A DNA stretch of 64,000 nucleotides. Origin: Euglena gracilis (taxonomy: Eukaryota). Made by a program: the position numbers and the translations under genes. The stretch lies in NCBI GenBank assembly GCA_039621445.1, contig CP154954.1, positions 46,293,847-46,357,846 of the forward strand, given 5' to 3'. Below the pieces are notes generated by a model. It had not been told where the DNA came from and did not search any database. It saw only the letters and a program-made list of their open reading frames with translations. Numbering within the stretch: the stretch's first letter is position 1; each line of letters opens with the position of its first letter. Positions 1 to 64,000 of this stretch are shown here, one piece after another.

Positions 1-841
1 ATTTTGTCGTTCATTCATTCAGGGCCTTGCAAACAGAGTTTCAGGTGAATGTCCTCTTTCAATCGGTGACTGACGTGGTCCAGGCGGGTCCCACCTGACG
101 GCTGCCCAAAGAATACTGTACGCGGGTTGCCAATTGCAATTACTTCTTCGTTCATCTCAGGCAGGTATCCACCTGCACAAAATAATTCATTTGTCACTGC
201 CAGCGGTCTCACCCTCTTTAAAGTTTTAGGGGGATACCGCCCCCCCCCCCCATCCTCCCTGGGAGACTGTCACCTAAAATCCGTACTTGCTGACCTGTCA
301 CTCTTGGGACCTGTCACCTACCTCTGTGCTCGCTGACCTGTCACCCAAAGTTTTGACGTTTTCTTGCAGAAAATGGATTTTTTTGAAGGTGAAAATTAGT
401 GGACCTCATTTTTAGAATTTTGCCCACAGAATTCAAAAACCTCGTTTTCTTTGGATTTTTTTTTGGTCACTGGGGGGGGGGGGGTCGAAAGATTCACCCT
501 TTTTCCTCTAACCCGGACCCTTGGGGACATGTCACCTACTTCTGTGCTTGCTGACTTGACAGGTGACAGTTTCCCCGGTTTGATGAAGATAGATGGACAG
601 AATTCTGCTGGCTGAACACAACACAACTGCATAACATTTGCAATGGCCCATAACACAAAACCCACATACCCTCCAACCAAAGAAAAGACAGCAACTCAAA
701 ATTGAAAGACTGTTGTGTTGAACAAAAAAATATACAGTGCACACTGCCAAAAAGCAGCGCAATCATTGAAAAGGGTCAGGCGACGGCGATCAACGGTGCA
801 GCAGACAACTGGGCAGTGACTGCAGCGGCCCAGCACACATA

Positions 842-3800
842 TCAGTGCGGGTCGGCCGACGGTCTTGCGGTGGAGGCGTCTGTCGAGGTCTGAGCGTACG
901 CCAGGGCAGAGGTGGCGAGTGCCTGCAGCCACGCAACGCGCCGCTTGGGGTCCAGGAGGTAGAACTCGGCCTGCTGCACGACCAGGGTGCCGTGGCTCTC
1001 ATGGCGGCGGACCATTGCCCAAGGCATGAAGACCCACCTGGGGGGCAGGGTCGGAATAGCGGGTTTCCTCAAATGTGGCAGAAAGCTAAAAAACTGGCCA
1101 TGGGGTTCAAAGCATCCAAAGATCAAAGCTCCCCAACTCTGAAAGGGGAAGGCCTGAAGTGAATTCCGAATTGAATAGTCCGGGGTCTGTGAGAAAACTG
1201 ACTGAACCGAAGGCTCCACCAGAAACCATCCACAAGCCACAATCGAGTCATCCCCAAATGCGTTGCCAATCCTGAAGCAACCGTCTGTGCGGAACGCCCT
1301 CACGAGGGGATCGTCTGCGGCGGTGAACCGGGTCAGCGGCCACAGCGCGACGCAGGCACTGCGGTGACCCAAGGGGAGGGAACGTAACGTGGACCCTCAA
1401 AAAAATACACAACACAAAAAAAAAGCAAAAACAGCAGCAAAAAAACGCAAAAAAAACGCAAAAAAAACCCACAAGTCTCATGCAAAATCCTTCAAAGCTC
1501 CCCGGGATGCACACTTTTCCACTGGGGAGGACTGGAAATTTTTTCATTTTGCTCAAAAATGAGCATTTTGTTGCAAAAATGCAAAAAAAACGACGAAAAA
1601 TTGACATAATCTTTGGTCTCGGGGGAAATCGGGGCCAAAACGAGGAAATTCTCACAGTCCAAAAAAGCATTCGCAAAAATAAAAATATCGCTGGGGGAAA
1701 AAGGCACAAAAAAAGGAGCAAAAACAAAATTTCGCCAAAATCGAAAATACACAAAAAAAACGCGTTTGCGTTTCTCCCCCTCCTGCGTGACCCTCCTCCC
1801 CCCGGTTCCGACGACTCCTCGGCCTTGGCACACCCCCCCCCCTCCCCGGCTCCTCTGACCCCTCTATGGCCTTGGCACCAACTCCCCCCCCCAACCCCGG
1901 CGTCGGGCTGGCTGCGTGCCGGAAGTCGGGCGAGGGGACCTCGCCGGCCCCTCGAGCGGCCTTGACCTCCAGCCGGCGGAGGGCGAAGAGGCAGTCCACC
2001 TCCTCGCCCAGCACCGGCACCTCCGCGGCGAGGGGCTCCGCCTGCTCCCTGGCAGACCCCACTGCAACCTCTGTGGCCCCTCTCCAACAGAGGGCCTTCT
2101 GGAGACAGAGTTGGCCGCAATGAACAGATGGGCATCAAACCCAGCAGAGAGCACACCTCCTTAGAAGCAACAAACGTCGTTGTGGATGCCCTTTGGAGAC
2201 AACTTTGTGGAAATGTCAAGAACTTCAACAAGAATGCCAAAAATAAATAAACTGCCCACAATGGCTTGCACTCAAGTCAGACAATGGTGCAAATAGATCA
2301 TGCGCATTGGTGTGTGATGGTGTCTTTGGAGTTGCGTGTCGCCTTGTGTGTGCGTGCATCGCAGAAATCTCCACAGAGCCCACGAAACATGAATGCACAC
2401 AATAGTACAATCAATACATACAAACACACAAAAATGCACAAAAATGCACAAAAATGCACACACTTACGTGCTGTAAACACCACACACTTCAGGAGAGTCT
2501 GTTCAGGGTGCAGAATCCCAAGCCACATGGAGCCCACCGGCAGGCCGTAGTTCTGCACCACACCATTGCCCGTCAGATCGGGGGAATTGAGTGGCCAGCC
2601 AGCAAACCAGTCAACCGTCAAAAAGGCCAGAGGCGGGGGGGGGGGGCAATGGTGTGGTTTGGGTCAGTAGCCGGGCGTAAATGTTGAGCTGCAGGGAGTA
2701 CTGCAGAGCGGAGCAGTGGGGAGAGGGCCCGGCCGGGACCCCCAACCCATGCCCTCATACATGACGGATCGCTTCCGCTGCCCGGGGGACCAGGGGTGGG
2801 GGAAATAGCTACAAGAACATGCATGGCCCTGGGCTCGGCAGGTGTCGCAGCGGCCACAGACCGCCCGCCGAGTCGGCCGAAAGACCGCCTGTGCTGGGGG
2901 TTCCTCAGCACCAGAAATGTGGTGGTCATGTGAAGGCACTGCATCCGACCGAAACCCACTGAGCACCAACAGAAACCAACGATTTGTGAGAGCCACAAAG
3001 GGAGGCGTTGGACAGCCGTGACCGGTGCCTGAAACTTTGGGATGGGGAAGAGGATCGTGAACCCCGCAAGAAATTATATACATATATACGTATACATATA
3101 TACATATATTGTATATGTGGGGCGATTCTACTTTTTGGGTCCGTTGCTGGAAATCCCAAATTGGGAGGGTCTAAATTGGGGGGGGGTCGCCAAAGACACC
3201 ACGCTGGCCAGCCAGCCAAAAGTCAGGATTCCTAGACAAACGCAAGGCAGTCCTTGCACGGGGGAAAGCTTGACAGAGGCGTCGAAGTCCTTGGCTCGCT
3301 TCCAGTCAAAGATGGAATCGGCTGGGGCCAAACAACATAATATAAAAAAAAACGACGGAACCTGCTTGCTGGAAAGTGTCGGCCGGCAAAAGACCCGGGC
3401 CGAGCGTGGTACACGCCGCTGTCGTCGACCCCGACGAAGTCCACGGAGCCCGCCAGGTCCAGCTCCTCATCGAACACGACCATCTCCGTGCGGTACGGCC
3501 GGATGCCGCGGGGCACCAGCACCGCGTCGAACAGCTGCCGGAACAGTGCCACCTCCCGCAGCTCTTTGGGGGGCAGGCGGCGCCCCAGTTGAGCTCCGAG
3601 CAGACATCCCTCCGGGGCTTTTCAAAAAAACGTGATCGGAACCCAAAATCCCATGCGTGATTTTATGTGGCTTTATGTGACTTTACGTGACTTTACGTGA
3701 TTTTACGTGATTTTAAGAAAAGCGAAGAAAATTGTACTACTTTGATGCCAATATGTCACTTTCAGAGCATATGCCATCATCTCCAACTTGGAAAGCAGAA

Positions 3801-5279
3801 AGAAGCCACAATGCATAGACATCAGAGTGGTGCTGGCAGTTGAGTGCAAGTGCGGATCAGCACAGACACGTGTGACGTGTGGAACGCAGAGTGTTGGGGC
3901 GATTATGGTTGCTAGCTGTACTCTTTTCTCTGTAATCGATGGGGACGTTGCATACACCACACCACATTGCATTGCCACGAACTTCCGTAACTGGAAAAAA
4001 AAACTGGAAATTGAGCAGCTCGGCTGTTCGGCGTCGCCTTTGAACCGCGATTCCATTTTCGCTGCACTTTTCCTTTACTTGAGTTATTCCTTGGTTTAGC
4101 ATCACCACTATCAGACCCAGACATTCAATCTGAAAAGGAGAAAAAAGAAGACAACCCACCAAATAAAGAAAGAAGGAGTAGGACGAGGAGAAGGAGCAAT
4201 GATTTTGGTGTTGAGAAACACCGATGTTGCTGAGCTCTGGAAATCCAACAAACCTGAGGTGGGCGGAAAGGAACACCTGCGAGATTTACGTGATTTTGGG
4301 GGGAAAAATTCTGACAAAATTTATATACGTGATTTTACGTGATTTTACATGATTTACGTGATTTTTGAAAAAATGGATTTCCATGATCATACGTGCTTTT
4401 ACGTGGTTTTACGTGCCACATTTTTATGAAAAACCCTGCATCCCTCAGGCAGGCGTGGGAACGGGGATGAATTGCCTGCAAGGTCTTGATTCTCAGCAAT
4501 GCATCATCGCACTTCTCGCATTCCTCAGTTAAAGCGCAACCTTGAGATTCACGAAAGGGTCAAAATATTTTTCAGGCCAGGAACAGGGCGAACCAAGGAC
4601 CACCCTGAGGGGTCAGCTCAGAGGCCGGAAAATTTGGGCGGGTTGGAAAAAGGCTGCTGGCTGACCCCCCCATGGGGTCCCAGGGGTGGAACTAGGCCTG
4701 ACCAAGGTGGAACTGGATGCTAAAAAAAAAAAATCGAAACTGCAAAAATGTCGATGCCTGACGGCCCTTGGACGGCCCTTGGAAAATAGAACCTCAAAAA
4801 ACCTTAAAAAAGCCTTTCCAAAAAAATTAAATACTAAATACTTAAATATTAAATATTAAATATTAAATATTAAATAAATATTAAATATTTAATATTAAAT
4901 ACTTCAAAAATCGAAATTTTTGCCTAAAAATGTCTGCATTGAGGTTAGGCTGGAAAACACATATTATCAATGCCACAGGTGAAATTGGTGGGGTGGGGTG
5001 TCTGTGGCGCAAGCAGGCCTTTGGAACCTTCCCTGGCATTTCTGACCCCAGCAACAGTCGGCCCTGACTCCAGCGCTGCCTGGCGCGGGGGGCAGGCCGT
5101 TCAGCAGCCGCTCCAGGTGGTGGTGCATCCACGTCCCCTTGGTGCGGGCGTCCAGCGAGTTGGCGTCCCACATCGCCTTGATCTGCTCCTTGGTGTAGCC
5201 CCCGGCGGGCCCCCATCGTCAGGGTGCACTGAGGTGGCCACGCTGCAGCGATGCCACCCATATGCTTACCAGTGGCAGA

Positions 5280-5340
<61 letters not shown>

Positions 5341-8300
5341 TGGCCCTTCTGGGGGGGCCCGGGCACGACCCGTCTCGGCATCGGTGTACTTCTCCGGGGG
5401 CCACTGCCGGCGTCGCATCATCCGGTTGATGATATCATCCGCGTTGAAGGGCGGGAAGCACTGGTGGACCAGCTGCGTGCAGGAGCACGACGCCTGCGTC
5501 GCGGCGGGGCTGGCGTGGGGATGAGACATTTGCCTGCCTTGGAGCATCTCACACAAACGTCAATTGGCCCCTCGACGACTCCATAGCTTCACGGGGCCAC
5601 GGTCAAGTCCCCGTGAACCAAGCAAAATGAATATGAATACTCCCCTTAAATAATAACCCCCCGGATTTATAATTGGATTCTCGAAGTCGAGGTCCAGGGA
5701 GTTCATTATTTGGGATAGTTTATTATTTGGGAAAAAAACTTTTAAAGTCAAAAGTCGACCCAAAAGTGCCTCACCAAGGTCACCTTTTTTTGGCACTTTA
5801 GGGCTTTTTTGAACAGCCGATGTTCTTTTTTTTGACATTCTTTCTGAACCAATTTCGTCCAATTCTCAGATTTTGGCAATGTTTCTGCTATTTTATCTCT
5901 TGTTTTCCTTGCCTTCAGGACTGTCGGGGGATTATGGGCAGCCGAAGTCGGTCATCGGGGGGTTAATTATTTGGGGGGCGTATTTGGGGGAATTGAAATG
6001 TCTGTACAATCGGTTTTAACTGCTGCAAGCTGCATCGGTTTTGAGTGCTGCAAGTTGCATCTGAATGCAGCTGGCAAGCAACCTCCGACCAAAAAATGAA
6101 CAGTGAAATGCCCGCACCCCGCCAACTGGCAAAGCAGATGGGGACAACCACAAGAATTGCCTTTCTCAAATGCCCACCTCAGCTCAGTACTAGTGGGTCC
6201 TTCCCCAGGGGATCCCACTAGTTTGATGGGGGTTTGGTTGCTGTTGTATGGCGCACGAAGGTGGGGAGGGGTGGACCCCCCACCAGGCTGTTTTTTTACC
6301 AACCCCAGGGGAGGGGGGGGTCGGAGTGCCTTTGAGTGCCTGCCCAGGCAGGCACTACCCCCCGGGGGGGGGGGGTCGGATTTCGGCCTGTACCCAGGCA
6401 CATTGAAAATAGGCCATTTTGGCTCCCTGGCGTCTTCGGCGACAGGGTCTGTCCTAGGGCACTTTTGGCTGTGTGCCCTACCCCCCGGGGGGGTCGGATC
6501 GGGAGTGCCTTGGAGTGCCCGCCCAGGCAGGCACCCCCCCCCCCGGGGTGGGGTCGGCACCCGACTGAAAAACAGCCTGCCCCCCACCCGGGAGGTGGGG
6601 GGGGGGGTTCACCCCCACCCACCACAGCGCCTGCTCAAAAAAAACTTTGACCAAAAATCTGCCTCCGGAAATACGGGGAAGTCCTGGTGGGGGGGTCGGC
6701 CCCCAGGGGGGGAGGGGTGGGTGGTCGACCCCCTCCCACCACCCATAGGGTTGCGGGGATTCCTGAACAGCCCCGCGCCGCACCCAACTCTTGGCTGTCT
6801 CGAAATCACCCCAATTCCCCGCTTTTTAGGCGGTTTTACAGGAGCAAAGTGGGATAATGATAGGGAGATTTTGGCAGAAATCTAGGCCTACAGTCCGCAC
6901 ATTAGGCCTGATTTTAGGCCATTTTTTTTAGATTCCGCCGAACGTCTAAAGGAAAAACTAACCCAAAACCCCATTCCCAAACCCTAACTCGAATCCCTCG
7001 TACCAGTGGGATGGGGGCCCACTGGTATGACGGGATGACGCCCCACATCGTACAAATGGTACGGCTGAGTGATTCTGGCCTCTCTTCCCTCCAACCCCGC
7101 AATCCCTCCGGGAAGTTTGGGTCGTTTCTGCTGTGTGTGTGGAGGAGAGTTTCCTACATCCATTAACCAAATCTTTTGAAGATATTCCTTGCCCTCCCCA
7201 TAAAAATCCCACCCAGGATTGCAACCAACTTTAAAATAAAATACCTCAAAAATATATTTCCTCTCCGAAAAAATTTTTTACCGGACGTCTTCTTATGCTT
7301 GTTGCAACTCCATATCCTCATCGGATGCAATGTTCAAGGGAATGAATGGTTTTCACAAGGAACTCAGCACCTTTCATAACGAGCCTGGAAATAAAATGAT
7401 GTGGGGACAACAACATTGGGCATTGGACAACAACGCCGTTGGGAAACCGAAGGGAGCGAGCCCACTGGCTGTAGCACACACAGCCCGGCATGTCCCCAGA
7501 GGCAGACCGGTAGTGATACGTGTGCGTTGGGGCATCGGGCCAGGGCAGGGCACCAGAGAGGACGTGCAAATCCAACGATCGCATGGAGAGCAGCGTGGCA
7601 GGACAGGCAAGCGCACTGGGAACTGCCAGAACGGCGGCCTCCAAATTGAGATCATGATTGGTAATCCAAAACAGAAACGGAACACTTCCCATCAAAACAC
7701 CGGGCCACACAGTATTGAGCGGGGGATGGGGAATGCGGCGGGGCCAAACCCGGATTGAAAACGACGAGGTCGTCGCGAGGATGCGGATGGGCGATCTTCA
7801 GTGACATTTCCTCCGGCCTGAGCGCTGTGGGCTCAAGTTCATCGCCTCCAGGCTTGCCCTGAGCCTCCCTGTTACCTGGTTACCTTGGGACCTTCAACGT
7901 CCAAAGTTTTTGAGAGCGCGTCCGTTGTAATCCTCTGCAATGGCATTACAAAAAAAAAGAAAAGAAAAAAGCACTGAAGCTGCAGCTCGTTTTCCAAGTA
8001 TCCCTCCAGCCTGCCCCAGGGGGTTGTTCATGTTGTGGAGCATCCGATCATTTCACTCCAGCGCATGTTTCGGTTGACAAAAACAAACAAACAAACAAGA
8101 ACCCTTCTGTGGATCAGCAGAGCACTTTTTTGGGGGTGGCTTCGGTGCGCAGTTGATTGTTCATTGTGTGCTTGGCCCAAACAGGCCATTGGACAGACTG
8201 TGGCCACTTGCATATGTTTTTTTGAAAAGGCTGCTAAACGTTTGCAAAGCTTGTGGCGTGATGACTGCACACTTCTTTCTTTTGAAGAGAAAGTCCCAAG

Positions 8301-10976
8301 CAGGAGTTTGTGTGCCATGGGTTGTTTGACCAAAGGAAACCCACGCACAGGGACGCGCACGCACAGAGACCCCGACCCACAGACACGGACGCCACAGGGC
8401 AAGGCTGGGTCCACCACTGCAGCCTGCAGCCCCAACCACTTCCGGGCACCAGCCTTCATCGCCAGGGCGGCGGATGAGCCCACGGCGATGCCTGCAGGCT
8501 GTGTTGGCTTCTTAACCATTGGGCTGGGAGGGTGGTGTTGGCGGGGGTGGTGCTTTCAAAGCCAATCAATAACCTTCTCGCCATGAGTCACTTATCCCGC
8601 GTGGGAACACACATCATTCCTGCGAACGGTGAATACCTTGGCCCTTCTTCGGAGCAAAAAAAAATGTAGCGCTTTGAGCGAAGATAAATTAAGGGAAACT
8701 GCGCATATTTTTAGCGGGAGGGGGAAAAAGGACTGCAAAAAACAACAACAGCCGGTGAAAAACAAAATTACAGATACATACATGTATATACACATGTGTA
8801 ATATGAAGTGTGTATTGCATTATTTTATTGTATTATTTTATTGTATAGATACACTGCATGGCGCGATTCTAGAGGGGGAAAACAGCCTGGCTTGCAGAGG
8901 CCCAGAGGGACCACCATTGCCCACCCTGCAGGGGAGAGGCACGGTGCCCCAAGGGCCCAAAATGCGCGTGCCAAGGATCAGGAGGGGTGGCATTATGCAG
9001 AAGCAGTAAACACCACCGCCCCCCCCCACCCCGAGAACCACAGACAGTGAAGGCAGAGAAAAGAAGGAAAATCACAAGGAAGTGCGGGAAGATTACGGAA
9101 ATGGATCCGATGTACCGAAGCAGATCCCCTTGCTCAAGGCACACCGTGTCGTTGACACACACACAGGCACACACACACACACACACACACAGGCACACAC
9201 ACACACACACACACCATGTCAACGACACGTTCTCCGAACATTGGCATGCCTTGGACAAGGGAGGGGGAGGTACAAAAACCCTAAACTGCTAAAACGGGAG
9301 CCAGTTGAAAAATACTATTTGGGTCAACTTTGGACTTTGGAATAAAAATGACCCCCCCTTTGAAGACCTATTTGGCCACCCGAATGTTAAACTGGGGAGG
9401 TTTGAACCTTTGGTGGGGTTCAGGCTGTGTATTTACCAACCCTGGGGGGAGGGGGGGTCTGGAGTGCCCTTGAGTGCCTGCTCAGGCAGGCACTACCCCC
9501 TCAGGGGGGTCGGATTTCAGCCTGTGCCCAGGAACTTTCCTCAGAAAATAGGCCATTTTCCTTGAAAATAGGCCTTTTTTGAGCCTTCCGGCGCCTTCGG
9601 CGCCAAAGTGCCTGCTAGGCACTTTTGGCCAAGTGCCCCCCCCCCGGGGGTCGGATTTGAAGTGCCTTGGCGTGCCCAGGCAGGCACCCCCCCGGGGTGG
9701 GGCAGGGTTTGATATAAGGACAGGTTTGGGGGGTGGTCCGGACCCCCCCTGCGGGCCAGGAGGGGGGGGGGGGGGGGGGGACACCCCCCCACCTAAACCA
9801 TGTACGCCCTCCTTATATCAAACCCTGGGGTGGGGTTGGCACAACTAAAATACAGCCTGGTGGGGTTGAAGGGGTACACCCAGCGAAGGGGCAGGATGGG
9901 TGGGGCCAACTGGCTGGATGCCAGGTGGGCAAAAGCAAAATATGGACACAAATCAGAGGATTGTTAAAGGATTCCTGGGGGGATGGGGAAAAATGTGCTG
10001 GCTTCGGACCAGGAAAATCATCCAAATCCAGCTGGGTTGTTCTGTTGGGTATATTCAACCAAAACTTTGAGGTCCTCGAAAGTCCTCGCTGCAAATAGGT
10101 TGACTTCAACGCCAGGTTCGGATCCCCTCCACCCACCGGCCAATACCGGACCCTCAGCCCACCGGGTGCCCCGCCTTCCCGCCCATGTCAGCGCGGGGGG
10201 GGGGGGGGACACGCCTGCCGGGGCCCCTCCGCCAGCTGCGCCTTCGCCCGGCCCGCCCGCCGCGGCGTCGCCCGCCGGGGGGCACGCGGCAGGGGCCGGG
10301 GCCCCGGCGGCCGCGCAGCCCCGGCGGCGGGACCGCCCCGCCGCCGGCCACGCGACCGCGGCCGCGGAGCGCGCACGCACGAAGAGGGAGGCGGGGGAGG
10401 CGGCGGCCCGCCACGCCGCCACGGCCGCCAGCGCCGCCACGCCCGCCGCGACGCCCCACAGCGGGGCCCGCCGGGAGGGGGGCTGGCGAGGCAGCCGCCG
10501 CCAGAGAGAGCTCGGGGGGGGGGCATGGGGACCGTCAGGGCAGTACGGGAAGGCCTGGGGGGGGGGGGTCGACACTTTCACAGGTTTATTAATAACAAAT
10601 CCACCCGGCGCCAGAGGCGCCAGGAAATTTTTTTGGGGTCGAAAGCTGGTGCTCCCAGAAATACGAGAGGTGGTGGGGGGTGGTTGACCCCCCCCACCCA
10701 CCACCCTGGCTGTTTGGCCGATTCCCGTACTGCCGTGGGGGGGGGGGGGGCATGGGGACCGTTGCGGGGAGGGTTGCCCTGTCCTGCACCTCAAAAAGCG
10801 TCCGCGACCCAAAGGAATGTCAAAATGCCTTCACATGGTGAGACAACATGCGGATTCCAATCAACCCGTGGTCAACCCCCAAGCCAGCTGGTGCTCAGCA
10901 CTGGGTGCCCCTGCCGGTGGGGCGCGGTGGAGAGCGGCGGTGAGAGAGCGGCAGGGGGGTCGTCCGGCCTGGACAT
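842..10976 (-). CDS. Multi-exon PD-(D/E)XK superfamily nuclease gene with probable N-terminal plastid-targeting presequence
   Basis: Exon pieces in order: HPHPRDDLVVF (~7756-7807), PTHTYHY (~7500-7535), SCTQLVHQCFPPFNADDII..WPPEKY (5365-~5500), GYTKEQIKAMW..GTWMHHHLE (5087-5200), RTEMVVFDEELDLAGSVD (3406-3567), IFDWKR (from 3313), PLRHLP (to 2835), YSLQLNIY (2660-2717), NYG..LHP (2505-2553), EVDCLF (from 2047). Catalytic E..D..DWK and QLxxY pattern. N-terminal exons (~10915-10976, ~10210-10495, ~8893-8926, ~8380-8489) and C-terminal exons (~1285-1357, 842-~991) are less certain. Confidence 0.75.
2048..2504 (-). other. Nonconventional intron
   Basis: CCT|GAA-CAGACTC...GGGTCTG-CCAGG|GAG; joins LHP|EQA. 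Confidence 0.78.
2554..2659 (-). other. Nonconventional intron, 15-bp perfect stem
   Basis: ACCACACCATTGCCC / GGGCAATGGTGTGGT; joins ARLLT-Q-NYG. Confidence 0.75.
3314..3405 (-). other. Nonconventional intron
   Basis: CAC|GCT-CGGC...GCCG-ATTCC|ATC; joins VYH|IFDWK. Confidence 0.78.
3406..3567 (-). CDS. Nuclease core exon (KELREVALF...RTEMVVFDEELDLAGSVDF...YH)
   Basis: PD-(D/E)XK core motifs; flanked by stem-ended introns; joins in frame to IFDWKR. Confidence 0.82.
3613..4438. mobile_element. Non-autonomous hAT-type element with zinc-finger relic
   Basis: TIR C(G/A)GGG(C/T)TTTTCA, TSD catccctc x2, subterminal TTTTACGTGA arrays, minus-strand WCGVCNVPID..KST...H. Confidence 0.78.
5087..5200 (-). 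CDS. Nuclease exon (GYTKEQIKAMW...GTWMHHHLERLLNGLPP)
   Basis: GTxxHxxLE motif of RecB-like nucleases. Confidence 0.8.
5201..5364 (-). other. Nonconventional intron containing a (CA)n tract
   Basis: CGT|GCC-CGGGCCCCC...GGGGGCCCG-CCGGG|GGC, 9-bp stem. Confidence 0.8.
5284..5336. repeat. (CA)n microsatellite
   Basis: Directly visible. Confidence 0.95.
5640..5980. mobile_element. Tc1/mariner-type MITE
   Basis: TA flanks, imperfect TIR C.CCCC..AAATAAT.AACCCCCC. Confidence 0.55.
6284..6579. mobile_element. hAT-type MITE
   Basis: TIR CAGGCTGTTTTT, 8-bp TSD ccccccac. Confidence 0.8.
8490..8892 (-). other. Nonconventional intron with MITE-like ends
   Basis: GCA|AGC-CAGGCTGT...ACAGCCTG-CAGGC|ATC; joins WSLWASA|IAVGSSAALAM. 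Confidence 0.68.
9421..9859. mobile_element. hAT-type MITE (same family as 6284-6579) with nested MITE
   Basis: TIR CAGGCTGT, TSD gtggggtt. Confidence 0.8.
9703..9827. mobile_element. Nested hAT-type MITE
   Basis: TIR CAGGGTTTGATATAAGGA, TSD gggtgggg. Confidence 0.82.
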
Positions 10977-10984
10977 CGGGCGGG

Positions 10985-11000
10985 CTGTGGGGGGGAGGAA
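10985..11000 (-). promoter_or_regulatory. Putative spliced-leader trans-splice acceptor
   Basis: ttcctcccccccacAG 8 nt before ATG 10976. Confidence 0.45.
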
Positions 11001-12490
11001 GCAACGCTCCGTGGAGGGTTCAAGCTTCAACGCCGTGGATGCAGAACACAACGCACTCTGCCCTCTGCCCATTCTCTTTCACATGCAAAGGGAGGGGTTC
11101 ATTCTGGTTCTTCTCAGCCTGCACCGCTTATTTTTTTGATTATTTGGATTTTGCAATGGCCTGGAAACGACCTTTCAAGGAAGCAAAACCCAGTCTGTCA
11201 TGCCAAAACAACCCTGCACAAGGTTCCACATGGTACCACGATGTGGGGTGCGTCGTTGCAAATTATATCCTGGGGGGAAATCAACTTTGTCCATAAGCGC
11301 GAACGAAATCGCCTATTGGAGAATGTGGGGCTGTCATCTTTGATGGGAACGTTGCTGCTGCAAAGTTTCTTCTGCCAAAGCACCAACAATGCTTGTTCCT
11401 CAACAGGCGGGATATGAAACAACAGCAGCCCTGAAATCGCAGAAAGGGAACTCAATGCTCATAGGGGTGTAGCTTTGATACCCCCCCCCGGTGGGGGTCC
11501 AGCTCAGAGACTGGAAGATTTGGGTTGGTTGGAAAAAGGCTGTTGGCTGGACCCCCCATGAGGTCCCTTAGCTGGAAGTGGATCCAATTGGGGGGGGGGG
11601 GTGGTGCCAAAACCCAAAACTGCAAAAATGCCCAAAAATTCACATGTAATTGTAATCCAAAAGGTCTTGGAATCCCTTCAGCATACAGCAACAAAGGTGA
11701 GCCCAAAGATATCACTCAGAGAGCTTGAGCCAAGACGACGACCCGGCAATGATTTCACACTGCCAGAACTTATACTTTCCCATCAACGTGGCATCATTGT
11801 GGTTAGGCAGGAGGTTGAAAAGATGGGGGGGGAGGAGGTGGCATCGAGGAGCAGGCGCCGATCTGTCACGAGGTAACAGGACTGGCACAGCGTGGGGCAC
11901 GTAGAAGGGGGGGGACAACAGGAGTGGGGGCCACAGCAGGCAAGGGAGGCCCCTCGGTGTGGCACCTTGCGACCCTTTCCGCGCGGTTTGGCCGCCTGGG
12001 CTGAGGCCCCCTCGCGGCAGTCTACAACGACCTTTCTGTCGGCGGTGCTGCGGGCGACCGATGGCGCGGCCCACCGATGGACCAACAGGCGGTGGGTCAC
12101 GCGATGAATGATGACGTCAGTTCGGGGGTCAGGGCGGGGGGGGGGGGGTCAGGAGCCTCGGAGGATGCATGGATAAGATAGAAACGGCGCTGATAAGGGC
12201 CCGGGAGGGCCTTGCATGTTGAACCGAGCCGACCCAGATGGCCAGCACCCAACCATCCTGCTGGACCGCGTTGGACCAGGATTTCAGCAAGCACCTGTCA
12301 TGCCATGAGCGACGTTACTGCGGATCACAGCACTGGGCAAATAGTACATGGGAGCTGCCTCGACGAAAGCCTGTCAACATGTATCACACACACAGCAAAA
12401 AAAACCTGAAAGCAAGCAGAGAGGGGGGAGGGAGGGAGGGGGGAGGGCCCTTCCTCAACGCCATCCCGTCAGAGGGGGGCGAGGGGCCGG

Positions 12491-12638
12491 CTACGTCAGC
12501 TTGAAGTCCCGGAGCTCGGAGAGGGTGTCCGCGGCCTGCTGCAGGCACGACAGCATCTTCTTGGCCGCCTGGCGCTTCTTGGCCACCTCCTCGCTCTCCG
12601 CCAGCAGCTCTTCGAAGAGGGCCTCCCGGTAGAACGTC
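12491..12638 (-). CDS. Dynamin-related last exon ([22 protein letters not shown]...FKLT*)
   Basis: GED C-terminus, TAG stop at 12491-12493. Confidence 0.88.
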
Positions 12639-15600
12639 CGCCGCGGGGCCCAACCCTCCAGCATGTGGTCCCCAAAGCCCAGGGCAAGCCTCGCCGTACA
12701 AATTCCGCCCGCAAACAGCTCCAGCACTTTCATTGGAAAACTTTGGTGCCGAACCTTCAGGAAAATTTTGTTGGGTGGTGCAAACCAAAAACCTCATGGC
12801 GTCCGTTCAAATGCGGTTTCCAGCGCGCTCAACGGGTGTTGCTGCGCTGTCCGAGGCAGAAATGAACACAACCCAAATAGGTTATGTTATTTGCCGGGTC
12901 CTGGACCTGACCACGATTCTCTTAGGTCCTTGGTCACTTGTGCCATTCCGGATTGATTTCTTAACAATCGTGAAAATGCGCTTTAGACAATTTTCAAACC
13001 TGGCCACCTGATGACAACTTTCAACTAAATGCAAGAGCAGAATCTGAAGCACTGCAGCGCTTGAGACCATGCGCCACATAATGTGAGATATTCTTCTCTG
13101 CAATAGAAATGACCTTCTTGAGCACGCCATTCCCCTTCCGAGATTCATTTCCGTTGGGAATCGCTCAAATGCGGCACAGAAGACGTCAGACTGCAAGACA
13201 GCCATACATGCACAGATGCATTCTGACGTCCGTAAAAACGGTTGGTCGTCTCAGCTTTGGTGGGCTCCGCCTGCCACCAACTCATTCTGCAGCTCAGCCT
13301 TTGTCTTGTTGACGAGGAAATGCACAATGGCCTGGTGGGGCCGGGAGGGGGCTCTTGTTGGGCGGATTAATGCAGTGGGAGGGGCCAGGGTTGCAACCCT
13401 CCCATCGCCTAACAACCTGAAATGGAGCAATGCCACCTCAACTTCGACTCCAGCCGAGGTGGCGAAAATGACCCCAACCAATAACACCCACCCACCTCAA
13501 AGAAGAAGGTTGGATGCCACGACACTCATTCATTGGCGAAGATCTGACGGGGATTTGCTCGATTTTCAGAAATTCAACCACCCAAGGAGCCAAGGTAACA
13601 GTGCAGTAAATGAAACGGTCATGTGGGTTGCAGAGGGTGGAGGTCCAAAAGACCTTCGGGATCTTGTCCTGGATGGAGATCTGGATGATGCCGAAGTACG
13701 TGGTGAGCAGCTGCTTGATGACCTCCGTCTCCTTGCGCTGCCGGTCGGTCATGTGGCGCATGTCCTGCCGGATGTGCGACGGCATGTCGCTGAACTGCTG
13801 CTGGGAGGCCGCCGGCTGCGACCCCTGCGTGACAAGAGGATGCCCCTGCCAGGCTTCTTTTTAAGACCCCCGGGGGGTCCCCCCCTGCCCACCCAGGGGG
13901 CGCGGGACCCTCGTGGGGGACCCCCCCCAAAAATCAGGCCCGTTAAAGGCAATTTTCAAAAAATTTCGGCGCTTCGCGCCGAAAAGTTATACCCGGCACC
14001 TCCGGCACGGGACCCCCCTCCCCGGGGGAGGGGTCCGGCCCGGACCCATCCACCCCCCCCGGGGGGTCTTCTGACTTAAAAAGAAGCCTGGCCCCTGCCC
14101 TGACCCCATAAATGGCTTAAACAGGGCGTCGCTTGACGACCCCCAGGCGGGGGGGGGGGGGGGGGGGCGAGCTGGGGGTGCAGGGGGGAGGGGGGGAGGG
14201 CAGAAAATTGCATCGCAGCCCGAAAATCAGCAAATCATGCAGAATAAATTTGACCTTGACCAAAATTTTGACCCGGACAGCACATTCCTGACCCATCAGA
14301 CCCATGGCAACCTTCAAAAAAAAAACTCATCTCTGTCCAGCTCGTCGCTCGGGGGGGGGGGGGTGAAAGAGGTCCACGGCTGGAAATAGACTGCTGACTG
14401 GAAAAAGGTTGTGTCTGGACCCGGCTGTTCCTTTGCTTTTAGCGCAGGTGAAAATGGAACATGAAAACGAGAACCCCAGAGCATGAAGCAACCTGCCTCT
14501 CCCCTGGGGTTGGTAAAAAGGAGCCTGGGTGTCATATTGTGATTGGCTTTATGAAAGTTTATTGAAATTTTGAGCATCTTAACAAATATTATTGAAAGAC
14601 CGCGTCCCAAGACATAGGTCTGCAGGATCACCTCCTCGGTTTTAAATGGTTGGCGTGAAAGCAGAAGGCACCCCGAGGGCCTTCGGATCCAGTTTGGGCC
14701 CCAGCCCCAAACCCAGGCAAATTTCCCAGTGAAAGTGGTCATTTTCGAACCTAAGGTGCCTTCGGCGCCAGGGGAGGGGGAGCTTTAGCAGCACCCACCC
14801 GACCCCGGGGTCAAAAGTTCCGACTTGCCCATAGCTTAAAAAGGAGCCTGAATGCACTCAACCCCCTCCTTTCTCCAAATTTCTCACATTCGCATGTCCT
14901 CCCTAAAAAAAAATGCCACCCTCCGTACAATTTGGAAGATAGGCTGGCCTGTGGGAGACTTTGGGGGGGGGGGCATCCATTTCATCTGAAATACCTGTGG
15001 CAAAAGCACCACAATGGCTCTTGTTGTATAATTCCTTCATATCATACAGAAAAAAATACATTTTTCCTCATTTGCTCCCTCAACAATTAACAATGAACAT
15101 AGAAATAAAACAAACCACCATCTACAGCAAAACAGGCAATACTATAGAACAAAAGAACGGGCACACGAACCCTTCGGTCAACTTGTTGGGGGTCTCCACC
15201 CGGATTCTGGCCCTGGTGCGGCGACACCTACCGAGACAAAGATTTGTGAAGCACACCCAGTGGCTTCTGGAACCTTTCTGACAATTGTAGAGTTTTCAGG
15301 CCGAGGAATGTTCATTACATCTTCCCAGACAGAGAGCATCTCAGGAGGCAGCTTATGATATTGAGGTGCCTGCCCAAATAATCTGAATCATTTTGGACCA
15401 ATTCAAATGTGTTTCACAATTCAAATAATAATAAAAACCTTTGGATCTCCACGGTCCTGCAACCGGGTAGCCCACACGCCTGCCAATTTACTAGCTTCCG
15501 GATTTACAACTATTACTGTTATTAATGTTATTTTGTGTTATTATTAATGTTATTTTGACTCCTTTCAAACGACTTGGAAATTCAAAAAACAAACAAGCGC

Positions 15601-18600
15601 TGAGGCATGTGCCAGATGGATCAGAACAAAAACAACAGCCTCCCTGCGCAAAAACAATGCATTTTAGGGGTTCACCACAAAGGCACACTGGCGGCTGGGG
15701 CAGCGGCTGGAACTGCATCTGGTCAAACACCGAGCCCCCTCCGTAGAAGTGGGGGTGGTTGGTGTTGATGTACGCCAGCTCGATCTTGATGATGTTCGAG
15801 ATGAACTCCCGCAGCGGGTTCATGTACTCGCGCCGCCAGGGCTGAATGCGCCGGGCCAAGAACCCAATGATTCCCACCAAGATTGGAGCAAACCCGGCTC
15901 AAACAGTGGTTTCATTGTTGGTGGCCCCCCCCCGGGATAACAACCATAACCAAAAACCTAATAACCATAACCATAATAAACCATAAGTTATAATAACCAT
16001 AAAATAACCATAACCAAAGTGCAGTATCATACCCCCCAAAGAGAAGAGTCTCCTTGACTAAAAATCGGACCTGTGCCCAATAAAAGCCCCCACCTGGAAA
16101 TAGAAACCTGGCAGGGCTTCTATTCAGGCAGGGTTGGTTATCCCCCCGGGAGATTGACCCAGGTCAAATTGGGCCCAACAGTCAGGGGTCACTTTCCCCA
16201 TGCTTGGGCACACAAGGCATTCCTGCGGGAAAAAAAATCCTGGTGGTGCTTTCTTCAACGTAGAAAAAAAATTGGGGGTTCAGGTTGGGCCCAACAGCCC
16301 AGGGGGGTCAATAAGCAGCGGGGGTCAGTATCCCGGGGGGATTGACCCCGGAAAACCATGGGAAGAAAAGCCAATAACGAATGTGGGGGCAACCCCCCCT
16401 GTTTTATTCAGACAATACAGCAAAATGGTCGCGTGGTCTTCAATGAAAAAAAAAGTGAAACCCGAAGCAAAAAAAAACGTAAAAATTCCTCAATAATTCT
16501 GCACACTGTGGAGAATGTGTAAAGAGGGAATGCCCAAACTTTGGGCGATAACAAAAAAACTGCGGCATTCAGTGCTGTCCGCAACAGCTTCAAAACCTGT
16601 TCGTTGACTCTCGCCCTCAAAGTGGGGTACCTGCACAATAGTAAAAGAAAAAGACAGTTATTTTGTCCCATTCACTGACAAAAATTCCAATTCAGCTTCA
16701 TGGATGGACCAATAACATTCCAACAGAGTCAGATGTCATAAAGGGGAAAGGAGATCAGGATCGGGATCACAAAGTCCAGATTAGGACTCCTCCATTCTCA
16801 TTACCCACTTTGAGGGGCGAGGGTATTGCCCTGTGGGGTGCTTCAGATTCCCTCTGAAGACCTGCTTTTCAAAGGGTTCAGGGATGACCACCCACAATCT
16901 CACCCTCTGAATTGGAATACCCAAATACCTTTCCGCTGACTGGCCTGAAGTTTTGCATGCCCAAATAACCTTGCAGAGTGGAAATGCCCCCCTTCGAAAA
17001 ATGATGCACCTTCTTAGGAATCAGGAGGCAAATAAATGCAAAAAAAACATACAAAATGCTTCAATGATTTTCGTTGTCCAATTACAAAAATACATGTTTG
17101 TCAGTGGACACCCATAAACGCCCATACACACCCATAAACACCCATAAAAAGCCTTGAGTGCAAGTTACGATGCCTGAGCGGGTGTCGTAACATGTGTTTA
17201 TGTGTTTATGGGCATTATTGTCGATTGTGGGTGTATAAAAACTTGCATTTGATCACAAATTGCTTTTAGGAAATGTGAGAAATCACTCGATCAATGGTTT
17301 CGGGTACTGCCCATATAGCTTTGCGGGGGTCGGGGCCAAAAAGGTCGGTCCACTAACTTTGCAGGGGGCAAATTATTTGTGGGGGGGTGCTGAGCTGGAG
17401 GGAATCAGCCACTGGTGAATGTTTCCATGCACCAATGGCAAAAGCAAGGAGATTAAAAACACAACGCTGCGACACCTCGGGCTGCGGTTTTCTGATTTTG
17501 GATTGAAACTTTACGATTATATTCAATCCACAGAAAAGAAAATGTGTGGAGCCCTTGCATTGGGCAGCAACACAACCTTTGGACTATATGTGTTGCTAAA
17601 GAGTGCAAAGGCTTTCTTGAAGGCCACAGGGGGTCCAGCTGGCCAGCTGGAAGAGGTGCTGGCTTTTTGAGGTCTTGGCTGACATCAACAGTCTCGACGA
17701 AATGATATCCCCCAAATACACTTCGGGATGCTGCCAAAGACACCCACCCACCAGAATCAAAGAATCAACGGCTCAAGGCGGGAAAAAAAAGTGTGCCAAT
17801 GTTCCGAGCGGGAGGGGGTTCCACCCTCTGACACCACCGGCCACCTGACGAGCCCAGGCAGCAGCGACGTTCCAGGGAGTGAGTGGGTTGGAGGGAGGTT
17901 TCGAAACAGATGTCGGGGGCAGGGGCGTGTACCTCGCCAGCTCCTTCTCGGAGGACTCGCAGATTTTCAGCAGCTCGTCAAATACGTGATCGCAGCACTT
18001 CAGGCACGGTTCTTCCAATCGGGAAACTGAAAGAAGGGCATTCAAAATTCATTTTCCTGCCATGGGTTCGGGGCTGTGGTTATGCTAACCCGGCCACAGA
18101 TACACTTGGTGGCTCCTGGGGGGGGGGGGCCAAACCCACCAACTCAAAAACCCATCCGGGGTTTTCCCATACAGGGGTCAAGGAAATGGATGATGCTGCC
18201 CCAAAAAAAAAAAAGAAAAAAAAAAAAAAAAAACACAAAAAAAAAAAATGTGATTGGGGTCTTTCTGATTCCAACCAAATGATGCGGGAAGGTGATGCTT
18301 TGTCTTGAGATGCTTTGGTTTCGCAGACGATGCGGAAGATGATACACATAATAAACACAATAAATATAAAACAAAACAAAAACAAAATAACAGTAAAACA
18401 TAAAACAAATGGTCGCTCACCACCATTTATGTGCTTGCCAGTTGTCAGAATTGTCCATCGGACAAGACAACCGAAATATTCCAAAGGAAAATCGATTGTG
18501 AGATGGGTCTTTCTGAGTCCGAGGCAGGGGGGGAACACAACATGGACCCTCAAAAAAACGCGACGCAAAAAAAAAAAAAAAAGGGGAGGAGGAGAATTTT

Positions 18601-21600
18601 GTGAATAACAAAAAATACTGGAGGAAAAAAAAAAAAGTAGGGGAAAGGAGAAAAAAGAAAAGGAAACAAAAAAGGAAAAAAAGAAAGAAAAAAGAAAAGA
18701 AAGAAAAATGGAATAGAAGAAACGGGAAAAAATGCAAAAAAAACACAACAAAAAAAAACGAAAATCGCCCATGAAATCCTTTAGAAGCTCCCCCGGGATA
18801 TCCACTTTTCTACTGGAGAGGACTTAGAAAAATTTCAGCTCTGCAATGAAAATAAGCATTTTGTTGACCAAAAAAACACAAAAAATGACAAAAAATTGAC
18901 AATTTTTTTGGCTTTCAGGGAAAATAGGGGGTAAAAACGAGGACTTTTTCTCATTGTCAATTTTTTTTCCAACAAAAAAAAAACAAAAGTCGCCGAAAAT
19001 AACCCGCAAAAAAACCACAAAAGCGATAATTTTGCCAAAATAAAAAACGCAAAAAAAAACGCAAAAAAAAACGCATTTGAGTTTCTTCCCCGTGCTGACC
19101 CAGGGCAACAATCCTTTGTTCTCTGACGTATCTATTGGAGGGGCAGAGCTGCATAAACCTCACAAAAGAACTTCGCAGATCGTGTGTATGCGCATGCGAG
19201 CACGCGCACACCCACGCACCCACAGCCAGCTGGGGAGGCAACCTTGCTGCCGGACCAGCATCTCAAAGGCCTGCTCCGGGATGAAGAGGGCGGAGCGCGG
19301 CCCCTTGGCGTTGTCGATGGTGGTGCGGATGTGCTCGTCCGTCAGCCCCTCGCAGGGCTTGAGGCTCATGATGTACGGCCCGAACGCTGCGCAACGGTCA
19401 GCCCCCGGTGGCCAGTGGCACTGAGTGGGACCCCAACCCGTGCCCCCGTTATGTTGATACCTTTTGGAGAGCTGGTTGGCCTTGGGGTTGCGCAGAAACA
19501 CTTCGTTTTTTTTGTTTGAAAAGCACGACATTAGGCGCTGTCGCTGGCACAGAAGGTATTTCACAAAAAACATCAGGTATTTTCAACAAAAACACTTCCA
19601 TGCGATGGAGTTGCACTGTTTTGTACAGGCAAAGATGGGCAGCTGATTTTCACTCATGCCGCTGTACGGGCTTTCCATTGGGGGAGACCATGCCGCCCTC
19701 CCCTTGCCGCCCCCCCACCTGCGCCCCATAACGATCAGACGGACGAAACAGCCCCCAGCAAGCCGAACAGGCCCCACCACCCCCGCATCAGAGGCACCGT
19801 CCTGAAAAACACGCAGCAAAACCCCACACCCCAATATGCTTTGCCGTTGAATCCGATCTCACGCTTGCCCCTTCCGACAGGCTAGAAGCACACACCCCAG
19901 CTCAGACCACACGAATCAATACTGATCTTGGACCCCCGAAAGATCACTGCCAACCGAATGCCGCACATCCTTCCAGAAATTTCTTCAATGCCATCTTTTT
20001 TGATATTTTACCTTTTCATTCCCCGCAAGAGACGTATCATGAAAGACAGCACAAACCCTATCTTTCCGCTCCCGCTGGGGAATCCTGAAAAAAACAGGGC
20101 CTCCTCTCTCGCCGGGCCTGTTTCCTGAAAAAGTTCAATACATGGGTTTTTTATTCTTTTGCTTCGTCAGGTTCAGCCAACCCTAATCGAACCCCTGACC
20201 CAACCCCGACATCACCTGCGCCTGGACTTCCACTCAAACGCAGCAAACCCCTAATGCAATTTGGGGTGCCTTAAACGGGAACTCCCTCAACAGCCCATTT
20301 TTTTAATATCACTCGGACTGGTGTTTCTTTACCCCCATGTGTGTACACTGCCAAACCCGAATAATTCAGCCCGCAGAAAAATTCCTTCCAGAAATTTTTC
20401 AAAATGGACTGAAAAATTTTGGGTAGTTCCCTCCAGGGGGGAGGAAACCCACAAAGATTTGGGTATGTCAATGAAAAGAAACAACAACAAACAACTACAA
20501 ACAACAGATGGCATGCCATCGAATAAAAATACAGGGCCTGAAAAAAATGTCTCAAAAATCTCGGGCCTTTCCTGAAAAATTTCCAGAAATACATGGGTTA
20601 TTTTTTGCCTGCCCAGTATTTCTGAGCCAATTTTTGTTCATACCCAATCCCACCCCTGGAGAGAGTTCCAAAAACCTGAAACCCCTGACATTATCAACCT
20701 GCAAGAGCCTGGGCTTGCATCCTCAGCCCATAATTGTGCACTCCCCTGAATGCAATTTCAGGGGTGCCTTAAAGCTGAACTCCCTCAATGAAAACCAGAA
20801 GTTCTTATCCCATCGTTTTCGAGACATTCGGATCAACTGGTGTTTCCTTTACCCCAAAAAGCAGGTTGTGTATACATGTGTGTACACGCGGGCGAACTAA
20901 CGCACACCTCCTCACACATGCAAGTGGGAAAGGTCCATTTTTGTGTTAAAAAAATGTTAGGAAAAAAAATGAAATGAAGCAAAGAAATTCAAATGGAAAA
21001 ATTGTCGTTGTTTTTAAACCTTGTAGCATTATATGTCTCCCTGACTGTCTCACAGAAATTTGTTTTAATAAATGAAGTGACTTTTTTTGCTGCCAGGCAA
21101 ATGTTTGCCGCTTTCAGGTGTATTTCCCCCCCGCAATTCAGCAGTGATACAGCATGTGTGCCTTTCCACACCATAAAACCCCCAAAATAAGACCCCAGGT
21201 CCATTTCATGGGTCGGTTGCTGGAAAGCCTGAGGGTGGGGGGGTCTTATTTGTTTTAATTACTTTTTTATGGGGGTCCATTTTATGGATTTTTGCTGGAA
21301 AAATTCTCGACCCCCCAAAATGTCCAAAAATGCACCCCAAAATACCAATTTTCGAAAAATTTGGCGCTTCGCGCCAGACACGCCAGACAGAGACAAATAG
21401 GGGGAAAATATGCTGAATTTTGTAAAAACTGTCCCAAAATGGCAGATTTATCCCCCCCCCAAAAATGTCCCATTTATCAAAATCCGGCGCTTTGTGCCAG
21501 CAGGGGACCACGTTTCCTAAAAGAGATTTGTTGTCATATGCTGTTAGTTAATGTTTGCAACATAATCTATTCATCAAATAATACATTATGGCATTTTAGA

Positions 21601-24600
21601 TAGTTTTTTTGTGCTAACCACCCCTGGTTGTTTTCCTTGGAGGATGCACCAAAACCAAAACCAAAAAAGATGCATCAAAAGATGCACCACTTTTCACGCA
21701 TTTTCATTGAAAAGAGGGGGCAAAGTTATTTGGATTGATCTTCTTCAGCTTTCCCCCGAAAAGTTATTTGGCCAGGGGATTTCTTAAGCCGGACCCCTCC
21801 CCCTGGGGGTCCAGGCAGCCGACACCTTTTTCCAGCCAGCACCGGGCTGCGACCCCCCAGGTCGAGCGGTTAAAAGTTTTCGCAGCCGGTCTCTACCAAA
21901 AAATTCCGGCACGAAGTGCCAAAATTCTTGAAAAAGTGGTCAAAATTGCCAAAAAAATGGCCATTTTTGGTGCGTTTTTTTGGGGGGGTTCACGTCAAAA
22001 AATTAGCTGAAAAATGCATGATCCTGACCAGGCTTTTGCTTAAGGGATTGCAGTACCCCTCCCGGGGGGGGGGGGCTGGACTGCAGCTAGTCCAAATTTG
22101 GCTCGTGGAATTTCTAGCAGACCCCCCGGGGGGGGGTCTGCTAGCAGGGCTAGCTAGTGGAATTTTTTTTCCAATGACCGGCGCGAAGTGCTGAAAATTT
22201 TTTTGGGACCCCCGAAAATGGCTAAAAATGCCCGTTTTTGGCCTTTTTTGGGAATTTTTGGAACAAAATCGGCCAAAAACCTATTAAAAACCACAATTTT
22301 CCTCCGCGCACAGCGCCGGAGGAATTTTTTTTTTCCAGTTCGGGGGACCCCCGGCCCCCCCCCCCCCCCCGGGGTCTAGCTAGTCCCCTTTTTCCAGTGT
22401 CTTGCCGATTGGCTAGCCAGTACCCCCCTCCCCCAGGGGGTCCTTAAGCAAAAGCCTGATCCTGACCCCTTGCAAAGTTATTTGGGCAGTACCGGCCAGG
22501 GGGGTTGCTATTTTTGGGGGGTCCATTTTGTGGGGGGGTCTTATTTGGGGGGTTTATGATTTATTGGAGGGGAGGGCGCGGGTGGCTTTGGTTGCGACAA
22601 AATGGAGGAGAAAAAAAAATGGGTGAAAGCATCCAAAAATGGTATGAACCCCCCGAAATAACTTTAGAGCACTGCGTGCCCAAAAAAAGGGAATATCTCA
22701 AGGACCCTGCAGGGGAGGGGTCCAACCGGCTGGCTGGAAAAAGGCGCTGACTGGACCCCCCGGGGGGTCTAGGGAGGGAGGTGGTTCGACCAAAAAAAAA
22801 AAATAGGCAAAACAGCCCAAATCCTGCTGGGATCAAAAGGATCGGTCCACTAACTTTCCAGGGGACAAATTGTTTTGGGGGGATTAGGAATATTTGTGGT
22901 GTTTCCTTTTTTCAGTATTTAATATAAACATAAAATTTTGGGCAAGAAAAGCTTGAGAAGCAAGAGATAAAATTTTTTTTCAGATTGAACCAACTTTAAA
23001 AAAAATATCCACAATCAATGGTTGTTTCTATATGGAGGCTTTTCATCATCACTGGCGGCCTTCTTTTGGAAGTAACCCCCCAAAAAGTGCGCAGTGCCCT
23101 AATTATGCGCAGTGCCCTAACCCCCCCCCCTCAAAAATAAGACCCGGGTCTTATTTTTGGGTCCTTTGCTGGAGACCTCCAGGGGGGGGGGTCTTATTTT
23201 TGGATTTTTTCTTGACCGACCCGGGCCCGAAAAAAAGGTCATTTTTCAGGTTCCCAAAAGCATCAAAAATTTTCCTTCGGTGCTGCGCGCCATGTGAAAA
23301 TTGGTGTGAGTTGACATTTAGCATTTTTTTTGCACCCCAAAGATCAGAATTTTTTGAATTTTCTTCATTTTTGTGTGTGAAATTGAGGTTTTTGGTATTT
23401 TTTCAGGGTAAATTTTCACTATCTCCGCCGTCAGGGGGGGTCTTATTTGGGGGGGTCTTATTTTTGGATTTTTGCTCAATTGGCCCAGGGGAGTCTTATT
23501 TTGGGGGGGGGGTCTTATTTTTTGGGGGTTTAATAAATGCGCACCCCCCAAGGGTCCGAAATTACCTCTCTAAAAAGTGCGCACCCCCCCCCAAAGGAGA
23601 AATCACTGTTACGTCTCAGGTTGGAAAGCACACATTATTCTCAGAACTGTCCCACCCAAACCAAATACTTCCATCCTCGAAGCCCAAATTTGACACATAA
23701 TCACTTGACTCATTGCTTTACATCACAAGAAGGTGAGAAACTAAGAAAGAGTGGTGGAAAATTACACATTTTATGCTTTGTCTTTACAAGTGCGCCTTGG
23801 GGTCCGAAACAACGTCCTTAAAATGCGCGCACCCGTACACTTATTAGGGGGTAGGTTAGGAAAGCATATGCCCCCTCTATGCCGCCAGTTGCCCCTTAAG
23901 AAGAAAATGTGTTGGAAGGTGTGCAGTGCTTTGTTTCTGGAAGTTATTAGCACAATCCACAGAGAAAAAAAATAAGCAAAATAGGATGAAAGAAACGGTT
24001 GGAAAAATTGCATCTATTTAAAATTGGTTGAATTAAATTGAAGCCATCTTTAATTGCATGAAAATAAAAATGCACTAATGCATTGTTCTCCTTTTTAACT
24101 GTCTTTTGCTGTGGCTCAATCCATCTGTATTTTACGAGGTGAGCATGGCATCTTCCAAAATATAAAAAGACAGATGTGAGAAAAAATACCAGCGTAACAG
24201 AATACCATCATGGCAAGTGGAATCTGGCACATGGCATAAACACTTTCCAACAGAAATTGTGTTTTGCTTGATTTTTTTTGTTTCAAGAATTTCAAGTGAT
24301 TGTCACTTGCATAAAATATTTAAACTCAAAGCTTGACCTCAAAACAAATTTGCCAGCTCCTCCAGGCTGTTTTTTTACAATTTCAGGACACTTTGCACAT
24401 GTATTTTCTTTGGAATGTGCTGACTCATTCATTCGAGTCAATCTTTTTTTTGTTTTTTCGAAGATCGCGGGGTGTCCATTTGGGGGGGGGGGATGCAGCT
24501 TTTGTGTGGGGGGGGATTGTCATACTGGGGATCACCCCTGACAGCTTGAGGTCCAATTTCGACTGCCAAAAGAACAGCAAAAAAATGCTGGAAACCGCTG

Positions 24601-27600
24601 TGCACAAAATGGTTGTGCACAAGATGGTTTTTTGATGTTTTTTCGAATTTCATTCAATTTCTCCACATTTTTTTGCTGTGTTTGAGGGAAAAAAACAGCA
24701 CAGCCATTTTGGGGACATTTTTTTTCACGGTGAAATATCCTGCTTTTTTGGCCTATTTTTGGACCCTCCTGCCAGAAGACTCTTTTATCGGCCAAAACTT
24801 TCAGCAAAAAAAAATCGCCCCTTGGGATTTTCAGCAAAGACCCAAGGGTATTGGTCTTGGGAAGGGTGTTTGGGGGTATTCATAAATTGGAGGTTTAAAA
24901 AAAAACACAGTCAGATCTTCTTGATTGGGCCTTGATTGGGCCAGGCAAAGAAAAGGTTCAGCACCTCCGGCTGACATAATTGTCTGGTCATCTCCAAGCT
25001 GGCGCAGAACCGTGTTTGTCTGGGCGATGGCTGCAGTGTCCGTCATACCATTGATTGCGGCAGGCGGTTGCCCATCACTTTCAAAAACCAATCAGCAACT
25101 TGTCGAAAAAGAGACATCCACTTCCAGCCCCGGGGGGGGGGGGGGCACTCTGGCAACTTTGGCTGAATCGGCTCAATGGCTCAAAATCAATGGACTTTGG
25201 CCAAAATTTCAAAAAAAAATGACTTCTCCAGCCAATGGGCATTATGGATCATTCTTTGGACAACCTCAAAAAATCTCTGAGCCAAAACCTTTCTGGGTGT
25301 GGAGCCAAAAAGCAGTCAGCCACTCTGAAAAAAACCATGTTCGGTTTGGTGGACCTTCATTCAATCGCTCGGTCTGGGTCATGGTGTGGCTTAGTGACCC
25401 CCTGGGGGGGGGTCCAGCTCAAAGGCCAGAAAACTTCGGTTGGCTGGAAAAAGGCTGCTGGCTGAGCACCCCCCCCCCAAAGAGTGGGAACTGGACCCGA
25501 CCCGGAGTTGAACTGGGTGCCAAAAAAAAAATAAAAAATGGCAAAAATGTCCAAAAACGTCCAAATGTGAAGAAAAAAAATGATTCTTTGGCCCAGAATT
25601 TGTCCTGCTGCCAAAATCCGACCCATTTTTTTGCTCATTTTTGGCCCGTTTTTGCACCCCCAAAAGCCAAATCCATTATCATCCAGCTTCCCTTTGGGAG
25701 GGTGTAGAATAGTCAAAAACTCGTCGATGGGGGGGAGGGGGTCTGGGGAGAGATGAGGTCACTTTGGCTTAAGCGACGCCCTGATCTGGGTCAACCTTGC
25801 GTTACTAATTCCTAACCAAATGACAGCCATCTGTCAAAAACAAAATACAAAAGGAGTAAAAAAAATAATGTATTTCTTTTGCAATATCTAATATCTACTG
25901 ACAACGTGAACTTGATCAAACAAATTGAACCACTCCACCATTGTAGGGGGGACCATTGAGGCAAAAAAGTTGATATTTTGTGATGAAAATGTTCCTTCCT
26001 TGGCGGCCTTATTCCATTTCTGACAATTACAAGCAAATGCACCAGCTCATGGAAAGAAATATTCTCTCACTGTGGATCATCCAATCACATCTGGTGGTTG
26101 CTGTGCTCGACAGCCCCGTTCGTTCTATCGCTTTCCCACAAATGCTTCAGTGCTTCAGATGAAGGAAAAAAATGGACTGGTCCAAAGGGAGGGGCACGGC
26201 ACTGTGGGATTCCAGGAGGCCACTGGCTCAGGTCATGAATCTTCCCCTTCAGCTCCGGCAGCGTCTCCCGGATGTGCTGCAGCAGGATGGCGTTGAGCAG
26301 CTTCCCCAAATAGGGGGTCCCCATCCGGTTGGCGATGCTGCCGTGGCACGCGAAGAGCAACCTCCATGCGCCGTGTGCATGGGAAACCGTGATTTGGCCC
26401 CAAAACTGGAAACCGATTGGGGGTTCCCATTGTGTTCACCGGGATAGCTATTTTGATGTGCCGGCTGGATTAGTGCCTACGGGTGTGAAAAACATGCGGA
26501 TGTCAAAAAACTATCCAGATATCGATAGTTTTGGAGGGGTGGAAGAGGGCCCCAATTGGCAGTACAAGCTGTTCCCCTTGTGTAGACTTTGTCCTTAAAC
26601 CCCAAATAAAATTACATTGCGGGTTCTGTTCCCCCCCAAGGCAAAACCTAATTGAAAGGAAAGGGGGTTAAACCCGGGGAGAGGGGCTGTAGGGTGCCTG
26701 CACTCCAGTCCCAGGGCCTGAACGTGGCATTTCAAGGGAAAGCCTGAGGCGGCCAGGACACAAAACCGACCCCAGGGGAATGGACAACAACACTGCCCAT
26801 CCCGGGGGCCCAGTTCAGAAACTGTAAAAATTTTGGCTGGCTGGAAAAAGGCTACCAGCTGACTCATGGGACTGGAACTGGGCAATTGGCACTGCAAAAA
26901 AAAGCCCAAAAACAGCCAATTGTGCAAAAAGTCGATTTTTGACCCCAACTTTATCCCTAGCCAGCCCAATTCCGACCAATTTTTGCCCATTTTTGCACCC
27001 CTGAAAACCAGAAATCCGTTACCATCCTGCCGCTCTTCAGGGGGCTGCAAAATAAATAAAACTCGTCGATGCGGGGTCCAGGACTGGAAAAATGCTGCTG
27101 GCTGGAAACAAGCTGCTGGCTGGCGGACCCCCCCAGGAGGTTCATTTTTAGCGCCTTGTTCGGGCGGCTGCAAAATAATTAACTTGCCGAGGGGGGTCCT
27201 CTGGTCCTCCCCTGAGGGAATGGAGTGCCCTCTGGCTTGAGCGACGACTGCAAATAGCTGTTGACAGGGTGCAATCTTCTTTCGAAAGAAGCCTGCGTAG
27301 ACCTGCCATGACAACCAACAAAATGGTGCTTCTTTCTTCTTCTTCGTCTTCTTCTTCTTCTTCTTCTCTGTATTTCTTCTTTCTTGAATAAATGCCAAAT
27401 TGGTAGATTGGGGGAAACAGAAACGTTGCAGCATTGCCCCCCCCCCTGGGTTGGCTCTCGGTTGTTGAATGAATAAGAAGATGGGCGAAAATCATTTGGA
27501 GAGATCTTTTGTGTGCTTCTCACCTGCAATATTGCTTGGGCATGCAATCACCAGGGAAATGCGCAGATTTCGCAAATGCGCATTTTCAATTGGAGATCTT

Positions 27601-30600
27601 TCAGATGTTGCAAATTTAATAATAATTGCTGGAGTGCTGATTGATTGGTTCATTGAGCGCTTCTGCACAATGTTATGGAAACTGCCATACCGGCTGTACT
27701 TAGGGTGGCTCTGGATGAACTGCTCTTCGGCTTTCAGGGCACTCTTGATGTCCTTGTTTGTGTTGATGTCCTGTTGGCCGCGGTTCACCACCCCAATGTA
27801 GCCGCGCTTCAGTGGCACCACTTTCCCCATCAAGATATCCATTGCATCAGTGCCCTGTGAAATACAAACAGTGACAGGATCCTAAAATAAATCCCCAAAT
27901 GGAAGGCCGATGAGGCTACTATTGTGCACTTTGGTGAAATTCTCAAAAGGGCGGGGCTTCTATTACGCGCAAGTGGGAGTTGTAGTCATTTTCTCCTTTC
28001 TGGGGCGTCTAATGAAGTGGGGGTGAACCCCCCAAATAATGTCGCCAACCCCCCCCAGGAACATTATTGGTCTGCCCACCCCCAGGGGAGGAATAATATT
28101 CAGGGGGGACATTATTTGACAAATTTTTCCTGCTTCTTTGGGTGAATTTTTTGACCGCGAAATGCAGTGTATCTATGTTGAGCACCATCAAAATCCAAGG
28201 TACATGCAATTTTTTGTCTCAGAAATGTGAATTTGACATTTTCCCTTCCATTTTCAAATATTGGAGAAACCATGTTACATTTGCACAAAAATATGGTTCC
28301 AGCACCCAGGAAACTGATTTTATTCTGTGGCAGTCAGTGAGAAAATGGGGGGGATATTGTTTGGGCGGCGGCCGAAATTGGGTCCCAGGGGCAGGGGAAT
28401 GCTATTTGGGGGGTAAACAATTAGGGACGTGGCGGGGGTCAACCCTCATCCACAGCTCGCAAATGTAGAGAATGGCACATCACCAACCTTGTCCATCAGG
28501 TCCAGCTTTGTCAGGACCCCTACGGTCCGATCTCCGTTGGGGTCCACCTCGCGGGCGATCTTGATTGCGTCAGAGTTCGCCAGGTCCTGGTTGGCGGCGG
28601 TCACTGCCAGGATGATGCAGTTCTTCTGGCTGATGTAGTCCAGCACCAGCTCGCGGATTTGGAGCTCCACATCTGCAGGCTGGTCACCAACGGCCACTGG
28701 CAGAGAATGGGAAGATGTGCGATGCATGTGCATTTTCTGTCAACAATAAATGTTTTTTGGAAACCCGGAAGCACGGACCCCTTGTCTTCTGGGGGCCAGT
28801 GATGAAGAAGGGGGTCTGGCCAAAACCTTGCACTGAACAAGATGGCCCAAACACAAAGTTGCGTATGTTTCATTTCGCCGGAGAGGAAGACATGGTACAA
28901 CTCGTAGCAGTGGGTTAGGATTAGGGTTAGGGTTATTGGTTTTGCATAGGATTTGCAAACCCATCTCCACTCAAAATGGGGATGTTTGTAAGGCGCCAAG
29001 AGTCAGAGGGGGGTCGCAGGGGAACACAGAGGCCCTTCATTTTGACAGGTCACATTTCGCCTGAGTGACATTACACATGCCATTGCACAGTATGGTTGTT
29101 GTCCATCGCTGTTTTTAAACTTGTTGATTTTGCTCCTGTTTATTATAATACATATTGTTAGACGTGCTGACCACTCTGCCTTCTTGTTCTCCCTCTTTCA
29201 CGTTCACGAAACAGAGCGTGAACAGCAGTTCCCGAAACCTTGGCATGAAGCGCATCAACGAAAAACAGGGAAGGCGCTAGGGCTTTCTAGGTGAATTGTG
29301 GGCCATAACCCATAAACAGGGCGTAAAAACATTTATACCAATACATACATACATACATACATACATACATACATACATACATACATACATACATACATAC
29401 ATACATACATACATACATACATACATACATACATACATACATACATACATACATACATACATACATACATACATACATACATACATACATACATACATAC
29501 ATACATACATACATACATACATACATACATACATACATGCATGCATGCATGCATGCATGCATGCATGCATGCATGCATGCATGCATGCATGCATGCATGC
29601 ATGCATGCATGCATACATACATACATACATACATACATACATACATACATACACATACATACATACATACATACATACATACATACATACATACATACAT
29701 ACATACATACATACATACATACATGCATGCATGCATGCATGCATGCATGCATGCATGCATGCATGCATGCATGCATGCATGCATGCATGCATGCATGCAT
29801 ACATACATACATACATACATACATACATACATACATACATACATACATACATACATACATACATACATACATACATACATGCATACATACATACATAAAT
29901 ACATACATATATATATATATATATGGTTTCCAAAATGTCGTCCAGGATATGCCAAAAATATGTCCCCACAAAACAAAACAAAAATTGTCACCAAATTATT
30001 GGACCCATGTGCAATGTTTTTATGGCTTTTAAAGAACAACATTCCTCATTGTGCCCCCCAAAATACAAACTTGCATCCCAAGAAGTGACTCATTGAACTC
30101 CCTTGACCCTCCCCTCTTTACGTCTCGCCCCCCGAAAAGTCGCCCTGGGGGCGACAACTGGGCGGGTACCCACGCATCCCTTCCATCAGCTGCCCATCTT
30201 CAAGGACCATGTTTCATTTCAATTGTTGACATAGCTAGCATTCTTTTCTTGATTTTTTAATAAAAAACTTTTTGCGCAAAATAAAGTGTTGCATTGTTCT
30301 TGTTTCCCTCCTTTCCAAGTGTTGACGTTGCATCACCCAAGCATCGCAGCTTAGACTTCAGGCGAAAAAAAAGTTCGCCGAGCCCTTAATGAGTTTTTTG
30401 TTTACAAAAGATAAATTTAAAAAAGTGGTTCTTGAGGATGTTGGATACCTTTTGTGATGCCGGGGAGGTCCACAAGGGTGAGATTGAGTACATCAGGTGA
30501 ATGAACCTTCAGCTGGATGGGCTTCTTCGATATTGCCTTTCCGCCACCTGCCTCTTGCTCTGTTGCTCGGACAATTTCTGCACGGATTTCAATGAAGTCA

Positions 30601-33600
30601 TGGAAGCGTGTCCCAGGTTTGTGGTAAAACTCTCCCCATGGCCGGGGGTCTGGGCTGTCCTTGGGCATCGTGAGTAGTTGGAGGATGAGGGGCCTTCGAG
30701 TTACAATCCCTGAGCGGAAAAATGAGCAAGGCAGCTACCTGCCCCCCCCCCCTTGTCCACCGACCGGGTTCCTGCAACCCCCGACCAGGGGGGGTGGTCG
30801 TACACCCCCCCACAACCTGCAACCCCCGACCGGGGGGTGGTCGTACCACTAGGGGCCAAAACAAAACCAAAAGCCAAAAAAGGTGCAATTTCATAACGGT
30901 AATATTTCTCCCCATTAGGTGAGGGAGCAATGCCATCACTACACTCAAACAAAACAGGACTCCCCGGAGGGAACATGACGAACACTCAATGGACAGGAAA
31001 CACGGGAAAAAAGCTGGTCAATAAGCACATGAGAGGAAAAATTTTGGTGGTCACCTGCAACCCCCGACCAGGGAGGGTGGTCGTACACCCCCCTCAACCT
31101 GCAACCCCCGACCGGGGGGTGGTCGGTATATAGGGGTGGTCGGTGGACAAGGGGGGGGGGGCGGGTAAGAAACTTTCCTTCAATTCCCCAGAGTTTTCCA
31201 AGTCCCCATGAAACCCATCCCCCTTGGGGGAGGGGGAGGGGTCTGGTCCCCCCCCAGGGGGCCGCTTGCCATTTTCAAAACCCAGTTGGTCACTTTTCAA
31301 AAACTAGTCACCAGTTCCAACCACCCCCCCAGGGGGTCACCCTGGCCACTCGGCCGAAAATGGCTGAAAATCAATGGATTTGGCCACCCCAAAAAAATTC
31401 CGGCACCTTCAGCGCCAGCCGGATGGGGCCTCCTGAACTTTTGGAGGGGTCCGGACCATACCATTGCTTAAGGCATGTCTGACCCTGCCCCCTGGGGGGG
31501 GGGGGGTGACTGACTGGTTTTTTCGCAGTGACTGGCTTGTTTTTGGCTCCAGAACCCCCCGGGGGGTTGGCCAGGAGAGGCCGAAAGTGGCCACCACTGC
31601 CAGGATACAGTCCTTATATCAAGCCCTGCTCCCCCCAACTGTCCCCAAGATTGGTCAGATTTGGGCCTTTGGTCGGGGAGGGGGTGGAGGGAAACAGCTC
31701 ATTGGAGCTTGGCAGTGCACATGGGAACAGCTTGGGGGAAGGAATAGGGGCACCCAAATGCCTTAAAACCCCAGTCCAGAGTGGGAAATTTATGAGTCAT
31801 TTGTGGAAACTCATAATTTTCCACACAAAAAAGCCCTGCTGAAATGATTCCCTTTGGGGTAAAAGAGATCAGGCAGTAGACTTTGAGCATTTTGAGGCTA
31901 TGGCACTACCCACCCACAAACCCGACCACCCGGGGGAAGGGGTCGAAAATGCCCCACCACCCCTGCCTGCCCATAGCACCCACTCACATAGAGGCCTGAT
32001 GCATAGATAGATGGATGGATGGAAAGTTAGACACACAGATGGGAAGATGGGCAAATATCAAAACTATATTGAACAATATAATAATCAAAACATCTCATAA
32101 TAAAAAAAGCACCCTGCCTAACCTCCAAATGTTCGGTGATCTATCCGGGATAAGAGTTCTGTCTTCCGTGGTTAGGTTCTCTGGGCATATGTTGAAAGCC
32201 CTTGAAAAAACGTTTGATCAATGGGCTTCATGGCAACTGAACTGACCAGCAACGACCAGACATTTTGAAATTCTGTCAAAGCACATGGTCGTTGTCACTG
32301 AATTTTGAGGCCACCTGTCGAAGGCTCTTGAAAAAGGGCGTTCAATTGAGGAACGCCAATGCATCTGAGACGTTGAATTTCCAACAGACATTGGTGTCGA
32401 ATTTTCCAGAACAGGCACCACTGGCACCACCACTCTACCATTAAAGCTTTGTGTAGTGCTGATCTCTTTGCATGTGTGATGGTGCGCTGCAGCAGATATT
32501 TCATGTGTGTGGCAGATGTTTGAGGCGGTCAACGGCCCGGCGGCCCGGCCCGGCAGGTCCAGCTGGCAGCCTGGCGGCCCGGCCCAGCCGGCGGCCCGGC
32601 CCAGCCCAGCGGCCTGGCTGGTGGTCTGGCGGCCCAGCCTGGCCCAGCCCGGCCGAAATGCATGAGCCGAAAAACGCTCATTTTCGGCCCAAAAAAAGTT
32701 TTCCCGGGGTCGGGAGGCCAAAAAAAACATCGTTTTGGGCAAAATTTTTTCGATTTTTTTCAAGTTTTTTTTCACCTAAGAAAAATGGCTAAAAACGGCC
32801 AAATCAAAACAGGCCAAAACTGCACAAAATGGTGAAATTGGCTGAAAAATGGCCGTAACTCGGGCTAGGCGTGGAGTTGCAGGGAAATCAAAATACTGCC
32901 AGATAGGACATTTCAGGGGATTCAATTTGGTCTCCGGACATTTCCTTTGACTCCCCACCATTTTTGAGAAATCTTGGAAAATTGATTTTTTGACACAAAA
33001 AAGGGCTGAAAGCGGAAAAGTCGGAAGCCTGCCGCGACAAGGATGGATGTTGATATTGGGTTCAGGGGGGGGGTCCTGATAAATTTGGATGGATTGACAC
33101 CCCGATGTCCTCGATAAAGGTCGGTAAACCCGTCATTTCGTGTCCCTTTATGATTTGGTGAATCCCAAAATCGGCCAAAAAAAACAAAAAAAGTTCGTCA
33201 CCCCCCCAAAAAAACCGTTATTTCACGGTATTTTTTCTGTGTTATTATTTCACGATATTCATTTGTCCTTCTCAAACCAAAGAATTCTATCGTCCAAGCC
33301 CACATTTGACACGTAATTAATTGACTCATTGCTTGACATCACAAGAAGGGGGAAAACTGAAAAAGAGTGGTGGAAAATCAAGTATGTTGTGCTTTGTCCT
33401 AATAAATGTGCAATGCCCAAATAAGTGCGCATGCCTTGGAGTCCAAAACTATGTCCAAAAAATTCGCGCACCCGTGCACTTATTGGGGGGGGTTAAATTG
33501 TCACGGTTTCCCCCCAGAATCGTGTTTGTTCACTTGTACTGCCAAAAAAAACGTGTGCTGAAAACGGTTTTCTGCGGGAAAAAAGGTTTTGTTCACGTGC

Positions 33601-35338
33601 ATAGCATCAAAAAACACACTCACCACGTCTATTAACACTTCGCATGTGGGCTGAACACAGTCTTCCACGGCACTGTACATCGTGGACTGAAAATGGCATC
33701 AATATATGTGATAAATAATTATTCATTTTTTTGTAAATGTTGAGTTTTTTTTGTTCTGTTTACAAGAAACCCTACCCGCAAGCAAAATTTTGTACGCCGG
33801 TCCCCCTTTCTCACAGGCGACGTGCTGTGGGCTGGACATGCAGGACGCCATCCCTGTCGCCGCTGGCAACGGCCTCCCCTTGCCCTCTTCCGCCCAGCCT
33901 GGTCGTTCACCGCCATGCAGAACGACCCGGCGAAGAACAGGCCGAGGGCGATCCCGGGGGGCAGGCGGTTGTTTGCCACCCAGGGACGGGGCAGGGGTTC
34001 TTCTTAAAAGCCGGGGGGGGGGGGGTCCCGGGGACCCACTCACTTCCCCCCGAAAATGGCCAAAAATCGCGAAACTGCTAAAAATAGCACCTTTTTCAAA
34101 CATTTTCGGCGCCAAAAAGTATATCCCCCTCCGGGGGGCCAGACCCACCCACCAGACCGGCCAGACCCACCCACCCTACCCCCCCCCCGGGGGGTCCAAG
34201 GCTAAAAAAACCCCTGCGCCGGGGGAGGTGCGTTGTGCTATGGGGTGCCTGGACAGAGCAGGCTCCGCCCCGGAGGGTCAATTTTGGGTCCCAGCCCCAA
34301 CCAACCCAGGCGGATTTCCTTTGAACAGGCCATTTTCAGAGTGCTCGAGTACTAACCAAAACCTGACCCCCCCCCCCTCTCCCCACCTGCCTGTTGCATC
34401 CAGCAGGTGGGGGGATCAACCCTCTCCTCCAATCCAGGATGGGGGGGGAACCCCCCGCCTGAACAGTGGCGCGGTCGGGGTGACCAATTATTGGCCTGGT
34501 GCGAAGCACCAGGCCGAAAGATTTGCCCCCAAAAATCGGCCAAAGAGGCCATTTGTAGGCAGCCAATTTAATCTCGCACTTTACGCGGAGTTGGCTTGTT
34601 CAAACGTGCCGTTTTTCTTTTTAGAAGTCCCGTAACAGATAATGAGGATGTGGCCTGGTGCCCTAAGGCCACAGAGGGAAGTGCAAAGACTTTGAAACGA
34701 GGTGAATCGTTCAGCCGCCCGAAAGGTTAAATAGGCACAACCCAATGGCTAGCAAATTTCACCGGTGAAGTGGGGTCAGCCAACCAAGGGGGGGGGGTAC
34801 CCCTTTGCCGTGCCGAGAATGTCCAACCTAGGGGGGGGGGGGTACCATGACCCCCCCTCTAAATGACACTATTGATATTACTTCAGGACCCCCCAAGGGA
34901 TCATTTAGGGGAAGGGGTCATTTGCGGGGGGGAGAGTAACTCTTCCAAAAGATATTTCCATGGACCGGCATCCCAAAAGCTCAGCTGCACCCCAGATGAG
35001 GTCATTCAGGGGGGTCATTTAGAGGGGGGGGTCATGGTATGCCAAACCTCCATTTGAGTTTAAGATGCAGTTTTTGATATAGAGCCTTTTCTTTGTTAAG
35101 ATAAGCCATTCACAAGCCACATTCAACGTCTTTTTGCTTTTGTTCGCTCGATGGGAGAAGAGGGCAAACCTGAACCTCGGGGGAGGAAATCTCTCCCAAC
35201 CAGGCTTTCTAAGACGGAGCTCTTGCCTGAACTCTGTGCCCCAACAACTGCAATTTGGGGCAAGTCAATCTTTGCAACCATGCCCACATCTCCAAAGGCC
35301 GCTTGAAGCTTGTTCACAATTGGAATGAGTTGGTCCAT
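12491..35338 (-). CDS. Dynamin-related protein gene (DRP/DLP type: GTPase + middle + GED, no PH/PRD); 14 exons, ~613 aa as reconstructed
   Basis: Exons join in frame (1842 nt total). Motifs: G1 GAQSSGKS, G2 VTRRP, G3 DLPG, G4 TKLD; middle domain [71 protein letters not shown]. 10 GT-AG and 3 nonconventional introns. Confidence 0.93.
12639..13272 (-). other. Nonconventional euglenid intron
   Basis: GC|AGG-CGGaGCCCA...TGGGCcCCG-CGGCG|G; removal gives ELV-A-TFY. Confidence 0.78.
13273..13331 (-). CDS. Dynamin-related exon 13 ([19 protein letters not shown])
   Basis: accag| acceptor; followed by nonconventional intron 12639-13272. Confidence 0.87.
13654..13824 (-). CDS. Dynamin-related exon 12 (GED start, ...[13 protein letters not shown]...QDKIPK)
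   Basis: cgcag| acceptor, AAG|GTCTTT donor. Confidence 0.88.
13850..14090. mobile_element. hAT-type MITE
   Basis: TIR CAGGCTTCTTTTTAAG, TSD gcccctgc. Confidence 0.85.
15171..15227 (-). CDS. Dynamin-related exon 11, variable insert ([19 protein letters not shown])
   Basis: tag|...|GTTCGT, 57 nt, phase 0/0; no conserved motif, so tentative. Confidence 0.55.
15689..15831 (-). CDS. Dynamin-related exon 10 (EYMNPL...[12 protein letters not shown]...QPP)
   Basis: Conserved [10 protein letters not shown]; donor CCA|GTGTGC. Confidence 0.88.
15832..16580 (-). other. Nonconventional euglenid intron
   Basis: C|GGA-CAGcaCTGAATGC...GCATTCAGccCTG-GCGGC|GC; removal gives KLL-R-EYM. Confidence 0.82.
16581..16630 (-). 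CDS. Dynamin-related exon 9 ([16 protein letters not shown])
   Basis: tgcag| acceptor; followed by nonconventional intron 15832-16580. Confidence 0.82.
17933..18026 (-). CDS. Dynamin-related exon 8 ([10 protein letters not shown]...ELAR)
   Basis: tttcag| acceptor, AG|GTACAC donor. Confidence 0.9.
19243..19386 (-). CDS. Dynamin-related exon 7 (FGPYIMSL...AFEMLVRQQ)
   Basis: gcgcag| acceptor, G|GTTGCC donor; [10 protein letters not shown] motif. Confidence 0.88.
22029..22458. mobile_element. hAT-type MITE
   Basis: TIR CAGGCTTTTGCTTAAGG, TSD atcctgac. Confidence 0.85.
24965..25028 (-). CDS. Dynamin-related exon 6 ([21 protein letters not shown])
   Basis: Continues the helix after KIHDL; 3' boundary G|GTGCTG is less certain. 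Confidence 0.7.
25029..26228 (-). other. Nonconventional euglenid intron
   Basis: CTG|AGC-CAGTG...CACTG-CAGCC|ATC; removal gives KIHDL|IAQT. Confidence 0.8.
26229..26337 (-). CDS. Dynamin-related exon 5 ([10 protein letters not shown]...KIHDL)
   Basis: ggcag| acceptor; followed by nonconventional intron 25029-26228. Confidence 0.88.
27691..27854 (-). CDS. Dynamin-related exon 4 (GTDAMDIL...SHPKYS)
   Basis: cacag| acceptor, CG|GTATGG donor. Confidence 0.9.
28488..28696 (-). CDS. Dynamin-related exon 3 (VAVGDQP...TKLDLMDK)
   Basis: gccag| acceptor, AAG|GTTGGT donor; G4 motif. Confidence 0.92.
29341..29923. repeat. Compound microsatellite (ATAC)n/(ATGC)n/(AT)n
   Basis: Directly visible; two (ATGC)n blocks near 29537-29612 and 29723-29800. 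Confidence 0.97.
30449..30709 (-). CDS. Dynamin-related exon 2 ([11 protein letters not shown]...DLPGITK)
   Basis: ctcag| acceptor, G|GTATCC donor, phase consistent. Confidence 0.92.
30738..31165. mobile_element. Tc1/mariner-type MITE
   Basis: TA flanks, TIR CC(T/C)GC(n)TTGTCCACCGACC, internal CCTGCAACCCCCGACC repeats. Confidence 0.7.
33992..34216. mobile_element. hAT-type MITE, older
   Basis: CAGGGGTT...AACCCCTG, flanks ggacgggg/cgccgggg (6 of 8 match). Confidence 0.55.
34845..35037. mobile_element. Tc1/mariner-type MITE
   Basis: TA flanks, TIR CCATGAC(n)TCTAAATGAC. Confidence 0.7.
35170..35338 (-). CDS. Dynamin-related exon 1 (MDQLIP...[10 protein letters not shown])
   Basis: ATG at 35338; P-loop; donor TCAG|GTTTGC. 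Confidence 0.9.
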
Positions 35339-35434
35339 CCAAGACTTCAAAAGAAAGAAACTGTGGGAATGAATGTTCTTTCAATTGAAGTCTTAAAAAA
35401 GCCTCCAAAAATGAATCTGTGAAGGAGACCAAGT

Positions 35435-35714
35435 GGGGGTGTCTCCCCCGCGTCCCCCCCCCCGCGTCCCCCGCGTCCCACTTTGGAACCAAAATTTTGT
35501 TCTCGAGACAGCCAAATTTGGGAGGCAGATTCCTAATTTCAGGTAAATTTGAGGTTGGTGATTCCTAATTTGGTGTGGGTGATTCCTAACTTGCGGTGGG
35601 TGATTCCTAATTTGGGGTGGCAGAATCCTAATTTGGCTAAAAAATTTTTTCTCACAGCAAACTCCTAATTTCACCGTCCCAGAAATGGCGTCTCCCCCGC
35701 GTCCCATACACCCC
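35435..35714. mobile_element. MITE with 3-bp TSD (Harbinger-like), ~100 bp upstream of dynamin ATG
   Basis: GGGGTGT termini, TSD agt, internal ~21-bp TTAGGAATCAC repeats; inverted copy at 44129-44472. Confidence 0.65.
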
Positions 35715-36289
35715 AGTGATCTAGTTCGTTCCAACCCCCCCCCCCACAATCCTCAAAGGTCCCCCCCCTTCCAAACTGAGCTAGTCGTGACCCGAAATGA
35801 CCCCACCCAAAATTAAAAAACCTCCAACTACTCAAAATGCCCTCACCCCCCAAGGTGGCCACCTTGCGGGCGGCGTGAAACCCCCAAATGGCCACTCTGG
35901 GGGGGAAACCAGGGGTGTAGAAGTTTTCTCGGGGGGGGGAGATCCTTGACATGGCCCATTTTGAACATTTTTGTTTTTTTTTGCTCCCCTTTGGGCGGCA
36001 AGCTGGTAGTGCTGTTTTTTTTTTGAAAGATGGCATTAAATTTGACAAAAATGTGGCAATTTTTGACATCATACCACAAATCCATCACAATTTGGAAGCT
36101 TTCAAGCAAATGGCAACAAAATACATTGTCCTACATGGTTAAAACAGTCATATCAGGACCTTAAGGCCATTTTTGGACACTTTTGATGACATTTTTAGGA
36201 ATGAAAAACGGACACTGGGTTTTGGACAGAACCGGCGTTCCTAACGCCGGGTTTTAGGACAGACCGGCGTCCAGAAAACCCGTGGGGGG

Positions 36290-36690
36290 CTGTGTGGAGG
36301 TGCTTCGGACCAAAGATTTCCAAGGCCGGCAAGATGTGTTATGTACAGATGTGCAAAGGTTGTGGAGCCGAAGTGTCTCTTGTCACTGTGCGAGCCAAAA
36401 CACATGCTGATGGTTGTTTGGAGTTGAAGAAAATGAAGCTGTCGTCAGTGGCGGTTCCCAGAAGCTCCATGGACAGGCGCACAGTGCGCTCTTCAACGTG
36501 CAGATCGCCCGTTTTATATTTGCCAACAACCTTCCCTTCATGTTGGTTGAAGAGCACTCTGAGACCAGTACGAAAGTTCCTTGCAGGCACACTATATCCA
36601 CCACACTGCTAGATGAAGTGTTCCAATCGGAGCGTTCAAGGGTGGCCAAGTGTTTAGAAGGAGAATGGGTCACCGTCTGTGCGGATCAGG
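36290..36690 (+). pseudogene. hAT transposase relic (BED finger + N-terminal region)
   Basis: VWRCF..CKGC..VS..R..H...C; second frame IARFIFANNLPFMLVE, PCRHTISTTLLDEVF...GEWVTVCAD. Confidence 0.65.
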
Positions 36691-36884
36691 GTGGATTCGA
36701 TTCATCGATCAATCGACTAATCGTTTGCGGTCTCGGATTGTTCGGGGGGGGGGAGGGATTAATCGGACCACAAAAAAAGGTCCACAAAAACACAAGATTA
36801 ACATCTCATCACGTCAGTTCCCAAGACCCACATCCCAATGTTGATGACGGAGGGCATAATGAAAAATGTTCTACAAACGTAAAC

Positions 36885-36956
36885 ACACATGTAGCTTAGC
36901 GGTAAAGCGCTCGTTTCACAAGTACGAGGTCGTGGGTTCGACTCCCACCATGTACG
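36885..36956 (+). pseudogene. tRNA-like sequence (Val CAC-like pseudogene or SINE head)
   Basis: 72 nt; D arm GCTT/AAGC, T arm GTGGG-TTCGACT-CCCAC; acceptor stem 5 of 7 pairs; anticodon stem unpaired in canonical register. Confidence 0.55.
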
Positions 36957-38099
36957 AACCCTTTTCACCTTTTCCACAAGTTATTTTTACCAACAAAAGT
37001 CCCACCAAAAAAGACGAGGTTTTCTTTTGTACCTACGACCGCAGGGTCAACGACCGCACGCTCTACCACTGGGCCACTCGCCTTCTGATACCTGGCAAGC
37101 CAGAAAGAAATATACGAGGCTTGAATTTTCAGGTGGTCAAGCAACGTCTATGCAATGGAGGTGATCCTTGAATTGTAGGACTTCATAAAAATTGTTCTGC
37201 AAGATGGTTGAACGCCTGTGTTTCGGCTCGCTCAGGCCAGGCCCCTTTCAGCACACATGATTTTTTTTGGCATTAAACCGGCGTTCGGGTTCAGGACAGA
37301 ACCAGCGTCTCCCAGGATCCTCAACTCTCATTAGGAGACAACCAGATGCCGCGATTCCAAATCCAAAAAAAAAATGGACGGTGGTTTTTTTGAAACCAAC
37401 AAAAGCACTTGTTGTTGCTTTTTTTTGAAGAAGAAAAAAACCCCCCAAATCGCCATCCCTGTCGATGGGCTAAGAAAGAGATGGCCCAAAGCATTCACCA
37501 CAGCTGCTTCCCGATAAACCCACCCACCCGCACATCCATTTGCTTTAAAGAGCATTCTACAACGAGAAAGCAAACTGCTGCATAATTCTTGTACCAACCA
37601 ACCGATCTTTCTATTGCCATTAATGCTGTCGGACAAACAGGCACCAATTAATTGCTTACGGGGGAGAGGGCTTTCTAGGAGTTGGGTGTGCTTTGACATA
37701 CTGACGTGATATGCATTGACGAAAGCTACCCCCCCCCCTTGTGTTTGACAGGTTGGTCCGTGAAACACACCTTGTGTCAACCGCACTTCTCCCATGCCCA
37801 AAATGCCATTTTCTCCATGGTACATTGCACATGTCACAGCATTCAATGACACATACCCCGTGCCAACTTCATGTTCTCTGTATTTTGGTGTTTCACAGAC
37901 AATATACGCCAGGAGAAGGTGCAGGAGACTGCTTTCCATTGTGGACACTATGACAACTACATCTGCCATGTTGTGGTGCCAATTGGGAGACCTGTCTTTG
38001 AGTGGGTCCCCCGGGACCCCCTTGGTGTATCTTGGCCACCCATATCCATTGCATCATCTTGGCGTTGCTCTTCTTCCCCAGCCTCATTGGGTAAGGCCA

Positions 38100-38310
38100 A
38101 GTTCGAGAGTGTTGCCAATACCTCATCTATTTGGGATGGAACAGGTGGCAGGGGAATGTCAGGTGCAGGCAGGTTGGGGTTTGTGGTTGCTGGGACAAGG
38201 ACATGCTTCGTCATGCCTTTCTCCAACACGTTTACGGGCAGTTGTTCCCAGGCATCTAACACCCACGAGACAACGTCACAGCGAGAAGGGGTGACCCACG
38301 GTTTGATCGA
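38100..38310 (-). pseudogene. pogo-like transposase C-terminal fragment
   Basis: TPSRCDVVSWVLDAWEQLPVNVLEKGMTK matches the WV..AW helix after the pogo DDD domain. Confidence 0.5.
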
Positions 38311-38550
38311 AGCAATTTGGTTACCATCCCCCCCATATAAGACCCCCCCCCCTGGCCGGCCGAAGGCCGTCCCTTTGGCCGGGTTCAAGGTTTCAAGGTT
38401 GCCGTCGGTAACTTTTATGTTTCTTGGCGGGGTACCATGCCCCCCCAAATAAGACCCCCCCTGGGACTTTGGCTCCCGAGGGGGGGTCTTATATGGGGGG
38501 GCATGGTACCCCGCCAAGAAACATAAAAGTAACCGACGGCAAACCTTAAA

Positions 38551-40512
38551 AACGTGTTGAGCCCGCCAAATGCCTGCCCTGAAATTCATGGTCATGAACA
38601 CGTTTTCCATGAGGGCATTGTGGCAATGACACGTTTTCCATTAAGGCATCTGTGGTCAGGCACGTTTTCCATTAAGGCATCTGTGGCAACCCCGAGCAAG
38701 AAGCAAAAATCGCTATCACGAAAAATCGGTGAGCAGTTGAGAGGCCGAGGTGGTCCTCAACGAGTGAGGCGGGTCGGGGGCACTCTACAACACAACAGAA
38801 GGCTAGACGTTGCCTTGGAGCACTCCGACACGGAGTGGCGGACATCACGGAACACGACACGATTTACACAAAAAAAGAGCCATACTTTGGTGGCCACCGC
38901 AAATCTTGGCAATGAAAATGATATGCCAAACCGCAGGCGTCACACACAACTTTGTTCAGCTCCACACGATTTGGATTTTTGGGAATGGCAACACCACAAA
39001 AACCACATTTCTCCTGTTTTATAGGCAGTCGGGACACAGCACGAGGCACAGGGGGTTGGTCAGGGGAGGGAGGCGCTACGGAGCTGCTGACAGCAGGAGC
39101 GGAACGTTGCTCGGCGGTGGGAAACACAGACGGAACATCAGTCAGGTCCTGATTTTCGACCGAGTGTTCCTCACTTGGCGGGGCGCAAAAATTTGCCCAA
39201 GTTGACCACCGAGCAACGTTCCGCGCCGTAGCTGATGATGAGCTGCTGATGGGAGGCTGGATTCCAGCTCCCATCCCGTCCAGGCAACAAAGAAAGCATC
39301 CAACTCAGGATAAGAGGCTTGCCGATGTTGACACAGTTTGGCGAACTCCAAACAGTTGGCAACAGCAGCAAGCTCTGCACCTACGGAGCCAGACTTTTTC
39401 TTCGTGTTGCCCTGTGCCAGCAAGGGGGTCAACCTTCGGCTTCTTGCAGGGGGGGGGGATGCGCTGGGTGGCCCTCGCAAAAATGCGCAAATATGTGCAA
39501 AAAATGCGCAAAAAAATGCGCAAAAAATGCGCTGAGTTTGTACATTCCTAAGAGAAAAAGGACTTAGAAAAATTTCCAACAATGAGCCCAAAATTAAACC
39601 AAAATCACCAAAAACAGCTGAAATGAAGGCATTTTTGGCCAAAAAAAATGCATCAGCAAGGCGTCACTCTCTGTTCACCATAACCAACAATGTCAGCCAT
39701 GGTGCTTCTTACTTGTGACCAGGGGAGTAGGATTCGATGCGGGGTCTCTGAAAACCCTAGTGTCCTCATCATCATTAGATGAACACCCACACCTCATCAC
39801 CCAAAGCTTTTTTCTTGAATATGGACAAAATGTCTCCAAAAAGTGAAAAAAAAAAGGTGGGAAAATGCAAAAAATGCGCAAAAAGCCGAACAGAGCGCAA
39901 CAACATAACTCAGCATCAATGCAACATTGGTCAAAGAGCAATTTGATAATACACAATCAAAATAAAAAAAACCAAAATGAAACTGCAACATGTAAAAAAA
40001 AGCCGGAAATTCTTAAGATGCAAAAAAAATGCGCGAAAAAAATCGAAAAATGCACAAAAAATCGAAAAAATGCGCGAAAAAATCGAAAAATTGCACACAA
40101 AAATGCGAAAAAATGCGCAAAAATGCGCATTTTCCCAAAAATCCAGAAAATGCGCAAAAAAAAAACGCAAAAATGCGAAAAAATGCGAAACACATTCCCC
40201 CCCCCCGCTCCTTGGCATCTTGCTGGTATACCGCGAGAGCAGCTAGGAACAGTCCCCAAAAGACCATTCACAAAGTTTGCCGTGTGTTTAGCCATAATAG
40301 GAGGGCTGCGGAAAAAGGGGGGGGTGACACGTTTTCCATTAGGGCATTTGTGGCAATGACACGTTTTCCATTAAGACATCTGTGGTCAGGCACGTTTTCC
40401 ATTAGGGCGCTGTTTTTTTGGGTCCGAACTTCACATTTTCGCGTTTTTGACCCCTTGCGTGAATCATGACCACGAATTTCAGGGCAGGCATTTGGCGGGC
40501 TCTGAACACGTT
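38551..40512 (-). mobile_element. Internally deleted TIR element with CENP-B-like HTH and PHD-finger relics
   Basis: ~46-bp TIRs (38551-38597 / 40464-40512), subterminal CACGTTTTCCATTA repeats; RQASYPELDAFFVAW; CGFC..CDAC....HFHC..(frameshift)LCKSC. Confidence 0.6.
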
Positions 40513-41785
40513 TTTAAACAAATTTGTGGCTGAGCCCAGATTTCAGCCTGAAAACGTGTTCAGGGGGCCCCCTTCGGGGACCCCTCCTGAACACGTTTTC
40601 AGGATGAAATCTGGACTCAGCCACAATTTGTGTGTAGAAAGGCCTGTCCACCACAAAATCCATCACTTGGAAAGCGCCAGTGCATCTAGAGGGGATGAAT
40701 GCTACATTGATGCCTCCTGGACATGCCTAGGCTGGTTACATTTTCCTGCTGGTTTTCTAAAAGTAAAACCAAGAGAGCAATGGAAAGCCAAGGTGACTGT
40801 TCAACCGTGGTTGCCAAGACGACGGTTTGCTTGTGGTCGCAAAGAACTACAAGGATATTGTTTGCATGCAAGGGGTCATCATTGGGAGGCGGTTGCCACA
40901 CACCACGACCGTGGGTGGAGTTCCAGAAAAAAATTGCTGCCTCTATAGCGCACCATGGGAGGTTTGGCAACCCCCCCCCAGGTGGTCGGACCCCCTCGGC
41001 ACGGCAAAATGGCACCCCCCCCCCCCCCGTCAGCTGACCCCCCCTCACAGCATATGCCGAACCATACCAATGAATTTTCCTTTGGGAAATCCCGGCTGTC
41101 CGCCACGGTGGACCCCCCCTCGGCACGGCAGAAAGCAGTGCGCATGTTGCTTTGCCCTCTTTTTTTTGTCACAGGACATTACCGCTGGTTGATCGTGGCT
41201 GGTCTTGCTCTGGCATTGCCATCCGTTGTTTTTACCTTTGCAGCAGCAGGCAGGGAGGCCTTTCCCTTTTACCCTTTGCTTCCCCAAAAGGCTGGGCCGT
41301 TTCATTTTTTTTAGGAACGTTGGTTCTGTCCGTGAGAAAGGGGTGGGGAACGCCGGTTCTGTCCAAAACCCGGCGTCCCTAACGCCGGTTCTCTGTGGGT
41401 GACACTGCATAGTCTGGGGTTCGGCATGTCTGACGAGGACCCTCGGCCACCAGGGGGGGGTCTCCATTTTGCCATTTGTCTGCAGGGCTTTTTTTGCCTC
41501 CCTCCATCCCCACAACACACGCTTCACCGCCATGTTGCGAGTGGGGAATTCATTGGGTTGCATGAAATGCTGCCGGTTTCATCTGACGGCTGGTGCAATG
41601 CCATCTGCCGCCTCAACGAGCAGAAGCACGGGGGAGGGGGTGTTGGCTGGGACCACCAACCGCCGCCTGAGGGACAGTGGAATTCAAGATTGTTACCCAC
41701 ATGACGCAGCCATGCGCCATCTGCTATAAACTGATCACCCCTAACTTCACCTCTAAAGTACAAGTCATTTATACACCCCTTTGAG

Positions 41786-42955
41786 CAAGGATGGATATTG
41801 ATAACTGTGACCCCCCCCTATTTGTCCCCCCCCCCTAATTGGCCAGAGCCCAGGTGGCCAATTAAGGGGGGGTTACTCATTTCAAGGGAAAATGCCTTCA
41901 TTCGGGTGTTTTTCGGGGGTTCGCGACCATGAAGGACGGGGCCCAGGTGGCCAATTAGGGGGGGGTTGGGGGTAACCCCCCCCTAATTGCCCCCCTCCCC
42001 CCCCTAATTGGCCAAAGGGGGGTCCGGGCCACCCAGAAGGCAGCCAAATAGGGGGGGGGGGTCACGTTATTGGGTTTGGGGGGGGGGGTCCCGATAAAAC
42101 CCGATATATTGACCCCCCGATATCCTCGATAAATCCAATAATTTCGATGTGGAGATGGAAAAAAAGACCCAAGTACCATGCCCCCCTATGCTATTCCCGT
42201 CCCCGGGACCCTTTACGGTCCAATGGGAACAGTACGGGGGGGGGGACAGCTTGTGGGGGGACCTAGGTCCCCCCCCCCCCGAGCTATTCCCATATCCGAC
42301 CCTCGGGCAACCCAAAAGGGGTCATTTTTGGCAACTTTTTTGGACGTTCGCAAAAAAAGGGTCAATTTTAAGCACATTTGCCAAAAAGTGATTTTTGAAA
42401 ACGTCCCAAAAACGTCGATTTTTGACCACTTTTTGGGGAATTCCTTGGTAAAAAGTGCTATGACGGTGAGCTATTCCCGTCCCCCCTATGGGAATAGCTC
42501 GGGGGGGGGGCATGGTACACACAATTCTGCCATTTTTTTTACTAATTCTGACAATTCCATCCGATTTTTGGGTCCTTCTATTGTCATCGTAAAGTATTTC
42601 CATTTAAAAAGTTTTCAACGAAGTGACAAAATTTACCTTGAAAGAGTGGAGGGTGCCCTCCAACCATGGTAAGTCCCCAGCCTCCACCGCAGAACACACC
42701 AAAGCAAGCAAAGCCAAGACTAAAGCAACCCAAAGCGCGGAGGTTCACCAGGGAAACACCCCCCCCCCACCACAAGGCGGCCCACCAACACAAAAAAAAA
42801 AGACCGGTTGAAATTTGCCTCTCAAAAAAATCCGTTGACATCAGGGGTTCCCCCCCCCCCGATAAAGTCGATATTTTACGCTATTTTTGGGGGACCCGAT
42901 AAATTCGAGATTTTCAATAAACCCGATATGGGCCGATAATCAATATCCATCCTTG
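41786..42955. mobile_element. TIR element with ~7-bp TSD; nested TA-MITE at 42176-42515
   Basis: TIR CAAGGATGGATATTGAT, flanks ctttgag/ctctgag. Confidence 0.68.
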
Positions 42956-43924
42956 CTCTGAGTCAAGTGAACAGCACTCGTTACTGTGTTCTCTCCTAAC
43001 TCTGCCACCGTTGGATGTATTTTAGTTGATGTATTTAATTATTTAGATTTGTGATTCCAGCTTGCTCACTAAACAGCTAGTAGGGTTTTTTTAAAAAAGA
43101 ATATTTCTCATCCGTCTTGGCAAAAGACTGGAGGGCTTCAGTGGACAAGGGAATGTGCTCAATCGTCGTGTTTTAGCATAAGAGCCCAACACGCGATTTT
43201 TTTGCATTTCACATCACAAGGGTTTGCATTTGCTGTCAAATTGTGCATTTTATCTCGCAAATGCCTACAAATTTTACCCAAAACAATGCAATTTAACCAA
43301 AAAATAATGCATCTTTTTCGAAAAAAATTGCATCGACCTGCAGCACTGCGCCCCGTGAGGGGTAGCTACATCCTGGGGGGGGGGTAGTGGGGGTCGACCA
43401 TGGTCCACCCACGGTCGCCCTCGGTCGTGGGGGTCGACCGAGGCCAGGCCGTATTCGGTCGTGGGGGTCGACCGAGGGCGACCATGGTCGACCCCCACCC
43501 CATGACGGGAACCCCCCCCCCTTTTCAGGGGCGACCATGGTCGACCCCCACCCCACGACGGGAACCCCCCCCTTTTGAAGGGCGACCATGGTCGACCCCC
43601 ACCCCACGACGGGAAACCCCACCCCCTTTTGAAGGGCGACCATGGTCGACCCCCACCCCATGACGGGAACCACCCCCCTTTCAGGGGCGACCATGGTCGA
43701 CCCCCACCCCACGACGGGAAACCACCCCCCGGTAGGGGGGCGACCATGGTCGACCCCCACCCCACGACGGGAAACCCCCCCCTTTTGAAGGGCGACCATG
43801 GTCGACCCCCACCCCACGACGGGAAACCCCCCCTTTTGAAGGGCGACCATGGTCGACCCCCACCCCACGACGGGAAACCCCCCCTTTTGAAGGGCCACCA
43901 TGGTCGACCCCCACCCCAAGACAT

Positions 43925-46900
43925 GCCCCCCAAAACGGGTGGGCAACAAAAGGGATTTGCCCCAAATCAGTTGGGCAACAAAAGGTATTTGCCCCCCAAA
44001 ACGGGTGGGTAACACAGGGGATTTTGTTATTTTGGGGCCTTGGAACAGTTGGGCAACAAAAGGGATTTGCCCCCCAAATCAGTTGGGTAACACAAGGGAT
44101 TTTGTTATTTTGGGGCCCTCGAACAGTTGGGGGTGTCTGGGACGCGGGGGGGACGCGGGGGGGGACGCGGGGGGGGACGCGGGGGAGACGCCATTTTTGG
44201 GACGGTGAATTAGTAGTAGTGATTAGGAATTTGCTACGAGAAAATTTTAGCCAAATTAGGATTCTACCACAACAAATTAGGAATCACCTACCCCAAATTA
44301 GGAATCACCCACCACAAGTTAGGAATCACCCACACCAAATTAGGAATCACCAACCCCAAATTTGCCTGAAATTAGGAATCAGCCTCCTAAATTTGGCTGT
44401 CTCGAGAACAAAATTTTGGTTCCAAAGTGGGACGCGGGGGGGACGCGGGGGGGACGCGGGGGAGACACCCCCGTTGGGCAGCAAAAGGGATTTGCCCCCC
44501 AAAACGGGTGGGTAACACAAGGGATTTTGTTATTTTGGGGCCCTGGAACAGTTGGGCAGCAAAAGGGATTTGCCCCCCAAAACGGGTGGGTAACACAAGG
44601 GATTTTGTTATTTTGGGGCCCTGGAACAGTTGGGCAGCAAAAGGGATTTGCCCCCCAAAACGGGTGGGTAACACAAGGGATTTTGTTATTTTGGGGCCCT
44701 CGAACAATTGGGCAACAAAAGGGATTTGCCCCCCAAATGAGTTGGGCAACAAAAGGGATTTGCCCCCCAAAACGGGTGGATAACACAAGGGATTTTGTTA
44801 TTTTGGGGCCCTCGAACAGTTGGGCAACAAAAGGGATTTGCCCCCCAAATCAGTTGGGCAACAAAAGGGATTTGCCCCCCAAAACGGGTGGGTAACACAA
44901 GGGATTTTGTTATTTTGGGGCCCTGGAACAGTTGGGCAACAAAAGGGATTAGCCCCCCAAAACGGGTGGGTAACACAAGGGATTTTGTTATTTTGGGGCC
45001 CTCGAACAGTTGGGCAACAAAAGGGATTTGCCCCCCAAATGAGTTGGGCAACAAAAGGGATTTGCCCCCCCCCAATCAGTTGGGCAACAAAAGGGATTTG
45101 CCCCCCAAATCAGTTGGGCAACAAAAGGGATTTGCCCCCCAAAACGGGTGGGTAACACAAGGGATTTTGTTATTTTGGGGCCCTGGAACAGTTGGGCAGC
45201 AAAAGGGATTTGCCCCCCAAAACGGGTGGGTAACACAAGGGATTTTGTTATTTTGGGGCCCTGGAACAGTTGGGCAACAAAAGGGATTTGCCCCCCAAAA
45301 CGGGTGGATAACACAAGGGATTTTGTTATTTTGGGGCCCTCGAACAGTTGGGCAACAAAAGGGATTTGCCCCCCAAATCAGTTGGGCAACAAAAGGGATT
45401 TGCCCCCCAAAACGGGTGGGTAACACAAGGGATTTTGTTATTTTGGGGCCCTGGAACAGTTGGGCAACAAAAGGGATTTGCCCCCCAAAACGGGTGGGTA
45501 ACACAAGGGATTTTGTTATTTTGGGGCCCTCGAAGAGTTGGGCAACAAAAGGGATTTGCCCCCCAAATGAGTTGGGCAACAAAAGGGATTTGCCCCCCCC
45601 AATCAGTTGGGCAACAAAAGGGATTTGCCCCCCCAAAACGAGTGGGTAACACAAGGGATTTTGTTATTTTGGGGCCCTGGAACAATTGGGCAACAAAAGG
45701 GATTTGCCCCCCAAATCAGTTGGGCAACAAAAGGGATTTGCCCCCCAAAACGGGTGGGTAACACAAGGGATTTTGTTATTTTGGGGCGCTCGAACAGTTG
45801 GGCAGCAAAAGGGATTTGCCCCCCAAATCAGTTGGGCAACAAAAGGGATTTGCCCCCCAAAACGGGTGGGTAACACAAGGGATTTTGTTATTTTGGGGCC
45901 CTGGAACAATTGGGCAACAAAAGGGATTTGCCCCCCAAATCAGTTGGGCAACAAAAGGGATTTGCCCCCCAAAACGGGTGGGTAACACAAGGGATTTTGT
46001 TGTTTTGGGGCCCTCGAACAGTTGGGCAGCAAAAGGGATTTGCCCCCCAAAACGGGTGGGTAACACAAGGGATTTTGTTATTTTGGGGCCCTCGAACAAT
46101 TGAGCAACAAAAGGGATTTGCCCCCCAAATGAGTTGGGCAACAAAAGGGATTTGCCCCCCAAAACGGGTGGGTAACACAAGGGATTTTGTTATTTTGGGG
46201 CCCTCGAACAGTTGGGCAACAAAAGGGATTTGCCCCCCAAATCAGTTGGGCAACAAAAGGGATTTGCCCCCGAAAACGGGTGGGTAACACAAGGGATTTT
46301 GTTATTTTGGGGCCCTGGAACAGTTGGGCAGCAAAAGGGATTAGCCCCCCAAAACGGGTGGGTAGCACAAGGGATTTTGTTATTTTGGGGCCCTCGAACA
46401 GTTGGGCAACAAAAGGGATTTGCACCCCAAATGAGTTGGGCAACAAAAGGGATTTGCCCCCCCAATCAGTTGGGCAACAAAAGGGATTTGCCCCCCAAAA
46501 CGAGTGGGTAACACAAGGGATTTTGTTATTTTGGGGCCCTGGAACAATTGGGCAACAAAAGGGATTTGCCCCCCAAATCAGTTGGGCAACAAAAGGGATT
46601 TGCCCCCCAAAACGGGTGGGTAACACAAGGGATTTTGTTATTTTGGGGCCCTCGAACAGTTGGGCAGCAAAAGGGATTTGCCCCCCAAAACGGGTGGGTA
46701 ACACAAGGGATTTTGTTATTTTGGGGCCCTGGAACAGTTGGGCAACAAAAGGGATTTGCCCCCCAAAACGGGTGGGTAACACAAGGGATTTTGTTATTTC
46801 GGGGCCCTCGAACAGTTGGGCAACAAAAGGGATTTGCCCCCCAAATGAGTTGGGCAACAAAAGGGATTTGCCTCCCCAATCAGTTGGGCAACAAAAGGGA

Positions 46901-48892
46901 TTTGCCCCCCAAAGCGAGTGGGTAACACAAGGGATTTTGTTATTTTGGGGCCCTCGAACAGTTGGGCAACAAAAGGGATTTGCCCCCCAAATGAGTTGGG
47001 CAACAAAAGGGATTTGCCCCCCCCAATCAGTTGGGCAACAAAAGGGATTTGCCCCCCAAATCAGTTGGGCAACAAAAGGGATTTGCCCCCCAAAACGGGT
47101 GGGTAACACAAGGGATTTTGTTATTTTGGGGCCCTGGAACAGTTGGGCAGCAAAAGGGATTTGCCCCCCAAAACGGGTGGGTAACACAAGGGATTTTGTT
47201 ATTTTGGGGCCCTGGAACAGTTGGGCAACAAAAGGGATTTGCCCCCCAAAACGGGTGGATAACACAAGGGATTTTGTTATTTTGGGGCCCTCGAACAGTT
47301 GGGCAACAAAAGGGATTTGCCCCCCAAATCAGTTGGGCAACAAAAGGGATTTGCCCCCCAAAACGGGTGGGTAACACAAGGGATTTTGTTATTTTGGGGC
47401 GCTCGAACAGTTGGGCAGCAAAAGGGATTTGCCCCCCAAATCAGTTGGGCAACAAAAGGGATTTGCCCCCCAAAACGGGTGGGTAACACAAGGGATTTTG
47501 TTATTTTGGGGCCCTGGAACAATTGGGCAACAAAAGGGATTTGCCCCCCAAATCAGTTGGGCAACAAAAGGGATTTGCCCCCCAAAACGGGTGGGTAACA
47601 CCAGGGATTTTGTTGTTTTGGGGCCCTCGAACAGTTGGGCAGCAAAAGGGATTTGCCCCCCAAAACGGGTGGGTAACACAAGGGATTTTGTTATTTTGGG
47701 GCCCTCGAACAATTGAGCAACAAAAGGGATTTGCCCCCCAAATGAGTTGGGCAACAAAAGGGATTTGCCCCCCAAAACAAGTGGATAACACAAGGGATTT
47801 TGTTATTTTGGGGCCCTCGAACAGTTGGGCAACAAAAGGGATTTGCCCCCCAAATCAGTTGGGCAACAAAAGGGATTTGCCCCCCAAAACGGGTGGGTAA
47901 CACAAGGGATTTTGTTATTTTGGGGCCCTGGAACAGTTGGGCAGCAAAAGGGATTAGCCCCCCAAAACGGGTGGGTAGCACAAGGGATTTTGTTATTTTG
48001 GGGCCCTCGAACAGTTGGGCAACAAAAGGGATTTGCCCCCCAAATGAGTTGGGCAACAAAAGGGATTTGCCCCCCCAATCAGTTGGGCAACAAAAGGGAT
48101 TTGCCCCCCCAAAACGAGTGGGTAACACAAGGGATTTTGTTATTTTGGGGCCCTGGAACAATTGGGCAACAAAAGGGATTTGCCCCCCAAATCAGTTGGG
48201 CAACAAAAGGGATTTGCCCCCCAAAACGGGTGGGTAACACAAGGGATTTTGTTATTTTTGGGCCCTCGAACAATTGGGCAGCAAAAGGGATTTGCCCCCC
48301 AAAACGGGTGGGTAACACAAGGGATTTTGTTATTTTGGGGCCCTCGAACCGTTGGGCAACAAAAGGGATTTGCCCCCCAAAACGGGTGGGTAACACAAGG
48401 GATTTTGTTATTTTGGGGCCCTCGAACAGTTGGGCAGCAAAAGGGATTTGCCCCCCAAATGAGTTGGGCAACAAAAGGGATTTGCCCCCCAAAACGGGTG
48501 GGTAACACAAGGGATTTTGTTATTTTGGGGCCCTGGAACAATTGGGCAACAAAAGGGATTTGCCCCCCAAATCAGTTGGGCAACAAAAGGGATTTGCCCC
48601 CCAAAACGGGTGGGTAACACAAGGGATTTTGTTATTTTGGGGCCCTCGAACAGTTGGGCAGCAAAAGGGATTTGCCCCCCCAAAACGGGTGGGTAACACA
48701 AGGGATTTTGTTATTTTGGGGCCCTCGAACAGTTGGGCAGCAAAAGGGATTTGCCCCCCAAAACGGGTGGGTAACACAAGGGATTTTGTTATTTTGGGGC
48801 CCTCGAACAGTTGGGCAACAAAAGGTATTTGCCCCCCAAATCAGTTGGGCAACAAAAGGGATTTGCCCCCCAAAACGGGTGGGTAACACAAG
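43925..48892 (+). repeat. Tandem satellite of ~34-bp and ~44-bp modules (34/78/112-bp periods)
   Basis: CAGTTGGGCAACAAAAGGGATTTGCCCCCCAAA alternating with CGGGTGGGTAACACAAGGGATTTTGTTATTTTGGGGCCCT(C/G)GAA. Confidence 0.95.
44129..44472. mobile_element. Second copy of the 3-bp-TSD MITE, inserted in the satellite
   Basis: GGGGGTGTCT...AGACACCCCC, TSD gtt. Confidence 0.68.
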
Positions 48893-50200
48893 GGTGGGGG
48901 TCGACCATGGTCGCCCCCCGACCGGAGGGGGGGGTTTCCCGTCGTGGGGTGGGGGTCGACCATGGTCGCCCTTCAAAAGGGGGGGGTTTCCCGTCGTGTG
49001 GTGGGGGTCGACCATGGTCGCCCTTCAAAAGGGGGTGGTTTCCCGTCGTGGGGTGGGGGTCGACCATGGTCGCCCCCCTTCCGGGGGGGGTTTCCCGTCG
49101 TGGGGTGGGGGTCCACCATGGTCGCCCCCCTACCGGGGGGGGTTTCCCGTCGTGGGGTGGGGGTCGACCATGGTCGCCCTCGGTCGACCCCCAGGGTCGC
49201 CTCGGTCGACCCCCCCCACTACCCCCCCCCCCCCGACCGAGAGCGACCGAGGGCGACCGAGGCGACCGTGGGTCGACCATGGTCGACCCCCACTACCCCC
49301 CCCCCCCAGGCCAGATCCGGGAGCCGCGCCCCGTGTGAGAGCCACACCCAAACCCAAACCAACTCCCCCCTGATAGGAGGTTAGGCATAGCAAGGGGGGG
49401 TGAGCGGCCGCGGGGGGGGGGGGGGGGGCCAAGGATGGCCGCGCAGGTTGCGCGCACCCAAAAATCAGTGATTTCCGGGTCCAAAAAAAAGTGGACATTT
49501 TTGGCCATTTTTGGCCATTTTTGATATAAAAAAAAGCTTGTTGGGCCGCGCGCTGCCCTAAATTTGCCATTTTTTGTCCGAAAATGGTCATTTTTGGCCA
49601 TTTTTGGGCCTCAAAAAAGTTTGGCTTTTTGCGAAGTTTTTTTGGGGTTAAGGTTGTTTCGATTAATCGATTTTTTGATTAATCATTTGCCACAATCGTT
49701 CATTTGGCCAGGGGGTGATTAATCGAAATAATCGGTCTTCCCAAGGAAACCATTGAAAAAGCAGTGCAGGAAAACACTTGGGAGTGAGCATTTTGGAGGC
49801 TCTGTCTCACAGAAATGTCACTGTATGTTGCTTTCTTTTGGGGGAAACAAAAACCAAAACAACAACCTTTAACCGAAATCTGTCCTCCAACCCTCCCCTC
49901 CCCCGATGTGGGCGATGCTTTGACTTGGGCACAACCAAATTGATGAAGTCCTTCAGACCCACAGCAACGCGCATGGCGTATATTTTGGTTGACCATCTGA
50001 GAAGACCCAAATTTGAGCTGAATAAATAAATAAATAAAAATACTCTTGAAATCCTCTTAAAATGCTGCCATACCCAAGAGGTTGCCATAACCAAAGCAAA
50101 GCTGTGCAGGGAACAGATCATGAAAGGAAAAAAATCATTTTTAAGGAAAAACATTATGTTTGAAGGGAAATGAAGCGTTTGTCGGTCATCATAATGCTAG

Positions 50201-51092
50201 CAAGGTTGGGTTTTGTTTTTGTATTTTTTTGGGGGGTCCCAAAAACAACCCAAAAATTTTGGGTACCCCCCCCAAAAACAAATTTTTGGGTCTGTACAAA
50301 AGCTGTTGAGCGGACTTAGAAGAATCCTCCTCTCAACAGCAGCCAGCCTCGACAATTCTTTTGTGTTTGAGGTATCACAGGTGGGCACCTGTGGTGTTTG
50401 CATTGGTGGGCACCACCAATGAAAAAAAAGGACATAAAAATTTTGGTATTTATCTCTGACTTTTTTGCGGGGACCCCATTAAATTTGCTTAGACGCCAGT
50501 AAATGCTACAACTCCCCAAAAAACATACACCAGGAAGGCTAGGAATTGTTGTGCATCCTTATAGTCCCCGCCGATATTTTCCCACAATTTTCCAACCGGA
50601 AAAACAAAATTTGTTGTTGAAATTTTTCTGCGCAATTTTTCAGCAATCCTATTTGGAGGTAGTCGGGAGGCAGCATCAATGATCCCGAAAGGAAAGGTTG
50701 AAGAGATGAAGGTTCATTGAAGGTTCGATTCTCGGTTCACGGGGGGGGGGGGGCAGGGGGGGGTCACGGGGGGTCTCGGGGGAAGCACCCCCATTGTAAA
50801 ACCAATAGAATTTTATAGTGAGTTCATTATACACATTTAATTTGCACAGGTATGTGCTGTTTAAGGTTAATCGGCAATGGAGAAGGAGCTTGGTGTGACA
50901 ATTGGCTCCTAACCAATTGCGGTCCACAGCCTTGTAATTTCTTGAATGCTGCCATGAAGGATGAAAAGGTCTGCAAAAGTGGGACTAAAATAAGGGGGGG
51001 TCCCAAAACCCAAAAATTTGGGCTTTTTTTGGGTACCCCCCCCCAAAAACAAATTTTTTGGGGGGGTACCCAAAACCCAAAACCCAACCTTG
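50201..51092. mobile_element. TIR element with 7-bp TSD (P-element-like)
   Basis: TIR CAAGGTTGGGTTTTG, TSD atgctag. Confidence 0.72.
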
Positions 51093-51431
51093 ATGCTAGG
51101 AACCCAAAGGGGGCATTAATCGTTCGGTAATCGTTCGCCACCCCCCGCTTAATCGGCACTAATCGTTCGGTGCCGTCGATTAAGATTAATCGTCCAACCT
51201 TAGGGGGGGGAAGCTGGGCAAAGTGGGTTGAGGAGGGGGGGCGAAGGGTGGGGGGCGAGTGGAGGCCGCGCGAGGGGGGTCCTGGTAAAGGAATTTTTGT
51301 TGACCCCCCCCCCGATAGTGTCCCCCCCCCCCGGTGCGTCCCATACCCGCCCTGTGGTTGAGCCAGGTATGTGAGGCTATCGGGGGGCATGGTACTTTTA
51401 GGTGCCCTTGACCCGTTATATGGCCTGGGTA

Positions 51432-52170
51432 CAGGGTTGACGTTTTTTTTTCTTAAAAAAACAAAAAAACATGTTTTTTTTAAAAAAAACGCAAAAAAAA
51501 ACATGTTGTTTTTTGAAAAAGCAAAAATTGACCTTTTTCCTTGCGAAATGACCATTTTTTGAAGAAAATTTTTCGCGGGTGGTTCGGGTCACGAGGGGGG
51601 GGGGGGTCACGGGGGGGGCACGAGGGGGGGGGTCACGAGGGGGGGGGTCACATTTTTGGTGGCCAGATTAGAAATCACCGAAAACCAATTTTTGGGAAAA
51701 AATCCTTTCTAGGCTCCAAAATAGGAAGCCCCCAAACAAAAATTAGGAAATCTACCGGAATATTTTGTCAAATTAGGCATCACCGGCCAAGTTTTTCAGA
51801 AAAAATGGCCGAAACGGGTCTTAGGTCGGGTAAACCGAAAAGGGTCTTACGTAGGTCGGGTTGGTTGGGGGAGGCGGGGTGGCGGGGTGGGGCGGTGGTC
51901 ATGGGGGGGGGAACACCCCCGTGAAGTTTTTTTTTCAAATGTGTGAAAGAATTTCCAAATCTGTGTTTTCTGGTGCGAAAAATCATGCTTTCAACCCAAA
52001 AAAATGAATGTTGTAGAGATAAAAAATGCACTTTTTCCCAAAAAAAACATTGCAAAAAAATTTTCCCCCAAACCCTCCATGACGTTTTTTTTGTTTTTTT
52101 TAAAAAAAACATATTTTTTAAAAAAAAACATGTTTTTTTTTGTTTTAAAAAAAACAAGCCGTCAACCTTG
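51432..52170. mobile_element. hAT-type MITE
   Basis: TIR CA(G/A)GGTTGACG, TSD cctgggta. Confidence 0.8.
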
Positions 52171-53054
52171 CCTGGGTACGGACCATAGTCCGCAATTTTT
52201 CTGCACCGTGTTTAGAGAGGCCTGGCGCCTTTCCTGTATTTTGTTGATGTGCTTTACGCCATGGTTTCAGGCACTTTTTTGTCCTTTTTTTTATACGAAA
52301 AACCCTGTTCACGAAAATATGCCCTGTTATTTTGTGTTCACCTGTTCAGAAAAAAACAGGGCATATTTTGAGGGGCCGGGCCTCTAAACACGGTTACAAA
52401 AGCCACAGGAGGGCAAAGAGAAGTTTTCATGGCTCTGCAAGTATATTTCCAGTGAATATTTTTTATTATTGAAAAATTGTGGGTGTAACCCCTATACAGG
52501 CCGTATAACGGGTCATGGGCGCCGCAGGCGCCCATGACCTGTTATACGGCCCGTATACGGGTTACACCCACGATTTTTTCCACAATCGTGGACCAAGAGG
52601 CCCGACGCCTGCCCTGTATATCGTTGATTGGCTTCACGCATCGAATTACCCTCACCCCCCCCCCCCATTTGGCTAATGGCCGGGCTCCTTCAGACCCCCA
52701 ATTAGCCAATTAGGGGGTGGGGACAATTAGGGGGGGGGGGGGCTCGAGGACCCCGACCCCATAATTTTTGACGTGTGCAAAATTGGTCGATTTTTTGTGC
52801 ATTTTTGGATTGGTTATGACTTTTTCTTATCCGGCAATTTTAACATTTTTGAAACGGACGTTTTTGGGGGTTTTCTGAGCCTTGCCGAAATTGGCCAAAG
52901 TTGGCCAAGGGAACGTCCATTGGCAAATTGGGCTAACCCCCCCCCAATTGGCTAATGGACCTCCCTTAAGGACCCCCCAATTAGCCAATTAGGGGGGGGG
53001 GGCAATTAGGGGGGTGAGGGTAGGAGCATTTTTTTTACAAAAAAAATCAAAATT

Positions 53055-54347
53055 TTCAGTCCACGAGGCGCCTGCCCTGTATTTTGTGGACTCAGTCCAC
53101 GAAACACAGGGCAGGCGCCAGGGGGGGTCAGCGCCTGCCCTGTATTTTGTGGACTCAGTCCACGAAATACAGGGCAGGCGCCGGGGGGGGGGTGGGCAAC
53201 GCCTGCCCTGTATTTCGTGGACTGAAACAATGTTCTTTTTCCAGTTGCTTTTCTGCACTAATGGCGAAACGCGCGGCTATCATCATGCTCCCTCGTCCCC
53301 CGAAAACATCTGAATTTTTGGCCGTGTTGGAGAAAATCATCGACGACAAAAAAAACACCAGTCGTCGATCCAGTTCACGGGACTTTGCTCCAACAAGCAA
53401 CAGCAAATAAGCCAGCTGGATTTGTGCCTTGGCACATTTGATGGATTTCCATCAACTGTGTCAGGACCTATGGGCAGTGTATGATGATCTGGATGACGTT
53501 TTTGTTGCCAGTGCCGGCTGGATGATTGATCCCAGTTTGTTGGTTGATGGCGCAGCCCAAATCAGTGGGATCAACGGTGGGCACAGGCCGGTCAAAGGTG
53601 GGATCAACGGTGGGCACAGGCCGGTAAAGATGCAGCGTCATCGCAGTGAAAGCATCCTCCTTCCGCGGCTACCTGACTGCCGTTGGACGAGCATACTCCT
53701 CAATCAAGCCAGAAACCCAAGCGGTGCCTTCCTCCAACTCCCAGTTTTCAAAGTTCCCGCGGTTCTTTCAGTCTGCTTACACCCGTGAACTCACCAAAAA
53801 AGCGGCAAACCAAGCTGTGCACCCCCCCCAAGAAATTTTACAGGACGACGAGTTGCCACGGGTGTTGTGAGAAGTGGACTGGACAAAGCCCTTTGAGGCC
53901 CAACGGCCCAATATTTTGATTCTGGGTTTCTGCACAGGCTACCGCCCAGAGGTTCTGCGGAGACTGGAGGTTGATTCCTTTGTGGAATCTGGAAAACAGC
54001 ACTAGCTGTTTCACTAGCCACTTCGTTGGGTCCCCTTTTCAGTGGCTAAAGCATTCTTTTTGTGTTCTGCTCATTGTGAAGTACAAAGGCAAGGATTTGC
54101 ATTGAGTATCTCTTTGACAGCGGTAATATGTCAAAAAATACAGTCCACAAAAACCATGCACTGATATTCGTGGACTCAGTCCACGAAATACAGTGCAGGC
54201 GTTGACCCCCCCCCCGGCGCCTGCCCTGTATTTCGTGGACTGAGTCCACGAAATGCAGGGCAAGGCGCCAGGGGGGGTCAACGCCTGCACTGTATTTCGT
54301 GTTCCAATCCACGATATACAGGGCAGGAGTCGGGCCTCAGTCCACGA
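53055..54347. mobile_element. Element bounded by palindromic subterminal repeats
   Basis: CGCCTGCCCTGTATTT(C/T)GTGGACT(C/G)AGTCCACGAAATACAGGGCAGGCG units at 53068-53225 and 54165-54345. Confidence 0.5.
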
Positions 54348-54764
54348 TTATAAAATACTTTTCCCCGGCAAAAAAAGTGGGGGCGGGTGTGCTGTGGATA
54401 GGGATGGCCCTCGTTTTCTAACCGATCGTTTTAAAACACGTTTTTTTCGAAAAAAACCCGTTTTTTTTTAAAAAAAACGGGGTTTTTTACCTTCGCCGCC
54501 CCCCGCCGTTTTTTCAAAAAAAATGTTTTTTTTGTTTTTTTATTTCCTTCGCCCCTCATGGCCGAAGGCGTGAGAAGAATGGCTCTGCCTGAGTTTTATA
54601 CTCTCCGTCACCCGGAAAATTTCATCTGGGGAACCCGAAAGTAAATGCCTGTTTCTCACTTTTTTTTTGCGCTCTTGGACGCACCCCCTGCCGAAGGACC
54701 GTTTTCATGGACCCCGGGCAGAAAAAAAACCCTGGGACAGCACCCGCGCTGTGGTACAAAACTC

Positions 54765-55185
54765 TTCCCCCAAGATGGGGAACAAAACTGCCCCAAGATG
54801 GGGCACGAAACTCCCCAAAATGTTGGGGCCAAAGTTGTGCCAGAAAACTGGACCCAAAAAGTTTCCAAAATGTTGCCCCAACCTGTGGCACAAAACTCCC
54901 GCGATGTGGACACAACATGTGGCCCCTAACTGTCACAAAGATGTGGCCCACAGCTGTGCCCAAGATGTGCCAGAAAGCTAGACCCAAAAAGATGTGGCAC
55001 CAAAATGTTGCCCACCTGTGGCACCAAATTGCCCCCAATGAGCACCAAGCTGGCCCCAAGATGTGCACCAAACTCTGACCACAAGATGTGCACTAAATTG
55101 TCCAAAATGTGGACAGCAGAATGGTCCCAAAATGCTTCCCCCAGCTGTGGCCAAGATGTGGCCCAAAATGTGGCACCAAACTGGG
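54765..55185 (+). repeat. Degenerate ~20-25-bp tandem repeat
   Basis: Variants of CCCCAAGATGTGGCACCAAA. Confidence 0.7.
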
Positions 55186-55579
55186 GGTGAATGTTGAATG
55201 TGCTTGGGTGGACAAAAAACTGTTTAAGGAGCTTTTCCCAGGGCAAGGCAAAACACAGCTGAAACAGAAACAGCTGAAACATGGGACCGAATTACTTGAA
55301 GCACATCACGACGAACTTCTGCAGCAGCGCCTGGTGAAGGTCTTCAAGTTCATTCATTATTCTTTTATCTCACTTGACCTTTCAGCAAATCACTTGGATC
55401 TTGAAACTTGTCAAATTGACGTGTCGCACTTGTTTTTATAACTTGAACCCCACCATGGACCTTCACCTGTCGGCCAAGCTGTATGAAAGAATGCATACCC
55501 ATTGCAACACAGGATCCTCCATACGCATCAGGATATATAAGGATTTAACTAGACACCGCGATTCCTAATCCAAAAAAAC

Positions 55580-55816
55580 CAACGGTTGGATTGCTATGGG
55601 GGCATGGGACAAGAAGCGCGCTCCTTGATGGCCACCCTCCTCAAAGCACTTCTGGGGCAGCGGGAAGGGTGGCAACGGCGGGCCGCAGAAGCAGACATTT
55701 GGCAAGGCCTGTCCTTCACACTTATCAGAGAAATCAGTAGACAGCTCGTTTGGAGCTTGTATTCTTCCAAAGATGAGATCACCCTGTCTTCCGCCCACTC
55801 ACCGTATTCTGTTTGA
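55580..55816 (+). mobile_element. 3' fragment of RLE-type (CRE-like) non-LTR retrotransposon
   Basis: DCYGGMGQEARSLM...IWQGLSFTLIREISR resembles the C-terminus of restriction-like-endonuclease non-LTR ORFs. Confidence 0.5.
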
Positions 55817-55872
55817 AGGCCTTTGAGCACAAACTCTCAGCCAAATAACCAACCTTGAACTCTCACCAGCTA

Positions 55873-56087
55873 TGTTTGCACCCCAAGGTCAGATTACAAG
55901 AATGAGCAAAGAAGACACAACTCAGTAACCCCTAGTAACCCCCTGAGCAGAGCCACACGCCGAGCCAAAGACAAATCGGTGGGTCACATGGACTCGCAGA
56001 GAAGCAAAACGCAACAAAAGCCAAAAAAACCCGACACAAACACGCCATCCAGTGGCAAAAGAGGTACAAACGCCCCCCTCCCCGCCC
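55873..56087 (-). repeat. Putative 3' LTR (~196 bp) preceded by polypurine tract
   Basis: Minus strand reads GGGCGGGGAGGGGGG-cgtt-TGTACC...GCAAACA; partner LTR not in window. Confidence 0.4.
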
Positions 56088-59000
56088 AATATATATTGAA
56101 GGTGACCTTTGCTCATCTTCCGCTAACCAACCTCCGCACCCTTACAACACTCTTTTGTACATTACACCCACAGTATAAGCTACCCGCGACCTGTGGCGGC
56201 ACAGGGAGTCACAAGGGGGTTCCTCTTGTGGCGAGGGCCAAAAGAGACATTTCCCTGGGCCCGGGGCGCGGTTTGGGTGAAGCTGTGCTACCCACCGTGA
56301 TGAGTATGGCAATCACAAACCAACGGTGGTTTTTTTGAAACAAAAAAACACAGTTTTTGGTTTTTTTCGAAAAAAACCAAAAAAAACACCATCCCTGGCT
56401 GTGGACCTTCTTGGCCATTTGGGCCAACTTTTTTACTTTTGGCAAGTTAAGGTCAGCATTCCCAAATTTGGCAAATGACAAGGGTTTCTGACAGACAATT
56501 GACATTAATATGACATTTAGACATTTGTCAAAAACAGAAACCCCGGTCCGCGTTAGGAATGGCCAATCCCACATTAATGTTCGCCCTCCCACAGGGGTAT
56601 TCCAGTTTTTTTTTTCTTCGGCAGGAGCTTTGTTAGGGTTTTTTTTGTTTTGGGCCAGATGGTGCCAGATTTTGATTTGGGCTGCTATTTCCATTTTTTT
56701 AGTCATTTTTTTGGTCATTTTTTAGCCCAAAATGACCAAAGAAATGCCTCAAGGGCCCCAGGCACTTCCTGGAAATGTTCATTTTTGGCATATTTTTGTT
56801 CACATGTTTGCGCATTTTTGCACATGCTCCATGCCTTTTTTATGCACGTTTGATGACTTTACAGCACGCAGTGCTTTTTAGGGTATGCCCATTTTCAACT
56901 GCTAAGGGTCCCGGGAGTAACATCCAGATGTGGCGAAAAAGGCGGGGTTCAGAGGCAAAGGACCGCAAAAGTTGCGGGGCTGGGTGGTGAAAGGTTCCTG
57001 GCCGGGGGGTTCGGCTGCTGCCGATTGCCAGACCGTGAAGACCTGACTCTCCTTGCTGCTGGAGCGTACAGGCACAAGTTGACGACTGCGGATTTCCATT
57101 GTTGTGTTGGGAAGGTGTCTACCCCGGGCGCCCCCCCTGCGGGTGTCGGACAGAAAACCCCAGCCCCCTGGCCGGCTGACTCCTGCCCGTCACCCACCCC
57201 TGGGGCTGCCGTTCCCTGGCCAGGGCCCAGTGTTTTTCCGGGTGGTGGAGGGCTCAGGCCACCCCCCGTTTCGCCCACTGGTATACCCCCCGACCAGAGG
57301 GGGGTGCGTAGGATCGAATTAGCTTTTTCGTGGAAATCTTGAACAAAATCAAAATTCCGCTCCAATGAAAATGATTCTCCAAACTTTGATCCCCATGAGG
57401 CCATTTCACTCCCCCTTTCTTCCGGCATGCAAAACATTGAGAATGGGTAAGGGTGGTGTTTTGTTCACTGAAATGGTGGTCAAAAAGCAACAACAGCACA
57501 CCGTGAATGAGGAAAGGTGGGACCTGACCTTTGAACTTGAAATTCTCAAAACTGACAATTCTTCAATGAAATAATTCTTGAGGACTTCAATTCTCAATTG
57601 TTGGAACAAAGAAACCCACAAAAGTCTGCGGAAGCAAATTGTGCTGAATTGGAACCTCAAATTAGGCTTTTCCTATAGAACGCGCATTCTGCGCGGAATG
57701 AAAAATTCCGTGTTTTCAAAAGCTTCCGCCCTGCCATTTTTGACTGTCGGACGCCCCCCGACAGTCGACACTCCCTCCCTTGCGACATTAGTCGGACCCT
57801 CAAAAAAAAATGAAAATTGAACAAAAAGCGAAGAAATGGAAAAAAATCAGAATGAAACGAATGCAAATGAGAATCCTTCACAATGTCTTGAGAAAGAGCG
57901 TGATGAAACGCCTATGCCCCTCGCTTGGTGTTGCCTTGCCACAAAAACAAGGCACACGGCACCACTTAGCGGCTCCACAAAAAAAATGCGAAAACGTCCC
58001 CTTAAAAATCCAAGCGCCCCCCCCCCCACAGGTTGGGGGCATTAAAAAAATGCCAAGAAAAAAAATTGCCACAAACTCTGTGAATGTCATTCAAAATTTA
58101 AATGAAAACTGGGCTAGCGCCCCCCCCCCACCCGATCAAAAAAAATCGTGGGGAGAGTTCTGACTTTTTGCACCCCGGAGGGAAAATGTTGGAGGGAAAT
58201 TTTTGGCTCCCCCCCCCCCCGAACATTCGGCGTGACCGCTTGGGGAGAGTTCGGACAGCCCCCCCCCCCCCGGTGCTTGTGACTGACTTTCTCATGGCTC
58301 ACCAAAAAACCCGAATTCTTGGATTGGACGTTCTCTTGCACTACACAACCTTGGTGGACATCCGAAAGGCAACCAACCCTTCATGAATGAAATCCGGTGA
58401 AATTCACTTAAAAAATAACCATTCATAGGGTCGTCGCGTGGTGTATCATACATCAACTGAAAAATCAGGCGATCTCCATCACGGGCATGGGAATGGGCGC
58501 CCCCCCCCCTCAACCGCAACACGTTTGGAGGGAGCTCACCCAAAAATCGGAGAAATTCAGCCCCCCCCCCCCCCGCATCCACGGAGAAGGTGAGGCTTCT
58601 TCCCCCTTGCAATGTCCACCAATGATTCGCAATCCAAACAAATCATCAAAACTCCACACATTTTGGGCCGCTCTCCTACAGGGGCTATGGCTCGACCTTG
58701 GTAAAAAAAATCCAAATCCTTCGGTCCCCCTTTCCATTCACGGTATGGGAAGGTGAGGTCAGGTTGGGGTGAGGAATATAGGCAGTGGGGTTCGGGGCTC
58801 GGGTAGCGGGTGATGGGGCCGTTTACAGTGAGGCAAGCCCCAACGGGGCTGGGCTATGGACAAGTTGGGTGGTGGTGTATTCGGTTGATTGGGTAAAAAG
58901 GCTTCATCTCCTCGTCTCGTCTCCTCATCTCATCTCCTTGTCTCGTCTCCTTGTCTCGTCTCCTTGCTTGCGTAGGGTGCTCGCCTCCTTCCTGCGGTGG

Positions 59001-59347
59001 TGCGCTCGCACTTTTCCCTTGGGGCTCCCTTGGGTGTGCTTGGAGCCTCCAAGTCCTCAAAACCTGTGAGAGCAAGGCGAAAGAGAAGAGCAAGCACAAA
59101 ATATGCACGGAGAGAGAAGGAGAGAGAGAGAGAGAGATCAAATTCATCACATGCTCGAAAAATCAAAACATATGAGAATCATGGAGTCAAAAACAAAAGG
59201 TATGATGCACATAAGCAATGCATTGCAAGCACACAAACAACTTGCCGAAACAGCACTTGGCCCGACTCAAAGCAAGAGCCTCAAACATTTGGGCTCCCCG
59301 ATCAAAAAAAAAAAGCAAAATGGACCGAGCCTTCAACTTTCGGCTCA

Positions 59348-62300
59348 CTAGGGTTTCAAAGATTTTTTCAATTCGGACATCAAATCGACCCCTAGGTTTT
59401 TCTTCGTGCAATACCTCACCAACTCCTCACTAAATCGGTGTATGAAATTCCCCACCGGCTCCCAGGTTTCCTCCCCCTCGTTGTAACCAACCCATTTCGT
59501 GAGGAACTCCCAGATTCCCCCCTTCTTTCGGTGGTTCAGAATTTTTTCAACTTCCCACTCATCAGGCATTGCTTCCTCTTCTTTTTCGGTCCTCTTGAAA
59601 AAGAATAAAGGCACCCCCTCACCAAAAACTTCAGGCTCTTTGTACTCCTTAAGGAAACTACGATGAACCTTCATTTCCATCCCGGGTTTAATTTCAATAA
59701 TGTAACTCCTCTCCCCCTCCCGGGCTTTAATAATCCCAGGTCCAATCCATCTGGAATCCAATTTTTCTCCGGATCCTTCGGGTCTCCTATACCACACTTG
59801 GGTTCCCAATTTTAAGGGTACCAACTCCCTCCTCCCTTGGTTGACCCAACTCGCTTGAACCCAATGTGAGTGGTTGAGAACCTTAGCAACTTTTTCATCC
59901 ACCTCCCTTATTCGGCGAAAGAAACTTTGAGCGTCTTCACACTCCTTCGATGGTTCATAGGGTATCCCCCCAATGGGTCTATCCCTTCCAAATAAAATCT
60001 CATCAGGACTAAAACCACTCTCCCCCTTTGTGTCATGAATGCGATCCAAAACTTGGGGAAGTGCTTCCACCCAATTCATTTTTTCCTCCACAAACAACTT
60101 TCGGAGGATTTCCATTATTTGTTGGCCGGCTCTCTCCACCCTCCCATTTGCTTGGTGGTGGTAAGCTTGGGAAAATGCTTGCCGAATTCCCATGAGAGAA
60201 CACATGGTTTGCCACCATGTGTTGACAAAATGGCTCCCTTGGTCACTTGAAATTATTGACGGGACTCCAAAGGGTTTCCATTGGGCTTTAAGCATTTCCT
60301 TGGCCAATTTTGCACCCGTTAATCCTTTATCAAAACACGGTATGGCTACAATCCAACCGGAATGTCGGTCCACGCAAACAGCCATTGTGTTGTACTCCCC
60401 CCCCTCGTACAACACCTTCGGCATTTTGAAAAGATCGATAGCCACACTTACCATGGGTGCGGGTGGTATGGGTGTTGAGTCAATGGGTCCTTTCAATGTC
60501 TCCCCCCTCGAGCTTGCTTGACATGTTGTGCAATTTTTGCTACAACTGTCAGTGAAAACTTTCGCCTTCTTTTCATCAGCCCATGCATACCTCAAATTGA
60601 CGTGCCTCCACACCTTTTCCGGACCAACGTGTCCAAGAAATTTGTGGTTTTCAAGGATGATCATTTCCTGAAAACTTAGTGGAATGCACAACTTCTCCTC
60701 TCGAAACATTTGGTTTTTGTGGACTTTCACCCCCTTTGGCCACTCACCATTTTCTTGTGTTGCTTGCCAAATCTTTTTCCACGTGGGACACAAAGTGTAT
60801 GCAACCACCCAATCTTGCTCCCAAACCGAATTTGTTCCCTTAGGGGTTACACTTGGAGTTGGCGTGGCCACACCTTCTCCCGTGCACGTTCCCCCCCTCG
60901 GTAACTCATTGGATGAAAGTTTTGGGTCGGTCACCAAATTACCCGCGGGGTCCACTCCATCCCAAAAAGTGACTCTCAACTTTTTGTCCTTTTTCCCCTT
61001 TGACCTGGGCCCTTGTGAGTGTGTGTCAACGGTGGTGTCTATGCCTCCCGGATTTACTACACTCTCGGTTCCCCTCTCTTGCATGCTATCCATAGAATCT
61101 TTTGGTTCCACCAATTTCCCGCTACGGGTTATCACTCCTCTAATCCACGTGTTACGGTTGTTGGGCTGATTTTTCACTCTAATCCACAAACAATTTCTTT
61201 CGTCTTCCCGTTCCTCTCTTATGAGTTCCTCCATTTCTTCCTTATCCTCGGCTGAACCGTGTTTGCTTACGTCTCTTAATGCTTGTGAGGCCGGGTAAGC
61301 CCACCGACTCAAAATGTCGGCAATTGTGTTTTCTTTACCCGGTATGTACCCCACCGTCAAATCATATTTTGAAAAAATCTGGTGCCATCGTGCCCTCCTA
61401 CCCACCGGACCACTGGGGGTATCGAGCACCTCTTTTGACCATGCCTCCAAACTTTGGTGGTCGGTCAACACCAAAACGGGTTGAAGACCGATCCAACTTT
61501 CCCATTTTTGGAGAGCCAAAATTATGGCATAAGTCTCCAACTCACGGGGGGTCCATTTCCTTTGCCCCACGGTAAGTTTTCGGGACATGAAGGCAATAGG
61601 CACCGTTTTCTTATCCATCACATCTTGGGGTGTGGGCTTACCATTTCCTTCCTTTAGTTGTTCTAGTGTAGCCCCCACGGCGTACCCACTTGCATCTACC
61701 CTTAATACAAAGGGTTTATCGGGGTCTACACGTTGTAGGATTAAGCCCGAACACAAACGCTTCTTCAACTCCTCAAACGCTTGGAGATCCCCCTCCCCAA
61801 ATTCAACTCTTTTTTTGCTTCCTTTTTTACCAACATCCCTAGGCACCTTCAATTTGTCTTGCAACGGTGCGGCAATTTGAGCATACATATGGATGTATGC
61901 GTTGTAGTAGTTGGTAAAACCAAGGAAAGCTCTTAATGCGGTAATGGTTGTGGGAACCTCCCATTTCTCAATGGCACGAAGTTTGCCCGGTGCTGGCCAT
62001 CGGGCACCATGACCCAAAATTTGGCCACAAAATTCCACTTCCTTGATGAACAATTTTGCCTTTTTGGGGTCCACCACAAAAAATTCTTTGGCCAACAAAT
62101 CCAAAACTCGGCACAAATCCCGTTTGTGTGCCTCTAGGAGGTCTTCCCCCTCCCCAACGGTTGTCCCCACCAAAATATCATCTATGTATGGGGTTGCTAT
62201 GTCCCTTACGGGTGCTAGCCTCTCATCCATCATTTGTTGAAATTGTTGTGAGGCGTTAGTTAACCCCATTACATTGACCCTCCATTGGTAGAGACCCTTT

Positions 62301-62926
62301 GGTGTGAAGGAGCAAGTTATTGGCCGGCTATCCGGGTGAAGCGGTTGTTGGTGGAATGCTTGTTTTAAGTCCAAAATGGAGAACATTTGGTTGCCACCAT
62401 GCTTCACCAGGATATCTTCGATTTTCGGAAGAGGGTAGTTGCACCTACGGGTTTGGCTATTGGGTCCCCTCATGTCAACAACCCCCCTCCAAGGAAAATC
62501 GGGAGACTTTTTGGGCACGGGGAAAGTTTGTGAGAGCCATTCTGAATTTTTTGTTGTGGCTGGCTCGATGAATTTCATATCGATCCAATCTTGAGTGATT
62601 TTTTCCAAAGCTTCTTTTCGTTCCCCGTGCATGAAGAATGGTTTTTGTCGAGTTGGTGTTGCTCCTTCCTTCAAAGGTATAAAAGCATACCCATAGGGTC
62701 CCCTTACGGGTGGGTCCGGGTATACCGTTGACCTAAAAACCGTTCCTTCATACTTTTGTTGAATTTCCTCCCTTAAAAGCCTTAACTTGCCTTCATCCTT
62801 ATCTTCCTCCTCTTCATTATTCGCATCCCCCCCCTCCCTTGCAATTATCATCCGTCGGATGGGTTGGGAGGTTGCTTCGGACACGTTCAAATTTTTGTGC
62901 GAAAAAATCAGGGGTCGGTCATCCAA
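59348..62926 (-). CDS. pol: Gypsy pol: RT, RNase H, integrase, chromodomain
   Basis: LDLKQAFHQ, YIDD; RVDASG, RELE, TDH, ADILSR; HxxxGH..CxxC, AIDLF, SDQGSHF, QANGRVER; WIGP; chromodomain WEVEKIL...FLTKWVGY...TWEP. Confidence 0.95.
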   Translation of the reverse strand: MDDRPLIFSHKNLNVSEATSQPIRRMIIAREGGDANNEEEEDKDEGKLRLLREEIQQKYEGTVFRSTVYPDPPVRGPYGYAFIPLKEGATPTRQKPFFMHGERKEALEKITQDWIDMKFIEPATTKNSEWLSQTFPVPKKSPDFPWRGVVDMRGPNSQTRRCNYPLPKIEDILVKHGGNQMFSILDLKQAFHQQPLHPDSRPITCSFTPKGLYQWRVNVMGLTNASQQFQQMMDERLAPVRDIATPYIDDILVGTTVGEGEDLLEAHKRDLCRVLDLLAKEFFVVDPKKAKLFIKEVEFCGQILGHGARWPAPGKLRAIEKWEVPTTITALRAFLGFTNYYNAYIHMYAQIAAPLQDKLKVPRDVGKKGSKKRVEFGEGDLQAFEELKKRLCSGLILQRVDPDKPFVLRVDASGYAVGATLEQLKEGNGKPTPQDVMDKKTVPIAFMSRKLTVGQRKWTPRELETYAIILALQKWESWIGLQPVLVLTDHQSLEAWSKEVLDTPSGPVGRRARWHQIFSKYDLTVGYIPGKENTIADILSRWAYPASQALRDVSKHGSAEDKEEMEELIREEREDERNCLWIRVKNQPNNRNTWIRGVITRSGKLVEPKDSMDSMQERGTESVVNPGGIDTTVDTHSQGPRSKGKKDKKLRVTFWDGVDPAGNLVTDPKLSSNELPRGGTCTGEGVATPTPSVTPKGTNSVWEQDWVVAYTLCPTWKKIWQATQENGEWPKGVKVHKNQMFREEKLCIPLSFQEMIILENHKFLGHVGPEKVWRHVNLRYAWADEKKAKVFTDSCSKNCTTCQASSRGETLKGPIDSTPIPPAPMVSVAIDLFKMPKVLYEGGEYNTMAVCVDRHSGWIVAIPCFDKGLTGAKLAKEMLKAQWKPFGVPSIISSDQGSHFVNTWWQTMCSLMGIRQAFSQAYHHQANGRVERAGQQIMEILRKLFVEEKMNWVEALPQVLDRIHDTKGESGFSPDEILFGRDRPIGGIPYEPSKECEDAQSFFRRIREVDEKVAKVLNHSHWVQASWVNQGRRELVPLKLGTQVWYRRPEGSGEKLDSRWIGPGIIKAREGERSYIIEIKPGMEMKVHRSFLKEYKEPEVFGEGVPLFFFKRTEKEEEAMPDEWEVEKILNHRKKGGIWEFLTKWVGYNEGEETWEPVGNFIHRFSEELVRYCTKKNLGVDLMSELKKSLKP

Positions 62927-62939
62927 AAGCGACTTCTTT

Positions 62940-64000
62940 GATCAAACCCACTCAAAGGTAGTTGTAAACCGAATTTGTGCAAATGGGCCGTGCCCCCCTC
63001 TTGGGGTAAAATTTTGGAAGTGTTTGAATGACGCCGTTTTCTAAAATCACGCACACCAAAGAAAAATGTGAGCTGGGGAGTTTCCAAAACCAAAGCTCGG
63101 TGATGTGGAAAAACTCCAAGTTTTGCTTGGGCAAGCCATGGGAATGACAAAATGGCATCCACTTTTATGTTTGCTTCGTAAAATTGCACTTCATACTCAA
63201 AACATTCGGGTGGTGTCCCATTATTATCCTCCCCAAGCAACTTCATTCTCACCTTAGTGCACCTTGTCCCCCACTTAAAACTTGGCCGTTAGCCGTTTCA
63301 AACTTAGGGGGATTTTCAGCTGAGTGCATTAGGTGATCGCTTATGAATCCTTGCTTTATCAGGTTTGCTTCCGCCCCCGTATCCACCAAAATATTCATAT
63401 CCCGTTCCTCCCCATTGACCAAAATTACCTTTGTGCGAATCAAAAGTTGCCGATCCTTTGAAAATTTGCTCACCCCTGTTGGTGAATACGTTTTTTTTAC
63501 CATACGTGACTTCAAACGTACAACCTTTGGTTCCTTAGGCGTGTTAGTGCTAGTGGGGGGCTTGTTACCCTCTATCAACAAGGCCCAAACTCCCCACTTC
63601 ACACCTCCCATAGGTTTCCCATCCACTTCGAAAAGCTTTGTTCCAGGCTGAACATACAATTTTTGTGTCGCCTTTCGCACAAGTTCTCTAACCCATCCCC
63701 TTTGCCAATCTGGAACCATGCAAATTGCATCACACGGGGTTTTTTGCAACTTTTTTGCCACCTTATGCCATAACGACCATGGGGGAATCAACCACACCGT
63801 GCCCCCCTTCCCCCAATCAACACTCAAGGCATTTTCCTCCTTCGTCAAAAAAGAAGCACATTGAGAATTTTTGATTGAAGCAAAACAATCCATTTCGGCT
63901 CTCCTTTGAAATTTCTCCTCAATCAATTTCACAAAGGAGTTTCTCACGGCATAGTCCTCCCTTTTGAAGGAAAATTTCTCCTCCTTAAAATCAAGGGCCG
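62940..64000 (-). CDS. Upstream polyprotein part: Dam-like N6-adenine methyltransferase domain + aspartic protease (frameshifts at ~63270 and ~62940)
   Basis: Frame open to window end: EDYAV..MDCFAS..N..ENALSVDW..WLIPPWSLW..ICMVPDW..W, then ILVDTGAEANLI..ETANG; DAILSFPWL follows in the next frame. Confidence 0.75.

What the first reader, a model, noticed from the sequence alone, without database searches (positions are those of the whole stretch)
2048..26228. Nonconventional intron geometry (3 nt + CAG...CTG + 5 nt) equals an hAT MITE plus one 8-bp TSD: MITEs as intron generators
Seen: nine stem-ended introns (2048-2504, 2554-2659, 2718-2834, 3314-3405, 5201-5364, 8490-8892, 12639-13272, 15832-16580, 25029-26228) keep the frame when cut 3 nt before and 5 nt after an inverted repeat, usually starting CAG/CGG. 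Seven elements in the window (3613, 6284, 9421, 9703, 13850, 22029, 51432) have CAG(G)/CGG...CTG/TTG termini and perfect 8-bp TSDs. Established: the +4..+6 / -8..-6 pairing is the euglenid nonconventional-intron consensus, and 8-bp TSDs with short TIRs are hAT hallmarks. Inference: since 3+5=8, splicing a fresh MITE insertion by this rule removes the element plus exactly one TSD copy. That restores the mRNA seamlessly in either orientation, so the splicing code may mirror hAT insertion geometry. Caveat: the introns here retain only 1-4 of 8 flank matches, so they would be old.
Basis: partly seen in the sequence, partly recalled or inferred. Interest (0 to 1): 0.85.

Follow-up and report, generated by a model that had tools for sequence, protein, structure and literature searches.

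The report
Euglenid intron rule matches MITE footprint
Small mobile DNA elements in this euglenid genome end in the same letters, and duplicate the same number of bases (8), that the organism's unusual intron-removal rule trims away, so one landing in a gene could be cut out of the message without a scar; that these introns come from such elements was already proposed, but the exact fit was not found in print.

Summary
All 7 listed elements are real MITEs. Each has a perfect 8-bp target-site duplication, terminal inverted repeats matching at 10-12 of 12 positions, and CAG/CGG...CTG/TTG ends. Twenty simulated windows gave no such element. One element has a paralogous empty site.

For 8 of the 9 listed introns, gap-free alignment to homologous proteins fixes the exact length and leaves no GT/GC-AG option. 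The ninth (8490-8892) is unverified and may be a MITE relic in non-coding DNA.

The arithmetic is exact. Applying the published euglenid rule (3 nt + CDG...CH'G + 5 nt, purine at exon start; PNAS 2025) to each MITE restores the empty site in 14 of 14 element-orientations. Six of the 14 meet the whole published signature.

Independent support is in print: the one recently gained nonconventional intron (E. agilis gapC intron 4) has 8-nt junction repeats.

Limits:
- The nine introns show no excess of flank matches (25 of 72, p = 0.30).
- No intron in the window is a MITE copy.
- No transposase was found, so "hAT" rests on structure alone.
- A MITE origin for these introns was proposed in 2014 and 2024; I did not find the 3+5 = 8 match or the parent elements in print.

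Verdict: real, interpretation partly supported, moderately novel.

The parts
3613..4438 (.). MITE, 826 bp, ends CGGGGC...GCCCTG, 8-bp duplication CATCCCTC (3605-3612 and 4439-4446). It lies inside the roughly 1.5-kb intron of gene A, about 50 nt from the 3' splice site.
   Evidence: Homology of the downstream exon starts near residue 17-19 of the ORF.
6284..6579 (.). MITE, 296 bp, ends CAGGCTGT...ACAGCCTG, duplication CCCCCCAC. Paralogue of 9421.
9421..9859 (.). MITE of the same family as 6284, 439 bp including the nested 9703 element, duplication GTGGGGTT.
9703..9827 (.). Nested MITE, 125 bp, 18-bp perfect terminal stem CAGGGTTTGATATAAGGA, duplication GGGTGGGG. Paralogous empty site in 6284. 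With 3-nt and 5-nt flanks the RNA fold leaves exactly 3 and 5 unpaired bases.
13850..14090 (.). MITE, 241 bp, ends CAGGCTTC...GAAGCCTG, duplication GCCCCTGC. It sits in the dynamin intron upstream of exon 13654-13824, which I read by eye as conventional; this intron was not run through the junction test.
   Evidence: for the element. The intron type is my own reading of the sequence.
22029..22458 (.). MITE, 430 bp, ends CAGGCTTTTGCTTA and its complement, duplication ATCCTGAC. It lies between mapped dynamin exons. It meets the full published splicing signature in both orientations.
51432..52170 (.). MITE-like element, 739 bp, ends CAGGGTTGACG...CGTCAACCTTG, duplication CCTGGGTA. The 3' motif is TTG, so it fails the published CH'G requirement.
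2048..2504 (-). Nonconventional intron of gene A, gaa|CAGACTCT...GGGGTCTG|ccagg, 8 consecutive pairs.
2554..2659 (-). Nonconventional intron of gene A with a 13-bp stem that starts CAC...GTG, outside the published CDG/CH'G motif.
2718..2834 (-). Nonconventional intron of gene A. CAG faces CTC, so the first pair is mismatched, followed by 6 pairs.
3314..3405 (-). Nonconventional intron of gene A, CGG...CCG. Product ...GVYH|IFDWK... matches P0005 without a gap.
5201..5364 (-). Nonconventional intron of gene A, CGGGCCCCC...GGGGGCCCG, 9-bp stem.
8490..8892 (-). Claimed intron, unverified. Its ends CAGGCTGTTTT...ACAGCCTG equal the termini of the 6284/9421 MITE family. Flanks match at 4 of 8. It may be an old MITE copy in non-coding DNA.
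12639..13272 (-). Nonconventional intron of the dynamin gene, CGG...CCG. Product ...NELVA|TFY... equals P0001 without a gap.
15832..16580 (-). Nonconventional intron of the dynamin gene, CAG...CTG. Product ...KLLR|EYMNP... It can slide -2 to +1.
25029..26228 (-). Nonconventional intron of the dynamin gene, CAG...CTG, 1200 nt. Product ...KIHDL|IAQTN...

Best explanation
The window is euglenid nuclear DNA. It holds two separate things that share one geometry.

(1) Young non-autonomous DNA transposons (MITEs) whose ends read 5'-CAGG...CCTG-3' and which duplicate exactly 8 bp on insertion.

(2) Nonconventional introns, removed by the euglenid structure-guided splicing system. That system pairs the intron ends and cuts 3 nt before the CAG arm and 5 nt after the CTG arm.

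Because 3 + 5 = 8, a MITE of this kind that lands in an exon would present the recognised helix in its pre-mRNA. It would be excised together with 3 nt of one duplication copy and 5 nt of the other, leaving the original message intact in either orientation, provided the sixth base of the duplication on the sense strand is a purine. The most likely reading is that elements of this type (hAT-like by structure) are a main source of nonconventional introns, and that older introns have lost the duplication and internal similarity while selection kept the terminal helix.

Shown here: the structure and mobility marks of the MITEs, the intron geometry, and the arithmetic.
Taken from print: the cutting rule and its sufficiency.
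Inferred: that these MITEs are spliced when exonic, and that existing introns descend from them.
For: - 7 of 7 elements have perfect 8-bp duplications and CAG/CGG ends; 0 such cases in 20 of 20 simulations.
- Paralogous empty site for 9703.
- Excision by the 3/5 rule restores the empty site in 14 of 14 element-orientations. Six of the 14, in 5 of 7 elements, meet the whole published signature N3-CDG...CH'G-N5|R with a paired stem.
- The RNA fold of 9700-9832 leaves exactly 3 and 5 unpaired nt.
- 8 of 9 introns have homologue-fixed lengths, no GT/GC-AG option, and stems in the 3/5 register.
- In 9 of 9 introns both the first intron base and the first downstream exon base are purines. Both correspond to duplication position 6 in the model.
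- In print: spacer lengths 3 and 5 shown by knock-in, artificial 50-bp introns spliced, CGG variants functional (PMC12501133, sections 8, 10, 11).
- In print: 84.4% of E. agilis introns have junction direct repeats (same paper, passages).
- In print: a strain-specific, recently gained nonconventional intron has 8-nt junction repeats (PMC4770533, section 7).
- In print: the same pyrimidine|purine context at both junctions (PMC11282704, passage), as expected if both are copies of one duplication.
- The hAT MITE Mar has inverted repeats CAG(G/A)GGTAGGC and 8-bp duplications (PMC3517528, passages).
Against: - The nine introns show no duplication remnant above chance: 25 of 72 matches, 22.2 expected from mismatched pairs, permutation p = 0.30.
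- No intron shares internal sequence with any MITE in the window.
- The one terminal match, 8490-8892 to the CAGGCTGT family, stops after 11 and 8 nt and belongs to an unverified intron.
- No MITE in the window sits in a verified exon. 3613 lies inside an intron. 13850 and 22029 lie between mapped dynamin exons, and 6284 is probably intronic.
- Among 169 CAG/CGG...CTG/CCG inverted-repeat pairs, flank matches are bimodal: 6 at 8 of 8 and the rest near chance. No intermediate-age class is visible.
- Two of 9 introns (2554, 2718) do not fit the published motif.
- No transposase was found.
- No RNA data could be laid.
Confidence: 0.6

Rival explanations
1. Coincidence. The MITEs are ordinary 8-bp-duplication transposons with common CAG ends. 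The nonconventional introns arose by other routes, such as conversion of conventional introns or other insertions. The equality 3 + 5 = 8 has no causal meaning.
For: No duplication signal in the nine introns. No intron-MITE homology in the window. CAG-type ends are usual for hAT-like elements (PMC3517528). A conventional GT-AG intron (16631-17932) also carries a 7-nt junction repeat, so long junction repeats are not specific to this class.
Against: Three independent features coincide: terminal triplets, a paired stem directly at the ends, and a spacer sum equal to the duplication length. The single documented young intron has exactly 8-nt repeats. 84.4% of introns are slidable, against roughly 45-50% that I estimate by chance (paper figure; the chance figure is my own estimate).
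Confidence: 0.2
2. Double-strand-break repair. New nonconventional introns are filler DNA captured during break repair, and the 8-nt junction repeats are repair microhomology or fill-in rather than transposase duplications. This is the 2016 authors' own suggestion.
For: Proposed for gapC intron 4 in PMC4770533 (abstract and section 7).
Against: It does not explain why the inserts end in CAG...CTG inverted repeats. It also does not explain why free-standing elements with those ends and exactly 8-bp duplications exist (7 of 7), including one nested in another element with a paralogous empty site.
Confidence: 0.1
3. Same mechanism, different parent. The elements are mobilised by a superfamily other than hAT that also makes 8-bp duplications, for example Merlin, which is reported in E. 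gracilis with 8-bp duplications.
For: Two Merlin families with 8-bp duplications are reported in E. gracilis (PMC8101967, passages). No hAT transposase was seen here. The duplications fit the Buster target consensus nnnTAnnn in 0 of 7 (consensus) and the Ac consensus nTnnnnAn in 1 of 7 (consensus recalled).
Against: All Merlin families start 5'-GG. All 7 elements here start with C, and moving the boundary inward by 2 nt destroys the direct repeat. A known hAT MITE starts CAGG.
Confidence: 0.2
4. Reverse direction. The free elements derive from introns, for example from excised circular intron RNA copied back into DNA, rather than introns deriving from transposons.
For: Excised nonconventional introns are circular RNAs (stated in PMC11282704, passage).
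Against: A constant 8-bp duplication with terminal inverted repeats is the mark of cut-and-paste DNA transposition. The elements end exactly at CAG/CTG and lack the 3-nt and 5-nt intron tails that a copied full-length intron would carry.
Confidence: 0.05

Closest known systems
Euglenid nonconventional introns and their splicing code, 5'-N3CDG...CH'GN5-6|R (Nomura et al. 2025, PMC12501133)
   Same: Seven of the 9 window introns fit the signature, and all 9 have a purine at the exon start. The spacers are 3 and 5 nt. CGG variants are present.
   Different: That paper leaves the origin open and cites the MITE idea. The words TSD, duplication and hAT occur 0 times in its main text. The free MITEs described here are not mentioned there.
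MITE-origin hypothesis for nonconventional introns (Milanowski et al. 2014, PMC3935182; review, Mob DNA 2024, PMC11282704)
   Same: The same idea. The review calls CAG/CTG at +4..+6 and -8..-6 inverted repeats, and calls the junction repeats TSD-like.
   Different: In 2014 no transposable element was known in euglenids. Neither text, in the passages I read, gives a duplication length, the 3+5 = 8 equality or a candidate parent family.
E. agilis ACOI 323 gapC intron 4 (Milanowski et al. 2016, PMC4770533)
   Same: A recently gained nonconventional intron with eight-nucleotide direct repeats at its junctions. This is exactly what the model predicts.
   Different: The authors interpreted it as break repair. 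Its sequence is in a supplementary table that I could not see, so the 5+3 placement of the repeat is unchecked.
Introners of Micromonas and other algae, and MITE-derived non-canonical introns of Fritillaria borealis (as summarised in PMC11282704)
   Same: DNA transposons with inverted repeats and duplications become introns. Splice sites are partly co-opted from the duplication, so the message is restored.
   Different: Those are removed by the spliceosome using dinucleotide signals, and their duplications are 3-5 nt. Here recognition is a terminal helix, the cut offsets are 3 and 5 nt, and the whole 8-bp duplication is split between them.
hAT MITEs such as Mar of Drosophila willistoni (PMC3517528)
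   Same: 8-bp duplications and short inverted repeats starting CAG(G/A)G.
   Different: Mar has a Buster-type target consensus and a related transposase relic. Here neither a target consensus nor a transposase is seen.

Membership tests
hAT superfamily (non-autonomous member) | 8-bp target-site duplication | tested here: met
   7 of 7 elements have an exact 8-bp repeat. The length histogram peaks at 8. Feature as stated in PMC3517528.
hAT superfamily (non-autonomous member) | Short terminal inverted repeats (5-27 bp), element under 4 kb | tested here: met
   Taking the longer of each element's two orientations, consecutive terminal pairing is 5-18 bp. Sizes are 125-826 bp.
hAT superfamily (non-autonomous member) | Target consensus nTnnnnAn (Ac family) or nnnTAnnn (Buster family) | tested here: not met
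   Of the 7 duplications listed, 1 fits the Ac pattern (ATCCTGAC) and 0 fit the Buster pattern. n is small. The Buster consensus comes; the Ac consensus is recalled.
hAT superfamily (non-autonomous member) | A related autonomous copy encoding a hAT transposase with the same inverted repeats | not testable with these tools
   No whole genome is held. 50 of 199 ORFs of at least 110 aa were scanned and gave no transposase domain. A metagenome scan for the 9703 inverted repeat gave 55 single, unpaired hits, which is chance level.
Merlin superfamily | Inverted repeats begin 5'-GG; 8-9-bp duplication | tested here: not met
   The duplication length fits, but all 7 elements begin with C (CAG or CGG) directly after the duplication. 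Feature from PMC8101967.
Euglenid nonconventional introns | No GT/GC-AG ends; the intron ends pair | tested here: met
   No GT/GC-AG pair among the homologue-consistent boundaries in 8 of 8 introns. Paired bases among the first 10 of the 3/5 register number 7-10.
Euglenid nonconventional introns | Signature N3-CDG...CH'G-N5-6 followed by a purine | tested here: met
   7 of 9 fit the motif (2554 has CAC/GTG, 2718 has CAG/CTC). 9 of 9 have a purine at the exon start.
Euglenid nonconventional introns | Removal seen in RNA | not testable with these tools
Support is from protein homologues only.
Introner-like elements (introns that are copies of a transposon family) | Many introns with near-identical sequence belonging to a family that also has free copies | tested here: not met
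   Within this window, 0 of 9 introns share internal sequence with the 8 elements compared. A genome-wide test was not possible.

The most novel reading that the evidence does not exclude
The euglenid nonconventional splicing rule is the RNA-level inverse of integration by one class of DNA transposon. Its two cut offsets (3 and 5 nt from the terminal helix) add up to the 8-bp staggered target cut of CAG...CTG elements. Exonic insertions are therefore erased from the message without a scar, and most of the roughly 70% nonconventional introns of Euglena descend from such elements. A bolder extension, much less likely, is that the unknown splicing enzyme is itself related to the element's nuclease.
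Probability: 0.45. Interest if true: 0.8.

Novelty: new variant of a known kind. Interest (0 to 1): 0.62.

Why it matters
The origin of euglenid nonconventional introns, and the reason for their odd asymmetric 3/5 spacers, are open questions. A 2025 genome study still calls the origin unclear.

Concrete free-standing elements with the right ends and an 8-bp duplication turn the MITE hypothesis into something directly testable. They predict the length and the 5+3 placement of junction repeats in young introns. They explain why both junctions share one sequence context. They also predict which insertions are tolerated, namely those with a purine at duplication position 6.

The published knock-in assay can test a natural MITE at once. 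If the model holds, Euglena would be a case where a host RNA-processing system neutralises a transposon family exactly, which would help explain how a genome came to have most of its introns non-canonical.

Tried and rejected
- RNA evidence. One run search listed 4 raw RNA runs of the same species label and 6 small-share possible RNA contig runs; no RNA holder was listed. No junction is confirmed in RNA, and presence/absence of MITEs among DNA runs could not be examined.
- Whole genome: not held.
- Homologues of the gene A exon by word search: none. The full HMMER search then found 12.
- Homologues for the flanks of 8490-8892: none. This is weak evidence, because the queries were short.
- Pfam on six single exons: nothing.
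- Metagenome scan for copies of MITE 9703: 55 loci, each with a single unpaired 17-mer hit. This is chance level, so no copies were recovered.
- Internal similarity between 8490-8892 and the MITEs: not above shuffled controls.
- MITE 3613 as an exonic insertion: rejected. The homologues' match starts about 17-19 residues downstream of the insertion site, and GC3 counted by hand drops upstream.
- MITE 13850 as the 3' arm of a nonconventional intron: rejected in favour of a conventional GT...AG reading of that intron, by eye only.
- The gene A intron near 3562-5086: its type stayed ambiguous (GC-AG or nonconventional).
- Earlier notes of this scan: three look-ups, nothing relevant.
- Supplementary tables were closed (Table S3 of PMC4770533; Datasets and SI figures of PMC12501133). 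They may hold the gapC intron 4 sequence and the sliding-distance distribution, both of which bear directly on the 8-nt prediction.

Full report
WHAT THE WINDOW IS. The region holds two minus-strand genes with very GC-rich third codon positions (96-100% in verified exons). One is a dynamin-family gene. Its exons map from 35338 down to 12494 by tblastn with two transcript-like relatives: P0003 (646 aa on a 2108-nt contig) and P0001 (426 aa on a 1334-nt contig). The other, "gene A", runs from about 1900 to at least 5499 and probably to 7822. It has 12 relatives in a full HMMER search, which I mapped with P0005 and P0007. The intron types and the gene content point to a euglenid. That is my inference; I did not try to identify the source.

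THE ELEMENTS.
- All seven listed elements are real. Each has an exact 8-bp direct repeat directly outside terminal inverted repeats that match at 10-12 of 12 positions.
- In an unbiased scan of all inverted-repeat pairs 40-3000 bp apart, the longest exact flank repeat was 7 bp in 5 cases, 8 bp in 10 and 9 bp in 1.
- Twenty first-order Markov simulations averaged 0.35 cases at 8 bp. None of the 20 produced a CAG/CGG-ended case, against 6 in the real window. Element 3613 was lost to my complexity filter in that count.
- Elements 6284 and 9421 are 73% identical over 298 aligned bases but have different flanks, so the element ends are defined independently of the repeat.
- Element 9703 is nested in 9421. 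Deleting it with one 8-bp copy restores colinearity with 6284, which serves as a paralogous empty site.
- Among 169 CAG/CGG...CTG/CCG pairs with at least 11 of 14 inverted-repeat matches, flank identity is bimodal: 6 at 8 of 8, one each at 6 and 7, and the rest near chance. The visible insertions are therefore young.

THE INTRONS.
- On the minus strand all nine follow 3 nt + stem + 5 nt.
- For the eight with homologues, I scored every in-frame donor/acceptor pair within +/-24 nt against the homologue. The consistent intron lengths were 164, 92, 117, 106, 457 (or 463), 1200, 749 and 634 nt.
- No GT/GC-AG pair was consistent for any of the eight.
Intron 2718-2834 did so only against P0007.
- The fraction of all 2401 boundary pairs with as many paired bases as the claimed pair was 0.001-0.06.
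- Homology fixes length exactly but position only to a few nt.
- Seven other dynamin introns have a GT-AG option and are probably conventional.
- Intron 8490-8892 is not verified. No homologue was found, and the GC3 of its flanks is below that of real exons.

THE LINK.
- The cutting rule is published and was tested by knock-in (PMC12501133, sections 8, 10 and 11 read). The donor spacer must be 3 nt. The acceptor spacer is best at 5 nt. CAG/CTG can be CGG/CCG or CGG/CTG. The first exon base should be a purine. Fully artificial 50-bp inserts that obey these rules are spliced precisely.
- I applied the rule to the seven MITEs in both orientations. Excision restores the empty site in 14 of 14 cases, which follows from 3 + 5 = 8. 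Six of the 14 meet every published requirement.
- With its 3-nt and 5-nt flanks, element 9703 folds with exactly 3 and 5 unpaired bases.
- In the model both junctions fall between duplication positions 5 and 6. That would explain why a review describes the same pyrimidine|purine context at both ends (PMC11282704). It would also explain why, in all nine introns here, both the first intron base and the first downstream exon base are purines.

WHAT PRINT ADDS.
- The MITE origin was proposed in 2014, when no euglenid transposon was known (PMC3935182, passages).
- It was repeated in 2024, with CAG/CTG called inverted repeats and the junction repeats called TSD-like (PMC11282704).
- In 2025 the origin was still called unclear (PMC12501133).
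- The strongest outside support is a strain-specific, recently gained nonconventional intron in E. agilis gapC that has eight-nucleotide junction repeats. Its authors ascribed these to break repair (PMC4770533, section 7).
- 84.4% of E. agilis introns have junction repeats.
- My searches found no paper combining Euglena, hAT, MITE and intron. No paper describing such elements turned up among those holding "Euglena" and "miniature inverted-repeat" from 2019 on, or "Euglena" and "introner". Subscription journals and supplements were not covered.

WHAT SPEAKS AGAINST, OR IS MISSING.
- The nine introns have 25 of 72 flank matches, against 22.2 expected from mismatched pairs (p = 0.30).
- None is homologous to a MITE inside.
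- The 11-nt and 8-nt terminal identity of 8490-8892 with the CAGGCTGT family does not extend inward. That sequence may simply be an old MITE.
- No MITE sits in a verified exon.
- "hAT" rests on the duplication length, short inverted repeats and CAGG ends, as in the hAT MITE Mar. The target consensus is not met. No transposase was seen in the 50 of 199 ORFs scanned. Merlin elements with 8-bp duplications exist in E. gracilis, but they start GG, unlike these.

VERDICT. It is well supported for eight of the nine introns. The geometric fit is exact and agrees with an experimentally defined code and with one published young intron. Descent of actual introns from these elements, and the hAT label, remain inference. 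The broad idea is known. The concrete parent-type elements and the 3 + 5 = 8 explanation of the asymmetric spacers appear to be new within what I could search.

Noticed in passing
window 59351-64000 (minus strand): A 1197-aa ORF (59351-62941) is a Ty3/gypsy-type polyprotein with reverse transcriptase, RNase H, integrase and chromodomain hits. The ORF just upstream (63252-63998) has a Dam-type N6-adenine methyltransferase domain (E = 7e-12) next to a weak aspartyl-protease hit, which is unusual for an LTR element.
   Followed up: no
window 43475-49180: A satellite of about 4.4 kb (units of 78, 112 and 190 bp, 44.5-48.9 kb) is flanked by arrays of a 51/52-bp unit at 43475-43922 and 48892-49180. 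By eye the two consensus units look like reverse complements of each other, giving a large foldback-like structure.
   Followed up: no
window 16631-17932 (minus strand): A GT-AG intron of the dynamin gene has a 7-nt direct repeat at its junctions, giving 8 equivalent boundary positions. Long junction repeats are therefore not confined to nonconventional introns.
   Followed up: partly
window 39100-39223: A perfect 14-nt inverted repeat CGGAACGTTGCTCG and its complement encloses 124 bp inside a Ser-rich open frame on the minus strand, upstream of a PHD-finger-like stretch (by eye). It is a candidate 132-nt nonconventional intron. The frame stays open with or without it.
   Followed up: partly
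window 50201-51092: An 892-bp element with a perfect terminal repeat CAAGGTTGGGTTTT has only a 7-bp flank repeat (ATGCTAG). Its ends resemble those of the neighbouring element 51432-52170.
   Followed up: partly
window about 25520-25875, inside intron 25029-26228: The 1200-nt dynamin intron contains a dispersed repeat also present at 4609-4752, 11466-11557 and 26898-27076 at 68-78% identity.
   Followed up: no
window 19244-19387 (minus strand): This dynamin exon is 100% identical at protein level to P0003, while the other exons are 54-93% identical to it. That suggests a paralogue or a very conserved exon rather than the same gene.
   Followed up: no
window 7474-7822 (minus strand): Weak matches of gene A homologues (HPHPRDD..., HTYHY...) suggest further upstream exons of gene A. 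That would put MITE 6284 inside one of its introns.
   Followed up: partly

What the first reader, a model, noticed from the sequence alone, without database searches (positions are those of the whole stretch)
63560..64000. Ty3/Gypsy chromovirus encoding a Dam-like N6-adenine DNA methyltransferase upstream of its protease
Seen: one open frame (to the window end) reads EDYAV..MDCFASIKNSQCASF..ENALSVDW..VWLIPPWSLW..AICMVPDW...W and continues directly into the protease motif VDTGA. RT-RH-DDE integrase-chromodomain follow. Established: D.FAS..N, (D/E)AL...W, NPP(W/F) and .VP.W are the motif series of phage Dam-type adenine methyltransferases. Retroelements carry this domain mainly in tyrosine-recombinase DIRS elements, where it lies after RT/RH, not in integrase-type Gypsy elements. 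Inference: a Gypsy lineage captured an adenine MTase between gag and PR, pairing a DNA 'writer' with a chromodomain 'reader', possibly to mark its own cDNA or insertion sites. In this copy the catalytic motif is IPPW (63777-63788; ATT is one change from AAT=N), so it may be inactive.
Basis: partly seen in the sequence, partly recalled or inferred. Interest (0 to 1): 0.88.

Follow-up and report, generated by a model that had tools for sequence, protein, structure and literature searches.

The report
Dead Dam-carrying Gypsy retrotransposon copy
The window ends in a broken copy of a Gypsy-type jumping gene that carries a phage-like adenine methyltransferase domain just before its protease, a real and striking design that a 2026 preprint has already described in Euglena.

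Summary
Window 63249-63998 (minus) is one open frame with the motifs as quoted. It matches Pfam Dam PF05869 (E 7e-12, 45.8 bits, cut-off 28.1), PHROG 111 and TIGR01712, and a T1-type phage Dam by hhalign (97%). It folds (pLDDT 93.9) as a class I methyltransferase core closest to N6-adenine enzymes. PR, RT, RNase H, DDE integrase and a chromodomain follow.

It is not a one-off. All 7 long relatives scanned carry Dam before PR/RT, preceded by a C5 cytosine methyltransferase (order DNMT-Dam-PR-RT-RH-IN-Chromo).

This copy is dead. It has IPPW where 14 of 15 close relatives and 147 of 154 wider relatives have Asn. Its nearest relative is identical in 74 of 75 residues and differs only there. Two one-base frame breaks split PR from pol.

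The class is already in print: "DAM-LTR" and "EpiLTR" elements of Euglena gracilis (bioRxiv 10.64898/2026.05.21.726589, May 2026). One relative, 80% identical, is an E. gracilis transcript.

So the finding is real and correctly read, but already known. What the domain methylates is still open.

The parts
63579..63998 (-). Dam-like N6-adenine methyltransferase core (aa 1-140 of the open frame). Motif I is DCFAS and motif IV is IPPW. The frame is open to the window end.
   Evidence: Pfam PF05869 E 7e-12. PHROG 111. TIGR01712. hhalign 97.1% to a T1-type phage dam methylase. AF2 pLDDT 93.9. Fold matches.
63786..63788 (-). ATT (Ile) codon at the position of the catalytic Asn of NPP[WFY].
   Evidence: Codon read. 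Among close relatives covering it, 14 of 15 have Asn, 1 has Lys and 0 have Ile. Among wider relatives 147 of 154 have Asn. P0016 is identical in 74 of 75 residues and differs only here.
63459..63578 (-). Variable linker between the Dam domain and the protease.
   Evidence: 18-50% identity between family members here, against 56-77% in Dam. Predicted disordered in relative P0003.
63081..63458 (-). Aspartic protease (VDTGA), split by the first frame break.
   Evidence: PF13975 and PF13650 match aa 194-242, below their cut-offs. Alignment to relatives across the break.
63249..63267 (-). First frame break: a stop at 63249-63251, with the reading continuing in another frame from 63252.
   Evidence: Many other copies have one more base at 63267 (X1 10 contigs, X8 4, X15 1, X20 1).
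62908..62926 (-). Second frame break, between the PR/linker piece and the pol ORF.
   Evidence: Other copies have one more base at 62924 (X1 3 contigs, X8 1, X15 1).
62018..62515 (-). Reverse transcriptase.
   Evidence: PF00078 E 6.5e-19, aa 138-303 of ORF 59348-62926.
61364..61789 (-). RNase H.
   Evidence: PF17917 E 2.2e-23 and PF17919 E 4.3e-21.
60158..60685 (-). Integrase: H2C2 zinc domain and DDE core.
   Evidence: PF17921 E 6e-5 (23.5 bits, just under its 25.5-bit cut-off) and PF00665 E 9.5e-13.
59435..59557 (-). C-terminal chromodomain.
   Evidence: PF00385 E 1.7e-7, 31.5 bits against a cut-off of 25.1.
59348..59350 (-). Stop codon of pol. The 3' LTR must lie at lower coordinates, but its limits were not determined.
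   Evidence: The tail has no second copy in the window.

Best explanation
The window ends inside a decayed insertion of a high-copy Ty3/Gypsy, chromovirus-like LTR retrotransposon. It belongs to the 'DAM-LTR / EpiLTR' class described in Euglena gracilis.

Shown: in intact relatives one long ORF encodes, in order, a compact C5 cytosine DNA methyltransferase, a trimmed phage-T1-type Dam-like N6-adenine methyltransferase core without a target-recognition domain, then PR, RT, RNase H, DDE integrase and a chromodomain. The window holds everything from the first residues of the Dam domain onward. The DNMT, any gag and the 5' LTR would lie beyond base 64000. This copy is non-functional: Ile replaces the catalytic Asn, and two single-base frame breaks lie between Dam/PR and pol.

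Inferred, not shown (about 0.45): in intact copies the DNMT-Dam pair is made as part of the polyprotein upstream of PR. It is released or carried into the particle and methylates the element's own reverse-transcription product, either cDNA or the RNA:DNA intermediate. A new insertion would then arrive carrying 6mA, a mark of permissive chromatin that host AMT1 could maintain, together with 5mC. The chromodomain would steer integration. This is the model proposed in the preprint.
For: Domain identity:
- Pfam Dam above its gathering score, PHROG 111 and TIGR01712.
- tblastn to T1-like phage 'dam methylase' genes, covering 82-83% of the domain.
- hhalign of the family profile against that phage protein: 97.1%, E 6.4e-11, with DxxA(A/S)..N, WLNPPYS and ILLPA aligned.
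- AF2 model with pLDDT 93.9.
- Fold matches: CAPAM Z 10.0, T4 Dam Z 8.6, E. coli Dam Z 8.0, DpnM Z 7.0, plus DIMT1/Erm/KsgA. Foldseek top hit CAPAM, E 3.4e-4.

Element identity: RVT_1, RNase H, rve and Chromo.

Family architecture:
- 7 of 7 relatives scanned have DNMT before Dam, and the 3 complete ones continue to Chromo.
- The DNMT motifs are conserved.
- The DNMT of P0003 matches DNMT1, DIM2 and M.HhaI by fold, E 1e-6.

Constraint: Dam is 56-77% identical between lineages, like PR (53-78%) and unlike the linker (18-50%). NPP[WFY] is present in 141 of 154 relatives and DxFA in 110 of 134.

Decay of this copy.

Copy number: 6692 contigs of run X1 and 1381 of run X8 were laid on 7 kb.

Host: P0013, 80% identical with NPPW, is EukProt Euglena gracilis EG_transcript_20987.

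Prior description and model: preprint sections 6, 7, 8 and 11.
Against: - In this copy the Pfam match covers only profile positions 17-79 of 169. TIGR01712 is far below its equivalog cut-off (41.4 against 97.05 bits).
- The domain aligns only to aa 72-186 of a 245-aa phage Dam, so it lacks what flanks the core in the phage enzyme.
- The best fold match is an RNA enzyme, the cap-specific adenosine methyltransferase, not a DNA Dam.
- The preprint reports that representative eukaryotic DAMs added no 6mA when expressed in dam-deficient E. coli (passage seen).
- Iyer et al. 2016 place the DIRS1 methyltransferase with PCIF1 and call all copies probably inactive (passage seen).
- The DNMT, gag, 5' LTR and PBS of this very copy are outside the window, and no LTR limit could be set.
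- The host is inferred from one named relative at 80% identity. The runs that hold the stretch bear coded names.
- Transcription of this copy is not shown. The 'RNA?' runs are guesses.
Confidence: 0.85

Rival explanations
1. The domain is a real adenine-N6 methyltransferase, but its substrate is RNA. It could be the cap-adjacent adenosine of the element's own transcript, as for PCIF1/CAPAM, or another RNA adenine, rather than DNA.
For: The best structural match is CAPAM, by both methods (Foldseek E 3.4e-4; VIA Z 10.0, 128 residues aligned, against 8.6 for T4 Dam). rRNA adenine methyltransferases (DIMT1, Erm, KsgA) score like the DNA Dams. The domain has no target-recognition domain. Iyer et al. 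2016 group the DIRS1 methyltransferase with PCIF1. The preprint found no 6mA in E. coli DNA.
Against: By sequence the domain is tied to phage DNA Dam families and not to PCIF1. Pfam at E up to 1 lists only Dam and protease families. Two sequence searches of the PDB, which holds CAPAM, found nothing relevant at E up to 10. hhalign to a T1-type phage Dam gives 97%. No structure of a PF05869 member seems to be in the PDB, so the fold ranking cannot compare like with like. The domain sits next to a DNA cytosine methyltransferase. The preprint reports more 6mA on DAM-LTR insertions.
Confidence: 0.15
2. The Dam-like domain, perhaps together with the DNMT, is kept as a non-catalytic nucleic-acid or SAM-binding module. 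It sits where Ty3/Gypsy elements usually have the nucleocapsid and would help to bind or package template RNA or cDNA.
For: 0 of 10 relatives contain a CCHC zinc knuckle anywhere in the predicted protein. The E. coli assays were negative. Iyer et al. propose that the DIRS1 domain merely binds transcripts.
Against: The catalytic triplet is kept in 141 of 154 relatives and the motif I Asp-x-Phe-Ala in 110 of 134. That conservation is hard to explain without catalysis or at least SAM/adenine binding. The relatives' predicted proteins may simply start downstream of a separate gag ORF.
Confidence: 0.1
3. The methyltransferase segment is a one-off: a nested DIRS fragment or an assembly chimera in this single copy.
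For: The preprint warns that Euglena shows mixed DIRS/LTR clades and possible nested insertions or assembly artefacts.
Against: The same in-frame order Dam-linker-PR is found in 10 of 10 aligned relatives, from separate contigs, at 29-61% identity. It is also found in an 80% identical transcript. Thousands of contigs in independent runs cover 63552-64000. No tyrosine recombinase family was hit by the 13 window ORFs scanned.
Confidence: 0.01

Closest known systems
Euglena DAM-LTR / EpiLTR retrotransposons (Fernandez-Moreno et al., bioRxiv 10.64898/2026.05.21.726589, May 2026)
   Same: A Ty3/Gypsy-like LTR element with a chromodomain that encodes a DAM domain and, in a subset, a DNMT. A relative 80% identical to the window's frame is an E. 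gracilis transcript. Relatives carry DNMT, DAM and Chromo in one ORF.
   Different: This insertion is decayed (IPPW, two frame breaks) and its DNMT part is outside the window. The text I could read does not give the domain order DNMT-Dam-PR-RT-RH-IN-Chromo. The figures and supplements, which may give it, could not be seen.
Chlorophyta DAM-chromovirus-like elements and Cymbomonas tetramitiformis EpiLTRs (same preprint, sections 7-8)
   Same: Chromovirus architecture plus a DAM domain, with a DNMT in a subset.
   Different: According to the preprint the Cymbomonas DNMT is appended to the 3' end of pol. In this family the DNMT lies at the 5' side, directly before Dam.
DIRS1-group tyrosine-recombinase retrotransposons (MT domain after RT/RH)
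   Same: A homologous Dam-like domain. The Atlas's nearest clusters are all eukaryotic, and one of the three shown carries PF05869 in 11% of its members. The preprint derives the LTR-borne DAMs from DIRS.
   Different: This element has a DDE integrase rather than a tyrosine recombinase, and the methyltransferase lies before PR rather than after RNase H.
T1-type phage Dam methylase (Pfam PF05869, TIGR01712, PHROG 111)
   Same: Motifs I and IV and the strand order of the catalytic core are shared: hhalign 97.1% and about 26% identity over 82-83% of the domain.
   Different: Only aa 72-186 of the 245-aa phage protein are matched. The score is below the TIGR01712 equivalog cut-off. This copy has Ile in place of the catalytic Asn.
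PCIF1/CAPAM cap-specific adenosine-N6 methyltransferase
   Same: It is the best structural match. Iyer et al. 2016 group the DIRS1 methyltransferase with it. That CAPAM's catalytic motif is NPPF is my recollection and comes from no call.
   Different: No sequence-level match was found. Its substrate is RNA, and it is a much larger protein with a helical domain.
DNMT-carrying retrotransposons of Symbiodiniaceae and streptophytes (de Mendoza et al. 2018, PMC5890265; search listing and abstract start only)
   Same: Retrotransposons that captured a DNA methyltransferase.
   Different: Those carry cytosine methyltransferases only. According to the preprint they represent separate DNMT acquisitions.

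Membership tests
Pfam PF05869 Dam (T1-type phage N6-adenine DNA methyltransferase) | Profile score above the curated gathering cut-off | tested here: met
   45.8 bits against 28.1, E 7e-12. 50 of 58 members of alignment A2 also pass at E 0.001.
Pfam PF05869 Dam (T1-type phage N6-adenine DNA methyltransferase) | Motif I (Asp-x-Phe/Ala-Ala) in the SAM pocket | tested here: met
   DCFAS at aa 37-41. DxFA in 110 of 134 relatives. It aligns to LDAAAS of the phage enzyme.
Pfam PF05869 Dam (T1-type phage N6-adenine DNA methyltransferase) | Catalytic motif IV Asn-Pro-Pro-aromatic | tested here: not met
   This copy has IPPW. The family meets the feature: 141 of 154 have NPP[WFY] and 14 of 15 close relatives have Asn.
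Pfam PF05869 Dam (T1-type phage N6-adenine DNA methyltransferase) | Class I (Rossmann-like) SAM methyltransferase fold | tested here: met
   AF2 pLDDT 93.9. CAPAM Z 10.0, T4 Dam Z 8.6, E. coli Dam Z 8.0.
Pfam PF05869 Dam (T1-type phage N6-adenine DNA methyltransferase) | Full-length equivalence to the phage enzyme (TIGR01712 equivalog cut-off) | tested here: not met
   41.4 bits against a cut-off of 97.05. Only aa 72-186 of the 245-aa phage protein align.
Pfam PF05869 Dam (T1-type phage N6-adenine DNA methyltransferase) | N6-adenine methylation of DNA | not testable with these tools
   The preprint reports no gain of 6mA in dam-deficient E. coli for representative eukaryotic DAMs (passage).
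DAM-LTR / EpiLTR retrotransposons (2026 preprint) | Ty3/Gypsy-type pol with PR, RT, RNase H and DDE integrase | tested here: met
   PR is also supported by alignment.
DAM-LTR / EpiLTR retrotransposons (2026 preprint) | DAM domain encoded in the element's own polyprotein frame | tested here: met
   Dam and VDTGA are in one frame in the window and in 10 of 10 aligned relatives.
DAM-LTR / EpiLTR retrotransposons (2026 preprint) | Chromodomain | tested here: met
   PF00385, 31.5 bits against a cut-off of 25.1.
DAM-LTR / EpiLTR retrotransposons (2026 preprint) | C5 DNMT domain in the same element (defines the EpiLTR subset) | tested here: inconclusive
   It lies beyond the window end in this copy. 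PF00145 hits all 7 relatives scanned; 5 reach its 22-bit cut-off and 2 (P0001 19.1, P0002 21.6) fall just below. In P0016, 74 of 75 residues identical to the window, the DNMT C-terminus runs straight into the window's first residues.
DAM-LTR / EpiLTR retrotransposons (2026 preprint) | Long terminal repeats | tested here: inconclusive
   The 5' LTR is outside the window. The tail downstream of pol has no second copy in the window.
DAM-LTR / EpiLTR retrotransposons (2026 preprint) | Host Euglena | tested here: inconclusive
   A relative 80% identical is an E. gracilis transcript. No genome is held for the window and run names are coded.
DIRS1-group retrotransposons | Tyrosine recombinase instead of DDE integrase | tested here: not met
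   rve and Integrase_H2C2 were found. No tyrosine-recombinase family was hit in the 13 window ORFs scanned.
DIRS1-group retrotransposons | Methyltransferase domain downstream of RT/RNase H | tested here: not met
   Dam lies upstream of PR and RT.
PCIF1/CAPAM-like cap adenosine methyltransferases | Detectable sequence relationship to PCIF1 | tested here: inconclusive
   The fold match is the best of all. No sequence match was found in Pfam at E up to 1 or in PDB chains at E up to 10.

The most novel reading that the evidence does not exclude
The DNMT and the Dam-like core are joined by a hinge of only about 6 residues, while a disordered, variable linker separates them from PR. They may therefore be released as one two-headed enzyme. 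Its adenine head has no target-recognition domain and structurally resembles the RNA cap methyltransferase CAPAM most closely. It may act not on duplex DNA but on the element's own RNA or RNA:DNA replication intermediate. The pair may also stand in for the missing zinc-knuckle nucleocapsid.
Probability: 0.15. Interest if true: 0.75.

Novelty: already known. Interest (0 to 1): 0.33.

Why it matters
A retrotransposon that brings its own adenine and cytosine DNA methyltransferases together with a chromatin reader could set the epigenetic state of its new insertions instead of waiting for the host to do so.

This window adds one decayed copy. It also adds some detail:
- the domain order in this family;
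- the very short DNMT-Dam hinge against a long linker between Dam and PR;
- the absence of a target-recognition domain;
- a best fold match to an RNA cap methyltransferase.

The last point bears on a disagreement in the literature. Iyer et al. 2016 see the domain as PCIF1-derived and inactive. The preprint sees it as prokaryotic Dam-derived with the catalytic pocket kept. The substrate and activity of the domain remain untested.

Tried and rejected
- Own-genome search: no genome is held for this window, so genomic copies could not be collected directly.
- Sequence searches of the PDB with the protein and with the family profile gave nothing relevant. The only hits were three staphylopine dehydrogenase chains at E 0.4.
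- Two scans of metagenome contigs for related loci, one with the Dam/PR alignment and one with pol, found no confirmed relative. No DNA of relatives was obtained, so dN/dS could not be computed. Per-domain protein identity was used as a proxy.
- LTR search: the 4.4 kb downstream of pol has no second copy in the window. LTR limits, PPT and PBS were not determined.
- Read laying showed only 40 of 654 base differences, and position 63787 was not among them. The reads therefore say nothing on Asn against Ile in other copies. That rests on proteins.
- Transcription: the runs labelled 'RNA?' are guesses, and the one RNA run holds a small share. This was not taken as proof of expression of this copy, nor of any habitat.
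- Earlier findings of this scan: none for this genome.
- Protein Atlas: only unnamed eukaryotic clusters, one with PF05869 in 11% of members.
- Ten other long ORFs of the window gave no credible Pfam family.
- Rejected readings: a chance motif resemblance (E-values) and a one-off nested DIRS fragment.
Full report
**1. The observation**

Read on the minus strand, window 63249-63998 is one frame with no stop up to the window end (249 aa).
- EDYAV;
- MDCFASIKNSQCASF;
- ENALSVDW;
- VWLIPPWSLW, with IPPW at 63777-63788 and its first codon ATT at 63786-63788;
- AICMVPDW;
- after a linker, ILVDTGAEA.

The 1192-aa ORF 59348-62926 on the same strand carries the following:

| Pfam family | E-value |
|---|---|
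| RVT_1 | 6.5e-19 |
| RT_RNaseH | 2.2e-23 |
| Integrase_H2C2 | 6e-5 |
| rve | 9.5e-13 |
| Chromo | 1.7e-7 |

The Dam/PR frame stops at 63249-63251. A 114-aa piece (62908-63252) continues PR in a second frame. Pol then starts in the third frame. Laid on the uninterrupted ORFs of four relatives, the three pieces tile end to end.

**2. Is it a methyltransferase domain?**

Sequence evidence:
- Pfam PF05869 (Dam) matches aa 21-83 with E 7e-12 and 45.8 bits, above the 28.1-bit gathering score.
- PHROG 111 'DNA methyltransferase' matches at E 1.9e-9.
- NCBIfam TIGR01712 'phage N-6-adenine-methyltransferase' matches at E 1e-10, but far below its equivalog cut-off of 97 bits.
- tblastn finds 454 phage records, mostly T1-like phages whose gene is annotated 'dam methylase'. 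It covers up to 83% of the 140-aa domain at about 26% identity.
- A profile of 58 relatives aligned by hhalign to one such 245-aa phage protein gives 97.1% probability and E 6.4e-11 over phage residues 72-186. The motifs line up: DxFAS..N with LDAAAS..N, WxNPPWS with WLNPPYS, and ICxxP with ILLPA.

Structure evidence:
- With that alignment AlphaFold2 gives a confident model (mean pLDDT 93.9, pTM 0.87).
- Foldseek's best PDB matches are the cap-specific adenosine methyltransferase CAPAM (E 3.4e-4), then DIMT1/KsgA and Dot1.
- The Foldseek-independent search gives CAPAM Z 10.0, T4 Dam 8.6, DIMT1 8.4, ErmE 8.2, E. coli Dam 8.0 and DpnM 7.0.

So the fold is a class I SAM methyltransferase core, and its nearest solved neighbours are adenine-N6 enzymes. 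The alignments to T4 and E. coli Dam span nearly the whole chains (5-257 and 9-266) but align only 104-106 residues. That means the target-recognition insert of those enzymes has no counterpart here.

**3. Is it part of the element or a one-off?**

A word-indexed search for longer proteins returned 12 relatives. All 7 of those scanned with Pfam have Dam preceded by PF00145 (C5 cytosine DNA methylase; 5 of the 7 reach its 22-bit cut-off, P0001 and P0002 fall just below). The three complete ones (1763-1911 aa) read DNMT, Dam, RT, RNase H, integrase, Chromo in one ORF. In an alignment of the Dam-to-PR stretch, 10 of 10 relatives carry the domain in frame before VDTGA.

The DNMT is compact, about 210 aa, with conserved DLFSGKGS, PCTEYS, ENPR and QKPTRIWGS blocks. 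In a model of relative P0003 it matches DNMT1, DIM2, M.HaeIII and M.HhaI by fold (E from 1e-6).

The window's first residues (ALDFKEEKF) follow directly on the last residues of that DNMT in the relatives. The window is therefore cut exactly at the DNMT/Dam junction.

In the P0003 model only residues 384-389 between DNMT and Dam are of low confidence. A stretch of about 40 residues between Dam and PR is disordered and poorly conserved (18-50% identity).

Between lineages the domains compare as follows:

| Domain | Identity between lineages |
|---|---|
| Dam | 56-77% |
| DNMT | 60-75% |
| PR | 53-78% |
| RT | 80-89% |
| RNase H | 82-89% |
| Dam-PR linker | 18-50% |

The two methyltransferase domains are thus held about as tightly as the protease.

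None of 10 relatives has a CCHC knuckle. The parts of their predicted proteins upstream of the DNMT are unconserved and predicted disordered. Gag was therefore not seen, and 'between gag and PR' is not shown.

**4. The state of this copy**

Where the window has IPPW:
- Of the 22 relatives returned cover the motif. Of these, 14 have Asn, 1 has Lys and none has Ile.
- Among 154 wider relatives that cover it, 147 have Asn and 141 have NPP[WFY].
- P0016 is identical to the window in 74 of 75 residues and differs only at this position.

The Ile is therefore private to this copy or its closest kin.

Contigs of four public runs laid on 57000-64000 show a very high-copy family: 6692 and 1381 contigs were laid from the two DNA runs. 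Many copies have one more base at 63267 and at 62924. Frame arithmetic shows that these are the two shifts separating the window's three pieces.

The copy is thus dead on three counts. Its RT, RNase H, integrase and chromodomain still score normally, so it is probably not old.

**5. Whose element is it, and is it in print?**

No genome is held for the window. One relative, 80% identical over 92% of the frame and carrying NPPW, is EukProt EP00667 Euglena gracilis EG_transcript_20987.

[quoted passage not shown] I read its abstract, passages, and sections 6, 7, 8 and 11. I did not see its figures or supplements. It reports:
- DAM domains in Ty3/Gypsy LTR elements, named 'DAM-LTRs' and claimed as the first identification outside DIRS;
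- at least four independent captures from DIRS-like elements;
- a Euglena DAM-LTR/DIRS group;
- 'EpiLTRs' in E. gracilis and Cymbomonas that combine DAM, DNMT and a chromodomain;
- conservation of Asn-Pro-Pro;
- more 6mA on DAM-LTR insertions in E. gracilis and ichthyosporeans;
- no gain of 6mA when representative DAMs were expressed in dam-deficient E. coli.

A second search found no other paper on this in Euglena. The class is therefore already described, and the window holds one decayed member. The host is inferred to be E. gracilis or a close relative.

**6. How it most likely works**

Shown: the architecture, the homology to T1-type phage Dam, the fold, family-wide retention of the catalytic motifs, and the decay of this copy.

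Inferred: in intact copies DNMT-Dam is translated upstream of PR as part of the polyprotein and acts on the element's reverse-transcription product. New insertions would then carry 6mA, which the host AMT1 could maintain, and 5mC. The chromodomain would guide integration. This is the preprint's model, and I put it at roughly 0.45.

Against it:
- the E. coli assays were negative;
- there is no target-recognition domain;
- the best fold match is to an RNA cap adenosine methyltransferase.

Iyer et al. 2016 (passage seen) group the DIRS1 methyltransferase with PCIF1 and consider it inactive. My data contradict 'inactive' at the level of motifs. By sequence they tie the domain to phage Dam rather than PCIF1. 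They agree that CAPAM is the closest solved structure. No PF05869 structure seems to be available for a fair comparison. An RNA or hybrid substrate (0.15) and a non-catalytic binding role (0.1) therefore remain open.

**7. Verdict**

The main correction is that the family carries a cytosine methyltransferase directly upstream of Dam. It is not novel, because a 2026 preprint describes the class. This particular copy is a dead insertion.

More distant relatives show other arrangements: Dam before DNMT in P0042 and P0101, and a protease before Dam in P0031. This fits the modular exchange the preprint describes.

Noticed in passing
window 36885-36956 (+): A tRNA gene is the only Rfam match in the window at gathering score (44.9 bits).
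   Followed up: no
window 57000-59340: The 2.3 kb downstream of pol is as heavily covered by contigs of the public runs as the element itself. It is full of G runs of 10-13 bases and T runs. It may hold the 3' LTR and/or other repeats, but no limits could be set.
   Followed up: partly
window 59107-59147: A (CT)n/(TC)n simple repeat lies just downstream of the pol stop. Read laying skipped it as a repeat.
   Followed up: no
window 56354-56383: A perfect 30-base palindrome: the self-match on the opposite strand is 100% identical.
   Followed up: no
proteins P0042, P0101, P0031 (relatives, not in the window): More distant Dam relatives have other domain orders. Dam is followed by a C5-DNMT in P0042 and P0101. 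A retroviral protease hit (19.8 bits, just under its 20.7-bit cut-off) lies upstream of Dam in P0031.
   Followed up: partly
relatives P0001-P0008, P0016, P0020: No CCHC zinc knuckle occurs anywhere in 10 relatives. The sequence upstream of the DNMT is unconserved, Ser-rich and predicted disordered. Where or whether this family encodes gag is unknown.
   Followed up: partly
window 46078-47374, both strands: Two 395-aa ORFs overlap almost fully on opposite strands. They give only sub-threshold, few-residue Pfam matches, which suggests low-complexity or repeat sequence rather than a gene.
   Followed up: no
run X20 laid on window 57000-64000: A metatranscriptome run labelled leaf litter gave 68 contigs on the stretch, 7 of them 99% or more alike. 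No habitat or expression claim is made from this.
   Followed up: no
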